A stretch of 64,000 nt of DNA from Paraspadella gotoi (taxonomy: Eukaryota; Animalia; Chaetognatha): positions 17,044,087 through 17,108,086 of the forward strand of contig CM119266.1 of assembly GCA_051294375.1 (NCBI GenBank). The letters are read 5' to 3'. This document shows positions 1 to 64,000 of this stretch, in pieces. A program made the position numbers and the translations under genes. Positions within the stretch are counted from its first letter, which is position 1; each line of letters begins with the position of its first letter. The notes under the pieces were generated by a model, which ran no database searches, was not told where the DNA came from, and saw only the letters and a list, made by a program, of their open reading frames with translations.

Positions 1-26
1 CGTTTCTATCTTTATCGGCCTTCAAG

Positions 27-1416
27 GTGGAACCAGCAACGCTCTTGCCTCTTGCCTTCTCGATCGCGACCAACATTCAGCTTCTTACGTTAATTCTCGC
101 TCTTCCTCTACATCCGTCGATTCCTCGCACGACCCTTCGCCTTTCATGACTCGCTGCTCTCTACTCGCGGCAAGATGGAGGCCTTCTCCTCTGGACCTGA
201 TGAGAGTTGAGACAGACGACGGGGAGGTTCGTTACTCCTTCCTGTCACTGACTTACGGACTCGTAGCCGACGTGGACATTGAGAGCGAAAGGTTTCGAAG
301 ATGCGGACTATTCCGCAATACCCTAGGGGCCATCACCAGGATTTTGGGTTTGAGAACGTACAGGTGGGTAGATTATTTATTATTGATATTAATTACAGAG
401 AGAGAGAGATAGATGTTTAGGGTATGAGACTTTTTCTCTCTGTGTCTTTATTTATTATTACTCTTATCCAGGATCAGCGACTGTCATATCAAATACATCA
501 ATGATCTATTATCATTGCATCGAATAAAATTGCATCAATTAGTCGTTATTAATGATTCGTCAAATCCTTATGAAAGCAAGAATCTTTATCATCGCATCGA
601 TTAATGATAATCATGATAATCATCCCATCATTGAATGAATAATCAATGAATGATTATCATCGCATACATGAATATTGAATAAGTATAAGCTTGTCACAAA
701 TGCTTCCTTCCAGATGTCGCATATCATTTTCCCCGACGACGGACATGTCCGAGTCCACGACGTTAGTATCGTCTTTCACCAATGACGCTGGCACCTTGGA
801 TACGACTTCGTCGCTTGTTCCCAATACCTCGTCAACGCTGCCACCGTTAAGCGAAATGCCACCCGCGGAATGGAAAGTTCTCGAGCTCGAAATCGTGGCT
901 TTCTGTGCCGTCAACATCTCTCACCTCGCATCCGATGCGGTCATTTGCGCGCCAGCCTCTCCTAACGACGGTATCATCCATCTGGTCGTGATCAGAAAGG
1001 GGATTTCCAAGATGGATCTCATCGAAGTATTGGGCGCTATAGAAACGGCAGAAGGTTAGTAAAATTGTTAGTTATGAAATCAAACTTGGGCAAAGAATAT
1101 TTTTTTTAAGAAGCCGAAAGTCATTTTTACTTTAAGCATAAAAATATTAAAAAAATAAATTATACTTATATTAAATTATCTGTTAATCAAAGGAAATAAT
1201 TTTTTTTTTTTTAAACGGGAGTTAACCCTTTCTTCAGGCTATCATCGGCTTCTCCTAAATCCCTTTATTGATTTCTATTGCTGCTCTGCTGTACGGTTGG
1301 AGACTTTGACACCCGGAATTGTCGTCATCGATGGCGAGAAATTAGAGGGCTGCACCGCCATCCAGGCCGAGATCAAACCTGGCGCAGCCAGAGTTATGTC
1401 TTCAGCCAAGATTTAG
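27..1416 (+). CDS. SPHK: Sphingosine kinase (DAGK-like lipid kinase), last three exons; 5' part lies outside the window
   Basis: Exons 27-363, 714-1054 and 1238-1416 join in frame across GT-AG introns. Motifs GGTSNALA, SFLSLTYGLVADVDIESERFR, LRTYRCRISF, APASPNDGIIHLV and VIDGE; stop TAG 1414-1416. Confidence 0.93.
480..670. repeat. Degenerate ~20-22 bp minisatellite (ATCATCGCATCAAT-like) in the SPHK intron
   Basis: Repeated ATCAT(C/T)GCATC(G/A)A units; the reverse complement array lies at 18350-18560. Confidence 0.6.
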
Positions 1417-3367
1417 ATTTTCAAGAATTAATATCCTCGCAAATACGGCTTTTTAAGTTTTTAAATTAAGGTTTGATGAAGGAAGTAATATATTTTGAAT
1501 AATTTTTTTTCGTTATTTTACAAGAGAGACCTAAACTAATTACCATTCAGATAAAAAAGGTAACTTTACTTTTGTCCACTATGAAATTATACAAGCATTT
1601 ATGTTACAATACTGATGCATGCGATGATGTTAAAAGAAATAAAAAATTGAATTTAAAAGCATTTAATGGAAGTAAAAGTAGAAACGAATAAAGATGCGAT
1701 GAATAGGGAAAGAAGCGTAGAACTAAAAAACAAGCGACGTTTGCTAGTGGTAAACTATATAGTATATAGTATATACATAACTAGATAGGTTTAGCCAGGT
1801 AGCCGTAGTGAAATGATAGGTACTTTATTTTAAAAAGCGAATTTTTGCCAAAAAGGGAGGAAAAGCAAAGCCTTTTTTCTATATTGTTTTACTATGTGGC
1901 CTATCTATCGACTCTCAAGCTAAAGTCTTATATATATATATATTTCTAGTTTTAAATTATCGCTTAAGTTAGATGAATAAATAATTAAAACGCGAAAATG
2001 TTTTTATATTATCATGTTGTAGATTTTATTCCACCGAAAATGTCGCAAGTATTTGAGCAATACTTCACACTAGATGGAAACGAATATATTTTTAATCTAG
2101 AAAAACAAAACTAAACACTTTTAACAGAGAATAAGAGAAGACGAGGTCACGAGGGAGAAGAAAACGAGAAGAAGTCGAAGAGTAGGAGAGAAGACGAAAG
2201 TTATGGATTCCACAGTCACGTTTCTGCTACTCTTTTGTTCCATTCCCGTTACATACATTCTATCTTGTAGTTGTAATATTTGTAATATCAAATCAATATA
2301 TGATTTCGATTTTATTACCAAGATCATCTCGAGAAAGAGAGAAAGCAAGCGTTTCGTTTATTGTTTTAAAAAATACAATTAGCCCCGGACAAAATAGCCT
2401 CAGACCACGATGGGTTGGCTATTTAAATGTACTATAGAAAAGAAACTAAGGAAAACCCGATGATTTCGGAGGCGAAAAGCCAAAATTTGCATACCTTTAC
2501 TGCTTTACTAAAAATATAAGCGAACGACGGTGAAACTCTCTCAGGAGTCGAAATTTGTTATTTTACTACATCATTTACAGTAAAGATCGAAAGCATGGGC
2601 AGATAAGTTCGATTCCATCAGCTTGGTCTCTGATTGGCGGAGGCTATTCCATCCGCGATTCCATTTGTGGGTAACTTGATTGGATTCGGTTTCATTTTGA
2701 TTCCAATCGTTTTTTATGCGGCACCATTCGAATCTATTTGGTTCCATTCGGGTTAATATCTCCTACTTTCCTGTCATACAACTTTCGGTCATAAATTGTC
2801 AGTTTTTATTTTTTCAGACACGTTTTTGTCAAAATTATATTAAATCATAAGTTGTATACTTTTACTGGGTCATATGATTAATATAATGCAGAATTAAATG
2901 CTCTCAGATCTGAAGCTTAGAAAAATTCCATAGTAGAATGTGTTACGATTTCATTTGAGTGGGAAATAAGTAGCATCATTATTTACTTAACTTCAAAGAC
3001 AATGAAGTTATCGATTTGAAAGGGGAAAAAAGGTATCGTGCGTCGTTTAAGTTCATGCGCAAGTTGGAGTCAGTTTGAGGAAGCGGAAAACTTTTGTAAA
3101 AAGTAAGGAATTGAAACTAATTATATACGTTTTTATTAATTTACTTTTTTTACTTTATTTACTTATTTACCTGAATTTTCGAATCTAATTTTTGCTTTAC
3201 TGTAAAATGAAATAGTCTCTGGTGGTGATTTTTTCGTTTAATTTCTAGTAAAGCTGGAGAAGAATCACGAGCTCGGTTGAGAAAAAGTGATGATATACCA
3301 ATGGGTTGCTGTGGTAAAAAGAAAAAAAAAGGTATAGCTCACTTTGGCTCTGGTGATTCTTCGACGT

Positions 3368-3413
<46 letters not shown>

Positions 3414-3419
3414 TTTTTT

Positions 3420-3474
<55 letters not shown>
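3368..3474. repeat. Interrupted (CT)n microsatellite
   Basis: Two CT runs separated by a T-tract. Confidence 0.95.
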
Positions 3475-3477
<3 letters not shown>

Positions 3478-3589
3478 TGACGCTCCTGCCTCTGCAGCAA
3501 CCTGATCTGACTTTGTAAGATCGGGCGCCTTCCAAAAAGAGGGTAACATTTGGTAGAGCGAGAAGGACCGTAAAGGAGCGTAAAGGAAG

Positions 3590-3840
3590 CAAGGACTGAC
3601 CTAAGCCCACCTCACTCTGAAGGGATATGGGGGTAACCGACAGGTTTATCAGGCCAGATGGATATAAGAGTAGCCTTAAAAATCTTCGGAATCTCAGTCG
3701 AGTCGATTCTTCGAGAAGAACTGATTTTTAGCCGAGTCTGCTTTAAATGCTTATTATTGCACATTTCGCCTTGAAAGAACCGAGAGGAGAGGAGGGCCAT
3801 AGTGCACCTCTGATGGTGTGGATAAACCTCACACCTCACA
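3590..3840 (-). mobile_element. Decayed non-LTR retrotransposon fragment (R2-like, post-RT/thumb region)
   Basis: Minus frame reads RRIDSTEIPKIFKATLISIWPDKPVGYPHIPSE*GGL, resembling the LD..IR...K..L.LP..TP..Y.H.P...GGLG motif; in-frame stop. Confidence 0.45.
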
Positions 3841-3989
3841 CACAGGATGATTTTCTCGTCAGTAACCTTGCTTACCGGCGGTAGTGTTGCTTTACGGGGC
3901 CGTGACTTTTTTGACCCGGGACAATGGAGTTTGGAAAAAAAAGTCGCCGGTGATGGAAATGATAATACGTTACAACTTACATGCTCTAT

Positions 3990-4530
3990 AATTCACTTTG
4001 TCGGTTGGGTCCGACCTAAAAATCATTTTGTAAATAATTTAGATCATTTCAAAATATCGAATTATGGTAAAAAAATTATGTTAGTCCGTCTGTCTGTCTG
4101 TCCATCTATACCCCTTTAGCTTTAAACTCCATTTGTTCATGTTGAGATAAGTCATCTAGGTTGAAATTTTGTTTGGATGATCTGAAAATGAGTTTCGATG
4201 GATTCGTCCAGGTGGAAATATATCTTATAATTAATTTAATTATAATAATGAAGAAGATTTCATAAGATGTATCATAACTTGTCGTCTGATTAGCTTCTTA
4301 CGCTGATTCGGCGATGTTTGCTAAAACTTGTTCAGTATTATTCAGGCCTTCAAGACAATCACGAGTAATTGGAGTTTTTTGCTAAGGTGGTACGGACATC
4401 ATTTTTTTTGCATAATTTATCATAATTCGAGGTTCTGATATGATAATAATAACTTACCGACAAGCTTTTGGGGTGGGACCGACGGACCGATAAAGTGAAT
4501 CTGCTGATAAGCAGATCCGACTAAAATGTT
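3990..4530. mobile_element. Two oppositely oriented fragments of a Helentron/HINE (DINE-1-like) interspersed element
   Basis: (GTCY)n/(GACG)n tracts and terminal hairpin GAATCTGCTGATAAGCAGATCC. Related pieces at 8090-8220, 8500-9120, 10815-11020, 27700-27750 and 46730-46975. Confidence 0.65.
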
Positions 4531-4650
4531 TGCAAAATATTAGTTAACTTGGAATCATTTGACGCCTTAACATTCTAAATGAACTAAAGCTTGTGGTATT
4601 TGCTTTCCAAGTTTACCCTACGTATTTTTTTCTGTTTAGGGTTTTCAATA

Positions 4651-7384
4651 ATGGGACTTGTTGTTCAAAATATTTTAAGCAAAAAAGTGGATGGGTTTAC
4701 GAATGATTTACACGACAAAAGTCCTGGTCTCTAAATCATAACTCGCTGTCCAAGGATAATTTTAAATGTTTTTACCACTTAGAAGAGAAATGCGTCGTCG
4801 TGACAAAGAACGACTAATAAAAAAATTAACAAATATAATATTCTCATTTTACCTATATAAAATTGATTTACCATTTGAATTCGAAGGTTTATATAAATAT
4901 ATCCTTTCTTTAGAATCTTAGATTATCTTTAATATACTAAAAGGAGAATCTTGTAATTTTCATACTTTTTAAAAATATAGTCAAAATGTGAGGATTTAGA
5001 GGCTGTTAGTTTTGGTTATCTTTTATGGATCACAGTCTGGAACCGCCATCGATTATTCATACAGGTTGGTTTTCTTGTTTCATTAAGTTTTGACAAATTA
5101 AACACTTATTAATATTGTTTTCAGAACTCTTCTGACGGCAAGACAAAGAAAATGGCACTGCCTTATGTTTGATGCGAATGCTCTTTACGATTACGTCAGT
5201 AACTCGTGTATCTCTAAAGATTAAATATGTACATTTCTTTACCTTTCTTCATACAGAACGAAATTAAAAAAATGAAAAATGTTCCAGTCCATGTGGTGCT
5301 TTTCATAGTGTCGACATATGGTGACGGTGGTCCACCTTACAATGCTGAACGGCTTAATAAGGTTTGTCGGACTTCTCGAGTATGTACATAATATGTGAAT
5401 AAAATTTAATAATTAAATCTAAAACTTATGTAAAACGTTTTAAAATTTTTATATTCAATTTAAAATTTAGTCTGATACAGTAAAACAAATAATTTTGCAA
5501 TTTTTATCACTTTTAATTTGTGATGGTACAATTAGCAGACGGAAAAACATTCATCTCTCACAAAATCTACAATTTTTGAGAATGGCATATTACCTGGCAC
5601 TAGTAATATTTTTTTAAAAAAATATTCAAATATATATAATATATATATAAATAAACATAATATATAATATAAAAATAAAAAAATAAATTTTTTTAATAAT
5701 TTTTTTTTAAATGTACATTTTTTTTTATCACATATTTCGTATTATTAGATCGGGATTATTAAATTCTTCTCTGCACTAGTATCGAAATGCAAGGAGCTGA
5801 CTGTTACAAAATCGGTACAATAGGGTTAAGGGAGAGACTCAGCGAGGAATGGATGGTCTGGGTTAAGGTTAGGGTTGAGGTACTAGAAGCTCGGCGAGGG
5901 ATGGAAGGCCCGAGTAGAGGCTTGCTGGAGATGTCGCGAGCTGGGTGAACTTGTTAGGGTTAGGTTATGGTCCGCGTGAGGCCTCTAGTGAGCCTCTGCA
6001 CCAACCCTAACCCGCGCCTTCCGTACCTCCCTTTCAACCTTAAGCCTAATATTGGCCTTCTGTCTCTATCCGAGCCTCTTCTCTACTCTAACCCAAACCA
6101 TAACCCAGGCTTTCCTCGTCAGGTTGCGTTTTCAGTCCGCGCGGGTGCTGGTGACTTGACGTTGTTGCCAACCAACGAGAATTGCACTTGCAACTTTTGA
6201 GCCAATCGCTGCCGATGTTGCTGTACGGATGAACTACAACTTAGGTTTATAAGCGTAAAATATTTTTAAATACTGATGTTTAAAATTAATTTTATAAGAA
6301 AACCTGACCGAGTGAGAACTTAGTAATAGGAACCAGTTTTCTTTCGTGGGGGAAGTCAAGCGGTTATTTGCTTATTTGCTAATTATACAGCAATGCTTAT
6401 TAGCTAAATTATACAGTAACGGTACTGTCCATTAACAAGTACAACTTGGTGGATAAAATTTACTTTACTAAAATTGGTACAATCAATATAAAATTATTTG
6501 TGATGCACGGGGTGTGAGGCATCTCTCGACAGCTAGCGCTCAGGGCTTTGGACCTGCAGTGACGTGATTAAGACGACAACATCACACTGACCGTAAGGGA
6601 ATTGAACACGGAACTCATGGTTGGTGAAAGAATACTTATCTGTCCAAACGAGCTGAGTTGCACAAAGCTTTACAGGAGGCGAATTTAGGATTCGCTACTA
6701 TCTATTCATTCATTGAATAAGCCATCTATCAGGCCTCCATCACTTTTACAAGATAACGACATAGCTTATGGCAAATTTTGATATCATCTTGCTTTCAACT
6801 TCAAAAAACAATGTACATCTTGACCATTTGAAACCCGCTGCTATTAAAAATTCATCATATGAAAACGTTTTTACCAAAAAGTTTTTAATATTTTGAAAGA
6901 TATATAAAGACAAGATAACATGATAATTGATTTTGTTTTGATTTCGTAAGGATTCGAGCTTTCAATCAGAAATAAAGAGAAAATTTACATCTGTAATTGA
7001 TGGATCTCACTAATTTGTGCTAATATGGGCATCATCCAAAAGCCCTGTAAAAATGAATGAAGGAATATCGATTATATTTTCTTAAAAGTTATATAAATTG
7101 CCAAAGACTTATTTTAAAAGTCTTCTAGGATTTTTCTTGTCAGTCATTTGTTTCCCTTCACTTCCCATCGTCTTTGGAATAACACTTTCTGATTCAAAAA
7201 ATCTTTTATTAAGGCAAATAAACCGTTTTGGCCCAAGCATGGTTATAGTTTTTAGTTGTAGTTTTTGAAAAAATAAATTAAAATATATAACAAACAAACT
7301 TCTTCAGCACAATTTCTGGAATACTATACCACCTACTGTGATTTGTATTTGTATTTGCAATAAAAGTATTTTAACTGTAATTAT

Positions 7385-7416
<32 letters not shown>

Positions 7417-10400
7417 CCAGGCTTGTTAACCGTAATTATTAAGGTAATAGAGATAATTTTTTTTATACTAAAGTAAATGTTAAGAACTTGTCTTTAAATC
7501 GTTTTTACAGATTTTAAATTTATCTCCAAAATTTCGCATTTATCTGTTAACGGTCAGTGCCATTGCATTTGGAACACAAAATAGAGGGCAGAAATGTTAA
7601 TTTTTTTTAAAAACTTATGCAGGGAGAAAAACAATTTTTATTTGTTTTGCTTCAACGAATTTTATTTGACAACAGTTTGATGGTCGGACTTGTTTCGACT
7701 CTACAGTTAGAGTCTTCATCAGCATTTTGACAATCAATAATTTTTCTCTTTTAAAATGTCCGACCAACAAACTATTGTCAAATAAAATTCGTTGAAGCAA
7801 AACAAATAAAAAATGTTTTTCTCGCTAAATTCGAAACACAACAAAATTGAAAGTCTATACACAAAAACTTCTCTTTAATTTTAGTGGCTTAGGGAGAAGA
7901 ACAATTTAGAGGGCGTCTTTTATGCCGTTGTGGGTCTCGGTAATGATGGATATCAACACTACAATTCTTTTGGTAAATGTTATTTTAAAGAACTTTAAAG
8001 AAATCTTAATAAGACAGAGTATATTATAGTTAGTTTAGAAAAATATTTATACCATATCTAGATGGAAGCCAAAAAGATTCATTTTCTTCAATTCACTTTG
8101 TCGATCCGTCGGTCCCACCTAAAAATCTTGTTGGTAAGTTACCTAGATCATTTCAGAACTTCAAATTACGATAAATTATACAAAAACAATATTGAGCAAA
8201 CAATGTCGGATCTGCCCACGATTTTTAGGTCTTTTTGTCACTGACCACGACAAAAGCAATGACGACGAAGATGGCGTCGACGACAATAATGCCGATAAAG
8301 ATTGACTTGATTGATTGATTAAATAATTAATTAATAGATAAATAAATTGATTTAATAATTCATTGATTGAATAATTAATTATTGATTAATTAATTAATTG
8401 ACTAATTGATTAATTAACTGAATAAATATTTGATTAATACATCTTGCATTTACATTTAAAAAAAAAGAAAAAGAAGCATAATCAATTAGTGAAACAGGTT
8501 TTTTGTTTTTTCCATTTAAACTCATTTCCACTCAGACAATTCCATCGAAACTTAATTTCCTGCTTAATCACACACTTTCCTACCCACATAAAAAAATTCA
8601 AGTCAATTGACCAATCAACTCTCGAGCAATTGGCGTTCAAATAGGGAAATATATATTTTTTTTCTAATTAAACTCATTTCCACTCGCAAGATTTCATCTA
8701 AACTCCATATCCAGCTCAATCACGCAATTCCCTACCCACACACAAAATTTCATTCCAATCAATCCATCCAATCACGAGTAATTGTAGTTTTTTGCAAAGG
8801 TGGGACGAACGGATGTACAGACAGACAGACGGACGGACATCATTTTTTTTGCATAATTTATCATAATTCAACATTCTGAAAAGATATAAGTAAATGCCCG
8901 ACAAGATTTAGAGAGCGGACCGACGGACCGACAAAGACAAAGTGAATCTCCGTCTGTCTGTCCAACCTTAGCTTTAAACGCAAATTACTCAATACTCATG
9001 AGTAGATGGGTCGACTATCTTGAAATTTTGTGTCAAGTTAAAAAAGTGTGTCATTGAAATGGAAATCAAATTTCGATGGAATCGTCCAAATGTAAATGAG
9101 TTTAAATGGAAAAAAAATCTTTGATTATGCTTTTTTCCTTTTATATTAAATGAAAAAGCAAGCTACACCAACTCTCACTAATTAATTAATTAATTCGGTG
9201 AAATAAAGACGAAAAGAAAAATGAAATAGAGAAAAATAAAAAAGGAAAATATTAAAAGGAAATTAGTGACAAAGTAATAGAGTTATTTTATTTTGTTAAC
9301 ACAACGATGATTTATTAAATTTGAACTTGTTTCGGTTCTTGTTTTCGAACCTTCTTTAAAAAAAATAGTTTTTTAAATTTATTTTTTTTAAATTTAAATT
9401 AAAAAAAATTAAAAATTTAATAATTTATAATAAAAATAATTTAAAAAATAAAAAAAATGTTTAACAAGGAATTATTTAGTTTACCAACAACGATTTTAAT
9501 AATAAAAAATCGTTGTTTGTAAACTAAATAATTCCTAATATCTTTAATACACAACGAAAGAAAGGATTTTACAATGGATACCAAAAAAAAGTTTGAAAAT
9601 TAGAAAAAATAAGATTGCCCCTTATGATCATGAGCAGATCAGGCATTGTTTGCTCAAACTTGTTGATAAATATATGAAGTGACCTTCAGAGTCACACCTT
9701 CCAGATTATTTGAAAAAATGCTAAAAATTAAAGAATGTAAGAAATTTGAATTTTTTTTTGTTGCTCGTTGTGAGATACATACGAAGTTCTAAGGTCTAAA
9801 TTCGCGTCTCATGTTGTCTAATACTAGGAAAATTGGTCGATCATCGGTTAAATGAGTTTTCCGCGAAGCGTGCTTTCCCACTTGGTCTGTGCAATGCGGC
9901 CGGAAATCAAGAATATGATTTTACAACCTGGAAGGCAGGGTTTATCATTGAAGTGCTTGAAAAACATGGGAAAATTCCTGAAGGACCACTTGAAAAGTGA
10001 GCAATAAGCTTTTTTTCTTATGAAAATACTTTATATAACATAAAACTTCAAGATTGTAGCAACAGACTGATATGGGTTTTTAACTCTGTGGTGTTGGCGT
10101 AACAGGACATCTAACTTAGCTGTCGTGGCTGACAACAGTCATATCCAAATTTTTTCAGTACGTTTTAAATATAAACCTATGAATAAAAGCATAGTAAAAT
10201 CTGTTTAAATCTAATACAAGCAAAATTCAAATAGTCGATCGTAAACAGTCTTGAACCTGTGAAATTTTTGTATATATTTTAAATATTAAATATATATTAT
10301 TTTTAATTAACGCGAATATGAGAATCCTCACGAAAAATTTCATAACATTTACTTTTCCTTTTATGCCAATTACAGTCAATATGTTCTAAAGATGCTAAAT

Positions 10401-13400
10401 CCCCTGGCGAAAGATTTAAAATTATATCAAGGAGAGCCTAGCCCAGGCTCATGCTTCGCAAGGCAGAAGGGTCCTTATAATATCACCAACCCATATTTGG
10501 CGGACGTAATTTGCATCCAAGAACTTCATTCCCCAACATCTAGCAGATCTTGCCTTAGGATCGGTAAGACGATGGAAACTAAACAGGAAATTTGAGGCTG
10601 TAATGTATTACGAGTAATACAATATAACCAATACAGGATTTAACATCAGTGGGTCGCGAATGCATTGGATCGCCGGTGATCATATTGGCATTTACCCGGA
10701 GAACCATTACAGCGATGTTCTCAAATTGTCCAAACTTCTTAAGTAAAAGCAAAAGAATTCGAGAATAAAGTTATTTAATAATTTCTTGGGATATAATTAT
10801 GCATCGAACTCGAGGCTAATTTTTATCAGAATATTGAATTATGATAAAGTATGAAAAACAAATATTTGTCCGTCCGCCTGTCCGCCCATCTGTCTGTCCA
10901 CCTCTTAGCTTTGAAGCCCAATTTTTCATGAGTGGATCGTGCGTGATAGATGGAATCGTCCATGTGGAAATGAGTTTAAATGAAACAAGTTTGAGCAAAC
11001 AATTTCGGATTTGCCGACGATAATTAAGCGGTAATCAGCTAATCAAATGAGAAATAACGATAATTCTTTTATTGTGTGAGCCTAACTAATTATAACAAAT
11101 CGTATCATACAAACATTTAATGAATTAATTAATTAATTAAATAATGCAAGTTATACAAATGATACTAGTTGAAAAAATGATGCAGGTTGAAAAAATGATG
11201 CAAGTTGAAAAAATGATGCAATTTGAAAAAATGATTTAAGTTGAAAATTAATTAATTAATTAAAAAAATTATTAGTAAGCATAATTAATAAAAATTAAAG
11301 TCAACTTTACTTTGATTTTTTACATGCAAAATCTTTTCCACTCCTGGATTCCATCGAAACTTTATAGGTGATCACGTGACTGCACAAGTATGATACAAAT
11401 GCATATATCAAAGATGACCTTAAAGCAGTATTTCCTGAATTTTGAGTATTAAAAAAAAATAGTATTGACCGATGGACAGACTGACATACCGACTGACCAA
11501 CAGACACTTCAGTATTTTATTGAGCTAACTAACAATGGCTATTGTTTTATCCAAGGTTGCAACTTCAAGCACCAATCAACTTTGTTAATAAAGACCCTAA
11601 CGAGTTGCTCTTCCAACACCGATTCCCGAGTCCGTGCACTCTCGAGACCGCACTAATATTTTATGTTGATATCAATCGCCCTCCTTCCATGGATCTCCTC
11701 AGAGAACTTTCTTTCTATGCCGAAGGTAGGTACCAGAGAAACGTTTAGCTTACAAGTAATACTATTACTTTCATATTTTACCGAGTACATCTTTAAAACC
11801 TATCTTTAAAACCTATATTTGTATGACTATAAAAGGTTAATATTCCATATTTTTTTAAAAGTTGTATATAAGTTAAAAAAAATTTCGGGGATAAAGATAA
11901 ACCCAATTAGCCAATTTAGTCTTTAAGTTAAAGAGTTGATTGGTCATTTTTGTCTTTCCCCCCCACCTCTCTCTTTCTCTCTTTATATGGACTATTCATT
12001 CAATAGAAATTATTCTGTCACTCCCTACATCCTTTGTAACTTCAAATCAAAATTTGTCTCAAGATATCGTTCGTTATTGTATAGACTATACAATACAATA
12101 CCATAGTTTGTACAGTATAGAAATTTAACAGTATAGAGATGGATGTTTACTGAAAGGAAAAGGAAGACGTTCAACTTCTTCACTTTGATGTTATTTTTCA
12201 ATAATAAAAATAAAATGGGCGATTTTTTAATTAATTAATTTATACCTTCATAATACCCCAATATTAATGTAATTTATTATATTTTTTTACCAGGAAATTA
12301 TAAAAGGATTCAAAGTTATGGATTCCTTTCGTTCGTTTTAGAAAAAAAAAAATTAACTAGCGGAATTATAAGTTTGTAAGAAGCGGACAAATTCGGCGAA
12401 AATCTTAATAAGCGAGAATGTTGAAAAAAGGAAGAATTTTGGTTTTTTTTGATCGATTTCGTCTAAACCCATTGGCCAATTTAGACGTAACTTAAGATTT
12501 ACATTATTTCAGTCATTCTCTATCCAAAAATATAAAAATATTATGAAAAAATGCTTGGGATCGAGTATCAGAATTCTGTTCTAGTTGATATAAAATTAAA
12601 TTAACGACCTAATTCTTGTTAATGGGGAGGCTTAGAATTTATTTTACTTTGATGATGTGTTTCATTGAATCCAACTTTTTATTAACTCTACAGATTCTGA
12701 AGAGGCTTCTCAACTAGAAAAACTCAGTCAGAGCGACAACGATCTTTATCGCTCATGTATACTTGTGGGTCATCATACCATTGTCAGCGTTTTAGAAGCT
12801 TTCCCATCTTGTCATCCGCCTATTGAACTTCTGTTGGAAATGGTTCCTCGGTAATATTGCTGAAGAGAATTTTATTATCTTTATTTAGAGAAAAACAAAG
12901 TTTTATTTGTTACAAACAACGATTTTTATTATAAATAGCGACTCTATTAATTTTCGAGCCTTCATCAGAGCTTTGCCATTTGTCAAATTTTATATTGCTT
13001 CTGAATTGCTCAAATTATAAAATTCCCAACAGGATGCAGCCACGATTTTATTCAATATCGAGTTCCCCGAAAGTCAACAAATCGAACATCTACATAACGG
13101 TTGTGAAAGTTGAGCACCCTGTGCAAGGTACCTTAATTTGCCCTCCCATTTAACTCGGTATTGATTTTAATAATTCATATTTACAACAGTTACTATTCAT
13201 ATGAGAGACAACATGCCGAACACGCGTCTCTTTAAAGGTTTGTAAAACTATTGACAATTTTTAGCTGCATCTGCTTATTCCAGCTCTACAAGTCATGTTG
13301 TTTGTCTGTCGGTCGCCCCGCTCAAGTTGGTCAGGCAGTTACTTAAATCACCACAGAATATTGAATTATGAGAAATGCAAAAAAATCTATATCCATCCTT

Positions 13401-14111
13401 CTGTCCATCTGCACTTAGATTTAAACACAAATTGATTGGGTGATTTATTAAAAACTTTTGTGTAGTTAAAGATGTGTGTGATTGACCAAAGTTGACCAAT
13501 GTTTGATTCGTTTTGACTCGCATTATTATTTTATTATTTTCTTCTCTCTTTTTGTTATCGTCGTTTTTCTCTTTCTGATAATAATTTTGATCATTACATG
13601 TTGTAAACATTTTGTGAAACATCTTCCTATTTTTCCTTAAAATTCCTGAGTAAGTATTAAGTAATTTATTAAAATTCTAAAATTAACTTATCTTTTTTTT
13701 TTTGCTTGCATTTGAATTATTTTTTGATAGATTGATAAATTTTTTCTTGATTTATTGAGAAAATTGTTATTATTTGTTATGATATGATCTGTGGTGATCA
13801 GAAATTGAAAGATTTATCATGATATAAAATATAAAATAAGGTTAGCACTATTGAAGCTTGTTATCTCAAGTCTGACAAACAAAAAAAAACGAATCCATCC
13901 GCCCCAAAATAACTTTAATTTTCTATTGGGCTGTTGAAATTTTAGGGAGAAAGAAAGGTACGTGTTTAAACTGGAAAAAGTTTTGATAAAGTCGTATGAG
14001 TGGAAATGAGTTTAAATGAAAAAAGAAATAGACATTTTTTACAACAGACAGACCGACCGAAAAGTGATTTATAGAGTTGCTCCTCGGCTCAACTAAAAAT
14101 ACAAAGAATTA

Positions 14112-14154
<43 letters not shown>

Positions 14155-15746
14155 TACAAAAAATAAAGTAATAAAAGAAAGAAATGAAGAGAAAACACAA
14201 ATGTAAGAAAAATATGAAGAAAGAACAATAACAAAGTATGAAAAAAAGAACAACTCCTCTTAATTAAAATGACGACAACAATGAAAATCAAAATATTTAA
14301 ACATAAAAAAAAATCTTAAAAGTATAGTGATCTCGTCATTTTTTACTATCAAAGAAAATTACCAAAATCTAATTTGCATATTGCAGTAAATCATAATTAA
14401 ATGGAAATTCAAACAAAAAATATTTTAAACGAAATGAAACAAAGAAAATGGACACACATTTCAACTTCCTCCACTGCCTCACTAATGAAACTCGATAACT
14501 AGATAGTTAAAGAGTCGAAAAAATGCTGCAAGTTAAAAAAATTATGTAAGTTAAAAAAAATTATGCAAGTATAAAAAATTACTAATACTTAAGGGAGTGG
14601 TCTTTTCATACAATTGAAACATTCTTTTTCTTTTTTTTTTTTTGTGTCTGAATTAATAAACAATCTAATAATTATAAATATAATAAAATTTTGAAATATT
14701 TCCACTTCATTGATAGAAAATCAGGTACTCTGGGAGTGAATAAACGAGACTGTGAGAGAGTCTTGATTGAAAGCTTGCATGGACCTGCTATGTCATTATC
14801 TTTGTAAGAGTGATGGAGGCTTTAAACCACCAAAGCCTGTCCAAAGTCAGGGGCAAGATAGCTTATTTATTAAATGAATGGATAATTTTTATATTGGTTG
14901 TACCAATTTCATAAAAAAATTATGCAAGTTGAAAAAATTATGCAAGTTGAAAAAATTATGCAAGTTAAGAAAATTATGCAAGTTAAAAAAATTATGCAAA
15001 TTGAAAAAATTATGCTAGTTGAAAAAATTATGCAAATTAAAAAAATTATGCAAATTGAAAAAAGTATACAAGTTGAAAAAATTATGCAAGTTAAAAAATA
15101 ATGCAAGTTGCAAAAAATTATGCAAATTGAAAAAAATATGCGAGTTGAAAATTAAGCAAGTTGAAAAAATTAAGCAAGTTAAAAAAATTATGCAAGTTGA
15201 AAAAATTATGCAAGTTAAGAAAATTATGCAAGTTAAAAAAATTATGCAAATGAAAAATTATGCTAGTTGAAAAATTATGCAAATTAAAAAAATTATGCAA
15301 TTGAAAAAAGTATACAAGTTGAAAAAATTATGCAAGTTAAAAAATAAGCAAGTTGCAAAAAATTATGCAAATTGAAAAAAATATGCGAGTTGAAAAATTA
15401 AACAAGTTGAAAAAATTAAGCAAGTTAAAAAATTATGCAAGTTAAAAAATTATGCAAGTTGTGAAAAATTATGCAAGTTTAAAAAAGTATGCAAGTTGGC
15501 AAGATCAAAAGTGTGATGCCAACGACAACGACGACGACGACGTCACAAATCAGAATCAGAAGCAATAGCGACGGAGAAAAGAGAGAGAGAGAGAGAATAT
15601 ATAATTAAAAGAGAGATAGAGAAGCTGAACTCGTCCGGGAGCCTCGGAGGTAGCGCGAGCACCTCCCAATCCAAAGGACTCGGGTTCGCGCCCTGCTGAT
15701 GCAAAAAAAAAACTGAATAACAATTTTTTTGTAAAAAAAAAAGGAA

Positions 15747-15781
<35 letters not shown>

Positions 15782-16931
15782 AGGGAGAGAGAGGGAGAAA
15801 GAGAGAGAGAGAGAGAGTTTTCCCACCAACGAGACGCATTATTAGGTCACTCTCGTTTATATCGGTTATCCGTTGCCTCGCAACGGTGTCGTGAAATTGG
15901 GTCATGTTGATTTTTTTTTATACACGTAACGCATTATTAGTCATGTTCCTCGACATTGTTTACTTGTTGCCCCGCAACGACCACGAAATCTAGGTTAAGT
16001 AAGTTATTGTATTTTGGGATTTTGTATTGAGATAAAATAATAAATAGCGATAATAAAAGTTTTTAGAAGGAAAAAAAATAATCAGAGTTTTCAAAAAACG
16101 AACGATCACACAAAAGATATACAGAGAGAGAGACAACACACGAGAGAGACAGAAGAGAATAAGAGAGAGACACACACAGAGAGACAGAAAGAGAGACAGA
16201 GAGGAGAGAGAGACAGAGAGAGACCACAAAAATAGTTAGAACGTGATAGAAATAAAATTGAGAATCCCTATTAACAAAAATATATAGTTGACAATACTCA
16301 GTTAACGACTATGATATTTTTGATTTCCAAATATTTTTTTTACTTATCAAAAAAAAATTTATTTCTTCATTTTAATAAATTTTAATCTTGAATAAAAATT
16401 TTGATTGTTCTTTTTTTAGGAAGAAACCAGACCGAGGTCAATTTTATATTTGCAATATTTAATTAATTTATAAATAGTTAACAAAACTAAAATAATTATT
16501 AGTTTTAAAAAAAGATAAAAATGATTTAATATATACACTAAAAATATTTATACATTAATAATAGTACAAATTATCAGAATAACAAAAAAGTAATGTTTAA
16601 TTTGACTATATCTCTCTTCTCGACTCCTATTTTAGATATAATTTGCTAAATGGGCCGACCGTCCAAAGTTACAGTAATAAATAAAAACAAAAAAAATTCT
16701 TTTTTTAAAAAATGATAAATACATACATACAGGTATCGCCTACCTGTCACATTAGCTGATGCACATGTGACACTGCATGTCATTATACGTTATTCTGAAA
16801 TGTAAACACAAAAGTCTCGGATGTTTGGGTTTTGTATTAAAAAAAATGGCGATAATAAAAGTTTTTAAAAGGAAAAAAATAACCAGAATTTTTCAAAAAA
16901 CGAACGATCACGCAAGAGATCGTACAGAGAG

Positions 16932-16962
<31 letters not shown>

Positions 16963-17150
16963 AAGAAGCTGAAGTGAAGCTGAAAAAGCGCGGAACTAGT
17001 TTACTCGTCGCCGAGTGACGGTGGTGAAAAAAAGTGACTAAAATTTTTTTTATGTAAAAAAAAAGAGATAGAGAGAGAGAGAGAGAAAGAGACAGATAAG
17101 AGAGAAGATAGAGAGAGAGAGAGAGATGAGAAGAGAGAGAGGAGAGCGAG

Positions 17151-17183
<33 letters not shown>

Positions 17184-17273
17184 GATAGAGAGAGAGAGGC
17201 CGGAACTCGGTGGTGAAAAAAAGTGACTAAAATTAAAAAAAAAAAAAAGAGATAGAGAGAGTGAGAGAGAGAG

Positions 17274-17315
<42 letters not shown>

Positions 17316-18590
17316 CCCGCCAACGATACGCAATATTAGGTCACTCTCGTTTATATCGGTTATCCGTTGCCTAGCAACGGCGACGTGACTCGGTCAAGTT
17401 GATTTTTTTTATACACGTAACGTTTCCGTTGCCATCAAAACGCGTTATTAGGTCATGTTCCTCGACATAGTTGGTTGAAATGCAGGTCAAGTAAGATATT
17501 CTTAACATTTTCTCCAAAAAATCCATAAGAATCTTGGATGTAAATTTGGATTTTGTATTGTGAAAAAAGCGCGGAATAAATGGCAATAATAAAAGTTTTT
17601 AGAAGGAAAAAAATAATCAGAATTTTTCAAAAAACGAACGATCAGGCATGAGATCGATCAGAGAGAGAGAGAAAGAGAGACAAATATATATATATAATTT
17701 AAGAAATAAAAGAAAGGCAAAAAATGTTACAATGGTTTACAATTGGAAATTTTTCAATTTTTTCCAATCGCAGCTTGTAAAAGATTTTATTTTTATTTGT
17801 ATTAAAATTAAGATATAGCTTCTCATTAAAAAAATCCTTTGAGTTCCCATTTTTATTAGAAATTTAAAAAAAAAATTTTTGAATTTCATCTTCAATATTA
17901 TATACTGCAATATGTCAATTAGATTTAAGCATTTCTATATACTAATTTGGATATTATAATGAGTACTATAATCTCATTGCATATTGCAGTAAATCATAAT
18001 GAAGTGGAAATTCAAACAAAAAATACTTAATTCCAAATGTAATAAGAAAATATCAAAGCTATTTCAAAATGAGAAGCCATATCTAAATTTTTTAACTTAC
18101 TATGATTGCACACTTTTGTAAAACTTATCATAATTCATAATAATTTTTATTTAAAAAAAAACGGTAAGTCACAGCCAAACCTATAAAAGCGTAGTAGTTT
18201 TTATATAACAAAACAGCGTGACGGACGACGACGACGACGACTACGTCACAAAGAAGCAACCCTAAAACATTATAGAGCCTGACCCGGCTTCGCCGGTCAA
18301 GGCTCGATAAAAAAAATCTTAAAAGCATAAGGAATCGAGCCTACTTTATGATACATATTGATCCGATGATAACCAAATATTGATGCGATGATAACCAATA
18401 ATTGATGCGATGATAAAAATAACTGATGTGATGATAATCAAATGATTGATGCGATGATAGTCATTCATTGATTGTGATGATAATCATTCATTGATATGAT
18501 GATAATCATTCATTGATGCGATGATAGTCATTCATTGACGCGATGAGTCATTCATCGTAAATAAAACAAACAAATGCGTGTATGAATGAA

Positions 18591-18626
<36 letters not shown>

Positions 18627-19555
18627 GAGATGAGATGAGGTGGTCAGTTTTCACTCTCGTTTATATAAAGTATAATCAGAAGCTGGACCGCCCTGCAGAG
18701 CTGAACTCGTTTTTTCGACGTATCTGAGTAGGGACGAACCTCTTTTCCTTTCCTTTGAATGAAATTTTTAGATTGTTCTTTTTTTTAAGAAGAAACCAGA
18801 CGGGTCAAATTTCATATTTGCATATTTAACTAATTTATAAATATTTTATCCCAACTCAAATAATTATTATTTTAAAAAGAATAAAAATGATTAAATATAT
18901 ACACTAAAAAAAATTTACAATTTTAAAATTGTAAAAATTATTGAATAACAAAAAAATAATGTTTAATTTGACAATATCTCTCTTCTCAACTCCTATTTTA
19001 GATATAATTTGCCAATAGTGGGCCGACCGGTCCAAAGTTACAGTAATAAACAAAAACAAAAAAAATTTTTTTGTTAGAAAGTTATATATGTAATTAAATT
19101 AATCCGCGCAATTGCCGGACATATAGCAGCTATATGTACAGCAGCAAGCTGATGTACATGTGACATTGCCTGATTATAAGTTATTTTTCCTTTTTCTAAA
19201 AGGAATCCATGAAAATCTCGGATGTAAATTTGGATTTGTATAGAGAAAAAAAAATAAATGGCGATAATAAAAGTTTTAGAAGGAAAAAAATAATAAGAAT
19301 TTTTCAAAAAACGAACGGTCGTACATAGAGAGAGAGACAGAAGAGAGAGAGAGAGATGAAAAAAAAAAAAAACAAATATTTTTTTTGTAAAAAAAAAAAA
19401 AGAGAGAGAGAGAGAAGAGATAGAGAGAGCCGGAACTCGTTTACTCGTCGCGCAGTGACGGAGGTAAAAAAAAGGTGACTAAAAATTATTTTTGTACAAA
19501 AAAAAGAGAAGAAAGAGAGAAAGAGAGAGAGAGACAGATAGAGAGAAAGATAGAT

Positions 19556-19588
<33 letters not shown>

Positions 19589-19664
19589 CCGGAACACGTT
19601 GTTACTCGTTTACAAGTGAATAAATTTTTTTTTGTAAAAAAAAAAAGAGAGAGAGAGTGAGAGA

Positions 19665-19757
<93 letters not shown>

Positions 19758-20092
19758 TTTTCCCGCCAACGATACGCAATATTAGGTCACTCTTGTTTAT
19801 ATCGCGTGATCTCGGTCAAGTTGATTTTTTTATACACGTAACGCGTTATTAGGTCATGTTCCTCGACATGTTTTACTCGCTTGCCCCGCAACGGCCACGA
19901 AATCCAGGTGAAGTTAGTTATTCTTCACATTTTCTCAAAAAAATCCACAAAATCTCAGATGTAAATTTGGGATTTTGTATTGAGAAAGAAGCCGCGAATA
20001 AATGGCGATAATAAAAGTTTTTAGAAGGAAAGAAATAATAAGAATTTTTCAAAAAACGGTGGTAAAACAAAGTGAATAATTTTTTTTTTGTA

Positions 20093-20146
<54 letters not shown>

Positions 20147-23068
20147 GGAGGGAACGGAGGGAGAGAGAGAGGAAGCCTGAACTCGTTTTTTTTAAACGAT
20201 TCAGAAAAGGCAGCGCCTGATCAAATATATATGTTTTTAGAAAGAAAAAAATAATCAGAATTTTTCAAAAAACGAACGATCACGCAAGATACGCACACAA
20301 AGAGAGACAGAGAGAAACTGAACTCGTTTTTAAACGATTCAGAAAAGGCAGCGCCTAAAAAAATATATATATAATTAAAAAATAAATAAAAGAAAGGCAA
20401 AAAATGTTACAATGTTTACAATTGGAAACTTTTCCAATTTTTTCCAATCGCAGCGCTTGTAAAGAGTTTATTTTTTATTTGTATTAAAATTAAGATATAG
20501 CTTCTCATTAAAAAAATCCTTTGAGTTCCCATTTTTATTAGAAATTTAAAAAAATTTTTTGAATTTCATCTTCAATTTATATACTGCAATATGTAAATTA
20601 GCTTAAAGCATTTCTATATACTAATTTGGAATTTATAATGAGTACTATAATTCATTTGCATATTGCAGTAAATCATAATGAAGTGGAAATTCAAACAAAA
20701 AATACTTAAATCCAAATGTAATATGAAAATATCACAGCTATTTCAAGATGAAAAGCCATATCTAAATTTTTAACTTACTATGATCGCACACTTTTGTAAA
20801 ACTTTATCATAATTCATAATAATTTTTTATTTTAAAAAAAACGGTAAGTCACAGCCAAACCTATAAAAGCGTAGTAGTTTTTATATATGAAAACAGCGTG
20901 ACCACGACGACGACGACGACGACGTCACAAAGAAGCAACCCTAAAACATTATAGAGCCTGACCCGGCTTCGCCGTCAAGGGCTCGATAATTATCTAAAAT
21001 ATCGCGAGCGGAACAGACACTGTGTTTGTTTAAACTGGTTATGAATGTTACTTACATTCCTATTACAACTTAGGAGTATGTTCAACCTACCTTTCGCATT
21101 TCAAAAACTGTAAACTGCTCGTAAAAAAGATCAACGTTCCTGTCTTCGCAAGAGCCGGAAGGATTACACTTCCCAAAAATCCTCAAACTCCAATCATCAT
21201 GATAGGTTTAAACAAATTTATGAAAAAGCTTTTTTAAGATGGTAATTTTAAGATTCTTTTGTGCGATTCCCAGGGGCGGGTACCGGATTGGCGCCTTTTA
21301 TCGGCTTCCTCCAAGACAGGCAAAAGGATAAAGAGTTTGGCGTTTCCATCGGTAACGCGGTACTTTTCTTCGGCTGCAGATCGGTGAAAGAGGTATACAA
21401 AGTTTAAACTTTTTTCTTGACCAGATCTGTATTTTGTAAAAGAACGCAACGGAATTACCGTTATTGTCTCAATACATTGACGACAATATTTTTAATATTA
21501 AGTTCAATGTAAATCGGACCATGCATAAAAAAAACTTTAGAAAATCCACCTGTTCGACGGAATATTTTCTACTTTCTCTTTTAGTCCTGTTCGTTTGACG
21601 TCTCCTCTAGGAAAATATTCTTCGTCTTTTCTCTGCATTTTCATAGCCTACATTGTAATTATTTTTTTCCCTTCATCCCTCAGGACTTCATTTACAGGTC
21701 ATTCCTAGAGCAAATGAGGAACAATCACGTTTTGACAGAGCTCTACGTCGCCTTCTCACGAGATCAGACGGAGAAGTCATACGTTCAGCATCTCATCGAA
21801 GCAAGGACGGAAAAAATTTGGGATTTGATCGTGAGCACAGAAAATATTTAAAAAAGTTAATTTCTTTCTTTTTTTGAATAGAATTGCCAAACGTTCTCAT
21901 ATTAGTTTTGTTTCATTGCGCAGCTTACTATGATCATTTTTCATTATTTTTGTTTTTTTTCGGTTTGCTTTATTGTCTTTTATTTACTAATTTTGATATT
22001 TATTGCATTGCGCGTTTCTTAAAGTATTTAAAGTATTTTTTTTCAAAAGACGCCAAAACCCGGGTCGGCGAAAGAAAAATTTTACCAAAATATTTTCTTT
22101 ACTTTTTATTTGCGCCGCGAGTACTCGCGGTGCAACTCTAGAAGTCACTTGTCGGTCGGTCGGTCGTTTTTACGTTAAAAAAGTTAGGGTTGGGGGAGAG
22201 ACACGGAGTTGAAGGGGAGGCCCGGGTAAGGTTAACCGCGAAGGCGGTTAGGGTTAGGGTTGAGGCACGATGATGTAAGGGAGGCTCGGGCCTGTGTTAG
22301 GGTTGGGGAGAGACACGAAGATGTATGGAAGGCCCGGGTTAGGGTTAGGGGAGAGGCCCGCGGATGATACGGTGAAGGCGATTAGGGTTAGGGTTGAGGC
22401 ATCGGGACGTACGGTTATGGTTAGTGTTGAGGGAGGGGCCCGCGGGTGATGCGTTCATCCCCGTGTCTCAACATCAGTCGTGAGCCTCTCTTCGCGCCTT
22501 TCATTAAACTCGATACTTTTATCATTGGCGAGGTCGCTAGTGAAAGTACGAGCGATACCGCCAGGGCCATGGCGAAGTCGCCAACCAACTAGAACCACGT
22601 TTTAAATTATTTTTTGCTTTTTCAAATTAAAAATAGCCAAGCATTGGGATTTTTATCTTAATTAAGTTAATGCATTAAATTTTTTTGGAAAGTAGAGACA
22701 TTTTTTATTTCTTACATAATAATGTGTAATTGACTTTAGGAACATCAAAGTGCATGGGTATACGTTGCTGGAGATGCTCGTCGAATGGCGGGAGATGTCC
22801 GAAGTGCGATCGGAAAAATTGGAGTGGTGATTACTATGTTTAACTGAAACGATTGTTAAAAGCCTCATTTTTACTAATTGATTCATTTTGCATAACAGTC
22901 AAAATTCGAGTTTAATTGGGCCTCATTAACTTCTCCAAATGGAAATATATCTTACTTTAAATTGCTTTAAATCGGTCTGCGTTAAGAAGTTATAATAAAT
23001 TATCAAAAATGCTGAAAGATGGCACGCTTACCAGCACGGGTCGTCTGCGTGTGACTTCCTACACCTGA
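4651..23068 (+). CDS. NADPH-cytochrome P450 reductase-like diflavin (FMN/FAD) oxidoreductase, divergent; about 17 exons
   Basis: Exons: 4651-4726 (tentative), 5010-5064 FYGSQSGTA, 5125-5194, 5257-5361 STYGDG, 7885-7972 [11 protein letters not shown], 9828-9996, 10376-10563, 10637-10742 [10 protein letters not shown], 11556-11725, 12694-12850, 13033-13127 PRFYSISSS, 13190-13237, 21074-21205 GVCSTYL, 21274-21392 [13 protein letters not shown], 21684-21830 AFSRDQ..YVQH, 22740-22826 YVAGD. The terminal exon(s) end GRLRVTSYT* (TGA 23066-23068). First and last junctions are uncertain. Confidence 0.9.
5820..6120. repeat. Interstitial degenerate TTAGGG-like repeat, G-rich half followed by C-rich half (foldback)
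   Basis: GGGTTAAGGTTAGGGTTGAGG then CCAACCCTAACCC; same layout at 38090-38360. Confidence 0.65.
6505..6662 (-). mobile_element. tRNA-derived SINE-like element with a decayed twister-like motif
   Basis: Minus strand: A-box-like TCAGCTCGTTTGG and B-box GTTCAATTCC, followed by TAA-TCAC-GT-CACTG-CAG-GTCCAAAGCC-CTG. Confidence 0.55.
7621..7826. repeat. ~69-bp inverted repeat (inverted Penelope-like pseudo-LTR)
   Basis: 7621-7689 is the near-perfect reverse complement of 7758-7826. Confidence 0.85.
7687..7722 (-). ncRNA. Minimal type I hammerhead ribozyme (Penelope pseudo-LTR type)
   Basis: Minus strand CTGATGA-A-GACTCTA(actg)TAGAGTC-GAAAC-AA-GTC; 7-bp stem II, bulged stem I. Confidence 0.8.
9467..9536. 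repeat. Palindromic junction of pseudo-LTR-like sequence
   Basis: AGGAATTATTTAGTTTAC..CAACGATTTT / AAAATCGTTG..GTAAACTAAATAATTCCT, followed by ACAACGAAAGAAAGGATTT, which also occurs near 51900, 55215 and 56300. Confidence 0.7.
14110..14155. repeat. (AAAG)n microsatellite
   Basis: Direct tandem AAAG units. Confidence 0.9.
14582..14912 (+). mobile_element. Twister-bearing retro-element, family 2 (type-P5 twister-like motif at ~14796-14862)
   Basis: GT-GA-TGGA-GGCTT-TAA-AC-C-AC-CAAAG-CCT-G-TCCA-AA-GT-C-AGG; shared 3' end ATAATTTTTATATTGGTTGTACCAATTTCAT. Confidence 0.75.
14913..15500. repeat. 18-bp satellite (AAAAAATTATGCAAGTTG) with a ~250-bp higher-order repeat
   Basis: About 32 monomers; diagnostic variants recur in the same order ~250 bp apart. 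Short arrays also at 11155-11245, 14520-14580 and 51140-51250. Confidence 0.9.
15520..20990 (+). mobile_element. Tandemly duplicated, GA-microsatellite-rich composite Helentron/HINE-like element filling the reductase intron
   Basis: Blocks 16410-16700 ~ 18780-19070 and 17700-18310 ~ 20385-20990. Both units end in (ACG)n..GAGCCTGACCCGGCTTCGCCG(G)TCAAGGCTC hairpin. An internal module recurs at 15820, 17310 and 19757. Confidence 0.75.
18350..18560. repeat. ~20-22 bp minisatellite (TGATGCGATGATAATCATTCAT)
   Basis: About 10 diverged tandem units. Confidence 0.8.
22185..22598 (+). mobile_element. Interspersed element with internal TTAGGG-like tandem units
   Basis: Reverse-complement copy at 54592-54990 shares the end GTGGTTCTAGTTGGTTGGCGA and the CCTAACCC arrays. 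Confidence 0.7.
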
Positions 23069-23215
23069 AGCTATTTTTTTATATTTGTATATATTTATAC
23101 TTTTTATCGTCTCTTTTACCGTCGCCTTCGTCGTCATCTAATTCTTTTAAAACTCTTTTCGCTAGTCGCGAGATTTTGTCATCCTTGGTGTGGTCCGGGC
23201 ATGACTTTCCATTTA

Positions 23216-23545
23216 TTAGTTGCGCCGCGAGTACTCGCGGAGCAACTCTATAAGTCACTTTTCGGTCGGTCTGTCGGTATGTTTGTCCGTCGGTCTGTCC
23301 CACTTACGTTAAAAATGCATATAATTTCCCTATAGTTGGTTGCTCATTAAGACAGAAAACAAATTCAAATCTCAGGGACTGCTATCGCCGCCTCTTGGAA
23401 ATCCTAACACTATAAGGAATAGAAGACGGAATTTTGATGCAGTGCATGTCATAAATACAAGGGCTAAGAAATGTCATGTCATGTCATATCTTGTCATATG
23501 TCACGAAAAATATACTCGATAAGGCAGTCACTGCGGCGCAACAAA
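23216..23545 (+). mobile_element. Helentron/HINE-like element with terminal palindrome
   Basis: TAGTTGCGCCGCGAGTACTCGCGGAGCAACT hairpin plus (GTCN)n. Copies at 22108-22175, 50560-50590 (reverse), 52795-52950 and 63020-63330. Confidence 0.7.
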
Positions 23546-26500
23546 TTTGAATTACCGTTCTTGTTTTGTTATGGTCTGGGGCATGACACTTTGTTTACTG
23601 ATCGCGCATGCCTTTTCCATGCGAATACACATTCAACATTATAGAAGATTGTTCGCGTTTTTTCTCTCGGCTAGTCATCGTACTAAGTCGTGGGAAACAT
23701 CCTCTTCAACTTTTATGTCATGAGTAAATTTATGTTGCTTTTCAGAATTTTGGCCATTACTCGTCGCCGGATGAATATATTGAGTCACTCAAATCTCAAG
23801 GTCGATATCAAGAGGACACTTGGACGTCTTTATATGAACACACCACATGATATCATAATTTTATTGTTTTCCTTCATGTACAATATTATAAAAAAAGGTT
23901 TTTCACTTTTTGTCCAATTTGTTAGGAATAGGATAGTTTCTTAGTAAACCGTAAAAGATTCTTTTTTCTTTTTTCTTTGCAATTACTCTGCAATTATGAA
24001 ATCATACGTTATTTGTCAATTCCTATAAATAATAATTATTAGGTGACATGTGGCAGTCTCAAAGACAAACGCGCGACGTTTCGAGTAAGAAAACTTTTAA
24101 TGAATTAAATTTCTTAAAAAATATTTCTGGTAAGGGAAATTAAGTTTGTCATTTCGGATTCGGAAGGAGGCACTAGTTTTGGCGGATATGTTTTTAACTA
24201 CGCAAAAACGTTCATTGTCAATAAATTAAAATGATAAATGTAATATTATTGATTGATTAATGAAAAAAATATTAAAGATACGGTCAGTGCTTGACCATAT
24301 ACTTGTGGCAACACATTTTCGCGATCCGCCTGATGACATCAGAGAAACCTCGGTGACGTTAGAGTGAGCGGCCTTGGGTTCGCGCCCCATTGCCTATGTC
24401 ATACGCAATTACGCATTGGTATCTAGGCTAATAAGCGGAACGGGACGTTTAACCCACGCACAGGGCTAGTCGGACTGTTTAATAACTGTTTAAATCTGTT
24501 TAGATCTGTTTAATAACTGGCGGTAATCTGTCATGTCTGTATTGCACTACATATATATTTAAGGTATATGAAAATGTGACAAAAATATTATTTTCGGAGA
24601 CAAAGCTTGACGGTGCTAGAATAAATATATATAGATTACAGTGACTAAGAAGTGAGTGGGTCGCCATGCCCCTTTGTCAGTATGGGTCCCCAGCACGCTG
24701 AGAATGCTCAATGAGTCTGGGAAATCTTTCCCGTCTGTTGCCATGCTTTCCAGAAATTCGGTTTTGGAGGAAGGCTCATGGTTTAACCGGCCCGTCACTC
24801 TTTGCATAGACCGTTCCAACCAAGGCTAAAACCGGGGATGATGCAGTAATTCCCCACATTTCCTAATGAAACCATTTGGATGGGCGAGACCTAAAATATA
24901 CTCGCTTTATTGCCTATTTATAGGCAAGTTAGCAATTAAATTTATATATATTATTTTATGTTCTTCTCCTCTTTTTATCAATTCTCCTTGTGACATGCTC
25001 ATTTCTATTCCATGCCCGCTCCTCCTCTGATAGATTTCTCCCTTCCTTTCCAGCTCTATACTCATTCGTTGCCGACGCTTTTTCCCTTTTCTCACTCTCC
25101 TTTCACTTACGGCCTCCACGAGCACGCGCTCTTTTCTTCCCGACTCTCTCCTGCAAATGTCATCTTCTTCTTCCTCTTCTGCTGTTCGTCCTCCTCTCGC
25201 CGAGCGACTCATAATACACAATGGAAAATAAAGGTCTGAACCGCCACTGCGCCTTTTTTTTTTCTCTCCTCCAGAAAAATAAATAAAATTAAATGCATTC
25301 ATAAACATCTGTCCATCTCTGTGCTTACTTATTTATCGGCTCTGCGTCTTTTTCTTTTTTTTTTAGGGGGGGGGAGATAACTCATAACCGATGACCTAGT
25401 TTGAACGCTGTGCTACAAAATATGTTGCGATATAATGTCACTCGCTGTTTTATTGCTGAGCTCGAATTATCACATCGTTTTGTCCGTTTAAAAAAAAAAA
25501 AAATCATGATTCACACTTTTTTATTTACATATTATTTTTTTTCGTTTAAAACGATTTTGAAAAAAATACAGATAAATATATTAATTTTTTCAAAAAAAAA
25601 GTACTATAAATTGAGTAGCTTAAATGGTATCAGAAATAATATAATTATTTAAAATTAAGTAGATTGAAACGAGGATGGAAAATTTTTTTTTTTCCCCGAC
25701 TGGAAGCAGGATGAACGCTGTCATGCTCGAGGAGCAGAGCGTCGTTCCAACTGGCTAAAGGGTTTTTGGGACCCTTTCCCTCTCGGATACTTGGGATTGG
25801 CTGAAATATAGCTGTTTGAGGCGGCTTAAACTCTTCTCTTTCTCTGTATACAGCATTGATCACACTCGCTAAATGGCTCCTAAAATCTCGGCGGTTTCTC
25901 CGTTTAGTTGACCCTGTTGTGTATTGTGTTTTATGTCGTAAGCTGGATCGACTCGCGAATTAAGCTCTACCCCTCGTACTTTCCTATAATTTAATATGTA
26001 TAAATTCTAAAAATTTGTTTATAAATTTTTCCATTTAAAAATGAAATGCTTTTTTGTTTATAATAAACTATAAGGTTCCCCTCCGTCCACGAGCTCGTGC
26101 CTCCCATACGTCTGTCACATGTAAAAGTGTAGAGGTGAATTTCTGCTACATTCTTGGGGGACGCCGTTCACCCGTTCTCCCGTTTTTCAACTGTCTTGCT
26201 TTCCCTTTCACCCTTTTACGCAATTACACGATTTGTCGCCGAATTGTGCATCCAAAAGGCAAAGGGTTTGCGAAGGATTCATCTTTCAAGTCTTTGCTGT
26301 AGACTAGAGATTGGAAGCGTGGGCCATTTCGTCTGATACTAACCTCTACTGTTGCTAAAGGATAGATAGGGCGGCCTCAACATATCAAGCCACCGTGAGA
26401 TCTTTAGCGCGATCTGATAGTGCGAGTTTTACTCAAATTCCCTCAATTTCTTTTCTAATGTCGTCTTTGGTGAAGGATTTCGAGAGCGAAGTTGTGAAGC

Positions 26501-28469
26501 CGTGAAAGCTTTAGACCATCGCGGTCGATTCCATCAAGAATAACCGAGGCTCGCTTTTGCCAACAAGTTGTTCCATTGATCATCGGTAGGTTCGCCGAAA
26601 AGAAAGTCATCGACTTTCTCATCAGTATCGACCAAGACTTTGGATTCCAGAAAGGCGAATTTGTCGTACTTTACGTGGTGACGTTTGAACGAATGTGAAC
26701 TTCTTCTTAAGGACTGCCTTCTCTTATCTTTCTCCCGTCGATTCCGTGAGGGAAGCCTCTTGATTGGTCAAGAGAGAAGAAAAGGCAAAAAAAAAAAAAA
26801 ATCCCAGCGAGACAAGCTGCATTGCAATTGTTGCATTTGAAAAAAATCGTACTGTACTTATCCTTAGGAGATTTAGTCAAATAATACAAATATATTTTGT
26901 CTAAAATTGTTAGATACGATTCCTATTGTTGGATTATATATAATATATATAATATATATAATAATATATACATTTAATAACTATATTAATTAAATGATTT
27001 ATTTTATTTCTTAGTAAATAAAATTTCTAAAAAAGTTTAATATTCATGTTATTATTTTTATAAGTAAATAATAAAAAAATAAAATATGAATTAAATTTTG
27101 GGGGGTTTTGAATCTCGCGAGACTTTTTTGATTTTCTTTTTTTTTAAATTTATTATGTATACGTTTCAAATTTCGGTTGCAATTTAATATTATACTTACA
27201 ACCAATAGTAAAAAAAACATTCCTTTATCATTTAGGTGGGGAACTTATCCCTTCCCCTCCCCCTGGGGAGGACGAGGAAGGATGGAAATCTAGTGAAGTC
27301 AAAGACTTTTTTGTAAACTAAAATACGATGGGTAAGTCACTCGTTATTAATCTCTTTCATACATCCATTACTTCTAACAATGATGTCTCCACTAACATCA
27401 ATAATTTTTTTTAGGACCTCAAACCTCAAAACTCATACTCCACAAATGCTTGTATTTAAAGATGACCAGACCAGTGAGAAGGTAGACTCCGTTATGTATT
27501 AGACGTTTATTCAACTTTCGAAAAAAACGTCTGCAATGATAAAAACCTAGCAAAACGGATTGAAAACAAGTTGGAGCAAACAAAACCGGATCTGCTAATT
27601 ATCATTTGTCAGACGATAAGTTATTTTCCCAAATTTTTGTTTCTTTATTTCTTTTTTTGTTTTCTTTTTGTTACTTTTTGTTAGACGATTGGTAGACCGA
27701 CAAAGTGACTTGTAGAGCGGGAATCTGCTATAAGCAGATCCGGCTAAAAGAAACATAAATTTATAATGTAAAAATACGAACGAATTATAGAAGAATAAGA
27801 ACGGTATGATCAAATGTGTTGCGCCGCAAGGATTTCTTTCGCGTGTATTTTCGGGCGATGACGTGGCAGCCGTGAGCTTTTTAGACATGCACTGCTTTGG
27901 TTATTTCGTCTCTTATTCTTTATAAGGTTTTCTCAAAAAGAAAAGATTCAAGAGACAGTAATGATTTTTGTGAATTAATGACAGAACCGTTTAATATAAG
28001 TAGGAGTAGCCTAACTCTGTAACGTGGTTAAGAAATTTGAATCAAGCAACCTGCTCAAACTAAAATTTAAACATTTTTTAAAAAAAAATACCCCATATAT
28101 TAATTTATTAATATTTATTTATAAATAGGAAAGGCTAAACATTTTTTTAGGATTTTTTAATTTTGAGATAAGATTCAGGTAGCTTGCAAAAAGTTGTCTA
28201 CACAAAGTATAATTCTTTTTTCGATATTTTGATCATAAGTGGGTGAAAAATATGAAAAAACTATTTATAATCATCATCATCATCTTTCGATAATTTTATT
28301 ATTTTTTCTTAATTTAAACATAAGAATCTTTGAAAGTTGTAGTTATATTTTTTACTTAACTTTTTATGCTCTATCAGAATCCATCAAAAAAGTAGACTTC
28401 AAAACTAAAGTTTTGAACCCCCGCCCCTATTGAATTTAATTTCATAGTAGATTTCTAATATAAGCAGTC

Positions 28470-28527
28470 CCTGAGCTTCGGATCAGGCTGTAACACCGTG
28501 TTACAGGCGGGATAATCGCCCCGTCCC
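28470..28527 (-). ncRNA. Type-P5 twister-like motif (family 4), one core substitution
   Basis: GG-GA-CGGG-GCGAT-TAT-CC-C-GC-CTGTAACA(cgg)TGTTACAG-CCTG-A-TCCG-AA-GC-T-CAGG. P2, P3, P4, T1 and T2 all pair; UAA reads UAU; P5 is not evident. Confidence 0.65.
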
Positions 28528-28542
28528 TCTTAGTCCACCATA

Positions 28543-28644
28543 CGAGGTTCTTTCCGTGTCAGCAAAAATAACAAAATACCAAATAGAATGCGTCTTAAAT
28601 TTGGTAGCTCTTTTGTTATTTTTGCTGACACGGAAAGAACCTCG
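28543..28644. mobile_element. 102-bp palindromic mariner-type MITE
   Basis: Perfect 34-bp inverted arms CGAGGTTCTTTCCGTGTCAGCAAAAATAACAAAA; TA on the left flank, AA on the right. Confidence 0.75.
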
Positions 28645-31600
28645 AATCCAACTTCTAAGCGACTCCTAGCGCTGATACCTTTTGTTTCTTATTTTGAAAT
28701 GATTCACATTGTGAAAGTCAAACACACCACTTTATATTCTTTATCCTATTCCAAGTAGAAAACTATATCAAATAACATTAACATCAGAATGTTATGAAAG
28801 TGTCAGAGTTAAATTCATCATTTAGTTATTATAAAATAACATTTGAGTGAAGAAGTTAATGGACTTTCGACTCTTTTCCCTAATCAGTCAATCATAGTGT
28901 ATAATCCCGTCGCATCCCTGGTATTCCAGAAAAAAAACGAACATATTTTTTTTTCAAAATTATTTTCTCAATTTTTTTTTCTACATTGGTGAGTATCTAA
29001 TGCCTGAGTTAAGTCGCCTCGTTCCTATTTGATGAAGGTTTAGCTTCAGGAGGCAACTAAAAATCGGGCAATTTTTTTATCGGTAAACTTTAAAAATTTC
29101 ATCCAACATCCATTTAAAAAAAAACTATTTTATTTTACAGTACCTACCTTAGTGCAATACTAGCAACTAAAACTATTGTAAAATGGGTTCAAATAACAAT
29201 GAAAAGACAAAATTTTATGTAGTGAAAGTGGAGAACACCTGCGTAAAGAGGAATAAAAGACGGAATCCCGATGACGTGCATGTCGAGCGCTCACTGTAGA
29301 AGAAGAAAGTCACTGCGGCGCAACACAACAACGACAGATTGACAAAGTGAATTATTGAGTCTGGTCTGTAGAAGCAGATAGGGAAGCCAGGTGCTGTGAG
29401 AGTCTTGATAGAAAGCTTGCAGAGCCTTGCTAAGTCAGTAGCAAGATAGCTTATTTATTAAGTGATTGGACAGTTTTTATTTGGATTGGACCGATTTTTA
29501 TAAACGGGGATCTGTGAAAAAAAACTTGCTCCAAATATTCTTATTATATGCAAAATAGATATTCTACTATTAAATATTAAACATAGGTGGATTTTATCGG
29601 GGATCGCTATCCCATTTTTTCTCGACCACGCAATAAGTGTCATCGAGCAAAACGGTTATTGCCAAACGATTCAAAATATCACGGTTCTTCCTAAAACGAA
29701 ACCACAGGATCAATCGCACGCAGGAGTGTGCAAAACATTTAAACCATATTTTCTTAAAAAGAAGAAAAGGAAATCAGTCCACCAAAGGATTAAATCGCAA
29801 CGCTTGATGAAAAAGACAGTACTAAACATGTTTAGCAAAGATACCATATATTTCATATTTTAACTAAAAACAAAACTTAAGTTTTATATTCTATTTATCT
29901 ATCTACAATACACATGTGCAATAGAATGGAGCTCTCGGGAACAAAAACTTTATTTGAGATATGTCACAATGATAGTTATACGTATAGTGGTATGATTATC
30001 AAATCCAAGAAATATTTTGCTCATACTGTGAGGGGAACCGAATCAGAATTTACATTATATTTGTTGTTTTGTCATCATAAAATATTAATTTTTTAAAATC
30101 ACTTTAAAATTTTTTTTCAACTTTTTCGCTCTCTGTATGAGAAACGACAATTTTTAATCATTAATCAATTAAATCAGTTTGAAATTTTATTAATATATTA
30201 GGATATTACGACAAATAAAACGAAATTTCTGATACTGTTACGCTCAAAATTTTTATTCAGAGGGCTTGAACTATATTAACATAATTTTTATATTGGTTGT
30301 GCCAATTTCATATACAAAGGCAGCAAAAAATATTGTGACATCTCTTAATCTTTTTACCGCTCCACCCTACTGTGCAATTACGGATGAAAAAAAGTAGACT
30401 TTTTTTATGTCCGAGATGAGGCTTTCTCACTATTTCAGAGAAACTTAAATTAATTTTTAAATCTGAAGAATGCGGATGACGTGCATCTGATCGATTAACC
30501 GGTCAATTCAAGCCACTCGCATTCCCCTTGTAAATTTTTATTTCGTAACTATTGGTCATTGGTTCACCAAAGCACATTTCAAATTTAGTAATAATATTAT
30601 TATTTAGTAATAAAAACCAATATGGTTTTCGACATGCAGTATACTTAGTTATTTTCTAATTTATTTATTTACTTATTTACTGCGGTTTGTGAAAGGAAGA
30701 TTCTGGCGAATGTACATAGGCCGTCGTCTTTTTGCACGCAACAAAATGTGAAAATTGCGTTCTTAATTTACCAAATTTTAAGCAACGAACTTAGATGCGA
30801 TCAAAGCGTGACTTTCATTATGGTTCTCCTTACTAACACTACAGTATTGTATTTCAATTAGGCTCCAGAGTCCTGTCGAATGGAAACGAACGTACGTACT
30901 ACGATTTTAAATTAGAACATGAAAAAATATGGACACGGGAGTGTTGCATGGTCCGCAAAAGTTTTTAGTCTTAGAAGTCAATCACTCAAATCGCAACATT
31001 AACGCCGTGAGGCAAAATCTCATAGGAAGATGTTATGAGTCCAGTCACAAAGAACGGACAAAGAAGGCTCCTACCGATACATTTGGTGAAAACTGAAAAA
31101 AAAAATTATGTAGTGAGGGATAAATTCTAGAGCAATGGGTAATCCAGGCTGACATAAAACATACCGATAACAAAGAAAAGATGCGGAATTCAAAAAAAAA
31201 AAAAAAATACTCATGTTAAAAGAAGTCGATGATTAAAAAGGAACACAAAAAATGACAATAAATTTAGCCGCAAATCGACCAAGAAAAGTTAAAGAAAGCA
31301 CTCGGTTAGATTGTTTACAAAATTATGACGCAACAAATAAGATCAAGGAATGAAAAGCTCCAAATCAGTACTATAGGTCCCCTATCAAAAAAAAGAAAAG
31401 AAAAAGAATTGCCATGGACGATCTGGCGAGATAATTTACTTCTCTTGATGTTTCAGTCGAAAACACAAATATTAAAAAATTAAAATGTCACTGCCGCTTT
31501 TTCGAGAGTTGTCTTCTTTATTTTTTTTTTTCTTTTCACGTGGGATTCTTTTAAAAGTCTTTCAGATAGAGCTCTTCACCCACCCATCCCCGATAGAAAA

Positions 31601-34600
31601 AAAAATAAAACAATAAACGGAATGTCAAGAACAAAATCGCAAAGCTCTTTGAGACCTTTTTTTCTTGCTTTGAAAATAGTAGCCTAACTATAACTTAATT
31701 CAATACCACAAATAATGTTGCATGGAACGTGAACCGTTAGTTGGTTAAGTAATGCCTTGGTTGATTTGCATGTTTTTTTTTTATAATCTAATTCCTTTCT
31801 CGCAGTTATACACGTAGTAAAACCCGATGAAAAAATGAATTATTAATCCCCTATAAGATAGATGAAGCTGAACCCAAGAAGTGGTGTCGCCGTTTCAATT
31901 CAGTTATATTTTTTACACTTTTGTGCAAAAATCTATATAAATTAGAATCGGCCAGACGACATTAAAAGAAGCGGTTCCTAGATTCATTCTCGAGAGCAAC
32001 GAAACACTTGAACTGAGATGAAAACGATTTTTATGAGGGGCCATTCGAATTCCAGGATTCTGCGCTTGTCGTGAAGTCGGGTTTTCCGTCTTCTTAGGAA
32101 ACCTGTCGAATATTGCAGACAATGTTGAGATCGTTTTAAAAATCGAAAACTGCTTCGTCGGCATGCTATGCTTTTTGTATAATAATTTAAAATCTGGCAA
32201 GGATGATTAGTGGTATAGCTAAGCTGAAAACGAAAATACTCCCCGGTGAAAAAAAAAAAGGAATTTAATGGTGCTTACACATGGCTTGCAATGGTGCACA
32301 CGAGCCCGAAGAAGTACGCTTGCTAAAAATATGGAAATATACGAGGAGCACGCAACGTGCTAAAAAGGGACTTCATTCACACGGATGTAAGTAAACGAGT
32401 CTCAAACTACTAAAACAAAACAAAAACAAAAAAACCAAGACGATCTCAATTTAAAAAAAAAAAATACTTGAAAAGCGTATCGCCCCCATAGTATGCCGCA
32501 AAAGGGTTTCTTCAATGGAGAGTTTGACACTCGAAGGTTCATCTTTGGTTTGGCTTCGAATCTCGCGACTACAAACTACTGACTACGCGCGAATCCTCGG
32601 AAAAAAAAAAGAGTGGCGTCATTTGTGGTGGAAAAAATGACACAATTTGACGTCTGTCCGAAACATGATAATTATAGACCGCATTTCTTTCGATCCGTCA
32701 AAACAAAACGTTTGTTATTCCGAGTAGTTTAATACATGTGATCTATTAAACCAAATAAGCGGCCTGACAACAGCGCTGCTTGTACAGCAAGTTATAAAGT
32801 ATCAACCACACCTTCCGTATTCTGTATTTTAACAAAGAAAATCTATTTTACCCAAGAATCAAACAAATGCTTAAACGTTGGTTTAGGCGGCGGTGCTACG
32901 TTCCGAAGTTAGTAATAATCAACTTGATCATATTTGAATTCAGACAAACTTCTAAAACATTACGTTCCAGTTTCGGCATTTAACCTCTGCAAATGGTTGC
33001 TTAGTAACCGGTGGCGTTGTTAGCATCCTAGTTACACCAGAAAAGTCCACAAAAACTTCATTTTTCAAAACAAAATTAAATCAAGGAGGGTTAAACTCTG
33101 CGTATCTAAACACTACGAATGAAAAAAAGCAAAAGCCGAGGTTCGCTTTTCATGGTTGATCGTGATTGGTTCGCTGATTGAGTAGGAAATAGTATGAAAA
33201 GACTATCGCTATTATTAGCCGAAACCAACATCGGCAGAAAAGAACGTTGCTCCGAATCACGAAGAATTTCTCAGTGATGACAATTGATCGTCAAAAAAAG
33301 AAAAGACCTACCATAAAACCGAAAAAAATCGTAAAGCTCCTCCTCGAATTATTCACTAGGCCATGAGCAAGCGTTGGCAATAGTCGACACTGAGTCGTGA
33401 TTCGTGATAGGAAACGTCATCTAATTAAAAACAAAACCAAACCTTCTACTAGGATGTGATAAAGTTGATTTAAAGAAAAGCCATCGATAAGCTACAAAAT
33501 AATGAAGTACGAAAAAAAAATTCCTCGGTCGGAGAAAAATCGATACGACGAAGTGAACGAATTATAAACGAACGAGCAATTAAGACGATTGAGGGATCGT
33601 CGCTCCAATATTTTTTTTTTTTTAATCCCCGATTTTCTCCTCTTGAAATTCGAATAGACATTTTCTCCGATGAGGGAAACTATTTTTTTTTATTTAAATT
33701 CTTGCGTCCAAAAAGGGACTCGCTCTTCCCGTTTTTTTTTTGTTTTTTAAATAGGTGGTTATCATGAATGGCGAGTCGGAGTTAACGATAGAATATCTTC
33801 GATTTGCGGGTTTTATTTTCCTTTTTTTCTCCAATTTTTTTTTTCTTCCGCTGGCAACGCACCACCCTTGTCTGCGATGAAATTCATTTCCGCTATTTTG
33901 CCCCAGTCGTCCGTTCTTAGGACTCCTTGAGAAAAAAAGGTTTGTGATAATTGTCCAGTAAATACCAAACGATACTTGTAATTATATTTTTAACTACTTT
34001 TCATCAATGGTATAACTTAACTACGATAAACAGAGACGGAGCACAAAGCTATACAGTACTAGAAAGAATAAATTCAAAACTTATACACGTGAAACTGAGT
34101 TTTGCCGGTTCATTTATTAATTCATGAGGGTTATAAATTCGAACAGTGACCGCGAGCTAAAATACCACGTTAGGTCTATCTTGGAATAATCATGTGGCCC
34201 TTCAACGGTAGACCCGTAATCGGCAATCTCACCTTGTTACATTAGGAAGGTAACGAATATCTAAATCTCGGTGGGAAGAAGGTACCAAAGTCCCACAAGG
34301 TTATTGAGGGTCACCAGAAATTCATGCTTGTCACGCGTCGTTTGATTTCGTAGCAAATAAGTAACTCAATTTTCTGGCATTAGTTATTAGTCATTTCTGT
34401 ATCTATTTCCAATTTATAATTTGATTTTTTTCAATCTTATTATTTCGAGTAGTTTTTGTAGTGCTTGATAACCAATAGCCATGAGCTGACCCGTTTAACA
34501 ACTGTATGTAAGAAACAGCCTCATTTTCTCTCTCAAATTTTCTGTCCAACATTTTTCTCTTTCGAGCCCGGTGCTTCGATACTTTTTAACATTTAGCACT

Positions 34601-35440
34601 GTGTATCAAATAATCCGAATATTATTATTATTCCATTACTTTTTGTAAAAGCAACTTTACGAAAGATAATGAATTCTGCTCTCTTTAATCAACGGCAGTC
34701 TTTTAATTTTCAGTAGAAAATTGTTTTCTTGAGAAGTAAGATTGTAGAAAAAATTCTAGTTTTGGCTTTTACAATTTATTTCATTGTAATAAAACAATTA
34801 GACGATTGTTCGATTACTATTAAGGGAATGTCTCTGTTATTTTAAGATACAAAATTGTACAGAGTCAATTTTTAAAATTTTTATTTACTGATGTCGCGTA
34901 TTGTACAAAATAATGATCGCAAAATACTTTAGTTTAAATCTGAATTTTTTAAAAAAATTCATGTTTTTTATATAATTATATTTATACGTAATCGCAATCG
35001 TTCTTTGTACTACTTATACATATTCATGTTGAATTAAATTATTGACAAAAATCTTAGCAGGTTTATTGCTGATAATTCAAGGGTAACATCTCGGTCATGG
35101 AAATTACAAGATTACTTCTTTTGCTATACTTTTATCTATTTTAAAGTTGTAAAAAGTTAAATATAAATATTAAATTTAAATTTTTAAAATCTAATTACAT
35201 TTTATGTAAATGACAAATTTAACTTTTTGCTGTATTTAAAATAATGGGGAGAGGGAAGTTAGAGACGAGATCCTCACACAATGATAGTTAATCAATCTAC
35301 AAGTGTAAAAATTAATATTTTACCTTGAAGTTTGGTTTGAATGTGAAAAATTTAGTAGGAATAGATTCTGTTTATAACTTAACTAAATTTATTTAATTGA
35401 CGTTAATAAATTTTCTTAAATGGCTGTATTAGGAAAACCG

Positions 35441-35740
35441 ATAGCTACAACCTGGTTTCTGTGTTGCCCAGCTGGGTGGGACTTCTAACTTGTCGGCGTT
35501 AGTGTCTTCCGACTCGTAGTAACGCTAAGTGTCACTGGCGCGGATACCCATGGTCAATTTCGCTTGTGCCAAGGTAGAGAGAGGTCGTTAGGACTGAAAA
35601 ACACATGGTTGGGATGATGCGTTCAACCCAATAGGATTGACTGAATGAAGTCGGAGTTGAAGCGGCGTAAATACACCGCCACAGGATCTCTCAGGTTCTC
35701 CAGGCCTTGGAGAGGTGTCTAACAAAACTGTTACTATAAG
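35441..35740 (-). mobile_element. Old diverged copy of the twister-TRIM (one LTR plus part of the internal region)
   Basis: Reverse complement aligns with 55836-56159; decayed twister with CCATGG at P1. Confidence 0.75.
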
Positions 35741-35860
35741 CCGGAATCTGTGATTTAGGCGGACTTTTAATTTAAAATTCCATTCGTTTTTTATTAGCAG
35801 ATTTTTTTTAGTAGCGGGTTTCAGATTGTCATTTCGTACTATACCAACAAAAATTCTAAT

Positions 35861-38800
35861 TCATTCTTTATTTTTCTTGACGGGTAGGCTGTAAAGTCCG
35901 CTCTTAAACTCTTGAATGTCAAACACATGGCGGCTTCGGGGGTAAAGGCTCTTGGAGTCTACGAATAGCAACTTTAACTCAAAGATGGAATTATGTTTGA
36001 GGTCGACATCCGTAACAGTTGAGCCATCAGAGTTCGCCGAGGTTTTTCCACTGCGTGATGTCATCGCGTTTTCGCTTGGGCCTCCAGTTCCATGACCCAT
36101 TACGTGGACGCTCAATTTCCTTTTTGACTGTTCCGTCGTCGCCGACGCTGATGATTGCTCGAGGCCGTCGCTTTCGTTCCGCGATTCCTTCAAATTTTTA
36201 TCTGATAGAAAAGTTATCGCTTTTGTTTTACAAAACTGTATTTAAGTCTTTGTCGCAGCTGCCTAAAAGCATCTTTATGTTCCTTCTCTAACATAATAAT
36301 ATAATTTTTATATTGGTTGTACCAATTTCATAAATACTCGGGGCATATATATATTAAGGCGGGCCAAAATTGAACACTTTTTATAACTTCTAGTTCTCTA
36401 AAAAAAATTTCTTTTTTCCTTCTATTACTAAATCGATTTTCAATGCAACTTTTTGAATTAGTTCATTGGGTTGTTGCACTGAATATATAACAAATGACAA
36501 AAATGTTTTTTTTTAAATTTTTTTTTTTAAGAACGGATTCCTATAGAACTTAAAAGGTTAAATGAAAGTTAGTACTACAATTTTTAAAAATTTTGCCAAT
36601 AAATTGGTTAAAAATAAAAAAACCCTAAAAAACAATCATTATAATCATCATTGGCTAAATTTTATTGTTTTTTAAAATTTTTATCAATAAAACAAAAAAA
36701 ATTTAAAAGTTGTATTAATAACCTTTATCTAACTTTTAAAACTCTACCAGAATCTATTAAAAAAAAATTAAAAATAAAAATTTAAACTTTTTATAGTAAT
36801 AAAATAATCTTTAAATGCTTCCATGCGCTTATTAATAAGATAAATTTTAAAAATTATTTTTATTTTCATATTTCCTAACAATCACTTATTTATTTGAGAG
36901 AACTTCTAGTTTTCAACCTGTTCCGGCCTAACCACTAGTTAGACAGTAAAGTATCGAATAGACTAATTGAGTAACGGCTTGGTATGCACATGGCAGCTTT
37001 GGTCTAACAGCGATTTTCAAATTGTCATTACGTAATTACTTGAGGGGGCGCTGTTATTTTTATTCAAATGCTTGTGCTTTACTCCAATCCCGTAAGATTT
37101 CCGCTCCTGCATGTCAATATAAGGATTGTAATACCATTATTAGAGCACGCCAAATTCAAATTTTAATGGGATAAGAATAAACAAATCCGTTATTCATAAT
37201 TGTATTAAAATGGTATTGCGCTAATTTAAATTGTTACCCCGAAACTAATCAACAAAATTTAACTTATTATAAATCATATAATAGAAAAGTCCTTGACGTT
37301 TTTAAAAAGATTAATGCATAAGTTACTTAGTGTATGCTCATAATGTCCTCCTTTTCAGAGAGGAAAATATTTGATTATACTGTTATTTTTTTAATATTTA
37401 CCTCTAGATAGGATATATCACTTTATATCATTTTAATCCAGATCGCTGAAGACTTAATAACCTGATGAACTCTAAAAAGGCGCTCCGTTATCGTGGCTTG
37501 ATGTGGGACACGAATGCGATAGCCTGGAAATCGGATAAGTTAAAAAGTGTAAAATGATTCAAAACGGATTATGTAGTTTTTTCGTAAATTCATTTTGGGA
37601 AGGCTGTGGATATAATATGAGAAGTTCACTGTAAATCGCTTTCGCTTATGTTCTTTTTTGTTCTTGTTAATCGCTAATGTTTTTGATTTTCTTTTACTCA
37701 GAGGATTTCCCGTACATTTCTAGGACGAGCTTCTTTTATTTTGCTACCATTAGATTTCTATAGTGATTGTCTTTCGTCCTGATCTTCCCTTGGACTTTCA
37801 ATTTTTCTCGCTAATACGTAAATTAAAACAGTTGGGGAAAAAAAAAAAGAGCAAAGGATTTCTTCGCTTTGTTCCAGTTTTTTCCACCAAAGGGCTAATA
37901 AATTCAAACAGAATGGAAAAGCAAAAGAGCATTTTTTTTGGGTTGAGTCGAAAGGTTCCTTTTAGTAAATATTCTGAAACCCTTATAAGGACAGGGAGAA
38001 TATTACGAAAATATGAAAACCGGAATCTAAAAATTTCTTTCTAGAATTATCGATGCTATTTTGTCAGTTTTGATTTACTTTGCGTTAGGCCCGCTTAGGG
38101 TAGAGGGGAAGGTTCGGCAAGAGATGAAAGTTTGGGTTAGGGTTGAGGGTTAGAAACACGAGGGACTTTAGGTATTAATGTTCTTGCTTGGTGAGCCACG
38201 GGAGGCTCGGCTTAGGGAAGGCCCGGGATAGAGTTAAGGTTGAGGGTAAGGTTCCGGCCTTCCATCCCTTGTCAAGCTTCCCACTCAAACCTAACCTGAG
38301 CCTTCTGTCTATTGTCGAGCCTCTCCCTCAATCCTAAGCATAACTCGTAGTTTAGGGTTGTTATTGATTCGAGACTTATTGATCATCAAGGCTAAATAGA
38401 GGTAAGCCTGTAAGGCAATAACTTGAATAAAGGAATTGGAGGAAGGAATAAGGGGAACATATGAAAAGACATAGTAGGGAGGTTAGAAGGGGAAAATGGA
38501 TATGTATTTAGTTGTCGGATATTACAATAATAATTATAAAAAAATACATTTTACCTGCAGGATTTATTAAGCGTCCCCCGCAATTTCTAGTGTTGTTATT
38601 TCTTTTCCAGCGAACAGCTTGCGCGACCTTTGGATACCGAATTTATTTGTTTATTATTACTTTTCAGTTTTTCCCTTTTTCTGCTTTATCTTTTACTATT
38701 GTTGATGGCATAATTATAATATCTGCCGGAAAATTTGGCATAAAATGGCTTAGTACAGTAAATATCATCATAATAATATATAAAACATATTATATAAACT

Positions 38801-41800
38801 TTTTTGGATCGCGCGCCTAAATATAAGCTTTGACTTTATCTTTTCTGTCAAGATTAGGCGTGACAATATTGTTGGGCCGATACATGCCTGACATATTGCG
38901 TCAATCAATTGTGCCAAAGTGTTAATAACTCTCAAAAAATGTTATAACAATTAAGATAAAGTTTCTTCACCCAAATAACTTATTTTTAAATATTAGAATC
39001 ATTTGCCAAAAATATATAAAAGAAAAATGGGGATATTTAGTAATTTAGGCTAATTAACAATACCTTCAAATTCTGATTCTGCGAGAACATTTGCTCCGTG
39101 CTCAGGAAGACTCTCTCCGTAAAGTTTACCAGCTCTTTTTTTTTTATACTGTCGCTGACAGAAATTTCTTCTTCAAGGTAATCAAACTTGTAGGTTCCAT
39201 TCAGAATTTGTAGCCAAAACTAAAAAAAAAAAACCGTTTCACTAATTTCTAAAAATTAGTCACTTTTTTAACGCGATATCGGAGTAGACATATCATCTGA
39301 CATATCATCTATTCTTTCTACAGCAGATTTCTTGGTGGTTATAAATGGCTATGATACTAAAAACTTTTCTAAGTAAAATAAAATAACCTCATTTCCTGCT
39401 TCCCTCATCGTGGTAGCGCTGGACATCCTGGTTCCAATGATTTCCCACATATGATTTTGAAAAGTGTTCATCTTCATCGTTCGTACCCTTTCCACAAACC
39501 ACTTTAAAAAAACCTCAACTCTGCGAATGAGAAATGATATATTTAGAAATGATATATTTAAGACGTGGCAGATAAAAACCGATAAGTTAGAAGTTGGCTC
39601 CTCATCGAATGGACAAAATGGTACCAAATTGTAATCAAAACATTTATATTTTTAAGATATTGAAATAATTTAAAAAAAAAAAATTTAAATAGAAGCCTTC
39701 TCAGAGGATGTTCACATGGTTCGTCAATTAAACAAATAAAAATAAGGATTAGATAAGAAGAGTAAGATATATGAATTATGATGCTTCTTTCTATTCTTTG
39801 CTTAAGATTTTTAAATAATCAACATTCTACCTACATGAGTTTAAGCTCTTGTAACTACTAGAAATATTATTATTTTGAGCAGTGAAGGTTTAAATGTCAC
39901 TTGAACCTTGTACGAGGAATATACAAATTACATATAGTTGAATAATGAATATGTTATAATATCTCTGCATATCTAACTCGTTTACTACCACTCTTACAGC
40001 CTTTCTTCTCATTTTCCCCTCGCTCTCTTTCTCTCATTCCTTCTCCTCTGTAACCACTTTATTTCTCCATTTTTCTCCCATTAACCTTTGATTGACATGA
40101 AATGCTGAGAACTTGTGTGCTTCGTGATTGACACGAATAATAAACCCGACTGAGTTGTTTTCAATTACTTCTTCGCACGATACGTCATATCCGAGCTGTT
40201 CTTTTGACCTGAGAGGGATAACTTGTCAAACAATTAAACTTCAGTCTAATAATTAAAAAAATATTTTACCGTCGCAGAGGAATCGAGAGTCAGATTGATG
40301 GAGAACGACTGACTGACAGACAGAGAGAATGACCAATTGACAGAGAGACTAACGAAGACGGAAGGAGGGACCGACGGACAGAGACATACGAAACAATTGA
40401 CAGAGACAGATTGACTGACCAACCACAGAACGACCAACCAACTCACAGAGACGGGTCGACTTACTGAGACTGACTGACCGAGATAATAATAGCGAAATAG
40501 TACATATATATAAGATTTGTATGCATGTCGTAATGTTTGTGGTTGTAATTAATGAAATTGGTACAACCAATATAAAAATTATCCATTCATTTAATTAATA
40601 AGCTATCTTGCCCCTGACTTTGGACAGGCTTTGGTGGTTTAAGGCCTCCATCACTCTTACAAGATAATGACATAGCAGGTCCCTGCAAGCTTTCAATTAA
40701 GACTCTCTCACAGTCTCGTTTATTCACTCCCAGAGTACCTGGCTTCCCTATCAATGAAGTGGTATAATATTTCAAAGAATGTTTCAATTGTATGAAAAGA
40801 CCACTCCCTTAAGTATTAGATCGGGGAATACTTATTGTACTCCGCACTAGCATCAAAATACAAGGAGCTGAATTTTATGAAATTGGTACAACCAATATAA
40901 AAATTATCCATTCATTTAATAAATAAGCTATCTTGCCCCTGACTTTGGACAGGCTTTGGTGGTTTAAGGCCTCCATCACTCTTACAAGATAATGACATAG
41001 CAGGTCCCTGCAAGCTTTCAATTAAGACACTCTCACAGTCTCGTTTATTCACTCCCAGAGTACCTGGCTTCCCTATCAATGAAGTGGTATAATATTTCAA
41101 AGAATGTTTCAATTGTATGAAAATGTTATTGCCGTTGTGGGCATTGTTAATAGTCATTGTGGATGTGAGGATTGTGGTTGCAATCGTTGTTATGGTTGTT
41201 TGTTGCTGTGGTTATCGTGGTTGTCTTTTTTTTTTCATTTAAAAAGAAAAAAAACAAACAAAAATAACCGGATATATTTCTTATTGACGAGCGAACAACC
41301 TTAATATCCGAAAGAGTGGGTCCAACATAATATTGGAAAGCAGCTCCGCTATGATTTTTCGCCTTGTCGTCTCTTTTCCGAATTGATAGTAGTTAAGTAC
41401 CACGCCGTTAACGTCGTCAGCACGAAGGTTCTTTACGCGACAAAAGCTGCTGCCGACCGGCAGCTGCATTGCGCGCATTTGGTATGGCAGTGGGGGTTGA
41501 GACGGAGGGATAGGATGCAGCCTGGTGATACAAAAGCCACTAAACCCTTAATATACGTACACTTGTTACCAAATCGGTAGTTAAAATATTCAAAATATTA
41601 TATATAATAATATTTTACAATTAAGCGATCGATCATAAGATGATTGTTGACCATATGTTTCACAATTTTATATTATTGGTTATTCCGTTGTTGTTTAACA
41701 TGAAGAATCAGAATATTGTATTTAATATTCTATCATATATTTTAAATTAAGTTTATATTTCAATCTTTAGTAACCATTTAATAATCCGGCTATAGAGACT

Positions 41801-44800
41801 CATCAGTTGTTAACCTTATTATTTTTAACTTCTTACTTCTGAATAAACAATTTAATTTTATTAGCTGATGCTACCAGTGCCGTCGGTCTCGTAACTTATT
41901 AAAGTACCTTTCAATGATATATTGCATCATATTTAAAGCTTCTTCTGAGGAAGTGTTGCCAAAGACGAATCCCTCCACATAACAATGCGACAAGATCATT
42001 TTTGCAAAATTTGTGAAGCTTTCTAATGTCGTTTCTATTAATTTCAAAATTTAGAGATTCATAAGTGATAATCGCAATGATAGATCTGTGTAAGTTTTAA
42101 CACAAAGTTAATTCGGGTACAAATCATTATTCTGAGGCGACTTACGATCGGTCTCGATTCGCTTGTCGACTGGAGAATGCAAAGATGAATTTAAATAATA
42201 GTATTATTATATAATAGTACTATTATGATCGATCTCCACTCGGCCACGGATCAAAAATTTTAAAATAGTCCAAAAAGAATTTTTCCTGCTTTCCCGAATT
42301 AAATTTTTTTTTAAGTATAAAACTTTGGAAGGAGTTAAAGACAGGGATTTGGTTAAAGAATAGGTTAGGGATTTGGTTAAAGAATAGGTTAGGGATTTGG
42401 TTAAAGAATAGGTTAGAGATTAGGTTGAGGATTTGGTTACATATTCTTATTATTTCCCAACCCTACTCCCTAATCTTATTTCTTATTTAAGGATTTGAAT
42501 TAGGAATGAAGCTTAATAATTGTATTTAAAAAAAAATTAAACTTAAGTTGAAATTAAGTTTAGGGAACAGAAATGGGGCGCTTTTAAAAAATAGTGCGGC
42601 CATCACCTAACCCTGAAGAGTTACCCCGTCTCAGCTTTCAACCCTACCCTAACCCTAACCAGTAACCACGAACCCTAACCACTAACCAGTTCCACCGGTT
42701 CGTGACATCTCCCTCAACCATCTCTTAACGACCTTCTCCTTCAACCCTAACTGGGGCTTTCCATCTTTATCCGAGCCTCTCCTTAAATCCTAACCCTAAA
42801 CCGGGTATTTCATCCCTCGTTTTAAGGTTGAAAAAAATTATGAAAGTTCTAATTCTAAACTGACTCAATTTAAAAAAATGACGAAAATTAAAAAAATGAA
42901 GTAATTTGATAAAATATAAACAACTACTACAATCGCAACCATCAAAACAAACACCATCTTTAAAACAAGTACAGTATGGATACATATTACTCAATATAAA
43001 ATTGTTAAAATATCCTTATTGCCTACCTTTAACAATTTTCATTTCTTCCAGCGACGTTACCGATTGCGAATTCACAATGGCAGATCTCAACCCTTCAGCA
43101 AGCAATTCGGGCTCCGTTGCTGAATTGTGCAAATCTCGGCGACGCTCGATGCAGACGCTGGCGAAAACCGCTTCAGAGACTGAAAAGGACGCCAGCTAGA
43201 CAAAGGACAAAGGACCGATTTGACTTGGCTAAAATGAAAACACATAGTTATATATGAAATTTTATTTTTGTATTCCCCCAAGAATTCTGAATCATTTGCG
43301 GTTTCGGTCGCTCTTTAAGTACACCATTGGGTCTCAGTAAGGGGCAACGTCAGAGGCAGGATCTTGCAAAATAATGCTAGTAGGGTGACCCAAGGGAAGC
43401 CTTCTTTATAGCTCATACTATGATATATCATGAGTCTCGATCTATGTATTACCTCATCGACGATAGAATACCAAAGGGTTGACAACTTATGGTGAAATCC
43501 TTCTATTTCAAAAACCAGACTATTGAGTTGCGTATCTAGGTAAATAGTAATTTTACTATTTTAATAACTAATTTTTGTTTTTTGCGAGAGTGGCGCATCT
43601 TATTTCAATCAAACCGGCCCAAAGCCTAGATAGGATGAATCTGGTTATGGTAGAGGAAGCGTAGGGGGCATTGCCCAGTTCACCCTAGGGTTTTCCACGC
43701 CCCCTAAAAAGTTTATGGCTATTTTCATGGGTTAGGATGGCTTTAGCTTTGTTAAACCCAAAACATTTTTTGTTTAGGCACAGTTAACCAATAAATAAAT
43801 TATCTCCTAACTTTGGACAGGCTAAGGTGGTTTAAGGCCTCCATCACAATAACCAGATAATAACATACCAGGACCTAGTAAGCTTTCAATCAAGATTCTG
43901 TCTTGTTTATTCGCTTCCAAAGTACCTGGTATAATATTTCAAAAACAGACAAAAAGAATTTGTACAATAGATAATCGCTAAAGCAATTTACAAATTTTTA
44001 TATATATGTAGTATTTACCCGGTTTCCATTCACAAGTGACATAAAAATGCTTGCCTATTAAGCTTTATCATTCCATGAATATTTTTTTTCTCTCATCTTA
44101 TAGCAAAGAACTGGACGTTTATCATATTATTATATGATATATTATATAAAGAAACTGTATAAGTACTATAACGATGATCCATTTTTTTCTTCAGTAAAAA
44201 AAAAAAATTAAATTAATTACTCATTAATTACCTAAAATAATTGAAATTCATAAATACCATTAAATGAAGCATTAACTGGACATTAATTGGATGAATGGTA
44301 TAAAAATGAAAAAATTAAAATAATTATGGCAACAAACGGGTTGCCTGTGATGCCCATTGGGATGAAGCATCTCACTGTTAGCATTAGTGGGTTCCGACTC
44401 TCAGCGACGCCTCCTATCACTGGCGCGGTTACCCTTGGACGATTTCGCTTTGCCAATGCAGAGGGAAGTCATTAAGACTGTGGATTAGAACGTAGTGAAA
44501 GTTACATATCAAAATTCTAAATGTCAATTATAAACAACATACCATCAGTGAACATTAATTTATAAAAAAAATTAATTTTATGTTCTTCAATTTTTGCAGT
44601 AGGCTATATTTATATCTAGTCCTATCGAAACATTTTAAAATAGGCTCTTCTTAATTTTGATTGCAGATTTGAATTCCTCGTCAAAAGGTGATAAAAGAAA
44701 ATTATTTCTTTAAGTGGGTTAAAAATTAAAAAAACTATATTTAATAATAAAATTTTAATTTTCAGCTTAAAATATAGGTTTTTTTTATATTTGATCAACT

Positions 44801-47800
44801 TAATGAAAGAATTTTTAAAAAAGAGTTATATTTCTTCATATAAACTTTTCATGACGAATCTAAATCTGCAAAAAAATCTTATAAAAAACTATTTTGAAAT
44901 TTTAACATTTATTGGATTAATACTAGTATAAATATGGCCTACTGCGTGAATTTTAAAATTTATTATAACATTTTTTTATACATGAATGTTCATTAGTATA
45001 ATGTTGTTCGTTCCTCACTTTTAAAATTTTAATTAAAGTTAAATTTAGAATTTTTACTAGAACACAACGCTTGGGATGGTATGTTCCCCCTCTGAGCCAC
45101 TGGGATTAGCTGAATGATGATGTATGTGAGGCAGTGCGAATATACCGCCACAAAATAATCCAAAAATTATTATTCAAAAATTTCTTGTGGTATAAAATGT
45201 TCCTTTCAAGAACTTGCTTATAAAATGGTCTTTTTTTGCTAATTTTAAATTTTAATTTTAAAAGGAAAAAAGTACCAAAAATTCAGAGTAATTAATAAAT
45301 GAAACTTATATACAAAAAACGTCCTAAACTTCTCCAACTAATGATTCTTTATTAAATATTTGAATTATAATAAATATCTCCTTGGTTTCACTCGTGAACG
45401 GACACGTAGTATATTTTTTTGTTTTAAATAAAATATAAAAAAGTAGTTGTTTGAAAATGAAACATCCAATCATCAAAAACCTTGATATGAGAACCTATAT
45501 TTAGCTTTATATAATTATAATATTTAGTGAAGCATAGCATAAAAGGCTGGCTAGATAAAAACTGATATTGGAGAGGAGCTAACATATGTCAACATTGATA
45601 TCGCAAGTTGCGGCTTCAAAAAATTCGCTGTTCAGATGGATATGAAGGACTTCAATGAAAAGTTCCAACATGGCGGCCACGCGCGGATTCAAATGCACGT
45701 CAGGCGAGAGACAAAAATACAAGCAACTTCGAGGAAGCTGAAAACTGAAAATTAATATAATTAATATATTAAAAAATAGGCGATCCTGGAGTTGACTACG
45801 TTCTGGAGGCTTCTGGGAAAATGAGGAGGAAGAAGATATAATTTTAGTAGTGTTTATAAATAATTTTTTAAAAAACAAATTATTTTTCCGCATTGATGAA
45901 GGCTTACATTAAAGCAAAAATGTATCTTTTTTTATATTTTTAAAAAGTAGTATAGTAGTATAGTTTATAAATGCTAATAATTTTTTTTGATTCAAATATT
46001 GTTTTAAAAATTTAAATTACCATACACTTAATGATATTTAATTTTAAACTTATCCTTAACCTTAACCTTAACCCGCATTTACCCCTAACCCTAACTTACC
46101 CTTAACCCTAACTAGCTCTTACTTACCCTTAACCCGAATTTACCCTTAACCATAACTTTTCCTTAATATTAATTTACCTTTAATTTTAACTTACCTTAAC
46201 ATTACTTAACCATATCCTATTTTTAACTTTAAATTACCCTTCTTCTTAATTTACATTTAATCTTAAACTCTGTTAATTTATTAAGAAAAACCTTGCTTTT
46301 AATTTTCTTATAAGCCTCCAGAACGTATTCAACTCCAGGAATGCCAAAAAATATCCTCTGGAAAAAAAATAAAGCCGAAATTGGCAAAATAACTTAAAAA
46401 AACCAGTATAAAATATGAAAGAAACTATTTAAAAATGTGGGTTAATTTTTTACAAAAATTAAATAAAAGAGCTAAGTGAGCTGAAGACTATTATCGTAAC
46501 TTCTCGGCCCGCTTGGCAGTCATGAACTCATGGAAGGGGTCCTGAGCTTGGAACCAGGCTAGAGGGTTTACCAGGCCCTCAAAGCGGTTTACGGCTACAG
46601 TATAAGTACCAGTTTGGAATTAAACTAAATGAGCTACCGGATCACAACTGAAAGTGTCATGCTTAATTGCTTATAGGTGGGGTGAACTTATGCAATGCCC
46701 AACTACATATTAAGTTTTGTAATCTAAATTTTTAGTCGGATCTGCTTATCAGCAGATCTTGACTCTTTAATTCAATTTGTCGGTCCGTTGGTCCGCCCCC
46801 TCAATATTGTCGGGCACTCAATTATATCATGTCAGAACATCGAATTATGATAAATTATACAAAAAAAAATTATGTCCGTCCATCCGTCCCACCTTAGGAA
46901 AAAAACACCAATTACTCGTGATTGGATGGATGGATTGGAATGAAATTGATCCGACATTGTTTGCTCAAACTTGTTTCTTTATAAACTGTTATATTTTCTA
47001 TAATTTAAAGAATTAATGTTCAATTTTTTACATTTTTGTAGGACTAAGCTCTGACAAAGAAAGCCCAAGGTTTTTTTAATATATTCTTATACCGGCAAAG
47101 GTAGAATGATGGCAATATTGTTAATATTAAGTTTCAAAAAAATCCGACCATAAATATAAAAAATATTAACCAAAGTCTTCGGAAAATCCACCCCTTCTTT
47201 GGAAGATTTTCGCCATAGAAGATTTTTCCTGAATCTGACTCTCGGTTGAAAACTCTTAGAATTCCAATCGTTAGCTCCTCTTTTACTTTTACTTTAAATA
47301 AAAATTTCACCAAAATGGACTAATTCACTTTCATATGATCGTATCATATCAAAATAACCAAATAAAATGTAAAGAAAAATTTTGAGAGCCCTTCAGATAC
47401 TTTGCCAAAGGATTCCAAAATCGGACGTCATTTGTTGAACAGGAACATACCTCAGTCACGTTTATATCGTTTTCAAGGAAAAAAATCCCTTTCATTTCTA
47501 TATAAAATCAGAGATAAAAAAATTTTCTGTCCAGAAGCAGTCTATTTGTTCTGGCTTAACAAGTATTAAAAAACACTAGCTTTGCATTTTTAAATCCCAT
47601 TAATTAGCTTTACTCACCTTCCATCGATCTTCCACCATAATTTCCCGAATTTGTTCTCTTTCAGTAATTCTGGAGGAGCTCTTACATTGGTAAATTCCCC
47701 TTCCTTAAGTATAGAAAATCTTGAGGCTGAGAGAGCAATAGTGAGATAGAGTAAGAAAGAAACAAATAAAAAAATAAAACTATAAGTGTACCTTAAAGTT

Positions 47801-50800
47801 TAGACCAAGAAAAAATTTTTTTTTGATTTTATATTCATTTTGCTAAAAAATATAAGAAATGCTATGTCATTATCTTGTAAGAGTGATGGAGGCCTTAAAC
47901 CACCAAAGCCTGTCCAAAGTCAGGGGCAATATAGCTTATTTATTAAATGAATGGATAATTTTTATATTGGTTGTACCAATTTCATTGAATAATTGACAGC
48001 TTTTATCAACTTTTTGGGATTGTGAAGACGCAACGACTCGAGTAGTTTTCATCCTCGAAGATGATTCGTGAAATTAGCAATAACCAACAAATCACAAATC
48101 GCAATTTTTTTTTTAGAAATCGCAAAAAGAAGTACAAACGTTTTGAAAATTATTACATTTGAAATAATATCTCAATAAATGCTTTATGTACATTAACATT
48201 ATTTTTACGTTCTGCTTAATAAAAGATTTTGTTTGATGAAGACTAATATCCGTACTTTCTGTGCCCCATCGAAAGCAATGGAACGGGCTCTAGGCTTGGA
48301 ACCAGGTTTCAGGGCTTCACGGCCCTAAGGCAGTTTATGGCCATCCGCACACTTTCCGCAGGGTAGGTACCATTAGGGATGGGGATGAGGGTTACGGCTA
48401 AAGTAAGGTTAGGACTAGAGATTTGGGATCAGTTTAGAGTTAGGGTTACAGTCAATGATTAGGAATTAGGTTTAAGGATTGGGTTATATGTTTGGTAACA
48501 AATAGTTAAGTTTAAGTTAGGTTCATGGATTGAGTAACAGAATGGGGCGGTTTTGGAAAAGAGAGCCCAAATTGGTATCTAAAAGATATTTAAGAGCAAG
48601 ATATTTGGAAAAAATCAAGTAAAGAATAGTATGCTAGCAAAAAATAGTGTTTCTTGCGATCAGAAACAATGTTTAGTTATTAAATTTTGTTTCTAGTGAG
48701 TAAAATGCATTATTTTATATTTCACCGAGGTATTTATTTGCAGCTGGAAGATGAAACTCCTTGATCGTAGTTTTCTGTAACCATTGGGTCTTCATCTTGT
48801 CTCGCCACTCACCCAAGGAAGGGTCAACCCATGGGGTAAACATAGCGTCGTACCATCGCTCTTTTTCTGTGCATTCTGTAATAATAAATATAATAATAAT
48901 AATAATAATCTGTAATAATAAATAATTTTAACTTATCTTATAGTTTGTGTTTTTCTTTTCACTTTTTTTCACATCTACCTGGAGCAAAATTCGGTGAAAC
49001 CCACATCAAATTTACTTCACTCGGATTTAATTTTTCTAAAAAATAATATCAATTGTTAAAAACTTTTTAAACAAGAACAGGCAAGGTGAAGATATTTTAC
49101 CGCAGTGACTTTTTTTGTGTGCACATTTCCCTATAATCACATAATTACCCAAGTATGAAAAATATGCACAACAAGCAAGTTCAATCTTATTAACTAAAAT
49201 AACAAGTATTACATGAACTATGCCAAAGACTTTCTGACCGCATTTCTATGTTGCCAGGTGATTACACAAGTATGAAACATGCACAATAGAGCGTTTTCTA
49301 AAATGAAAATACACAAAAATATTTGGTAAAAAAAAAAATGCACAGATTACCCTTATAGTTATTTTGATCTATCGGTAGTCGGGCATTGCAATAAGTTCAT
49401 CTTGCTTATAAGCATGATACTTTCAGTCTTGACACAGTGTCTCACTATCTTTCAAAAGGCGTTTTAAATATTTAATATTTTGTAAGCATATTATTATAAA
49501 TATATTAAAATTTTTGTTTGGTTCCTATCAGTATAATAGTAAACTATTTTTAGTACTTAATAATTATAATAGGACTAAGCTCTGACGAACAAAGCCCAAG
49601 GTTTTTTTCATATATTCTTATACCGGCCAAGGTAGAATGATGGCAATATTGTTAATATTAAGTTTCAAAAAAATCCGACCATAAATATAGAAAATATTAA
49701 CCAAAATCTTCGGAAAATCAACCCCCTCTTTGGAAGATTTTCGCCATAGAAGATTTTTCCCGAATGTGATTCTCGGTTGAAAACTCCGATCGTTAGCTCC
49801 TCTTTTACTTTTACTTTAAATAAAAATTTCACCAAAATGGACTAATTCACTTTCCCATGATCGTATCATATCAAAATAACCAAATAAAATGTAAAAAAAA
49901 ATTTTGAAGCCCTTCAGACAGTTTGCCAAAGGATTCCAAAATTGGACATCATTTGTTGAACAGGAACATACCTTAGTCACGTTTATATCGTTTTCAAGAA
50001 AAAAAATCCCTTTCATTTCTATATAAAATCAGAGATAGAAAATTTTTCCGTCCAGAAGCAGTCTATTTGTTCTGGCTTGTTTGATATCAAGATGTTGATG
50101 ATTTGACAAGAGATCGGAATCAAGTGTTTTTACATCATATTTAACCAGAATTTTTACGAGGAGCGTTTATATTGTTTGGTAGTCAGATTTGAACGAAAAT
50201 CTCCATTGAAAAAGTCTTCCTCGATCTTTAAGAACGACGAAGACTCCTAATTATAACACTTCACATTTTAATATATTTCAAGTTAATTTTTTATTCTTGA
50301 GAGCTCCATTCAAATTCACAATGATACCACACCAGTCTACTAAGTATTTTATGAATAATGACGCATTAAATTTCTGGTCATTTGATCGTATTTTTAGGTA
50401 AGTACGTGACTGCACAAGTATTATACTTTTATACGTTAAAGGTCTAATTGTATACCTTTATACCAAATATTAAGCTTAAGCAGTTTTACCCAATTGAAAT
50501 AAAAGTGGGAACGACCGGTGGACAAACATACCAACTGACCGATCGACTAAAAAGTTATTGACTTGTTTCACGAGTACTCGTGGCGCAATAAAATCTTAAC
50601 AAGTATGGAATGGAGGGGTTTTTGAGACGAACCAAGAATTCTCCGAAGCATTTGAACATCGAAACGTCTGAGCAACTGTTTTCCACACAAAATCGAGTGC
50701 GGCGGATATCGACGAAGATTAACGCTTAACATCTCAACGTTGTCTACCGGGTCAATATCCTCCTGGAGTGTTTAAGATCATTACTAGGAGCTTTTTCATT

Positions 50801-53800
50801 CATTTCTTACTAACAGCATTTTGGTTCATATTCCTGATTTCTATAGAGATTTGCTATTTTGTCTTCTCCCACCTATTTTTCACTTGCATCGCTTTATACA
50901 AAATAGTACATTTGCTTGTTTTCAACATATTTTTCTAGAGGTACCATAAATAAGTGAAATTTATTTCTGTAACTGTTAGATCTTCCTTTGCACCTGTTTT
51001 TACACAAAATAGCAATTTCTTTTTAAATTTTTATCATTCCATATATCAATTTCTATCCTTCTAAATAATTTACAAATTTCTTAATCAACATCATTTTTTA
51101 AATGTTTTTATCTTAATTTTTTTTTTCTTACCCAATTTTTTAAAAAAAATAATGCAAGTTAAAAAAATAATACAAATTGAAAAATGATGCAAGTTTAAAA
51201 AATTATCCAAGTTAAAAAAATTATGCAAGTCGAAAAAATGATGCAAAATGTAGTATAGCAATATTAATTATATTTCTACCTTAAAAAATTAAAATTATCA
51301 TTAATTGTATTCTTATGATACGTAAGAAGCCTAGGCAGCAGAGCCTTAAAATTATTTTGTCATTTTTTTTAAACGCTTCTTTCGATTGTAACTGTATTGA
51401 ATGTCTTATAACCCATGTCCCGCTAGGGTTCAAGGTTTTCGAGCTATTTATTATTTGAGAACAGTAATATATAATAACAATAACATTTATAAAAAGCTCA
51501 AAATACTAATACTCCATAATATCAATATGTTAATAAAAATTTTGTAGCGCGCAATTAGATTATTTACAGCTTTATAATTTGCTTAAAATAAATATAAAAT
51601 TGAGCATCGTTGAATTGAAATAAATATACCTGCCACGTAAAAAGAATGTTGCTCATTTGTTTACGTTCTTCGTAAATGAGGTTGAGTTCGCTTTCCTCAG
51701 AATTTCGGAGCATATTAATATAAAAAAACAAAGCTGTTATGAGTTTATAAATAGAATTGTTTAAACATGATTGGATTTTTGTGAATCGCGTAAGTATTTT
51801 TTCCTTCCTAGCAAGATCTTTTTAGAAATCTATTCTTTGCATTCTGTTATTTTCTTATTAATCCTAAACTCCACTTAACTTCTTTTTCTTATGTGAAATC
51901 CTTTCTTTCGTTGTGTTGTAGATTATGAAAAAGTTTGAAATAGTTCAACAACGATTTTATTTTGAGACATAAACAATGGACATGGACATGTTTAATAAAC
52001 ATTGTCCATGTTGAACTATTTCAAACTTTTTCTAAACTTCTTTTTTTAAATTCTACTAATGTTCCATTGTCAAAAACGGAAAGTAAAATCCTTTGTTGAG
52101 AAAGTGATCCTATGTTTTATGCTAAAATTTGTTTTAATTACCTGTTAGAATTCCTAAGACCCGTTGCTGACCCTCATCAGTAAGTGAGAATGAAAGAGAA
52201 AACATATAACTGCCACTGCTGTCCTCAAAATTTCCACCTCCAAAGCCATACAAAATTTCCACGCACCACAATCTCGATTTTAAATAATGACCCAAACTAC
52301 CTTTAAGAAGAGATTATTCAAATTTCGGTAGAAGTTTAAATCAATTTTTTTAAATTTTGTGGTAAAGCCTAATACCACAAAGTGTGACAATATGCACGGT
52401 TTCTAGGAAAAATTTAGTATTATATTGACAGATATCACCCTTTCTCGATGAAAGAAATAACCTAAAATAGAACAAACTACAAAGTCAAAGATTTAAAATT
52501 TAACTTTTGAAAGGGTAAATTGTAAAATTAAAATAAATTATTTTTATTAAATATTGTTCATTAGTTTTACTTACGCTATTCATTTTTCTTTTTTAGAATT
52601 TTGATTCCAGATATATTTAGAATTTTCACTACGCTTTGATTTTCATACAAAAAATACAGAAACTACCTTGATTTTTTTATTCAGTCCTGCTAATGATTCA
52701 GAAATTGATTTTAATATCTCACCGTAGCCATCGTGCGTTAACAAAAAATATATAAAATCTGTTGTCTTCTCTTCCCACTGACAAAAAGGATTTTTTAATT
52801 ACGCCGCGAGTATTAACAGAGCAACTCTATAAGACACTTTGTTGTTGGTCGATCAGTATGTTTGTCTGTCCGTCAATATCCAATTTACGTTACAAATGTT
52901 TAATAAAAGGTAATGTATCAAACTTATGTAGTCACGTGATCACATGACCAAAAATTCAAGGTGGCACAATTCATGAATTATTTATTTAATTAATTAGTTA
53001 ATTATTTAGTTAGTTAATTATTTAGTTAATTCTTGATAAATTTATACGAAATTTTATATTATTGTATGTATTGTATGTGTATATTGTAAGCGACGTATAT
53101 GGTCAAGCGATTAGAAAGAAATGCGGCAAAGTTTGTATAACATTTGGTTATTTAAGTCATTGTATGTTTTTTTTTTTTCGTTGAAGTTGTGATTAAGAGG
53201 AGAGGTTTTTTTTTTAAATTAAAATTTTTTTTTTTTTATTTCAGTTAATAAATGAGCAACCAAAAAATTCTTATGTTGCATATCTTTTATACTTAGGTAG
53301 TCATGAGATTAGCGTGAAATGCATCCAGGAAAGGAAGTCACTCCGGCGCAACGCCTTGAACTTGCCGGTTCTAGTTTGTTTTTTTTTTGTAGACACAATC
53401 AATATTTTCTGAGTTAATTACATTCTGTCGCATTGAAGGAAGGCACCAGGTTACAATAAGTTGGTTAATGGTTGCAACTGGCGTTACTTTTATCGGACGA
53501 CAAAAGAGAGAATTAACATAGGGTAGCTGAAAACTATCCTTGGAGAAATCAGGCATCATCACCGTTCCATATTCTGGAATTTTGGAGAACAATTCGCACA
53601 CCTGTTATCAAAAAAAATTTAATGAAATTGTAACTTGATCTAAGAATATCTATGAATAGAGAGAGGCAGGATTTTATGCCTCTACTAGGTTAAAATAATC
53701 TGTAAAAAATTAATTCGGGGCCCAAAAAGTTTTTTTTGAGGGTAAACCTTATTTAAATTAATTTAAAGCTTGCAGGGTAAGGCGTAATTATGGTTGCCTA

Positions 53801-56800
53801 TCAAAATTCGAGTAGTCGATTGTGAATATGTAAGCGAGAATTTAAAAATAGTTTTTGTAACTTAACTACACAATGGCTTTTGGATGTAATAAGAATCATA
53901 CCCATTTTTCCAGAGTGTCAAGCGATTTACCAGCTTGAACTGCCAATGTCATATTTGAAGCACAATAATACTTATTAAAGAACTCTCTTAAGAATTTTTC
54001 CAAATCCAAACCAAAGATAGAAGGAGTTTCGCGAAGTGTTTTTCTGAAAGGAATTTAAAATTAATCGCAAAAGTACGACCAATATTAGTAGCAGGGAGGC
54101 AGACAGAACCAAAAGAAAACCGTCTTCGGAAGTAAAAGGAGTGTAAAGCGAGTGTTTGCTATAGGTTTTAGACACCACCACATAAAAAGTCTAACTTTAG
54201 TTGTCCTTGTACCTGCTATACCCTCCCCACAAGTGCATTTTTAGATAATTTTAAAACGGAAAGTTATAAATTTTTTTAAACATGCAGAGTAGAGTGGAGC
54301 ACTCAAGAACAAAAAATTTATTTGAATGATCGAACAATGATATTTAGATGTGAGATAGTATGATGATTGCAGAGTGCATTAAGGAGACAGAATTTTAAAA
54401 TAAACGCTTACTTGCTTCCATCCACAAATCGTGACATTGGGTGATTTTTTCGTATCATGCTTTTTAGCACCTAAAAATATAATTAATAAAAGAGTTGTTT
54501 CAGTCAATTAACAAAGATAATTATAGAATTACTTTGTTCATATTGTTTGGGAAACAAAACTAACAAATATAGTAAATTATTAAAATAATTGGTGTGGTTC
54601 TAGTTGGTTGGCGAGGACCCCCATTGGCGACCTCGCCAGTGATAAAAGTAGTGAATATAATGAAAGGCGTGAGGCTCGCGGCTGATGTTGAGGCACGGGG
54701 ATAAACGCATCACTCACGGGCCCCAACCCTAACCCTAACCCGGGCCTCCCGTTCAACTCCATGGCTCTCCCCCAACCCTGACCCGGGCCTGGGCCTCCCG
54801 TACATCTCCGTGCCTCAACCCTAACCATAACCACCTTCGACGTAACCTTGGGCCCCTCCCAACTCGGGCCTACAGTTTAACTCCATGCCTCTCCCCCAAC
54901 CCTAACCCGGGCCTCCAGTTCAACTCCATGCCTCTCCCACAACCCTAACCCGGGCAGGGGCCTCCCGTACATCTCCATGCCTCAACCCTAAATGTTAACG
55001 ATGTAGTAAAAAAGCTCACCTGAATCACTCTTTCATCATCATCTTGTTTCGTTTTGCAAAACTCACTGAAAAGTTAAATTATTTATTTTCATTTAGATAA
55101 TTTTATATGTTCTATTAGCCGAATCAGATCAATATAAATGCAGAAAATGTTTGACTATTTTCTATGCTTCTTGGGTTGTATCAAATAATATTTAAATATT
55201 ATTGTGATATAAATCCTTTCTTTTCGTTGTTTGGGACGATTAGAGACAGTTTGAGTTTAGTTTTGACAACGATTTTTATTTAATTCAAAACAGACATGTT
55301 TCGGCTTCATTTCAAGCCTTCATCAGCGTTGTGAAAAAATACAAAAAATATAGAAAAATGGAAAAGATGGTTAATCATATAGTGTGTTCTTAAAAATGTA
55401 TAAAATTTTATTTTATCTTGTGGCGGTATATTCACACCGCCTAACGTCCTCCTTCGTTCAGCCAAATCCATTGGCTCAGAGGGGGAACACACCATCCCAG
55501 GTGTAGTGTTCCATCCACAGTCCTAACGACTTCCCTCTGTTTTGGCAAAGCGAGACCGTCCTAGGGTAACCGCGCCAGTGACTGGAGGCGTCACTGAGGG
55601 TCGGAAGCCCCCAAAGCCAACAGTGAGATGCCCCATCCCAATGGGCATCACAGGCAACCCGGCTGTTGCTATAAGTGGTGAGCCCTACTATCGAACATGC
55701 AACCTTCTCAGGGTACGCTACAACAAATGTCTATGCCCTGCCAACTTTGGGTACGCTACGACAAATGCCTATGCCCCTGGGGTATGCTACAACAAATGCC
55801 TGTGCCCCACAACTCGCACTCTCTCTCTCTCCCACTATGGTAACAGTCTTGTCAGACACCTCACAGGCTAGAGGAACCTGAGTTATGTCTTGGCCCAGGG
55901 ATTCTGTGGTGGTATATTCACACCGCCTCATGTCCTCCATCGTTTAGCCAAATCCAATGGCTCAGAGGGGGAACACTCCATCCCAGGCGTAGTGTTCCAT
56001 CCACAATCCTAATGACTTCCCTCTGCGTTGGCAAAGCGAGACCGACCTAGGGTAATCGCGCCTGTGACTGGAGGCGTCACTGAGGGTCGGAAGCCCCAAA
56101 AGTCAACTGTGAGATGCCCCATCCCAATGGGCATCACAGGCAACCCGGCTGTTGCCACAATCTACTCATTAGCGGAAAAACGAAAATGGAGTTTTCTACA
56201 ACGATTTGTTTTATTTAACTATGAACATGTTTCGACTTGTAATTTCAAGTCTTCATAAGCATTTTTATCAATTTTCGTTTTTCCTCTAACCTTCTTACAC
56301 AACGAAACGAAAGGATAAATTCAATAGATCTACTCATTATAAATTTTGGACTCGCCATAATGAGTCAGGTTACCTTCACTTACACATACATTTCATACAT
56401 TACATTCTATATTTAGTACCATTTTGTATACGAACAGGTCATCCATAATTTAAGGTTAAAAAGTATCTGGTACTGGGCACTAATGAATCTGATGATAAAC
56501 AAAATACGTACCTGTCAACAATTTGTATTTCTTTATCAATCCTTTCCGGTTTCAGCAAAGGATCTATAAAAAACTAAAGAAATAATAATGTTCAAAATTT
56601 AAAAGTTAGTTTTAGGAGAGAATTCTGTAAGGTTATAATGGTAAATAGAAGGTTACAGATTTGATTCTCTGAATTAGTTTTATTAAAAGGATTTTTTATG
56701 ATTTATAAATGTGCAGTTTTTACAATAAAAAGTACATAAATATATTCATTATTGGTCTTACCAATTTAATAAGTAACTCTCTGACAATATTAATTATGCA

Positions 56801-59800
56801 GCTGTGACTACTGGACACAGTAACAAAAGAATTTAGATCACTTATAAGGAATACAACAAATTATAAAATTACTTGAGCGAATCTCGACATTGATTGTTTT
56901 AAACCATCAACATTAACTTTAAATTGAAAGGTAGTTTCCTCAAGATCAGTCCAAGCGTTACAAGAGCCTCCATTTCTATTGTAAAGATCTCTTGTTAGCT
57001 GGCATATTGTTCATCTTTTTAAAGACGGTTCTTCTTTTACTTTTTTTTAACCGCAATTCACGCAGTACAAGCATTTAAAAAACTGCTGTAATTGGGGCTT
57101 TTTAAGCCTGATATGGACAATTTTTATGAATGTATCACTATAGAGAACTATAGAATCCAAAACACACAACTCTCACTTAGAATAGATCAACTTTCTCATA
57201 CTTCCAAAGAGTGAACGTGCAGAAGGCAAGGGGAGACAAGTGAGCCCAATGGTAATGTATTCTAACTCTTTTGGGGAGACCCCCATGTATTAGATGAGGA
57301 ATATATATATATATAATATATACTTTGTGTATAAACTATAAATCTTATATAAAATTTTAGAATTCAAATTTAAATTTTGCTTTTTAAATAAATGAATAAA
57401 TGATGAAAGCCTAATGAGTAATGTTAATCCCCTAAAAAATCGGAAAGTCCCTGTGTATTATTATTTTATGGAAGTATATATATCGTATTAGTAGTTTTCA
57501 ACTATTGTATAAATCTATTTCTACAAAATTTTTATTTGTTTAATAGGCAAATTCTTGTATTGATATAGTACATTTTATAACTAACTTGTCCAAAAATATA
57601 TCGAATTCTCCAATTTCTGGATAACGTTTACTACCAAGAAATAGAACGTGTTCCAATAAATGTGCTAGACCTGCGAAAAATAATTATTATTATTGATTTA
57701 TTATTAATGCAATTGTAGCTCGTATTGCCCAGGTTCATCCCGCCAATCGAAGTAAAGACCAGTTTGAATAAAACGCTAAATGGGCTAAAGAAGACTTGTT
57801 GATAAGGCGCTAAGCAGGGGCGGCGAGAGGGGGTAACACCCTCGCCTCAGGCCAGGGCCCCAGGAGGGCCCCCTCATGGTTAAAAATAAGCGCTAAATCT
57901 CATCTAGTCAGAAGGTTTAACAAATTTAGACCCCTCGCTCAGACTAGAGAGGCGCAATGATTGTGATTTAAAAAAAGTTTCAGTAAAACACCAATGCCAT
58001 GATGCAAGTCCTGGAGCCATAAGTTTGAGCACTGGAGCAATTTTCAAGGCAGAAAGTCCGTAATCGAAAACTAAAATCTAAAATTATGGAGAGCAGGGGG
58101 TGGGCCGGCAAGGGGGCCAGTGGAGGGGTCCGCCATTTTCTCTCGCCGCCCCTGGCGCTAAGACTATTCTCAACTTCTTTAAACCCCTGTCGCAGCAACG
58201 AAATCCCTTGCTTGGAACCTGGCTTGAGTTTTTTAAAGCCTCCAAAACGGTTTAAGGCCATTTTCACGCAATGTCCTCTATATGTCCAGGATTTTAACCC
58301 ACCCTACGGCTGTTTCCAGTGAAGAGAGGGGAGCAATCTTCAGCAAGTCCAGGGGACTGGAATTAGAAGAATGGCATATGCTTGACAGGAAGGGCTTACC
58401 AGTGTGGATAAGGCATTAAGTGGGCTGAAGATGCTTGCTTGCTAGCTTTTTTAAGTTATTATTTTTTTATCATTTTCATTAATTTTTTTATCAAATATTG
58501 ATAAAAACGAAGAGCAGTTTTTCATACTAATAGAAAAGTACTTGACTTTTTTTTTCCAATTCGTACATTCCAGCAAAGGATAGTTTCTATGTTATAAACA
58601 TTTTCCTAAGAGGGTAAATTTCCAAAGAAGAATTTTTTACTTGGAAATTTCTACTTTGAAAGTGGATCTTACTATCAATCCTTTAGTTCCCATTAAAACA
58701 ATTGAATTTTTTTTCATGCTTCATTTTTATAATTATTAAGATACTGTAGTAATTGTATCGGGATATAATATGAATAATACTTAATAATAATCATTACGTT
58801 TTCCATTTAAAATCTATTAAAAAAAATTCAGCTTGGGGACGACTTTGTTGATAAATAATAGTTACCTTAGTAAATAAGTTGGGTTTTACATGAAATTTTT
58901 TTTAATAATAACAAATCATCGAACTGACTTTTTATCAATATTTTTTAAAATTTTTATAACAGTTACTTCATAATCAGCGTTAAAAATTGTTAAATTGTTA
59001 AAAACTTAAAATTTGGACGAAAAAAAATGAAGAAAAGTGACTCCGCGCTTGAAAGCCACCGTGAAATTTGAACATTCTTTTAGGTCAACATAAACGTCAA
59101 GTAGTTTTTTAACTAATAAAGGCAATAAAAATAATATTCCATGAAAGAATTACGAGTTTAATCAAGTCTTTTTGTATCGCTCCCGATCAAGTCCCTGTAG
59201 TCAGTTAGTTACCCAAAATACTATCAGGGTCACAAAAGGACCCAACGCCGACAGTGAGGGCCACCGCGGCCAAGTTTTCTTCCCTGATGGCCGAGGACAT
59301 TTTTTTGTCTCTTTTTCCCGGTTTCCTTCTGTTGCAGACCGGAGCGGAAGATCGCGGTTTGAAGTGTCTTATAGCTGCGGTTATTAGAAGTGGTAAATTG
59401 GTAATACGTAAAATTGTTCTCTGCCTTTCTGCTTTTCTCACCCGTTTTATTATTCAACCTTTTGTTCAGTTTTTCGGATCGCGGAATATTTTCTGGACCC
59501 TCCAAACTAGTATAGGAATGCTCATCATTGGATTCGTTCCTGCTGGTTGACTCTAACACGAAGGGTTTCGATACCTGTTGTTAAAAAACGCTTATATTAA
59601 CTTATCTAACTACAATGCAGGTAATTTTGCTAAATGACTTTAACGCTGGGCTTCACGTAGTCTTCAATCAGTATAGCGGTTAGGCCATTATGCAGCTTGA
59701 TTATTCTATAGTTTTTCTTGTCGCATGGCGACTGAATTGGCGAATCTAGCAGCGTTACTTGCTGTGTAACCTTCCAACGGGGCATTTTAGATCTATTCTG

Positions 59801-59923
59801 ACAATCGCTATTTTTTAAATATAATTTCTAAGGATTGGCCAAAGGATATAAAAGTTTAATTGAATAACTTACGCAAAAGTTGGGAATATTCTTACACTCT
59901 CTACCGCGAAACATATGAAGCAT
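35861..59923 (-). CDS. NRDC: Nardilysin-like (insulysin family, M16A) zinc metallopeptidase, about 28 exons
   Basis: Exons include 59873-59923 (tentative start), 59639-59827 SPCDKKNYRIIKLHNGL, 59442-59574, 59213-59374 AAVALTVGVGSFCDP, 57586-57670 GLAHLLEHVLFLGS (HxxEH), 56873-56975 GGSCNAWT, 56512-56573 and 55020-55065 VDSEF, 54412-54470, 53902-54043, 53422-53601, ~52142-52300 LTDEG, ~48726-48876 FHLPAANKY, 41300-41521 and 40086-40208 LRSKEQLGY, and 35861-36201 RKLSVHV..DIQEFK..TGA. An insertion after ILIED points to nardilysin rather than IDE. Confidence 0.88.
38090..38360. repeat. Foldback TTAGGG-like repeat
   Basis: G-rich GGGTTAGGGTTGAGGG then C-rich AAACCTAACC; related to 5820-6120. Confidence 0.6.
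40552..40819 (-). mobile_element. Twister-bearing element family 2, copy 1 of a tandem pair (twister 40603-40667)
   Basis: Intact P5 TTATCTTGT/GCAAGATAG, T1 TGGA/TCCA, T2 AC/GT and P1 palindrome AGGCCT. Confidence 0.8.
40877..41123 (-). mobile_element. Twister-bearing element family 2, copy 2 of a tandem pair (twister 40928-40992)
   Basis: Nearly identical to 40552-40798, offset by 325 bp. Confidence 0.8.
42340..42810. repeat. 24-bp tandem (GGGATTTGGTTAAAGAATAGGTTA x3) plus a TAACCC-like tract
   Basis: Direct repeats at 42345-42420; CCCTAA-like units at 42600-42810. Confidence 0.7.
43790..43940 (-). mobile_element. Diverged family-2 element with a conserved twister core (43800-43860)
   Basis: TTATCT..GT-GA-TGGA-GGCCT-TAA-AC-C-AC-CTTAG-CCT-G-TCCA-AA-GT-T-AGG-AGATAA. 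Confidence 0.75.
44325..45152 (-). mobile_element. Solo LTR of the twister-TRIM, split by a ~570-bp AT-rich foldback element
   Basis: 44325-44491 and ~45058-45152 match the LTR. The insert has nested imperfect inverted repeats; the twister core is mutated. Confidence 0.8.
45779..46346. mobile_element. MITE with ~33-bp TIRs and an internal (TAACCC)-like array
   Basis: TCCTGGAGTTGACTACGTTCTGGAGGCTT versus AAGCCTCCAGAACGTATTCAACTCCAGGA. Confidence 0.8.
46470..46710 (-). mobile_element. Family-3 element with a decayed twister-like motif
   Basis: TAA-AC-C-GC..GAGGG/CCCTC..CCTG-GTTCCAAGCT-CAGG; related copies at 48255-48355 and 58160-58430. Confidence 0.55.
47038..47558. repeat. ~520-bp direct duplication; second copy at ~49569-50078
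   Basis: Both begin TAGGACTAAGCTCTGAC and end CAGTCTATTTGTTCTGGCTT; they sit in different introns. Confidence 0.85.
47860..47985 (+). mobile_element. 5'-truncated family-2 element consisting mostly of the twister (47870-47934)
   Basis: Same core and same 3' end as 14582-14912. Confidence 0.8.
48290..48350 (-). ncRNA. Type-P5 twister-like motif (family 3), probably inactive
   Basis: GT-GC-GGAT-GGCCA-TAA-AC-T-GC-C-TTAGGGC/GCCCTGA-..CTG-G-TTCC-AA-GC-C-TAG; P1 palindrome TGGCCA. Confidence 0.55.
51928..52031. repeat. Inverted repeat of pseudo-LTR-like sequence
   Basis: AAAAGTTTGAAATAGTTCAACA / TGTTGAACTATTTCAAACTTTT. Confidence 0.7.
54592..54990 (-). mobile_element. Second copy of the TTAGGG-like-containing element
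   Basis: Reverse complement of 22185-22598. Confidence 0.7.
55293..55326 (-). ncRNA. Minimal type I hammerhead ribozyme (Penelope pseudo-LTR type)
   Basis: CTGATGA-A-GGCTT(gaaatg)AAGCC-GAAAC-AT-GTC; palindromic stem III ACATGT; stem I TTCACAACG/TGTTTTGAA. Confidence 0.85.
55542..55620 (+). ncRNA. Type-P5 twister ribozyme in the 5' LTR (predicted cleavage 55567/55568)
   Basis: TTGGC-AAA-GCGA-GA-CCGT-CCTAGGG-TAA-CCGC-GC-CAGTGAC(..)GTCACTG-A-GGG-TCGG-AA-GC-CCC-..GCCAA. Confidence 0.8.
56027..56107 (+). ncRNA. Type-P5 twister ribozyme in the 3' LTR (predicted cleavage 56053/56054)
   Basis: P5 GTTGGC/GTCAAC, P2 GCGA/TCGC, T1 CCGA/TCGG, T2 GC/GC, P4 GGG/CCC; catalytic GA and UAA present. Confidence 0.85.
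56223..56259 (-). ncRNA. Decayed hammerhead (CUGA to CUUA)
   Basis: CTTATGA-A-GACTTG(aaatta)CAAGTC-GAAACATGTT. Confidence 0.65.
57815..58154. mobile_element. hAT-type MITE, 340 bp
   Basis: 15-bp TIR CAGGGGCGGCGAGAG / CTCTCGCCGCCCCTG and a perfect 8-bp TSD GCGCTAAG. Confidence 0.9.
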
Positions 59924-60163
59924 TCTTTATTTCTAATTTTAATAATTTTAGTGGTGTTAATGTATGAAATAATTTCCAATTCAGAAAGAATTATTTTATT
60001 TTTACTTCTTCGTACATGTTTCGGACGTAATTAGCATTACGTTTATGACATATCAGTTAACCGTTTAAAATTGTTATTTTAATAAATAACGAGTAAAATC
60101 GGTTAATTTTACTATAATAACTTAATATTATAAGAGTAAAAAAGATACAAATTTTAAAAAAGG

Positions 60164-62022
60164 TGCAAGTTGAAGAACAAGATGCAAGTTGAAGAACAAG
60201 ATGCAAGTTGAAGAAACAAGATGCAAGTTGAAGAACAAGATGCAAGTTGAAGAACAAGATGCAAGTTGAAGAACAAGATGCAAGTTGAAGAACAAGATGC
60301 AAGTTGAAAAACAAGATGCAAGTTGAAGAACAAGATGCAAGTTGAAGAACAAGATGCAAGTTTGAAGAAACAAGATGCAAGTTGAAGAACAAGATGCAAG
60401 TTGAAGAACAAGATGCAAGTTGAAAAAACAAGATGCAAGTTGAAGAACAATATGCAAGTTGAAGAACAAGATGCAAGTTGAAGAACAAGATGCAAGTTGA
60501 AGAACAAGATGCCAGTTGAAGAACAAGATGCCAGTTGAAGAACAAGATGCCAGTTGAAGAACAAGATGCAAGATGAAGAACAATATGCAAGTTGAAGAAC
60601 AAGATGCAAGTTGAAGAACAAGATGCCAGTTGAAGAACAAGATGCAAGTTGAAGAACAAGATGCCAGTTGAAGAACAAGATGCAAGTTGAAGAACAAGAT
60701 GCAAGTTGAAGAACAAGATGCAAGTTGAAGAACAAGATGCAAGTTGAAGAACAAGATGCAAGTTGAAGAACAAGATGCAAGTTGAAGAACAAGATGCAAA
60801 GTTGAAGAACAAGATGCAGTTGAAGAACAAGATGCAAGTTGAAGAACAAGATGCAAGTTGAAGAACAAGATGCAAGTTGAAGAACAAGATGCAAGTTGAA
60901 GAACAAGATGCGAGTTGAAGAACAAGATGCAAGTTGAAGAACAAGATGCGAGTTGAAGAACAAGATGCAAGTTGAAGAACAAGATGCAAGTTGAAGAACA
61001 AGATGCAGTTGAAGAACAAGATGCAAGTTGAAGAACAAGATGCAGTTGAAGAACAAGATGCAAGTTGAAGAACAAGATGCAAGTTGAAGAACAAGATGCA
61101 GTTGAAGAACAAGATGCAAGTTGAAGAACAAGATGCAAGTTGAAGAACAAGATGCAAGTTGAAGAACAAGATGCAAGTTGAAGAACCAAGATGCAAGTTG
61201 AAGAACAAGATGCAAGTTGAAGAACAAGATGCAAGTTGAAGAACAAGATGCAAGTTGAAGAACAAGATGCAAGTTGAAGAACAAGATGCAAGTTGAAGAA
61301 CAAGATGCAAGTTGAAGAACAAGATGCAAGTTGAAGAAACAAGATGCAAGTTGAAGAACAAGATGCAAGTTGAAGAACAAGATGCAAGTTGAAGAACAAG
61401 ATGCAAGTTGAAGAACAAGATGCAAGTTGAAGAACAAGATGCAAGTTGAAGAACAAGATGCAAGTTGAAGAACAAGATGCAAGTTGAAGAACAAGATGCA
61501 AGTTGAAGAACAAGATGCAAGTTGAAGAAACAAGATGCAAGTTGAAGAACAAGATGCAAGTTGAAGAACAAGATGCAAGTTGAAGAACAAGATGCAAGTT
61601 GAAGAACAAGATGCAAGTTGAAGAAACAAGATGCAAGTTGAAGAACAAGATGCAAGTTGAAGAACAAGATGCAAGTTGAAGAACAAGATGCAAGTTGAAG
61701 AACAAGATGCAAGTTGAAGAACAAGATGCAAGTTGAAGAACAAGATGCAAGTTGAAGAACAAGATGCAAGTTGAAGAACAAGATGCAAGTTGAAGAACAA
61801 GATGCAAGTTGAAGAACAAGATGCAAGTTGAAGAACAAGATGCAAGTTGAAGAACAAGATGCAAGTTGAAGAACAAGATGCAAGTTGAAGAACAAGATGC
61901 AAGTTGAAGAACAAGATGCAAGTTGAAGAACAAATGCAAGTTGAAGAACAAATGCAAGTTGAAAGAACAAGATGCAAGTTGAAGAACAAAATGCAAGTTG
62001 AAGAACAAAATGCAAGTTGAAG
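60164..62022. repeat. 19-bp tandem satellite (GCAAGTTGAAGAACAAGAT), about 98 copies
   Basis: Highly homogeneous array with occasional 1-bp indels and substitutions. Confidence 0.97.
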
Positions 62023-62709
62023 GAAAAGAGGGAATTTGAAAAAAAGAGGCAAGCTCTGTCAAAATCGTTTCAACACCCTTAGCGCAATCATAACCTTCAT
62101 AACAGCCTACACAGCATACTGAAAGATGCTGAGGGGAGAGCATTTAAATAAATCATAAACTTATAATTTGATAAAGCAATGTGGTTACCAGGATAGAGGC
62201 TCCCCTACCGCCAGAAACTTTCTCTCCCCCGGGTTTTCTCTTCCCTCTCCTCATCCCCGAAACACAAATATAGGTTCTTGGAGATGGGCATCACAACAGC
62301 TCTCTAGGTCTCGGGGTCCATGAAACTTCCCTCTCCCTTCTCCCCTTTTTACCATCTAAAAAAATTAAAATGTTTAAGAATTTACATTAGATTTTTTTTC
62401 AGTAGCTTCTGCTTCCATTTTTTCGTAGGTCAAATAGTTTAGAAGTTAGAGGCTAAAAAAGATCGCTTCCTCAAGTGAAAATGGCAAAAAAAAATCATAT
62501 TTAGTTTTCTATTATTTTTAATATTGAATTATTTGTTTTTAATTCAAATTGAGTTATTTTTTTTCATTTTTTTAATTTTGGGAATGCCAGAGGCAGGGCA
62601 CCTCTCTTTGTTTCATAAAGGTGCCATTGTAGCTTTCAGAAAAGATGCGTAACATCAGCAGCGGGGCTAAAAAAGTGTAGAAAAACATATCACCGTCATA
62701 CCTCAATTC

Positions 62710-62763
62710 AAGAGCATGCCCAGATGATTGCAGGCAGTAATCGATGACGAGGGAAGGTATATA
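62710..62763 (+). mobile_element. Tc1/mariner transposase C-terminal relic
   Basis: Reads KSMPR*LQAVIDDEGRYI, matching SMPRRLQAVI..GG; premature TGA. Confidence 0.7.
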
Positions 62764-64000
62764 TATTTTTATTTAAAAAATAACCTTTTCAACAATTATG
62801 TCAATATGTGATATACTTTTTTCTAGATAGTATGTATCCTATTATCCCTTTCCATATTATTAATATATTTCTAACCATAGATAGATACATACCTTCATTG
62901 GTTACCTGTTCTTTTGTTCTTTTTCTTATATTCGTTTTTCTTCCTCATTCTATTTTTTTCATTTGCTCGCTTTTCGTTTTTCTGTTAATTATATTCGTTC
63001 ATTTTTTATTCATTTAATTTTAGTTGCGCCGCGCGTACTCGCGTCACTTTTCAGTTGGTCTGTCTGTCAGTCCTACTTATGTTAAAAATGCTCATAACTT
63101 ACATTTAGTTGGTTGCTCATTTGTTAAAACAAGAATAAACTTCAAATAAAAGGGACTGCTAGCACCGCCTTCAGGAAATCGTAAAACTATAAAAAATAAA
63201 AGACATAATTCCGATTCAGTGCGTGTCATAAATAGACGGGCTTAGAAAGTTATTGTAGTAATGTCATATCACGTCATGTCATGTCCCGAGAAATACACGT
63301 GATAAGGCAGTCACTGCGATGTAACACAATAGAATTATCATTTTTGTTTTTTGTACTTTCCAGTTATTCGTTCATTTTCATCACTTGTTCATTTTTTTTT
63401 TAAATCGTTCCTTCATTTGAAAGAGAGACACAGTGATACACACAGACACATAAAATGACATTTTATATATGTACAATATTCATTTTTAAAATGTTTCTCG
63501 AATTTCGATTCTAGACATATTTATAATTTTTATTACGCTATACCAAACTAAATAGCCAAATAGGGGCAATGGTTGAATTCCTTACACAAATGACTGATAG
63601 AATCATCGTTATTATTTCTTTCTTTAAAGAGAAATTAGAAATTTTTCACGCTCAAATTATTTTCTTAATCATTAATGAAATTCATACGTCGTTTTTGCTA
63701 CATAACAATTAGGAATGATACGTGGTAACCATTTGAAACAAAATTTAAATTTAGATCAACATCAAGCCGATTGTAATTAAGACAAGTCACCAAATACAAA
63801 TACCAAAGCTTTTATTTGACAAAATGACTCAATTAAATTCAATATAATTAAAATTGATAAAACATAATCTATCATGCTAAATTCAGGCTCAAAACGATAA
63901 CGAAATAATTGGATCTTCAAAACGGTTTTTCCTTGCCACCAGATTATTGACCTTATATCCATTTTGTAATCGGTTTGGATCGCTACAGCACTAGTTCGAC

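What the first reader, a model, noticed from the sequence alone, without database searches (positions are those of the whole stretch)
6541..58270. About 14 type-P5 twister-like motifs in unrelated repeat families, with co-varying pseudoknots
Seen: the order P2'-GA-T1'-short linker-UAA-P2-T2-P3-P4-T1-AA-T2'-P4' recurs with different primary sequence. T1 pairs are CCGA/TCGG (TRIM), TGGA/TCCA (family 2), CGGG/TCCG (28470) and GGAT/TTCC (48290, imperfect). T2 is GC/GC or AC/GT. P2 is GCGA/TCGC, GT/AC or GG/CC. Copies lie near 6541, 14796, 28470, 35500, 40603, 40928, 43800, 44380, 46540, 47870, 48290, 55542, 56027 and 58205; about half are decayed. Inference: this genome carries a very large ribozyme-bearing mobilome. 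To my knowledge animal twisters are mostly P1/P3 permutations, so a P5 expansion would be unusual.
Basis: partly seen in the sequence, partly recalled or inferred. Interest (0 to 1): 0.88.

Follow-up and report, generated by a model that had tools for sequence, protein, structure and literature searches.

The report
Palindrome-linked twister ribozymes in retroelements
Several very abundant jumping-gene families in this probably animal genome carry the full fold of a twister self-cutting RNA whose first helix is shrunk to a short self-complementary linker, so it likely cuts best when two copies pair, which would give a small LTR element a way to release its own RNA; cutting has not been tested.

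Summary
The motifs are real. Eight of the 14 sites score above every hit in 30 shuffles and two more are borderline. The other four are decayed homologues of family members. They fall into about five repeat families, not 14 independent cases. The strand order is type-P5, a P5 helix is present, and T1 and P4 covary between families. T1 is 3 bp, not 4. Rfam finds none at its threshold.

P1 is cut to 1–2 bp around a palindromic tetraloop (CUAG, CAUG, GGCC), whereas the ordinary P5 twisters I fetched mostly have 6–9 bp. This matches the architecture of dimer-cleaving animal hammerheads. The only true short-linker P5 twister found outside this genome also has a self-complementary linker.

One carrier is a 741-bp TRIM (two 255-bp LTRs, TG…CA ends, 4-bp target duplication) with a twister in each LTR, laid out like a plant LTR retrozyme.

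Against this reading: P1 is dispensable in known twisters, the predicted 486-nt product is not unusually structured, and no cleavage or circle was shown. I found no twister LTR element or natural dimeric twister in print. An unchecked AI note from this scan reached the dimer idea elsewhere.

The parts
55419..56159 (+). Complete TRIM-1 element (741 bp): LTR1 55419-55673, internal region 55674-55904, LTR2 55905-56159; TG...CA outer termini; non-coding
   Evidence: many contigs stop sharply at 55418/9, 55673/4 and 56157 with varied flanks; no Pfam hit
55415..55418 (+). 4-bp target-site duplication, left copy (right copy 56160-56163)
55676..55690 (+). PBS-like stretch starting TGG 2 nt after LTR1; primer tRNA not identified
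   Evidence: no tRNA in the window to test against
55550..55612 (+). Type-P5 twister core in LTR1; linker TCCTAGGG; predicted cut between 55567 and 55568; looks intact (one A-C in P2)
56036..56098 (+). Type-P5 twister core in LTR2; linker ACCTAGGG (majority letter T at 56045); predicted cut between 56053 and 56054; best-scoring copy
44324..45158 (-). TRIM-1 solo LTR split by an insertion; twister core 44386-44448 decayed (general-base G to A, T2 mismatch, linker not palindromic)
35441..35738 (-). Old TRIM-1 LTR with part of the internal region; core 35501-35563 decayed, but its linker keeps a swapped palindrome (CAUG instead of CUAG)
6500..6705 (-). Probable solo LTR of a second, distantly related TRIM, nested in a family-F copy; core 6541-6587 partly decayed, linker not palindromic
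   Evidence: (global score -3 vs shuffle maximum -13)
40549..40819 (-). Family F element, about 270 nt; core 40613-40656 without P3, linker AGGCCT, looks intact
40873..41123 (-). Second family F copy 325 nt away in the same orientation; core 40938-40981 looks intact
47860..47985 (+). 5'-truncated family F copy; core 47881-47924 looks intact; the family's sharp 3' end is at 47985
14582..14916 (+). Family F copy with an internal insertion; core 14808-14851, linker AGGCTT (self-pairs only with G-U)
43790..43929 (-). Diverged family F copy (79% identity); core 43806-43849 keeps AGGCCT, T1 and T2
48230..48390 (-). Family G element, about 160 nt; core 48290-48352 with P3, linker TGGCCA, GC in place of GA
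46460..46606 (-). Family G copy; only the 3' half of the core survives (46542-46595)
58150..58269 (-). Family G copy, decayed (T1 and P4 broken), central GGCC kept
28471..28529 (-). Singleton core with perfect T1, T2, P3 and P4, but UAU for UAA and a non-palindromic linker; likely dead; carrier not identified

Best explanation
These are type-P5 twister ribozyme folds carried by several high-copy, non-coding and likely retrotransposed repeat families, with P1 reduced to 1-2 bp around a palindromic tetraloop, and they likely cleave best as dimers in which two copies swap linkers to build a 6-8 bp P1. Shown: the fold elements, covariation of T1 and P4, the palindromic linkers, the TRIM anatomy and the very high copy load. 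Inferred: in TRIM-1 a transcript that spans both LTRs brings two ribozymes together. Both would cut at U^A and release a 486-nt unit holding one whole LTR and the PBS-like site, which would be ligated to a circle and reverse-transcribed by a Ty3/Gypsy-type partner, as plant LTR retrozymes are. The circle, solo LTRs and lone intronic copies would hold one ribozyme each and so stay largely uncut. Family F, with its fixed 3' end and variable 5' ends, would use tandem copies in the way Penelope pseudo-LTR hammerheads do. Its parent element was not found.
For: All 8 intact-looking cores have a self-complementary central 6-mer; 7 of 8 have a perfect palindromic tetraloop and the eighth pairs through G-U. 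The palindrome survives sequence change: CUAG vs CAUG within TRIM-1, and A-GGCC-U vs U-GGCC-A between F and G. The majority letter at 56045 across contigs makes the TRIM linker 8/8 self-pairing. No position in the family-F core or linker varies in 15% or more of contig depth. Linker duplexes are -9 to -11 kcal/mol, while the same linkers as isolated hairpins are +2.7 to +5.8. Among 29 perfect P5-order parses in 200 viral and metagenome loci, 26 have 16-30 nt linkers (23 with 6-9 bp stems), two short ones are mis-parses, and the one true short-linker case (L125) is 8/8 self-complementary and lies about 85 nt from a tyrosine-recombinase fragment. A palindromic tetraloop in 4 of 6 families has a chance of about 2-5e-4, or 0.002-0.004 if F and G count once. 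Precedent: animal hammerheads have a 1-2 bp helix III with a small palindromic loop and work as dimers (PMC4209133, passages). One contig of run X8 has a loose 5' end at 55460 that I recall as a cDNA template-switch adaptor, which hints at a sense transcript starting upstream of the LTR ribozyme.
Against: P1 is dispensable in known twisters. A P1-less twister cleaves at almost wild-type rate (PMC5408937, passages) and P1 defects did not lower cleavage in a large screen of type-P1 twisters (PMC11662667, section read), so monomers may cut unaided. A 1-bp stem with a tetraloop is sterically plausible in one molecule (inference). Two of five window families (28470, 6541) lack the palindrome, although each is a single copy with other damage. 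The palindrome idea was formed on the window, and only L125 (1 case, 6-8% by chance) is a prospective test. The predicted 486-nt unit is not unusually structured (z -1.29; 58% paired as a circle), unlike the >70% reported for retrozymes (PMC4918200); this copy is, however, old (LTRs 93% identical). No clear polypurine tract lies before LTR2. Two intact F copies lie 325 nt apart, probably in the sense of a host intron, where a dimer could cut the pre-mRNA; the downstream exon that would make this an intron was not confirmed.
Confidence: 0.55

Rival explanations
1. They are active monomeric type-P5 twisters with a minimal P1. The palindrome is either incidental or serves RNA pairing for another purpose, such as a dimerisation signal for packaging (as retroviral kissing loops do; recalled), and cleavage does not depend on it.
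For: P1 is dispensable. T1, T2 and P4 are complete within one molecule. Two singleton cores have non-palindromic linkers.
Against: A monomer gives no reason for palindromic loops in three window families plus L125, with swaps that keep the symmetry. None of these short loops is a GNRA or UUCG type.
Confidence: 0.3
2. The folds are relics inherited from parent retroelements. The present non-autonomous families spread without needing cleavage, and most copies never cut.
For: 6 of 14 copies carry damaging changes. The family consensuses have weak P2 stems. No pile-up of DNA ends at the cut site appears among the loose ends shown (lists truncated). 8 of 9 tested Xenopus retrozyme dimers did not cleave (bioRxiv 10.64898/2026.07.22.740005, passages).
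Against: The majority sequences of TRIM-1 and F keep the catalytic bases and both pseudoknots (the table was truncated). A 79%-diverged F copy keeps the core. P2 defects are tolerated in vitro.
Confidence: 0.12
3. Chance matches in AT-rich, repeat-rich DNA.
For: No Rfam hit at the gathering score. A loose descriptor gave 137 hits.
Against: 8 hits of 18 bits or more vs 0 in 30 shuffles. Rfam twister models hit 5 of the sites below threshold. T1 and P4 covary between families.
Confidence: 0.03

Closest known systems
Type-P5 twister ribozyme (Rfam RF02684, clan CL00120)
   Same: Strand order, UAA cut site, GA, L4 (U-NNN-AA-GC), T1, T2, P2, P4 and open ends in P5.
   Different: P1 is 1-2 bp with a palindromic tetraloop instead of the model's stem with a 14-position loop, or the 6-9 bp stems in most fetched examples. 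T1 sequences are non-canonical. Scores of 25.2-25.8 bits are below the 37.6 cut-off. The carriers are eukaryotic repeats.
Dimer-cleaving type I hammerheads of Penelope-like elements and animal non-LTR retrozymes (PMC4209133; PMC6765202; PMC7761336)
   Same: A 1-2 bp helix with a small palindromic loop next to the cut site, very high copy number, and tandem or repeated placement.
   Different: A different ribozyme class. Dimer cleavage is shown there and only predicted here.
Plant LTR retrozymes (PMC4918200)
   Same: Non-coding element with a ribozyme in each LTR, a 4-bp target duplication, a PBS-like site, and a unit-length RNA between two cut sites.
   Different: Twister instead of type III hammerhead; probably an animal host; smaller (486-nt unit vs about 700); no clear PPT; unit not highly structured; circles not shown.
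Animal TRIMs with an RNA module in the LTR (Helenus, Ajax; PMC10886601)
   Same: Under 1 kb, two LTRs, TGG-type PBS-like site, and a 4-bp target duplication like animal Helenus (Gypsy-mobilised).
   Different: The LTR module is a ribozyme fold, not a tRNA- or 5S-derived promoter (no tRNA or Rfam hit).
T-variant twisters of Perere-3 in Schistosoma mansoni (PMC8501958)
   Same: Twister tied to an animal retrotransposon, with a weak P1.
   Different: Those are type-P1 and define the element's 5' end. Here the motif is type-P5, internal, and no 5'-end pile-up at the cut site was seen.

Membership tests
Twister ribozyme class | Conserved L1 UAA, general-base G with following A, and L4 U-NNN-AA | tested here: met
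   UAA in 12 of 14; GA in 10 of 14, plus GC once (A-to-C tolerated); U...AA in 14 of 14
Twister ribozyme class | Pseudoknot T1 with covariation | tested here: met
   14 of 15 pairs in five family representatives, P=0.017; 17 of 18 with L125, P=0.003
Twister ribozyme class | Pseudoknot T2 | tested here: met
   10 of 10 pairs, but only one covarying change, P=0.2
Twister ribozyme class | Stems P2 and P4 | tested here: met
   P4 15 of 15 (P=0.008); P2 11 of 15 (P=0.067) and usually 2 firm pairs
Twister ribozyme class | Site-specific self-cleavage at U^A | not testable with these tools
   No raw RNA reads were offered; bench assay needed
Type-P5 twister (RF02684) | Termini in P5, with order P2'-GA-T1'-P1-UAA-P2-T2-P4 | tested here: met
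   P5 order outscores P1 order at 9 of 10 top sites; P5 helix in all four TRIM-1 copies and both F copies tested
Type-P5 twister (RF02684) | Intramolecular P1 hairpin of several base pairs | tested here: not met
   6-8 nt linkers allow 1-2 bp, against 6-9 bp in 23 of 26 long-linker parses
Type-P5 twister (RF02684) | Reaches the Rfam gathering score | tested here: not met
   25.2-25.8 bits vs 37.6 at 4 family-F sites; no other site hit this model
TRIM | Under 1 kb, non-coding, two LTRs with TG...CA, target-site duplication | tested here: met
TRIM | PBS complementary to a tRNA | tested here: inconclusive
   TGG-starting stretch 2 nt after LTR1; no host tRNA set to test
TRIM | Polypurine tract before the 3' LTR | tested here: inconclusive
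   None obvious in this old copy or in the 35.7 kb copy
LTR retrozyme | Type III hammerhead in each LTR | tested here: not met
   Twister fold instead; no hammerhead hit
LTR retrozyme | Highly base-paired unit-length RNA | tested here: not met
   z -1.29; 58% paired; single aged copy only
LTR retrozyme | Accumulates as circular RNA | not testable with these tools
   Only assembled contigs were available
Penelope-like non-autonomous element (family F) | Fixed 3' end, 5' truncation, tandem copies | tested here: inconclusive
   Sharp end at 47982-47986 in hundreds of contigs; truncated and adjacent copies; also fits other non-LTR retroposons
Penelope-like non-autonomous element (family F) | Shared terminus with an RT/GIY-YIG coding element | not testable with these tools
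   No genome held; no RT among 149 window ORFs; no metagenome match

The most novel reading that the evidence does not exclude
A natural dimer-gated twister ribozyme, the twister counterpart of dimer-cleaving hammerheads, is used by several classes of eukaryotic retroelement. It includes a first LTR retrozyme in an animal, built on a twister, in which the two LTR copies must pair to release a circular RNA intermediate while thousands of solo copies in introns stay silent.
Probability: 0.4. Interest if true: 0.85.

Novelty: new variant of a known kind. Interest (0 to 1): 0.72.

Why it matters
It would show that two unrelated ribozyme classes reached the same control device, a palindromic minimal helix that needs a partner copy. 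It would also explain how a genome can hold thousands of self-cutting motifs, many inside introns. It extends the LTR-retrozyme design, described mainly in plants and with hammerheads, to a twister in a probable animal. Standard Rfam scans miss every copy, so such ribozymes are likely under-counted. The claim is cheap to test with short transcripts, and a proximity-gated twister would be a useful RNA engineering part.

Tried and rejected
Rfam at the gathering score: 0 hits. A loose descriptor was uninformative, giving 137 hits in AT-rich DNA. A type-P1 reading of the TRIM motif (the Rfam P1 hit at 56049) was rejected because the downstream T1' does not pair, while the upstream one pairs 3 of 3. 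MAFFT did not align the families in structural register, so no covariance model was built and R-scape was not available; pairs were counted by coordinate instead. The L125 row was mis-sliced by one base and was redone. No genome is held, so there is no genome-wide scan. No RNA holder is listed, which is no evidence on expression. The organism was not identified: two exon searches found no homologue, so 'animal' is an inference from introns and repeat content. No family-F core was found in metagenomes. In prokaryote genomes, 0 of 48 pattern hits parsed as a P5 twister. Viral scans (31, 25, 28 and 5 loci) gave no true short-linker case. These scans fixed T1 near the canonical sequence and catch long-P1 twisters only when those hold a second TAA, so the ratios are not frequencies. 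Contig joints cluster near the family-F cut site (47883-47898), but they may be alignment or deletion artefacts and were not used. Two papers were not held: Lunse et al. on dimer cleavage, and the env22 structure.
Full report
Setting. The window is 28-43% GC per 2 kb and rich in repeats and satellites. It carries exons of a flavin-reductase-like gene on the + strand (Pfam FAD_binding_1 at 11.5 and 12.9 kb) and of an M16 peptidase on the - strand (four Pfam hits, 43.3-50.8 kb; weak insulin-degrading-enzyme match at 59.7 kb). It is an intron-rich eukaryote, probably an invertebrate animal. That is inference, because two exon searches found no homologue. No genome is held.

Noticed in passing
L125:382-425 (-) and L125:31-297 (-): Perfect short-linker type-P5 twister with an 8/8 self-complementary linker, about 85 nt upstream of a tyrosine-recombinase C-terminal fragment (Pfam Phage_integrase, E 2e-4) in a 1.4-kb metagenome contig; possibly a DIRS-like retroelement.
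   Followed up: partly
L099, L115, L135: Several different canonical type-P5 twisters lie within about 3 kb in single metagenome loci (5, 3 and 2 parses).
   Followed up: no
L016, L024, L045, L052; L004, L035: Phage type-P1 twisters with a second GA-T1' block just upstream, so that parts of both a P1-type and a P5-type reading are present.
   Followed up: no
window 47883-47898: Several contig joints of family F leave the element close to the predicted cut site. The copies at 6731-6765 and 29377-29497 also lack part or all of the ribozyme. This could be a footprint of cleavage or simple hairpin-driven deletion.
   Followed up: partly
window 28540-28647: A 108-bp inverted-repeat (MITE-like) element sits just 5' of the 28470 motif.
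   Followed up: no
window 55711-55807: Three 28-nt direct repeats in the TRIM interior.
   Followed up: no
window 60060-62100; 11100-11300; 14860-15430: Related 19-bp and 18-bp satellite arrays.
   Followed up: no
window 15500-20300: A unit of about 750-800 bp with GA microsatellites, repeated about six times.
   Followed up: no
window 27153-27299 (+): Weak match to an HDV-like ribozyme model (drz-agam-2-2, E=3, far below cut-off); probably chance.
   Followed up: no
window 43318-59827 (-) and 11533-13150 (+): Host genes: an M16 peptidase (insulin-degrading enzyme/nardilysin-like) and a flavin-reductase-like gene. At least five twister copies, two of them intact-looking (43833, 48336), lie in the sense strand of the peptidase's introns.
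   Followed up: partly

What the first reader, a model, noticed from the sequence alone, without database searches (positions are those of the whole stretch)
55553..56060. Minimal, palindromic P1 suggests dimer-activated twisters
Seen: only 5-7 nt separate T1' from UAA, so P1 has 0-2 bp. That segment overlaps a 6-bp palindrome in several families: CCTAGG (both LTRs), CCATGG (35548 relic), AGGCCT (family 2) and TGGCCA (48340). Known: minimal hammerheads with palindromic stem III cleave as dimers when present in tandem, and engineered twisters can cleave without a P1 stem. Inference: two twisters in one transcript may swap P1 strands, so cleavage would need a two-copy (full-length) RNA and solo copies in introns would stay quiet.
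Basis: inference. Interest (0 to 1): 0.8.

Follow-up and report, generated by a model that had tools for sequence, protein, structure and literature searches.

The report
Palindrome-paired twister ribozymes in animal retroelements
Several repeat families in this animal DNA carry the fold of the twister self-cutting RNA with its first stem shrunk to a short palindrome, so two neighbouring copies likely swap strands to complete that stem and are predicted to cut better as a pair than alone, although cutting is untested and single copies may still cut.

Summary
Both LTRs of a 741-bp non-coding LTR element (55419-56159, 4-bp target duplication) carry a type-P5 twister fold. Its P1 is a 6-8 nt linker centred on a palindrome. 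The palindrome differs between families at pairs that cannot form within one copy (chance roughly 0.01-0.001, post hoc). In contrast, 25 distinct prokaryote/phage type-P5 twisters all keep 14-26 nt P1 hairpins. In a two-copy RNA a strand-swapped fold is fully nested and predicted about 11 kcal/mol more stable. But P1 is dispensable in tested twisters, the hatchet ribozyme's palindrome dimerises without being needed, the palindrome centre varies among genomic copies, and an intact tandem pair sits sense in a probable host intron. Best reading: pairing boosts cleavage (0.55); strict need for two copies is less likely (0.15-0.2). No cleavage or RNA data. A natural dimeric twister was not found in print in 10 searches.

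The parts
55419..55673 (+). 5' LTR (TG...TA here, TG...CA in the 3' LTR) of a non-coding LTR element
   Evidence: 92.8% identical to the 3' LTR over 251 nt; ends read
55905..56159 (+). 3' LTR
   Evidence: (D15)
55415..55418 (.). 4-bp target-site duplication ATCT, left copy
56160..56163 (.). 4-bp target-site duplication ATCT, right copy
55676..55685 (+). Primer-binding-site-like segment starting TGG two bases after the 5' LTR; tRNA not identified
   Evidence: no tRNA gene in the window
55538..55623 (+). Type-P5 twister fold A: P5, P2' 55550-53, GA 55554-55, T1' 55556-58, UAA from 55567, P2, T2, P3, P4/L4, P5'
55559..55566 (+). P1 linker A, UCCUAGGG: centred palindrome with U.G ends; predicted cut after U55567
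56024..56109 (+). Type-P5 twister fold B (486 nt downstream of A)
   Evidence: Rfam twister-P1 sub-threshold hit 56049-56121, E 0.012
56045..56052 (+). P1 linker B, ACCUAGGG (most laid copies have U at the first place); predicted cut after U56053
35500..35563 (-). Decayed family-1 relative with linker ACCAUGGG (both central bases changed, palindrome kept); catalytic GA and UAA damaged
   Evidence: about 69% identical to the LTR
44387..44448 (-). Decayed family-1 copy with linker UCCAAGGG (palindrome broken); also damaged at the catalytic G, T2' and P4
   Evidence: 87% identical over 162 nt
40938..40980 (-). Family-2 twister fold, linker AGGCCU; first copy of a 325-nt tandem pair
40613..40655 (-). 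Family-2 twister fold, linker AGGCCU; second copy of the tandem pair
47882..47924 (+). Family-2 solo copy, linker AGGCCU
43806..43848 (-). Diverged family-2 solo copy, linker AGGCCU kept
14809..14851 (+). Family-2 solo copy, linker AGGCUU (wobble-paired)
48290..48351 (-). Family-4 twister fold, linker UGGCCA (exact palindrome); conserved GA changed to GC, likely inactive
28470..28528 (-).

Best explanation
These are circularly permuted (type-P5) twister folds in retroelement repeats whose P1 stem is reduced to a centred palindrome, and two copies in one transcript likely swap strands so that the two palindromes form one shared 6-8 bp P1, which is predicted to raise cleavage well above that of a single copy without being strictly required. 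Shown by sequence: the fold, the short linker, the palindromes, the two-copy layouts (LTR pair 486 nt apart; family-2 pair 325 nt apart). Computed: in the swap, the 5' half of one copy (P5', P2', GA, T1') joins the 3' half of the other (UAA to P4), all helices nest, and each hybrid core has an ordinary P1. Because both P1 strands are the same repeated sequence, only a palindrome can make that stem. Inferred: both cuts release a 486-nt unit with 5'-OH and cyclic-phosphate ends that could be circularised and copied by an autonomous LTR element, as described for plant retrozymes. One hybrid core would already hold the two ends of that unit together.
For: Four different centred palindromes across families, with T1, T2, P2 and P4 also covarying. 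Inner pairs differ (CUAG, CAUG, GGCC) although they cannot form inside one copy; the relic changed both central bases and stayed palindromic. Chance of 2 of 3 or 3 of 4 lineages, after granting the cis closing pairs: 0.011 or 0.0009, times about 1/3 for the relic (post hoc). Self-duplex -9.1 to -11.2 kcal/mol against cis hairpins of +1.6 to +5.6. Swapped fold with shared P1 is favoured by 11.6 (LTR pair) and 10.6 (family-2 pair) kcal/mol, of which only about 1.2 remains without P1. Control: 25 of 25 retained distinct prokaryote/phage type-P5 twisters have 14-26 nt linkers folding at -8.3 to -20.2 kcal/mol (27 passed from 134 loci, 2 dropped). Precedent: axolotl hammerheads with a 1-2 bp helix III (the 1-bp one capped by a palindromic tetraloop) cut weakly as monomers and much better as dimers (PMC7229834 passages).
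Against: P1 is dispensable or tolerant in tested twisters, though those tests used free ends or type-P1 forms, not a tethered 6-nt loop. Hatchet's palindrome dimerises the RNA but mutants without it cut equally. 2 of 11 window copies are not palindromic, and the 28514 copy is otherwise nearly intact (self-duplex -2.5). In run X1 the central bases vary more than the outer ones (T55562G 2.1%, A55563C 2.6%, A55563T 2.6% of depth) and T55562A, the partner needed for CCAUGG, is under 1% in all 4 runs, so some copies have an unpaired centre; linkage could not be read. The unconstrained energy minimum of the two-LTR RNA holds neither ribozyme nor linker duplex (pair probabilities 0.0; pseudoknots are not modelled). 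Only 3-4 lineages, two of which share GGCC and may be one.
Confidence: 0.55

Rival explanations
1. Obligate dimer: a single copy is essentially inactive, so only two-copy RNA is cut and solo copies and circular monomers are protected.
For: Family 2 and family 4 can form only one A-U pair in cis (+5.6 kcal/mol for family 2), and family 2 also has a 2-bp P2, so its monomer may be poor. PLE hammerheads with palindromic stem III likely do not cleave as monomers (PMC6765202 passage). Many independent insertions end at the LTR ends (loose ends), so solo copies are likely common.
Against: P1-less twisters cut at almost wild-type rate. A 6-8 nt linker has room for a closing pair plus tetraloop. An intact family-2 pair lies sense inside a probable host intron, which is the arrangement this idea says is harmful.
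Confidence: 0.15
2. Ordinary monomeric twisters with a minimal P1: the linker is a short tether closed by 1-2 pairs, and the palindromes are chance plus shared ancestry.
For: P1 dispensable; two non-palindromic copies; variable centre in laid contigs; few independent lineages; one phage family has a twister-like motif with a 10-nt non-palindromic linker, though without a clear P4 (9 of 16 loci).
Against: Different palindromes in different families and a double change at the centre; nominal chance 0.01-0.0003; solitary type-P5 twisters keep long P1 hairpins.
Confidence: 0.2
3. The palindrome is selected to dimerise the RNA for another purpose (kissing-loop pairing for packaging or template switching, as recalled for retroviral dimer-initiation loops, or keeping the G-rich linker from mispairing), while each core cuts on its own.
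For: Hatchet shows palindrome-driven dimers with no catalytic gain. Monomer folds place the linker's G-run against P4' or extend T1 into P4. The element has LTR-type ends.
Against: The palindrome is in exact P1 register in all families, including family 2, which has no LTR features; a packaging signal would not need that register.
Confidence: 0.1

Closest known systems
Type-P5 twister ribozyme (Rfam RF02684; Roth et al. 2014, not read, as summarised in PMC5408937)
   Same: Strand order with ends in P5; P2, P4, both pseudoknots, GA and UAA; sub-threshold Rfam hits.
   Different: P1 is a 6-8 nt palindrome rather than a 14-26 nt hairpin; below the Rfam gathering scores; sits in animal repeats.
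Dimeric minimal hammerheads of Penelope-like elements and amphibian retrozymes (PMC6765202, PMC7229834, PMC7761336 passages; Lunse 2017 not held)
   Same: A helix next to the cleavage site is cut down to 1-2 bp plus a palindromic loop in a tandem repeat, and two copies can complete it.
   Different: Different ribozyme class; twister P1 is dispensable in vitro, so the gain from pairing may be smaller; dimer activity is shown there and only predicted here.
Plant LTR retrozymes (PMC4918200 passages)
   Same: Non-coding, ribozyme in each LTR, 4-bp target duplication, PBS-like segment after the 5' LTR.
   Different: Twister instead of type III hammerhead; animal host (LTR retrozymes are described as mainly plant, 10.64898/2026.07.22.740005 passage); no clear polypurine tract; RNA circles not shown.
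Schistosoma Perere-3 twister variants (PMC8501958, passages and section 19)
   Same: Twisters with altered P1 tied to a retroelement.
   Different: Those are type-P1 forms at the 5' end of a non-LTR element whose P1 is partly made by the target site; the paper has 0 occurrences of 'dimer' or 'palindrom'.
Hatchet ribozyme dimer (PMC6561176 passages)
   Same: A short palindrome triggers a strand-swapped ribozyme dimer.
   Different: There the palindrome is called non-conserved and is not needed for cutting; here it replaces a conserved stem and recurs with different letters.

Membership tests
Type-P5 twister ribozyme | Permuted order with termini in a P5 stem | tested here: met
   P5 of 5+3 bp in LTR copy A, 7 bp in family 2
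Type-P5 twister ribozyme | Pseudoknot T1 (3 Watson-Crick pairs, L4 with the strand after GA) | tested here: met
   Four different fully paired versions: CCG/CGG, UGG/CCA, CGG/CCG, GGA/UCC
Type-P5 twister ribozyme | Pseudoknot T2 (2 pairs) | tested here: met
   GC/GC in families 1, 3, 4; AC/GU in family 2
Type-P5 twister ribozyme | P2 and P4 stems | tested here: met
   P4 3-5 bp with covariation; P2 4 bp in LTR B, 3 bp plus C.A in LTR A, only 2 bp in families 2-4
Type-P5 twister ribozyme | Conserved GA before T1' and (U)AA at the cleavage site | tested here: met
   Intact in both LTR copies and 5 family-2 copies; damaged at 48337, 28514, 44400, 35548
Type-P5 twister ribozyme | P1 stem formed within one molecule | tested here: not met
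   Only 1-2 bp, positive energy; phage/prokaryote members have 14-26 nt hairpins
Type-P5 twister ribozyme | Rfam gathering score | tested here: not met
   0 hits at gathering; 30.8 bits against 67.2 (twister-P1) and 25.2-25.8 against 37.6 (Twister-P5)
Type-P5 twister ribozyme | Site-specific self-cleavage | not testable with these tools
   No raw RNA reads; contigs cannot show RNA ends
LTR retrozyme | Two LTRs, 4-bp target duplication, no coding region | tested here: met
   the one ORF over 100 aa inside has no Pfam hit
LTR retrozyme | Hammerhead (type III) in each LTR | tested here: not met
   Twister fold instead; no hammerhead hit in Rfam scans
LTR retrozyme | PBS and polypurine tract of Ty3/gypsy type | tested here: inconclusive
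   TGG-starting segment two bases after the 5' LTR; no clear purine run before the 3' LTR
LTR retrozyme | Linear and circular unit-length RNA | not testable with these tools
   No holder on record as RNA
Dimer-dependent ribozymes (PLE/amphibian hammerhead type) | Minimal stem with palindromic loop beside the cleavage site | tested here: met
   8 of 11 copies perfect, 1 wobble, 2 not
Dimer-dependent ribozymes (PLE/amphibian hammerhead type) | Two copies in one transcription unit | tested here: inconclusive
   Two same-strand pairs exist (486 and 325 nt apart); transcript limits unknown
Dimer-dependent ribozymes (PLE/amphibian hammerhead type) | Weak monomer and strong dimer cleavage | not testable with these tools
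   Needs a cleavage assay

The most novel reading that the evidence does not exclude
A natural, copy-counting twister: animal retroelements of both LTR and tandem-repeat type use a permuted twister that is active only when two copies in one RNA swap strands through a palindromic P1, so only full-length transcripts are cut into unit-length RNA while solo copies and circles stay uncut. This would be convergence with dimeric hammerheads in an unrelated ribozyme class, and the first twister-bearing LTR retrozyme in an animal.
Probability: 0.2. Interest if true: 0.85.

Novelty: new variant of a known kind. Interest (0 to 1): 0.63.

Why it matters
It would show that a second, unrelated ribozyme class reached the same solution as the dimeric hammerheads of Penelope-like elements, and it offers a reason why twister P1 is conserved in nature yet dispensable in vitro. 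It predicts a class of genomic twisters that Rfam and hairpin-P1 descriptors miss. A twister that switches on with a second copy would be a simple two-input RNA device and a candidate for circular-RNA production. The test is a few short in vitro transcriptions.

Tried and rejected
Rfam at gathering score: 0 hits. Metagenome scan for family-1-like folds with free linker: 10 loci, none with a paired T1, all taken as chance. Viral scans for family 1 (11 loci, none with L4) and family 2 (1 locus, chance) found no relatives. Short-linker scan in viral contigs: of 16 loci, 5 lack T1 pairing, 2 are the junction of two tandem type-P1 twisters, 9 are one phage family with doubtful P4. No RNA holder listed for the element; runs X9 and X10 are only guessed to be RNA and were not used as evidence of expression. 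Contig depths were not read as copy numbers. First tolerant scan did not separate weak hits from shuffles (one hit at 37-39 per shuffle) and was replaced. The 46590 relative of family 4 was left out of the count because its 5' part is decayed, and the 6731 family-2 piece because the rest of the ribozyme is deleted; I also rejected reading that piece as a copy ending at the cut site. One constrained fold failed ('swapped, no P1') and was redone by direct evaluation. A pair count on alignment A1 was dropped after a bracket slip; four rows, two decayed, would say little. No reverse-transcriptase hit among the 86 ORFs sent to Pfam (a subset of the window's ORFs), so no link of families 2-4 to a Penelope/Naiad element was shown here.

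Full report
What is there. The finding spans two copies of one motif in the two long terminal repeats of a 741-bp non-coding element (55419-56159). The LTRs are 92.8% identical over 251 nt, the element is flanked by the 4-bp duplication ATCT, and a TGG-starting segment follows the 5' LTR by two bases. No clear polypurine tract precedes the 3' LTR. Contigs of public runs laid on it are numerous (8,339 in X1, 2,877 in X5) and many run off into unrelated A+T-rich flanks at the LTR ends, so it is a dispersed, abundant family. Pfam hits on minus-strand ORFs place it in an intron of a peptidase M16 gene, antisense to it. The host looks like an animal (telomere-type CCCTAA units, intron-rich gene); no genome is held.

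The ribozyme fold. Each LTR reads P5', P2', GA, T1', linker, UAA, P2, T2, P3, P4, L4, P4', P5: a type-P5 twister. Rfam gives nothing at gathering score and sub-threshold twister hits at 56049-56121 and four family-2 copies. A descriptor allowing linkers of 3-30 nt finds 9 sites in the window and 0 in 40 locally shuffled windows (tuned after seeing the hits, so the contrast is optimistic). The 9 fall into four families whose T1 (CCG/CGG, UGG/CCA, CGG/CCG, GGA/UCC), T2, P2 and P4 all differ in letters and keep pairing, which is the best evidence that the fold is real. Cleavage itself is untested.

The observation. All 9 sites have a linker of 6 or 8 nt. With the 3-nt T1' of the Rfam models the palindrome is centred in the linker: (U/A)CCUAGGG in the LTRs, AGGCCU in 4 of 5 whole family-2 copies (AGGCUU in the fifth), UGGCCA at 48337. 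Two decayed family-1 copies fall outside the scan: the 35548 relic has ACCAUGGG and the 44400 copy has UCCAAGGG. So 8 of 11 readable linkers are perfect 6-bp palindromes, 1 pairs with wobbles, 2 do not pair. I left out the 46590 copy (5' part decayed) and the 6731 piece (3' part deleted). The 44400 copy is 87% identical to the LTR with three other core lesions, so decay explains it. The 28514 copy has few other lesions and is a fair counter-example.

More than chance? Palindromic 6-mers are 2.2% of window positions. Granting that the closing pair or pairs could be selected within one copy, the two inner pairs have a chance of 1/16. Counting lineages, not copies, gives 2 of 3 (families 2 and 4 share GGCC and may be one) or 3 of 4: P = 0.011 or 0.0009, times about 1/3 for the relic's double change at the centre. 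The pattern was noticed before it was tested, so these figures are generous. Laid contigs give a mixed picture: in X1 no variant reaches 1% at the outer linker positions 55559, 55560, 55565, 55566, and at least about 90% of depth keeps the palindrome, but the centre shows T55562G (2.1%, 29 contigs), A55563C (2.6%, 40) and A55563T (2.6%, 34), against about 20% at two P3-loop positions. T55562A stays under 1% in all 4 runs, so some copies have an unpaired centre. One rearranged, diverged contig in X1 reads CCGCGG at this place (table 5c), a hint that the G and C changes travel together; linkage could not be tested further.

Control from solitary twisters. Scans for type-P5 twisters with the canonical L4 gave 76 viral and 58 prokaryote loci. 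27 distinct sequences passed pairing filters; I dropped one junction between tandem type-P1 twisters (L086) and one poor match (L078). The other 25 have linkers of 14-26 nt folding at -8.3 to -20.2 kcal/mol, although linkers from 3 nt were allowed (several are close relatives, and only the canonical L4 was searched). A scan aimed at short linkers gave 16 loci: 5 without T1 pairing, 2 tandem junctions, and 9 from one phage family with a 10-nt non-palindromic linker and no clear P4. So solitary type-P5 twisters keep a strong P1, and the window's ones can have a strong P1 only from a second copy.

Mechanism. The palindromic linkers self-pair at -9.1 to -11.2 kcal/mol while every cis hairpin is unfavourable. 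In a two-copy RNA the 5' half of each copy can join the 3' half of the other; the helices then nest as P5, P2, shared P1, P2, P5 around the spacer. This fold scores 11.6 kcal/mol better than two separate folds for the LTR pair and 10.6 for the family-2 pair, nearly all from P1 (14.3 in the constrained fold; pseudoknots are not counted and are the same in both). Seen from the unit between two cuts, the inner core is an ordinary type-P1 twister with a large P5 loop, and since both P1 strands are the same repeated sequence only a palindrome can form it. Against this, the unconstrained minimum of the two-LTR RNA contains neither ribozyme nor linker duplex, and the first copy would fold alone during transcription and need to rearrange (inference). 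Release, circularisation and reverse transcription of the 486-nt unit are inferred from plant retrozymes (PMC4918200 passages).

Is pairing required? Probably not strictly. Twisters lacking P1 cut at almost wild-type rate (PMC5408937 passages, citing Kosutic 2015, not read). P1 flaws did not lower cleavage among 1948 scored natural twisters (PMC11662667 sections 9, 31 and first part of 32), but its literature pool was type-P1 with free ends, and its supplement could not be read. P1 mutants of the rice twister are robust (PMC5113685, first part of the text). Schistosoma work calls P1-less cleavage inefficient and links P1 make-up to activity (PMC8501958 passages and section 19). The nearest precedent, axolotl hammerheads with a 1-2 bp helix III, cut weakly alone (22% in an hour for the 2-bp form) and much better in dimers (PMC7229834 passages). 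The cautionary one is hatchet, whose palindrome makes a swapped dimer that is not needed (PMC6561176 passages). The 'quiet solo copies in introns' idea has no support in this window: the LTR pair is antisense to the host gene, three of the sense-strand solo copies are damaged, one (43834) is intact in its core, and the intact family-2 pair lies sense between two weakly supported exons.

Known or new. It works like the dimeric hammerheads of Penelope-like elements and amphibian retrozymes (PMC6765202, PMC7761336 passages; Lunse 2017 not held) but is a twister. It meets the twister features except a cis P1 and the Rfam score, and the LTR-retrozyme layout except the hammerhead. Ten literature searches (listings read, passages of the papers named above and of PMC10085705 and 10.64898/2026.07.22.740005) showed no natural dimeric or palindromic-P1 twister and no twister LTR retrozyme; the only twister dimer met is a crystal artefact. 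Roth 2014 and most subscription papers are outside the library. Earlier AI notes of this scan describe twisters with self-complementary P1 in Naiad-type elements of other animal genomes; they agree with this reading but are unchecked leads and were not counted as evidence. I found no reverse transcriptase among the ORFs scanned here.

Verdict. Observation confirmed and sharpened; interpretation partly supported. Pair-boosted cleavage through a swapped P1: 0.55; plain monomer with chance palindromes: 0.2; obligate dimer: 0.15; dimerisation for another purpose: 0.1. New variant of a known kind; interest 0.63.

Noticed in passing
window 40037-59827 (-): A peptidase M16 gene (insulin-degrading enzyme/nardilysin type; the nardilysin label is recalled) runs on the minus strand; exon-like ORFs hit M16 profiles in order (56864-57010 E 9.3e-7, 53899-54054, 50571-50771, 48718-48927, 45582-45770; weaker at 43318, 41874, 40037). 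The LTR element is intronic and antisense.
   Followed up: partly
   Followed up: yes
window 46530-46595 (-): Relative of the 48337 twister with intact P3, P4 and L4 but a decayed 5' part.
   Followed up: partly
window 40544-41123, 14690-14916, 47860-47986, 43790-43929: Family 2 is a 325-nt unit whose longer copies mostly share one 3' end about 90 nt past the predicted cut and vary at the 5' end, like a non-LTR retrozyme or a Penelope-type tail.
   Followed up: partly
window 45045-45156 (-) and 44324-44485 (-): Two pieces that together cover most of one family-1 LTR, about 570 nt apart, possibly one solo LTR split by an insertion.
   Followed up: no
L026 (also L031, L086, L104), around 500: A phage carries two type-P1 twisters head to tail with only 6 nt between the T1' of the first and the UAA of the second.
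   Followed up: no
window 54720-54990 and about 5950-6000: G+C-rich repeats interleaved with CCCTAA telomere-type units; they contain CCATGG and AGGCCT but did not pass the twister scans.
   Followed up: no
window 60057-62143 and 14860-15430: Long 19-nt and 18-nt minisatellites.
   Followed up: no
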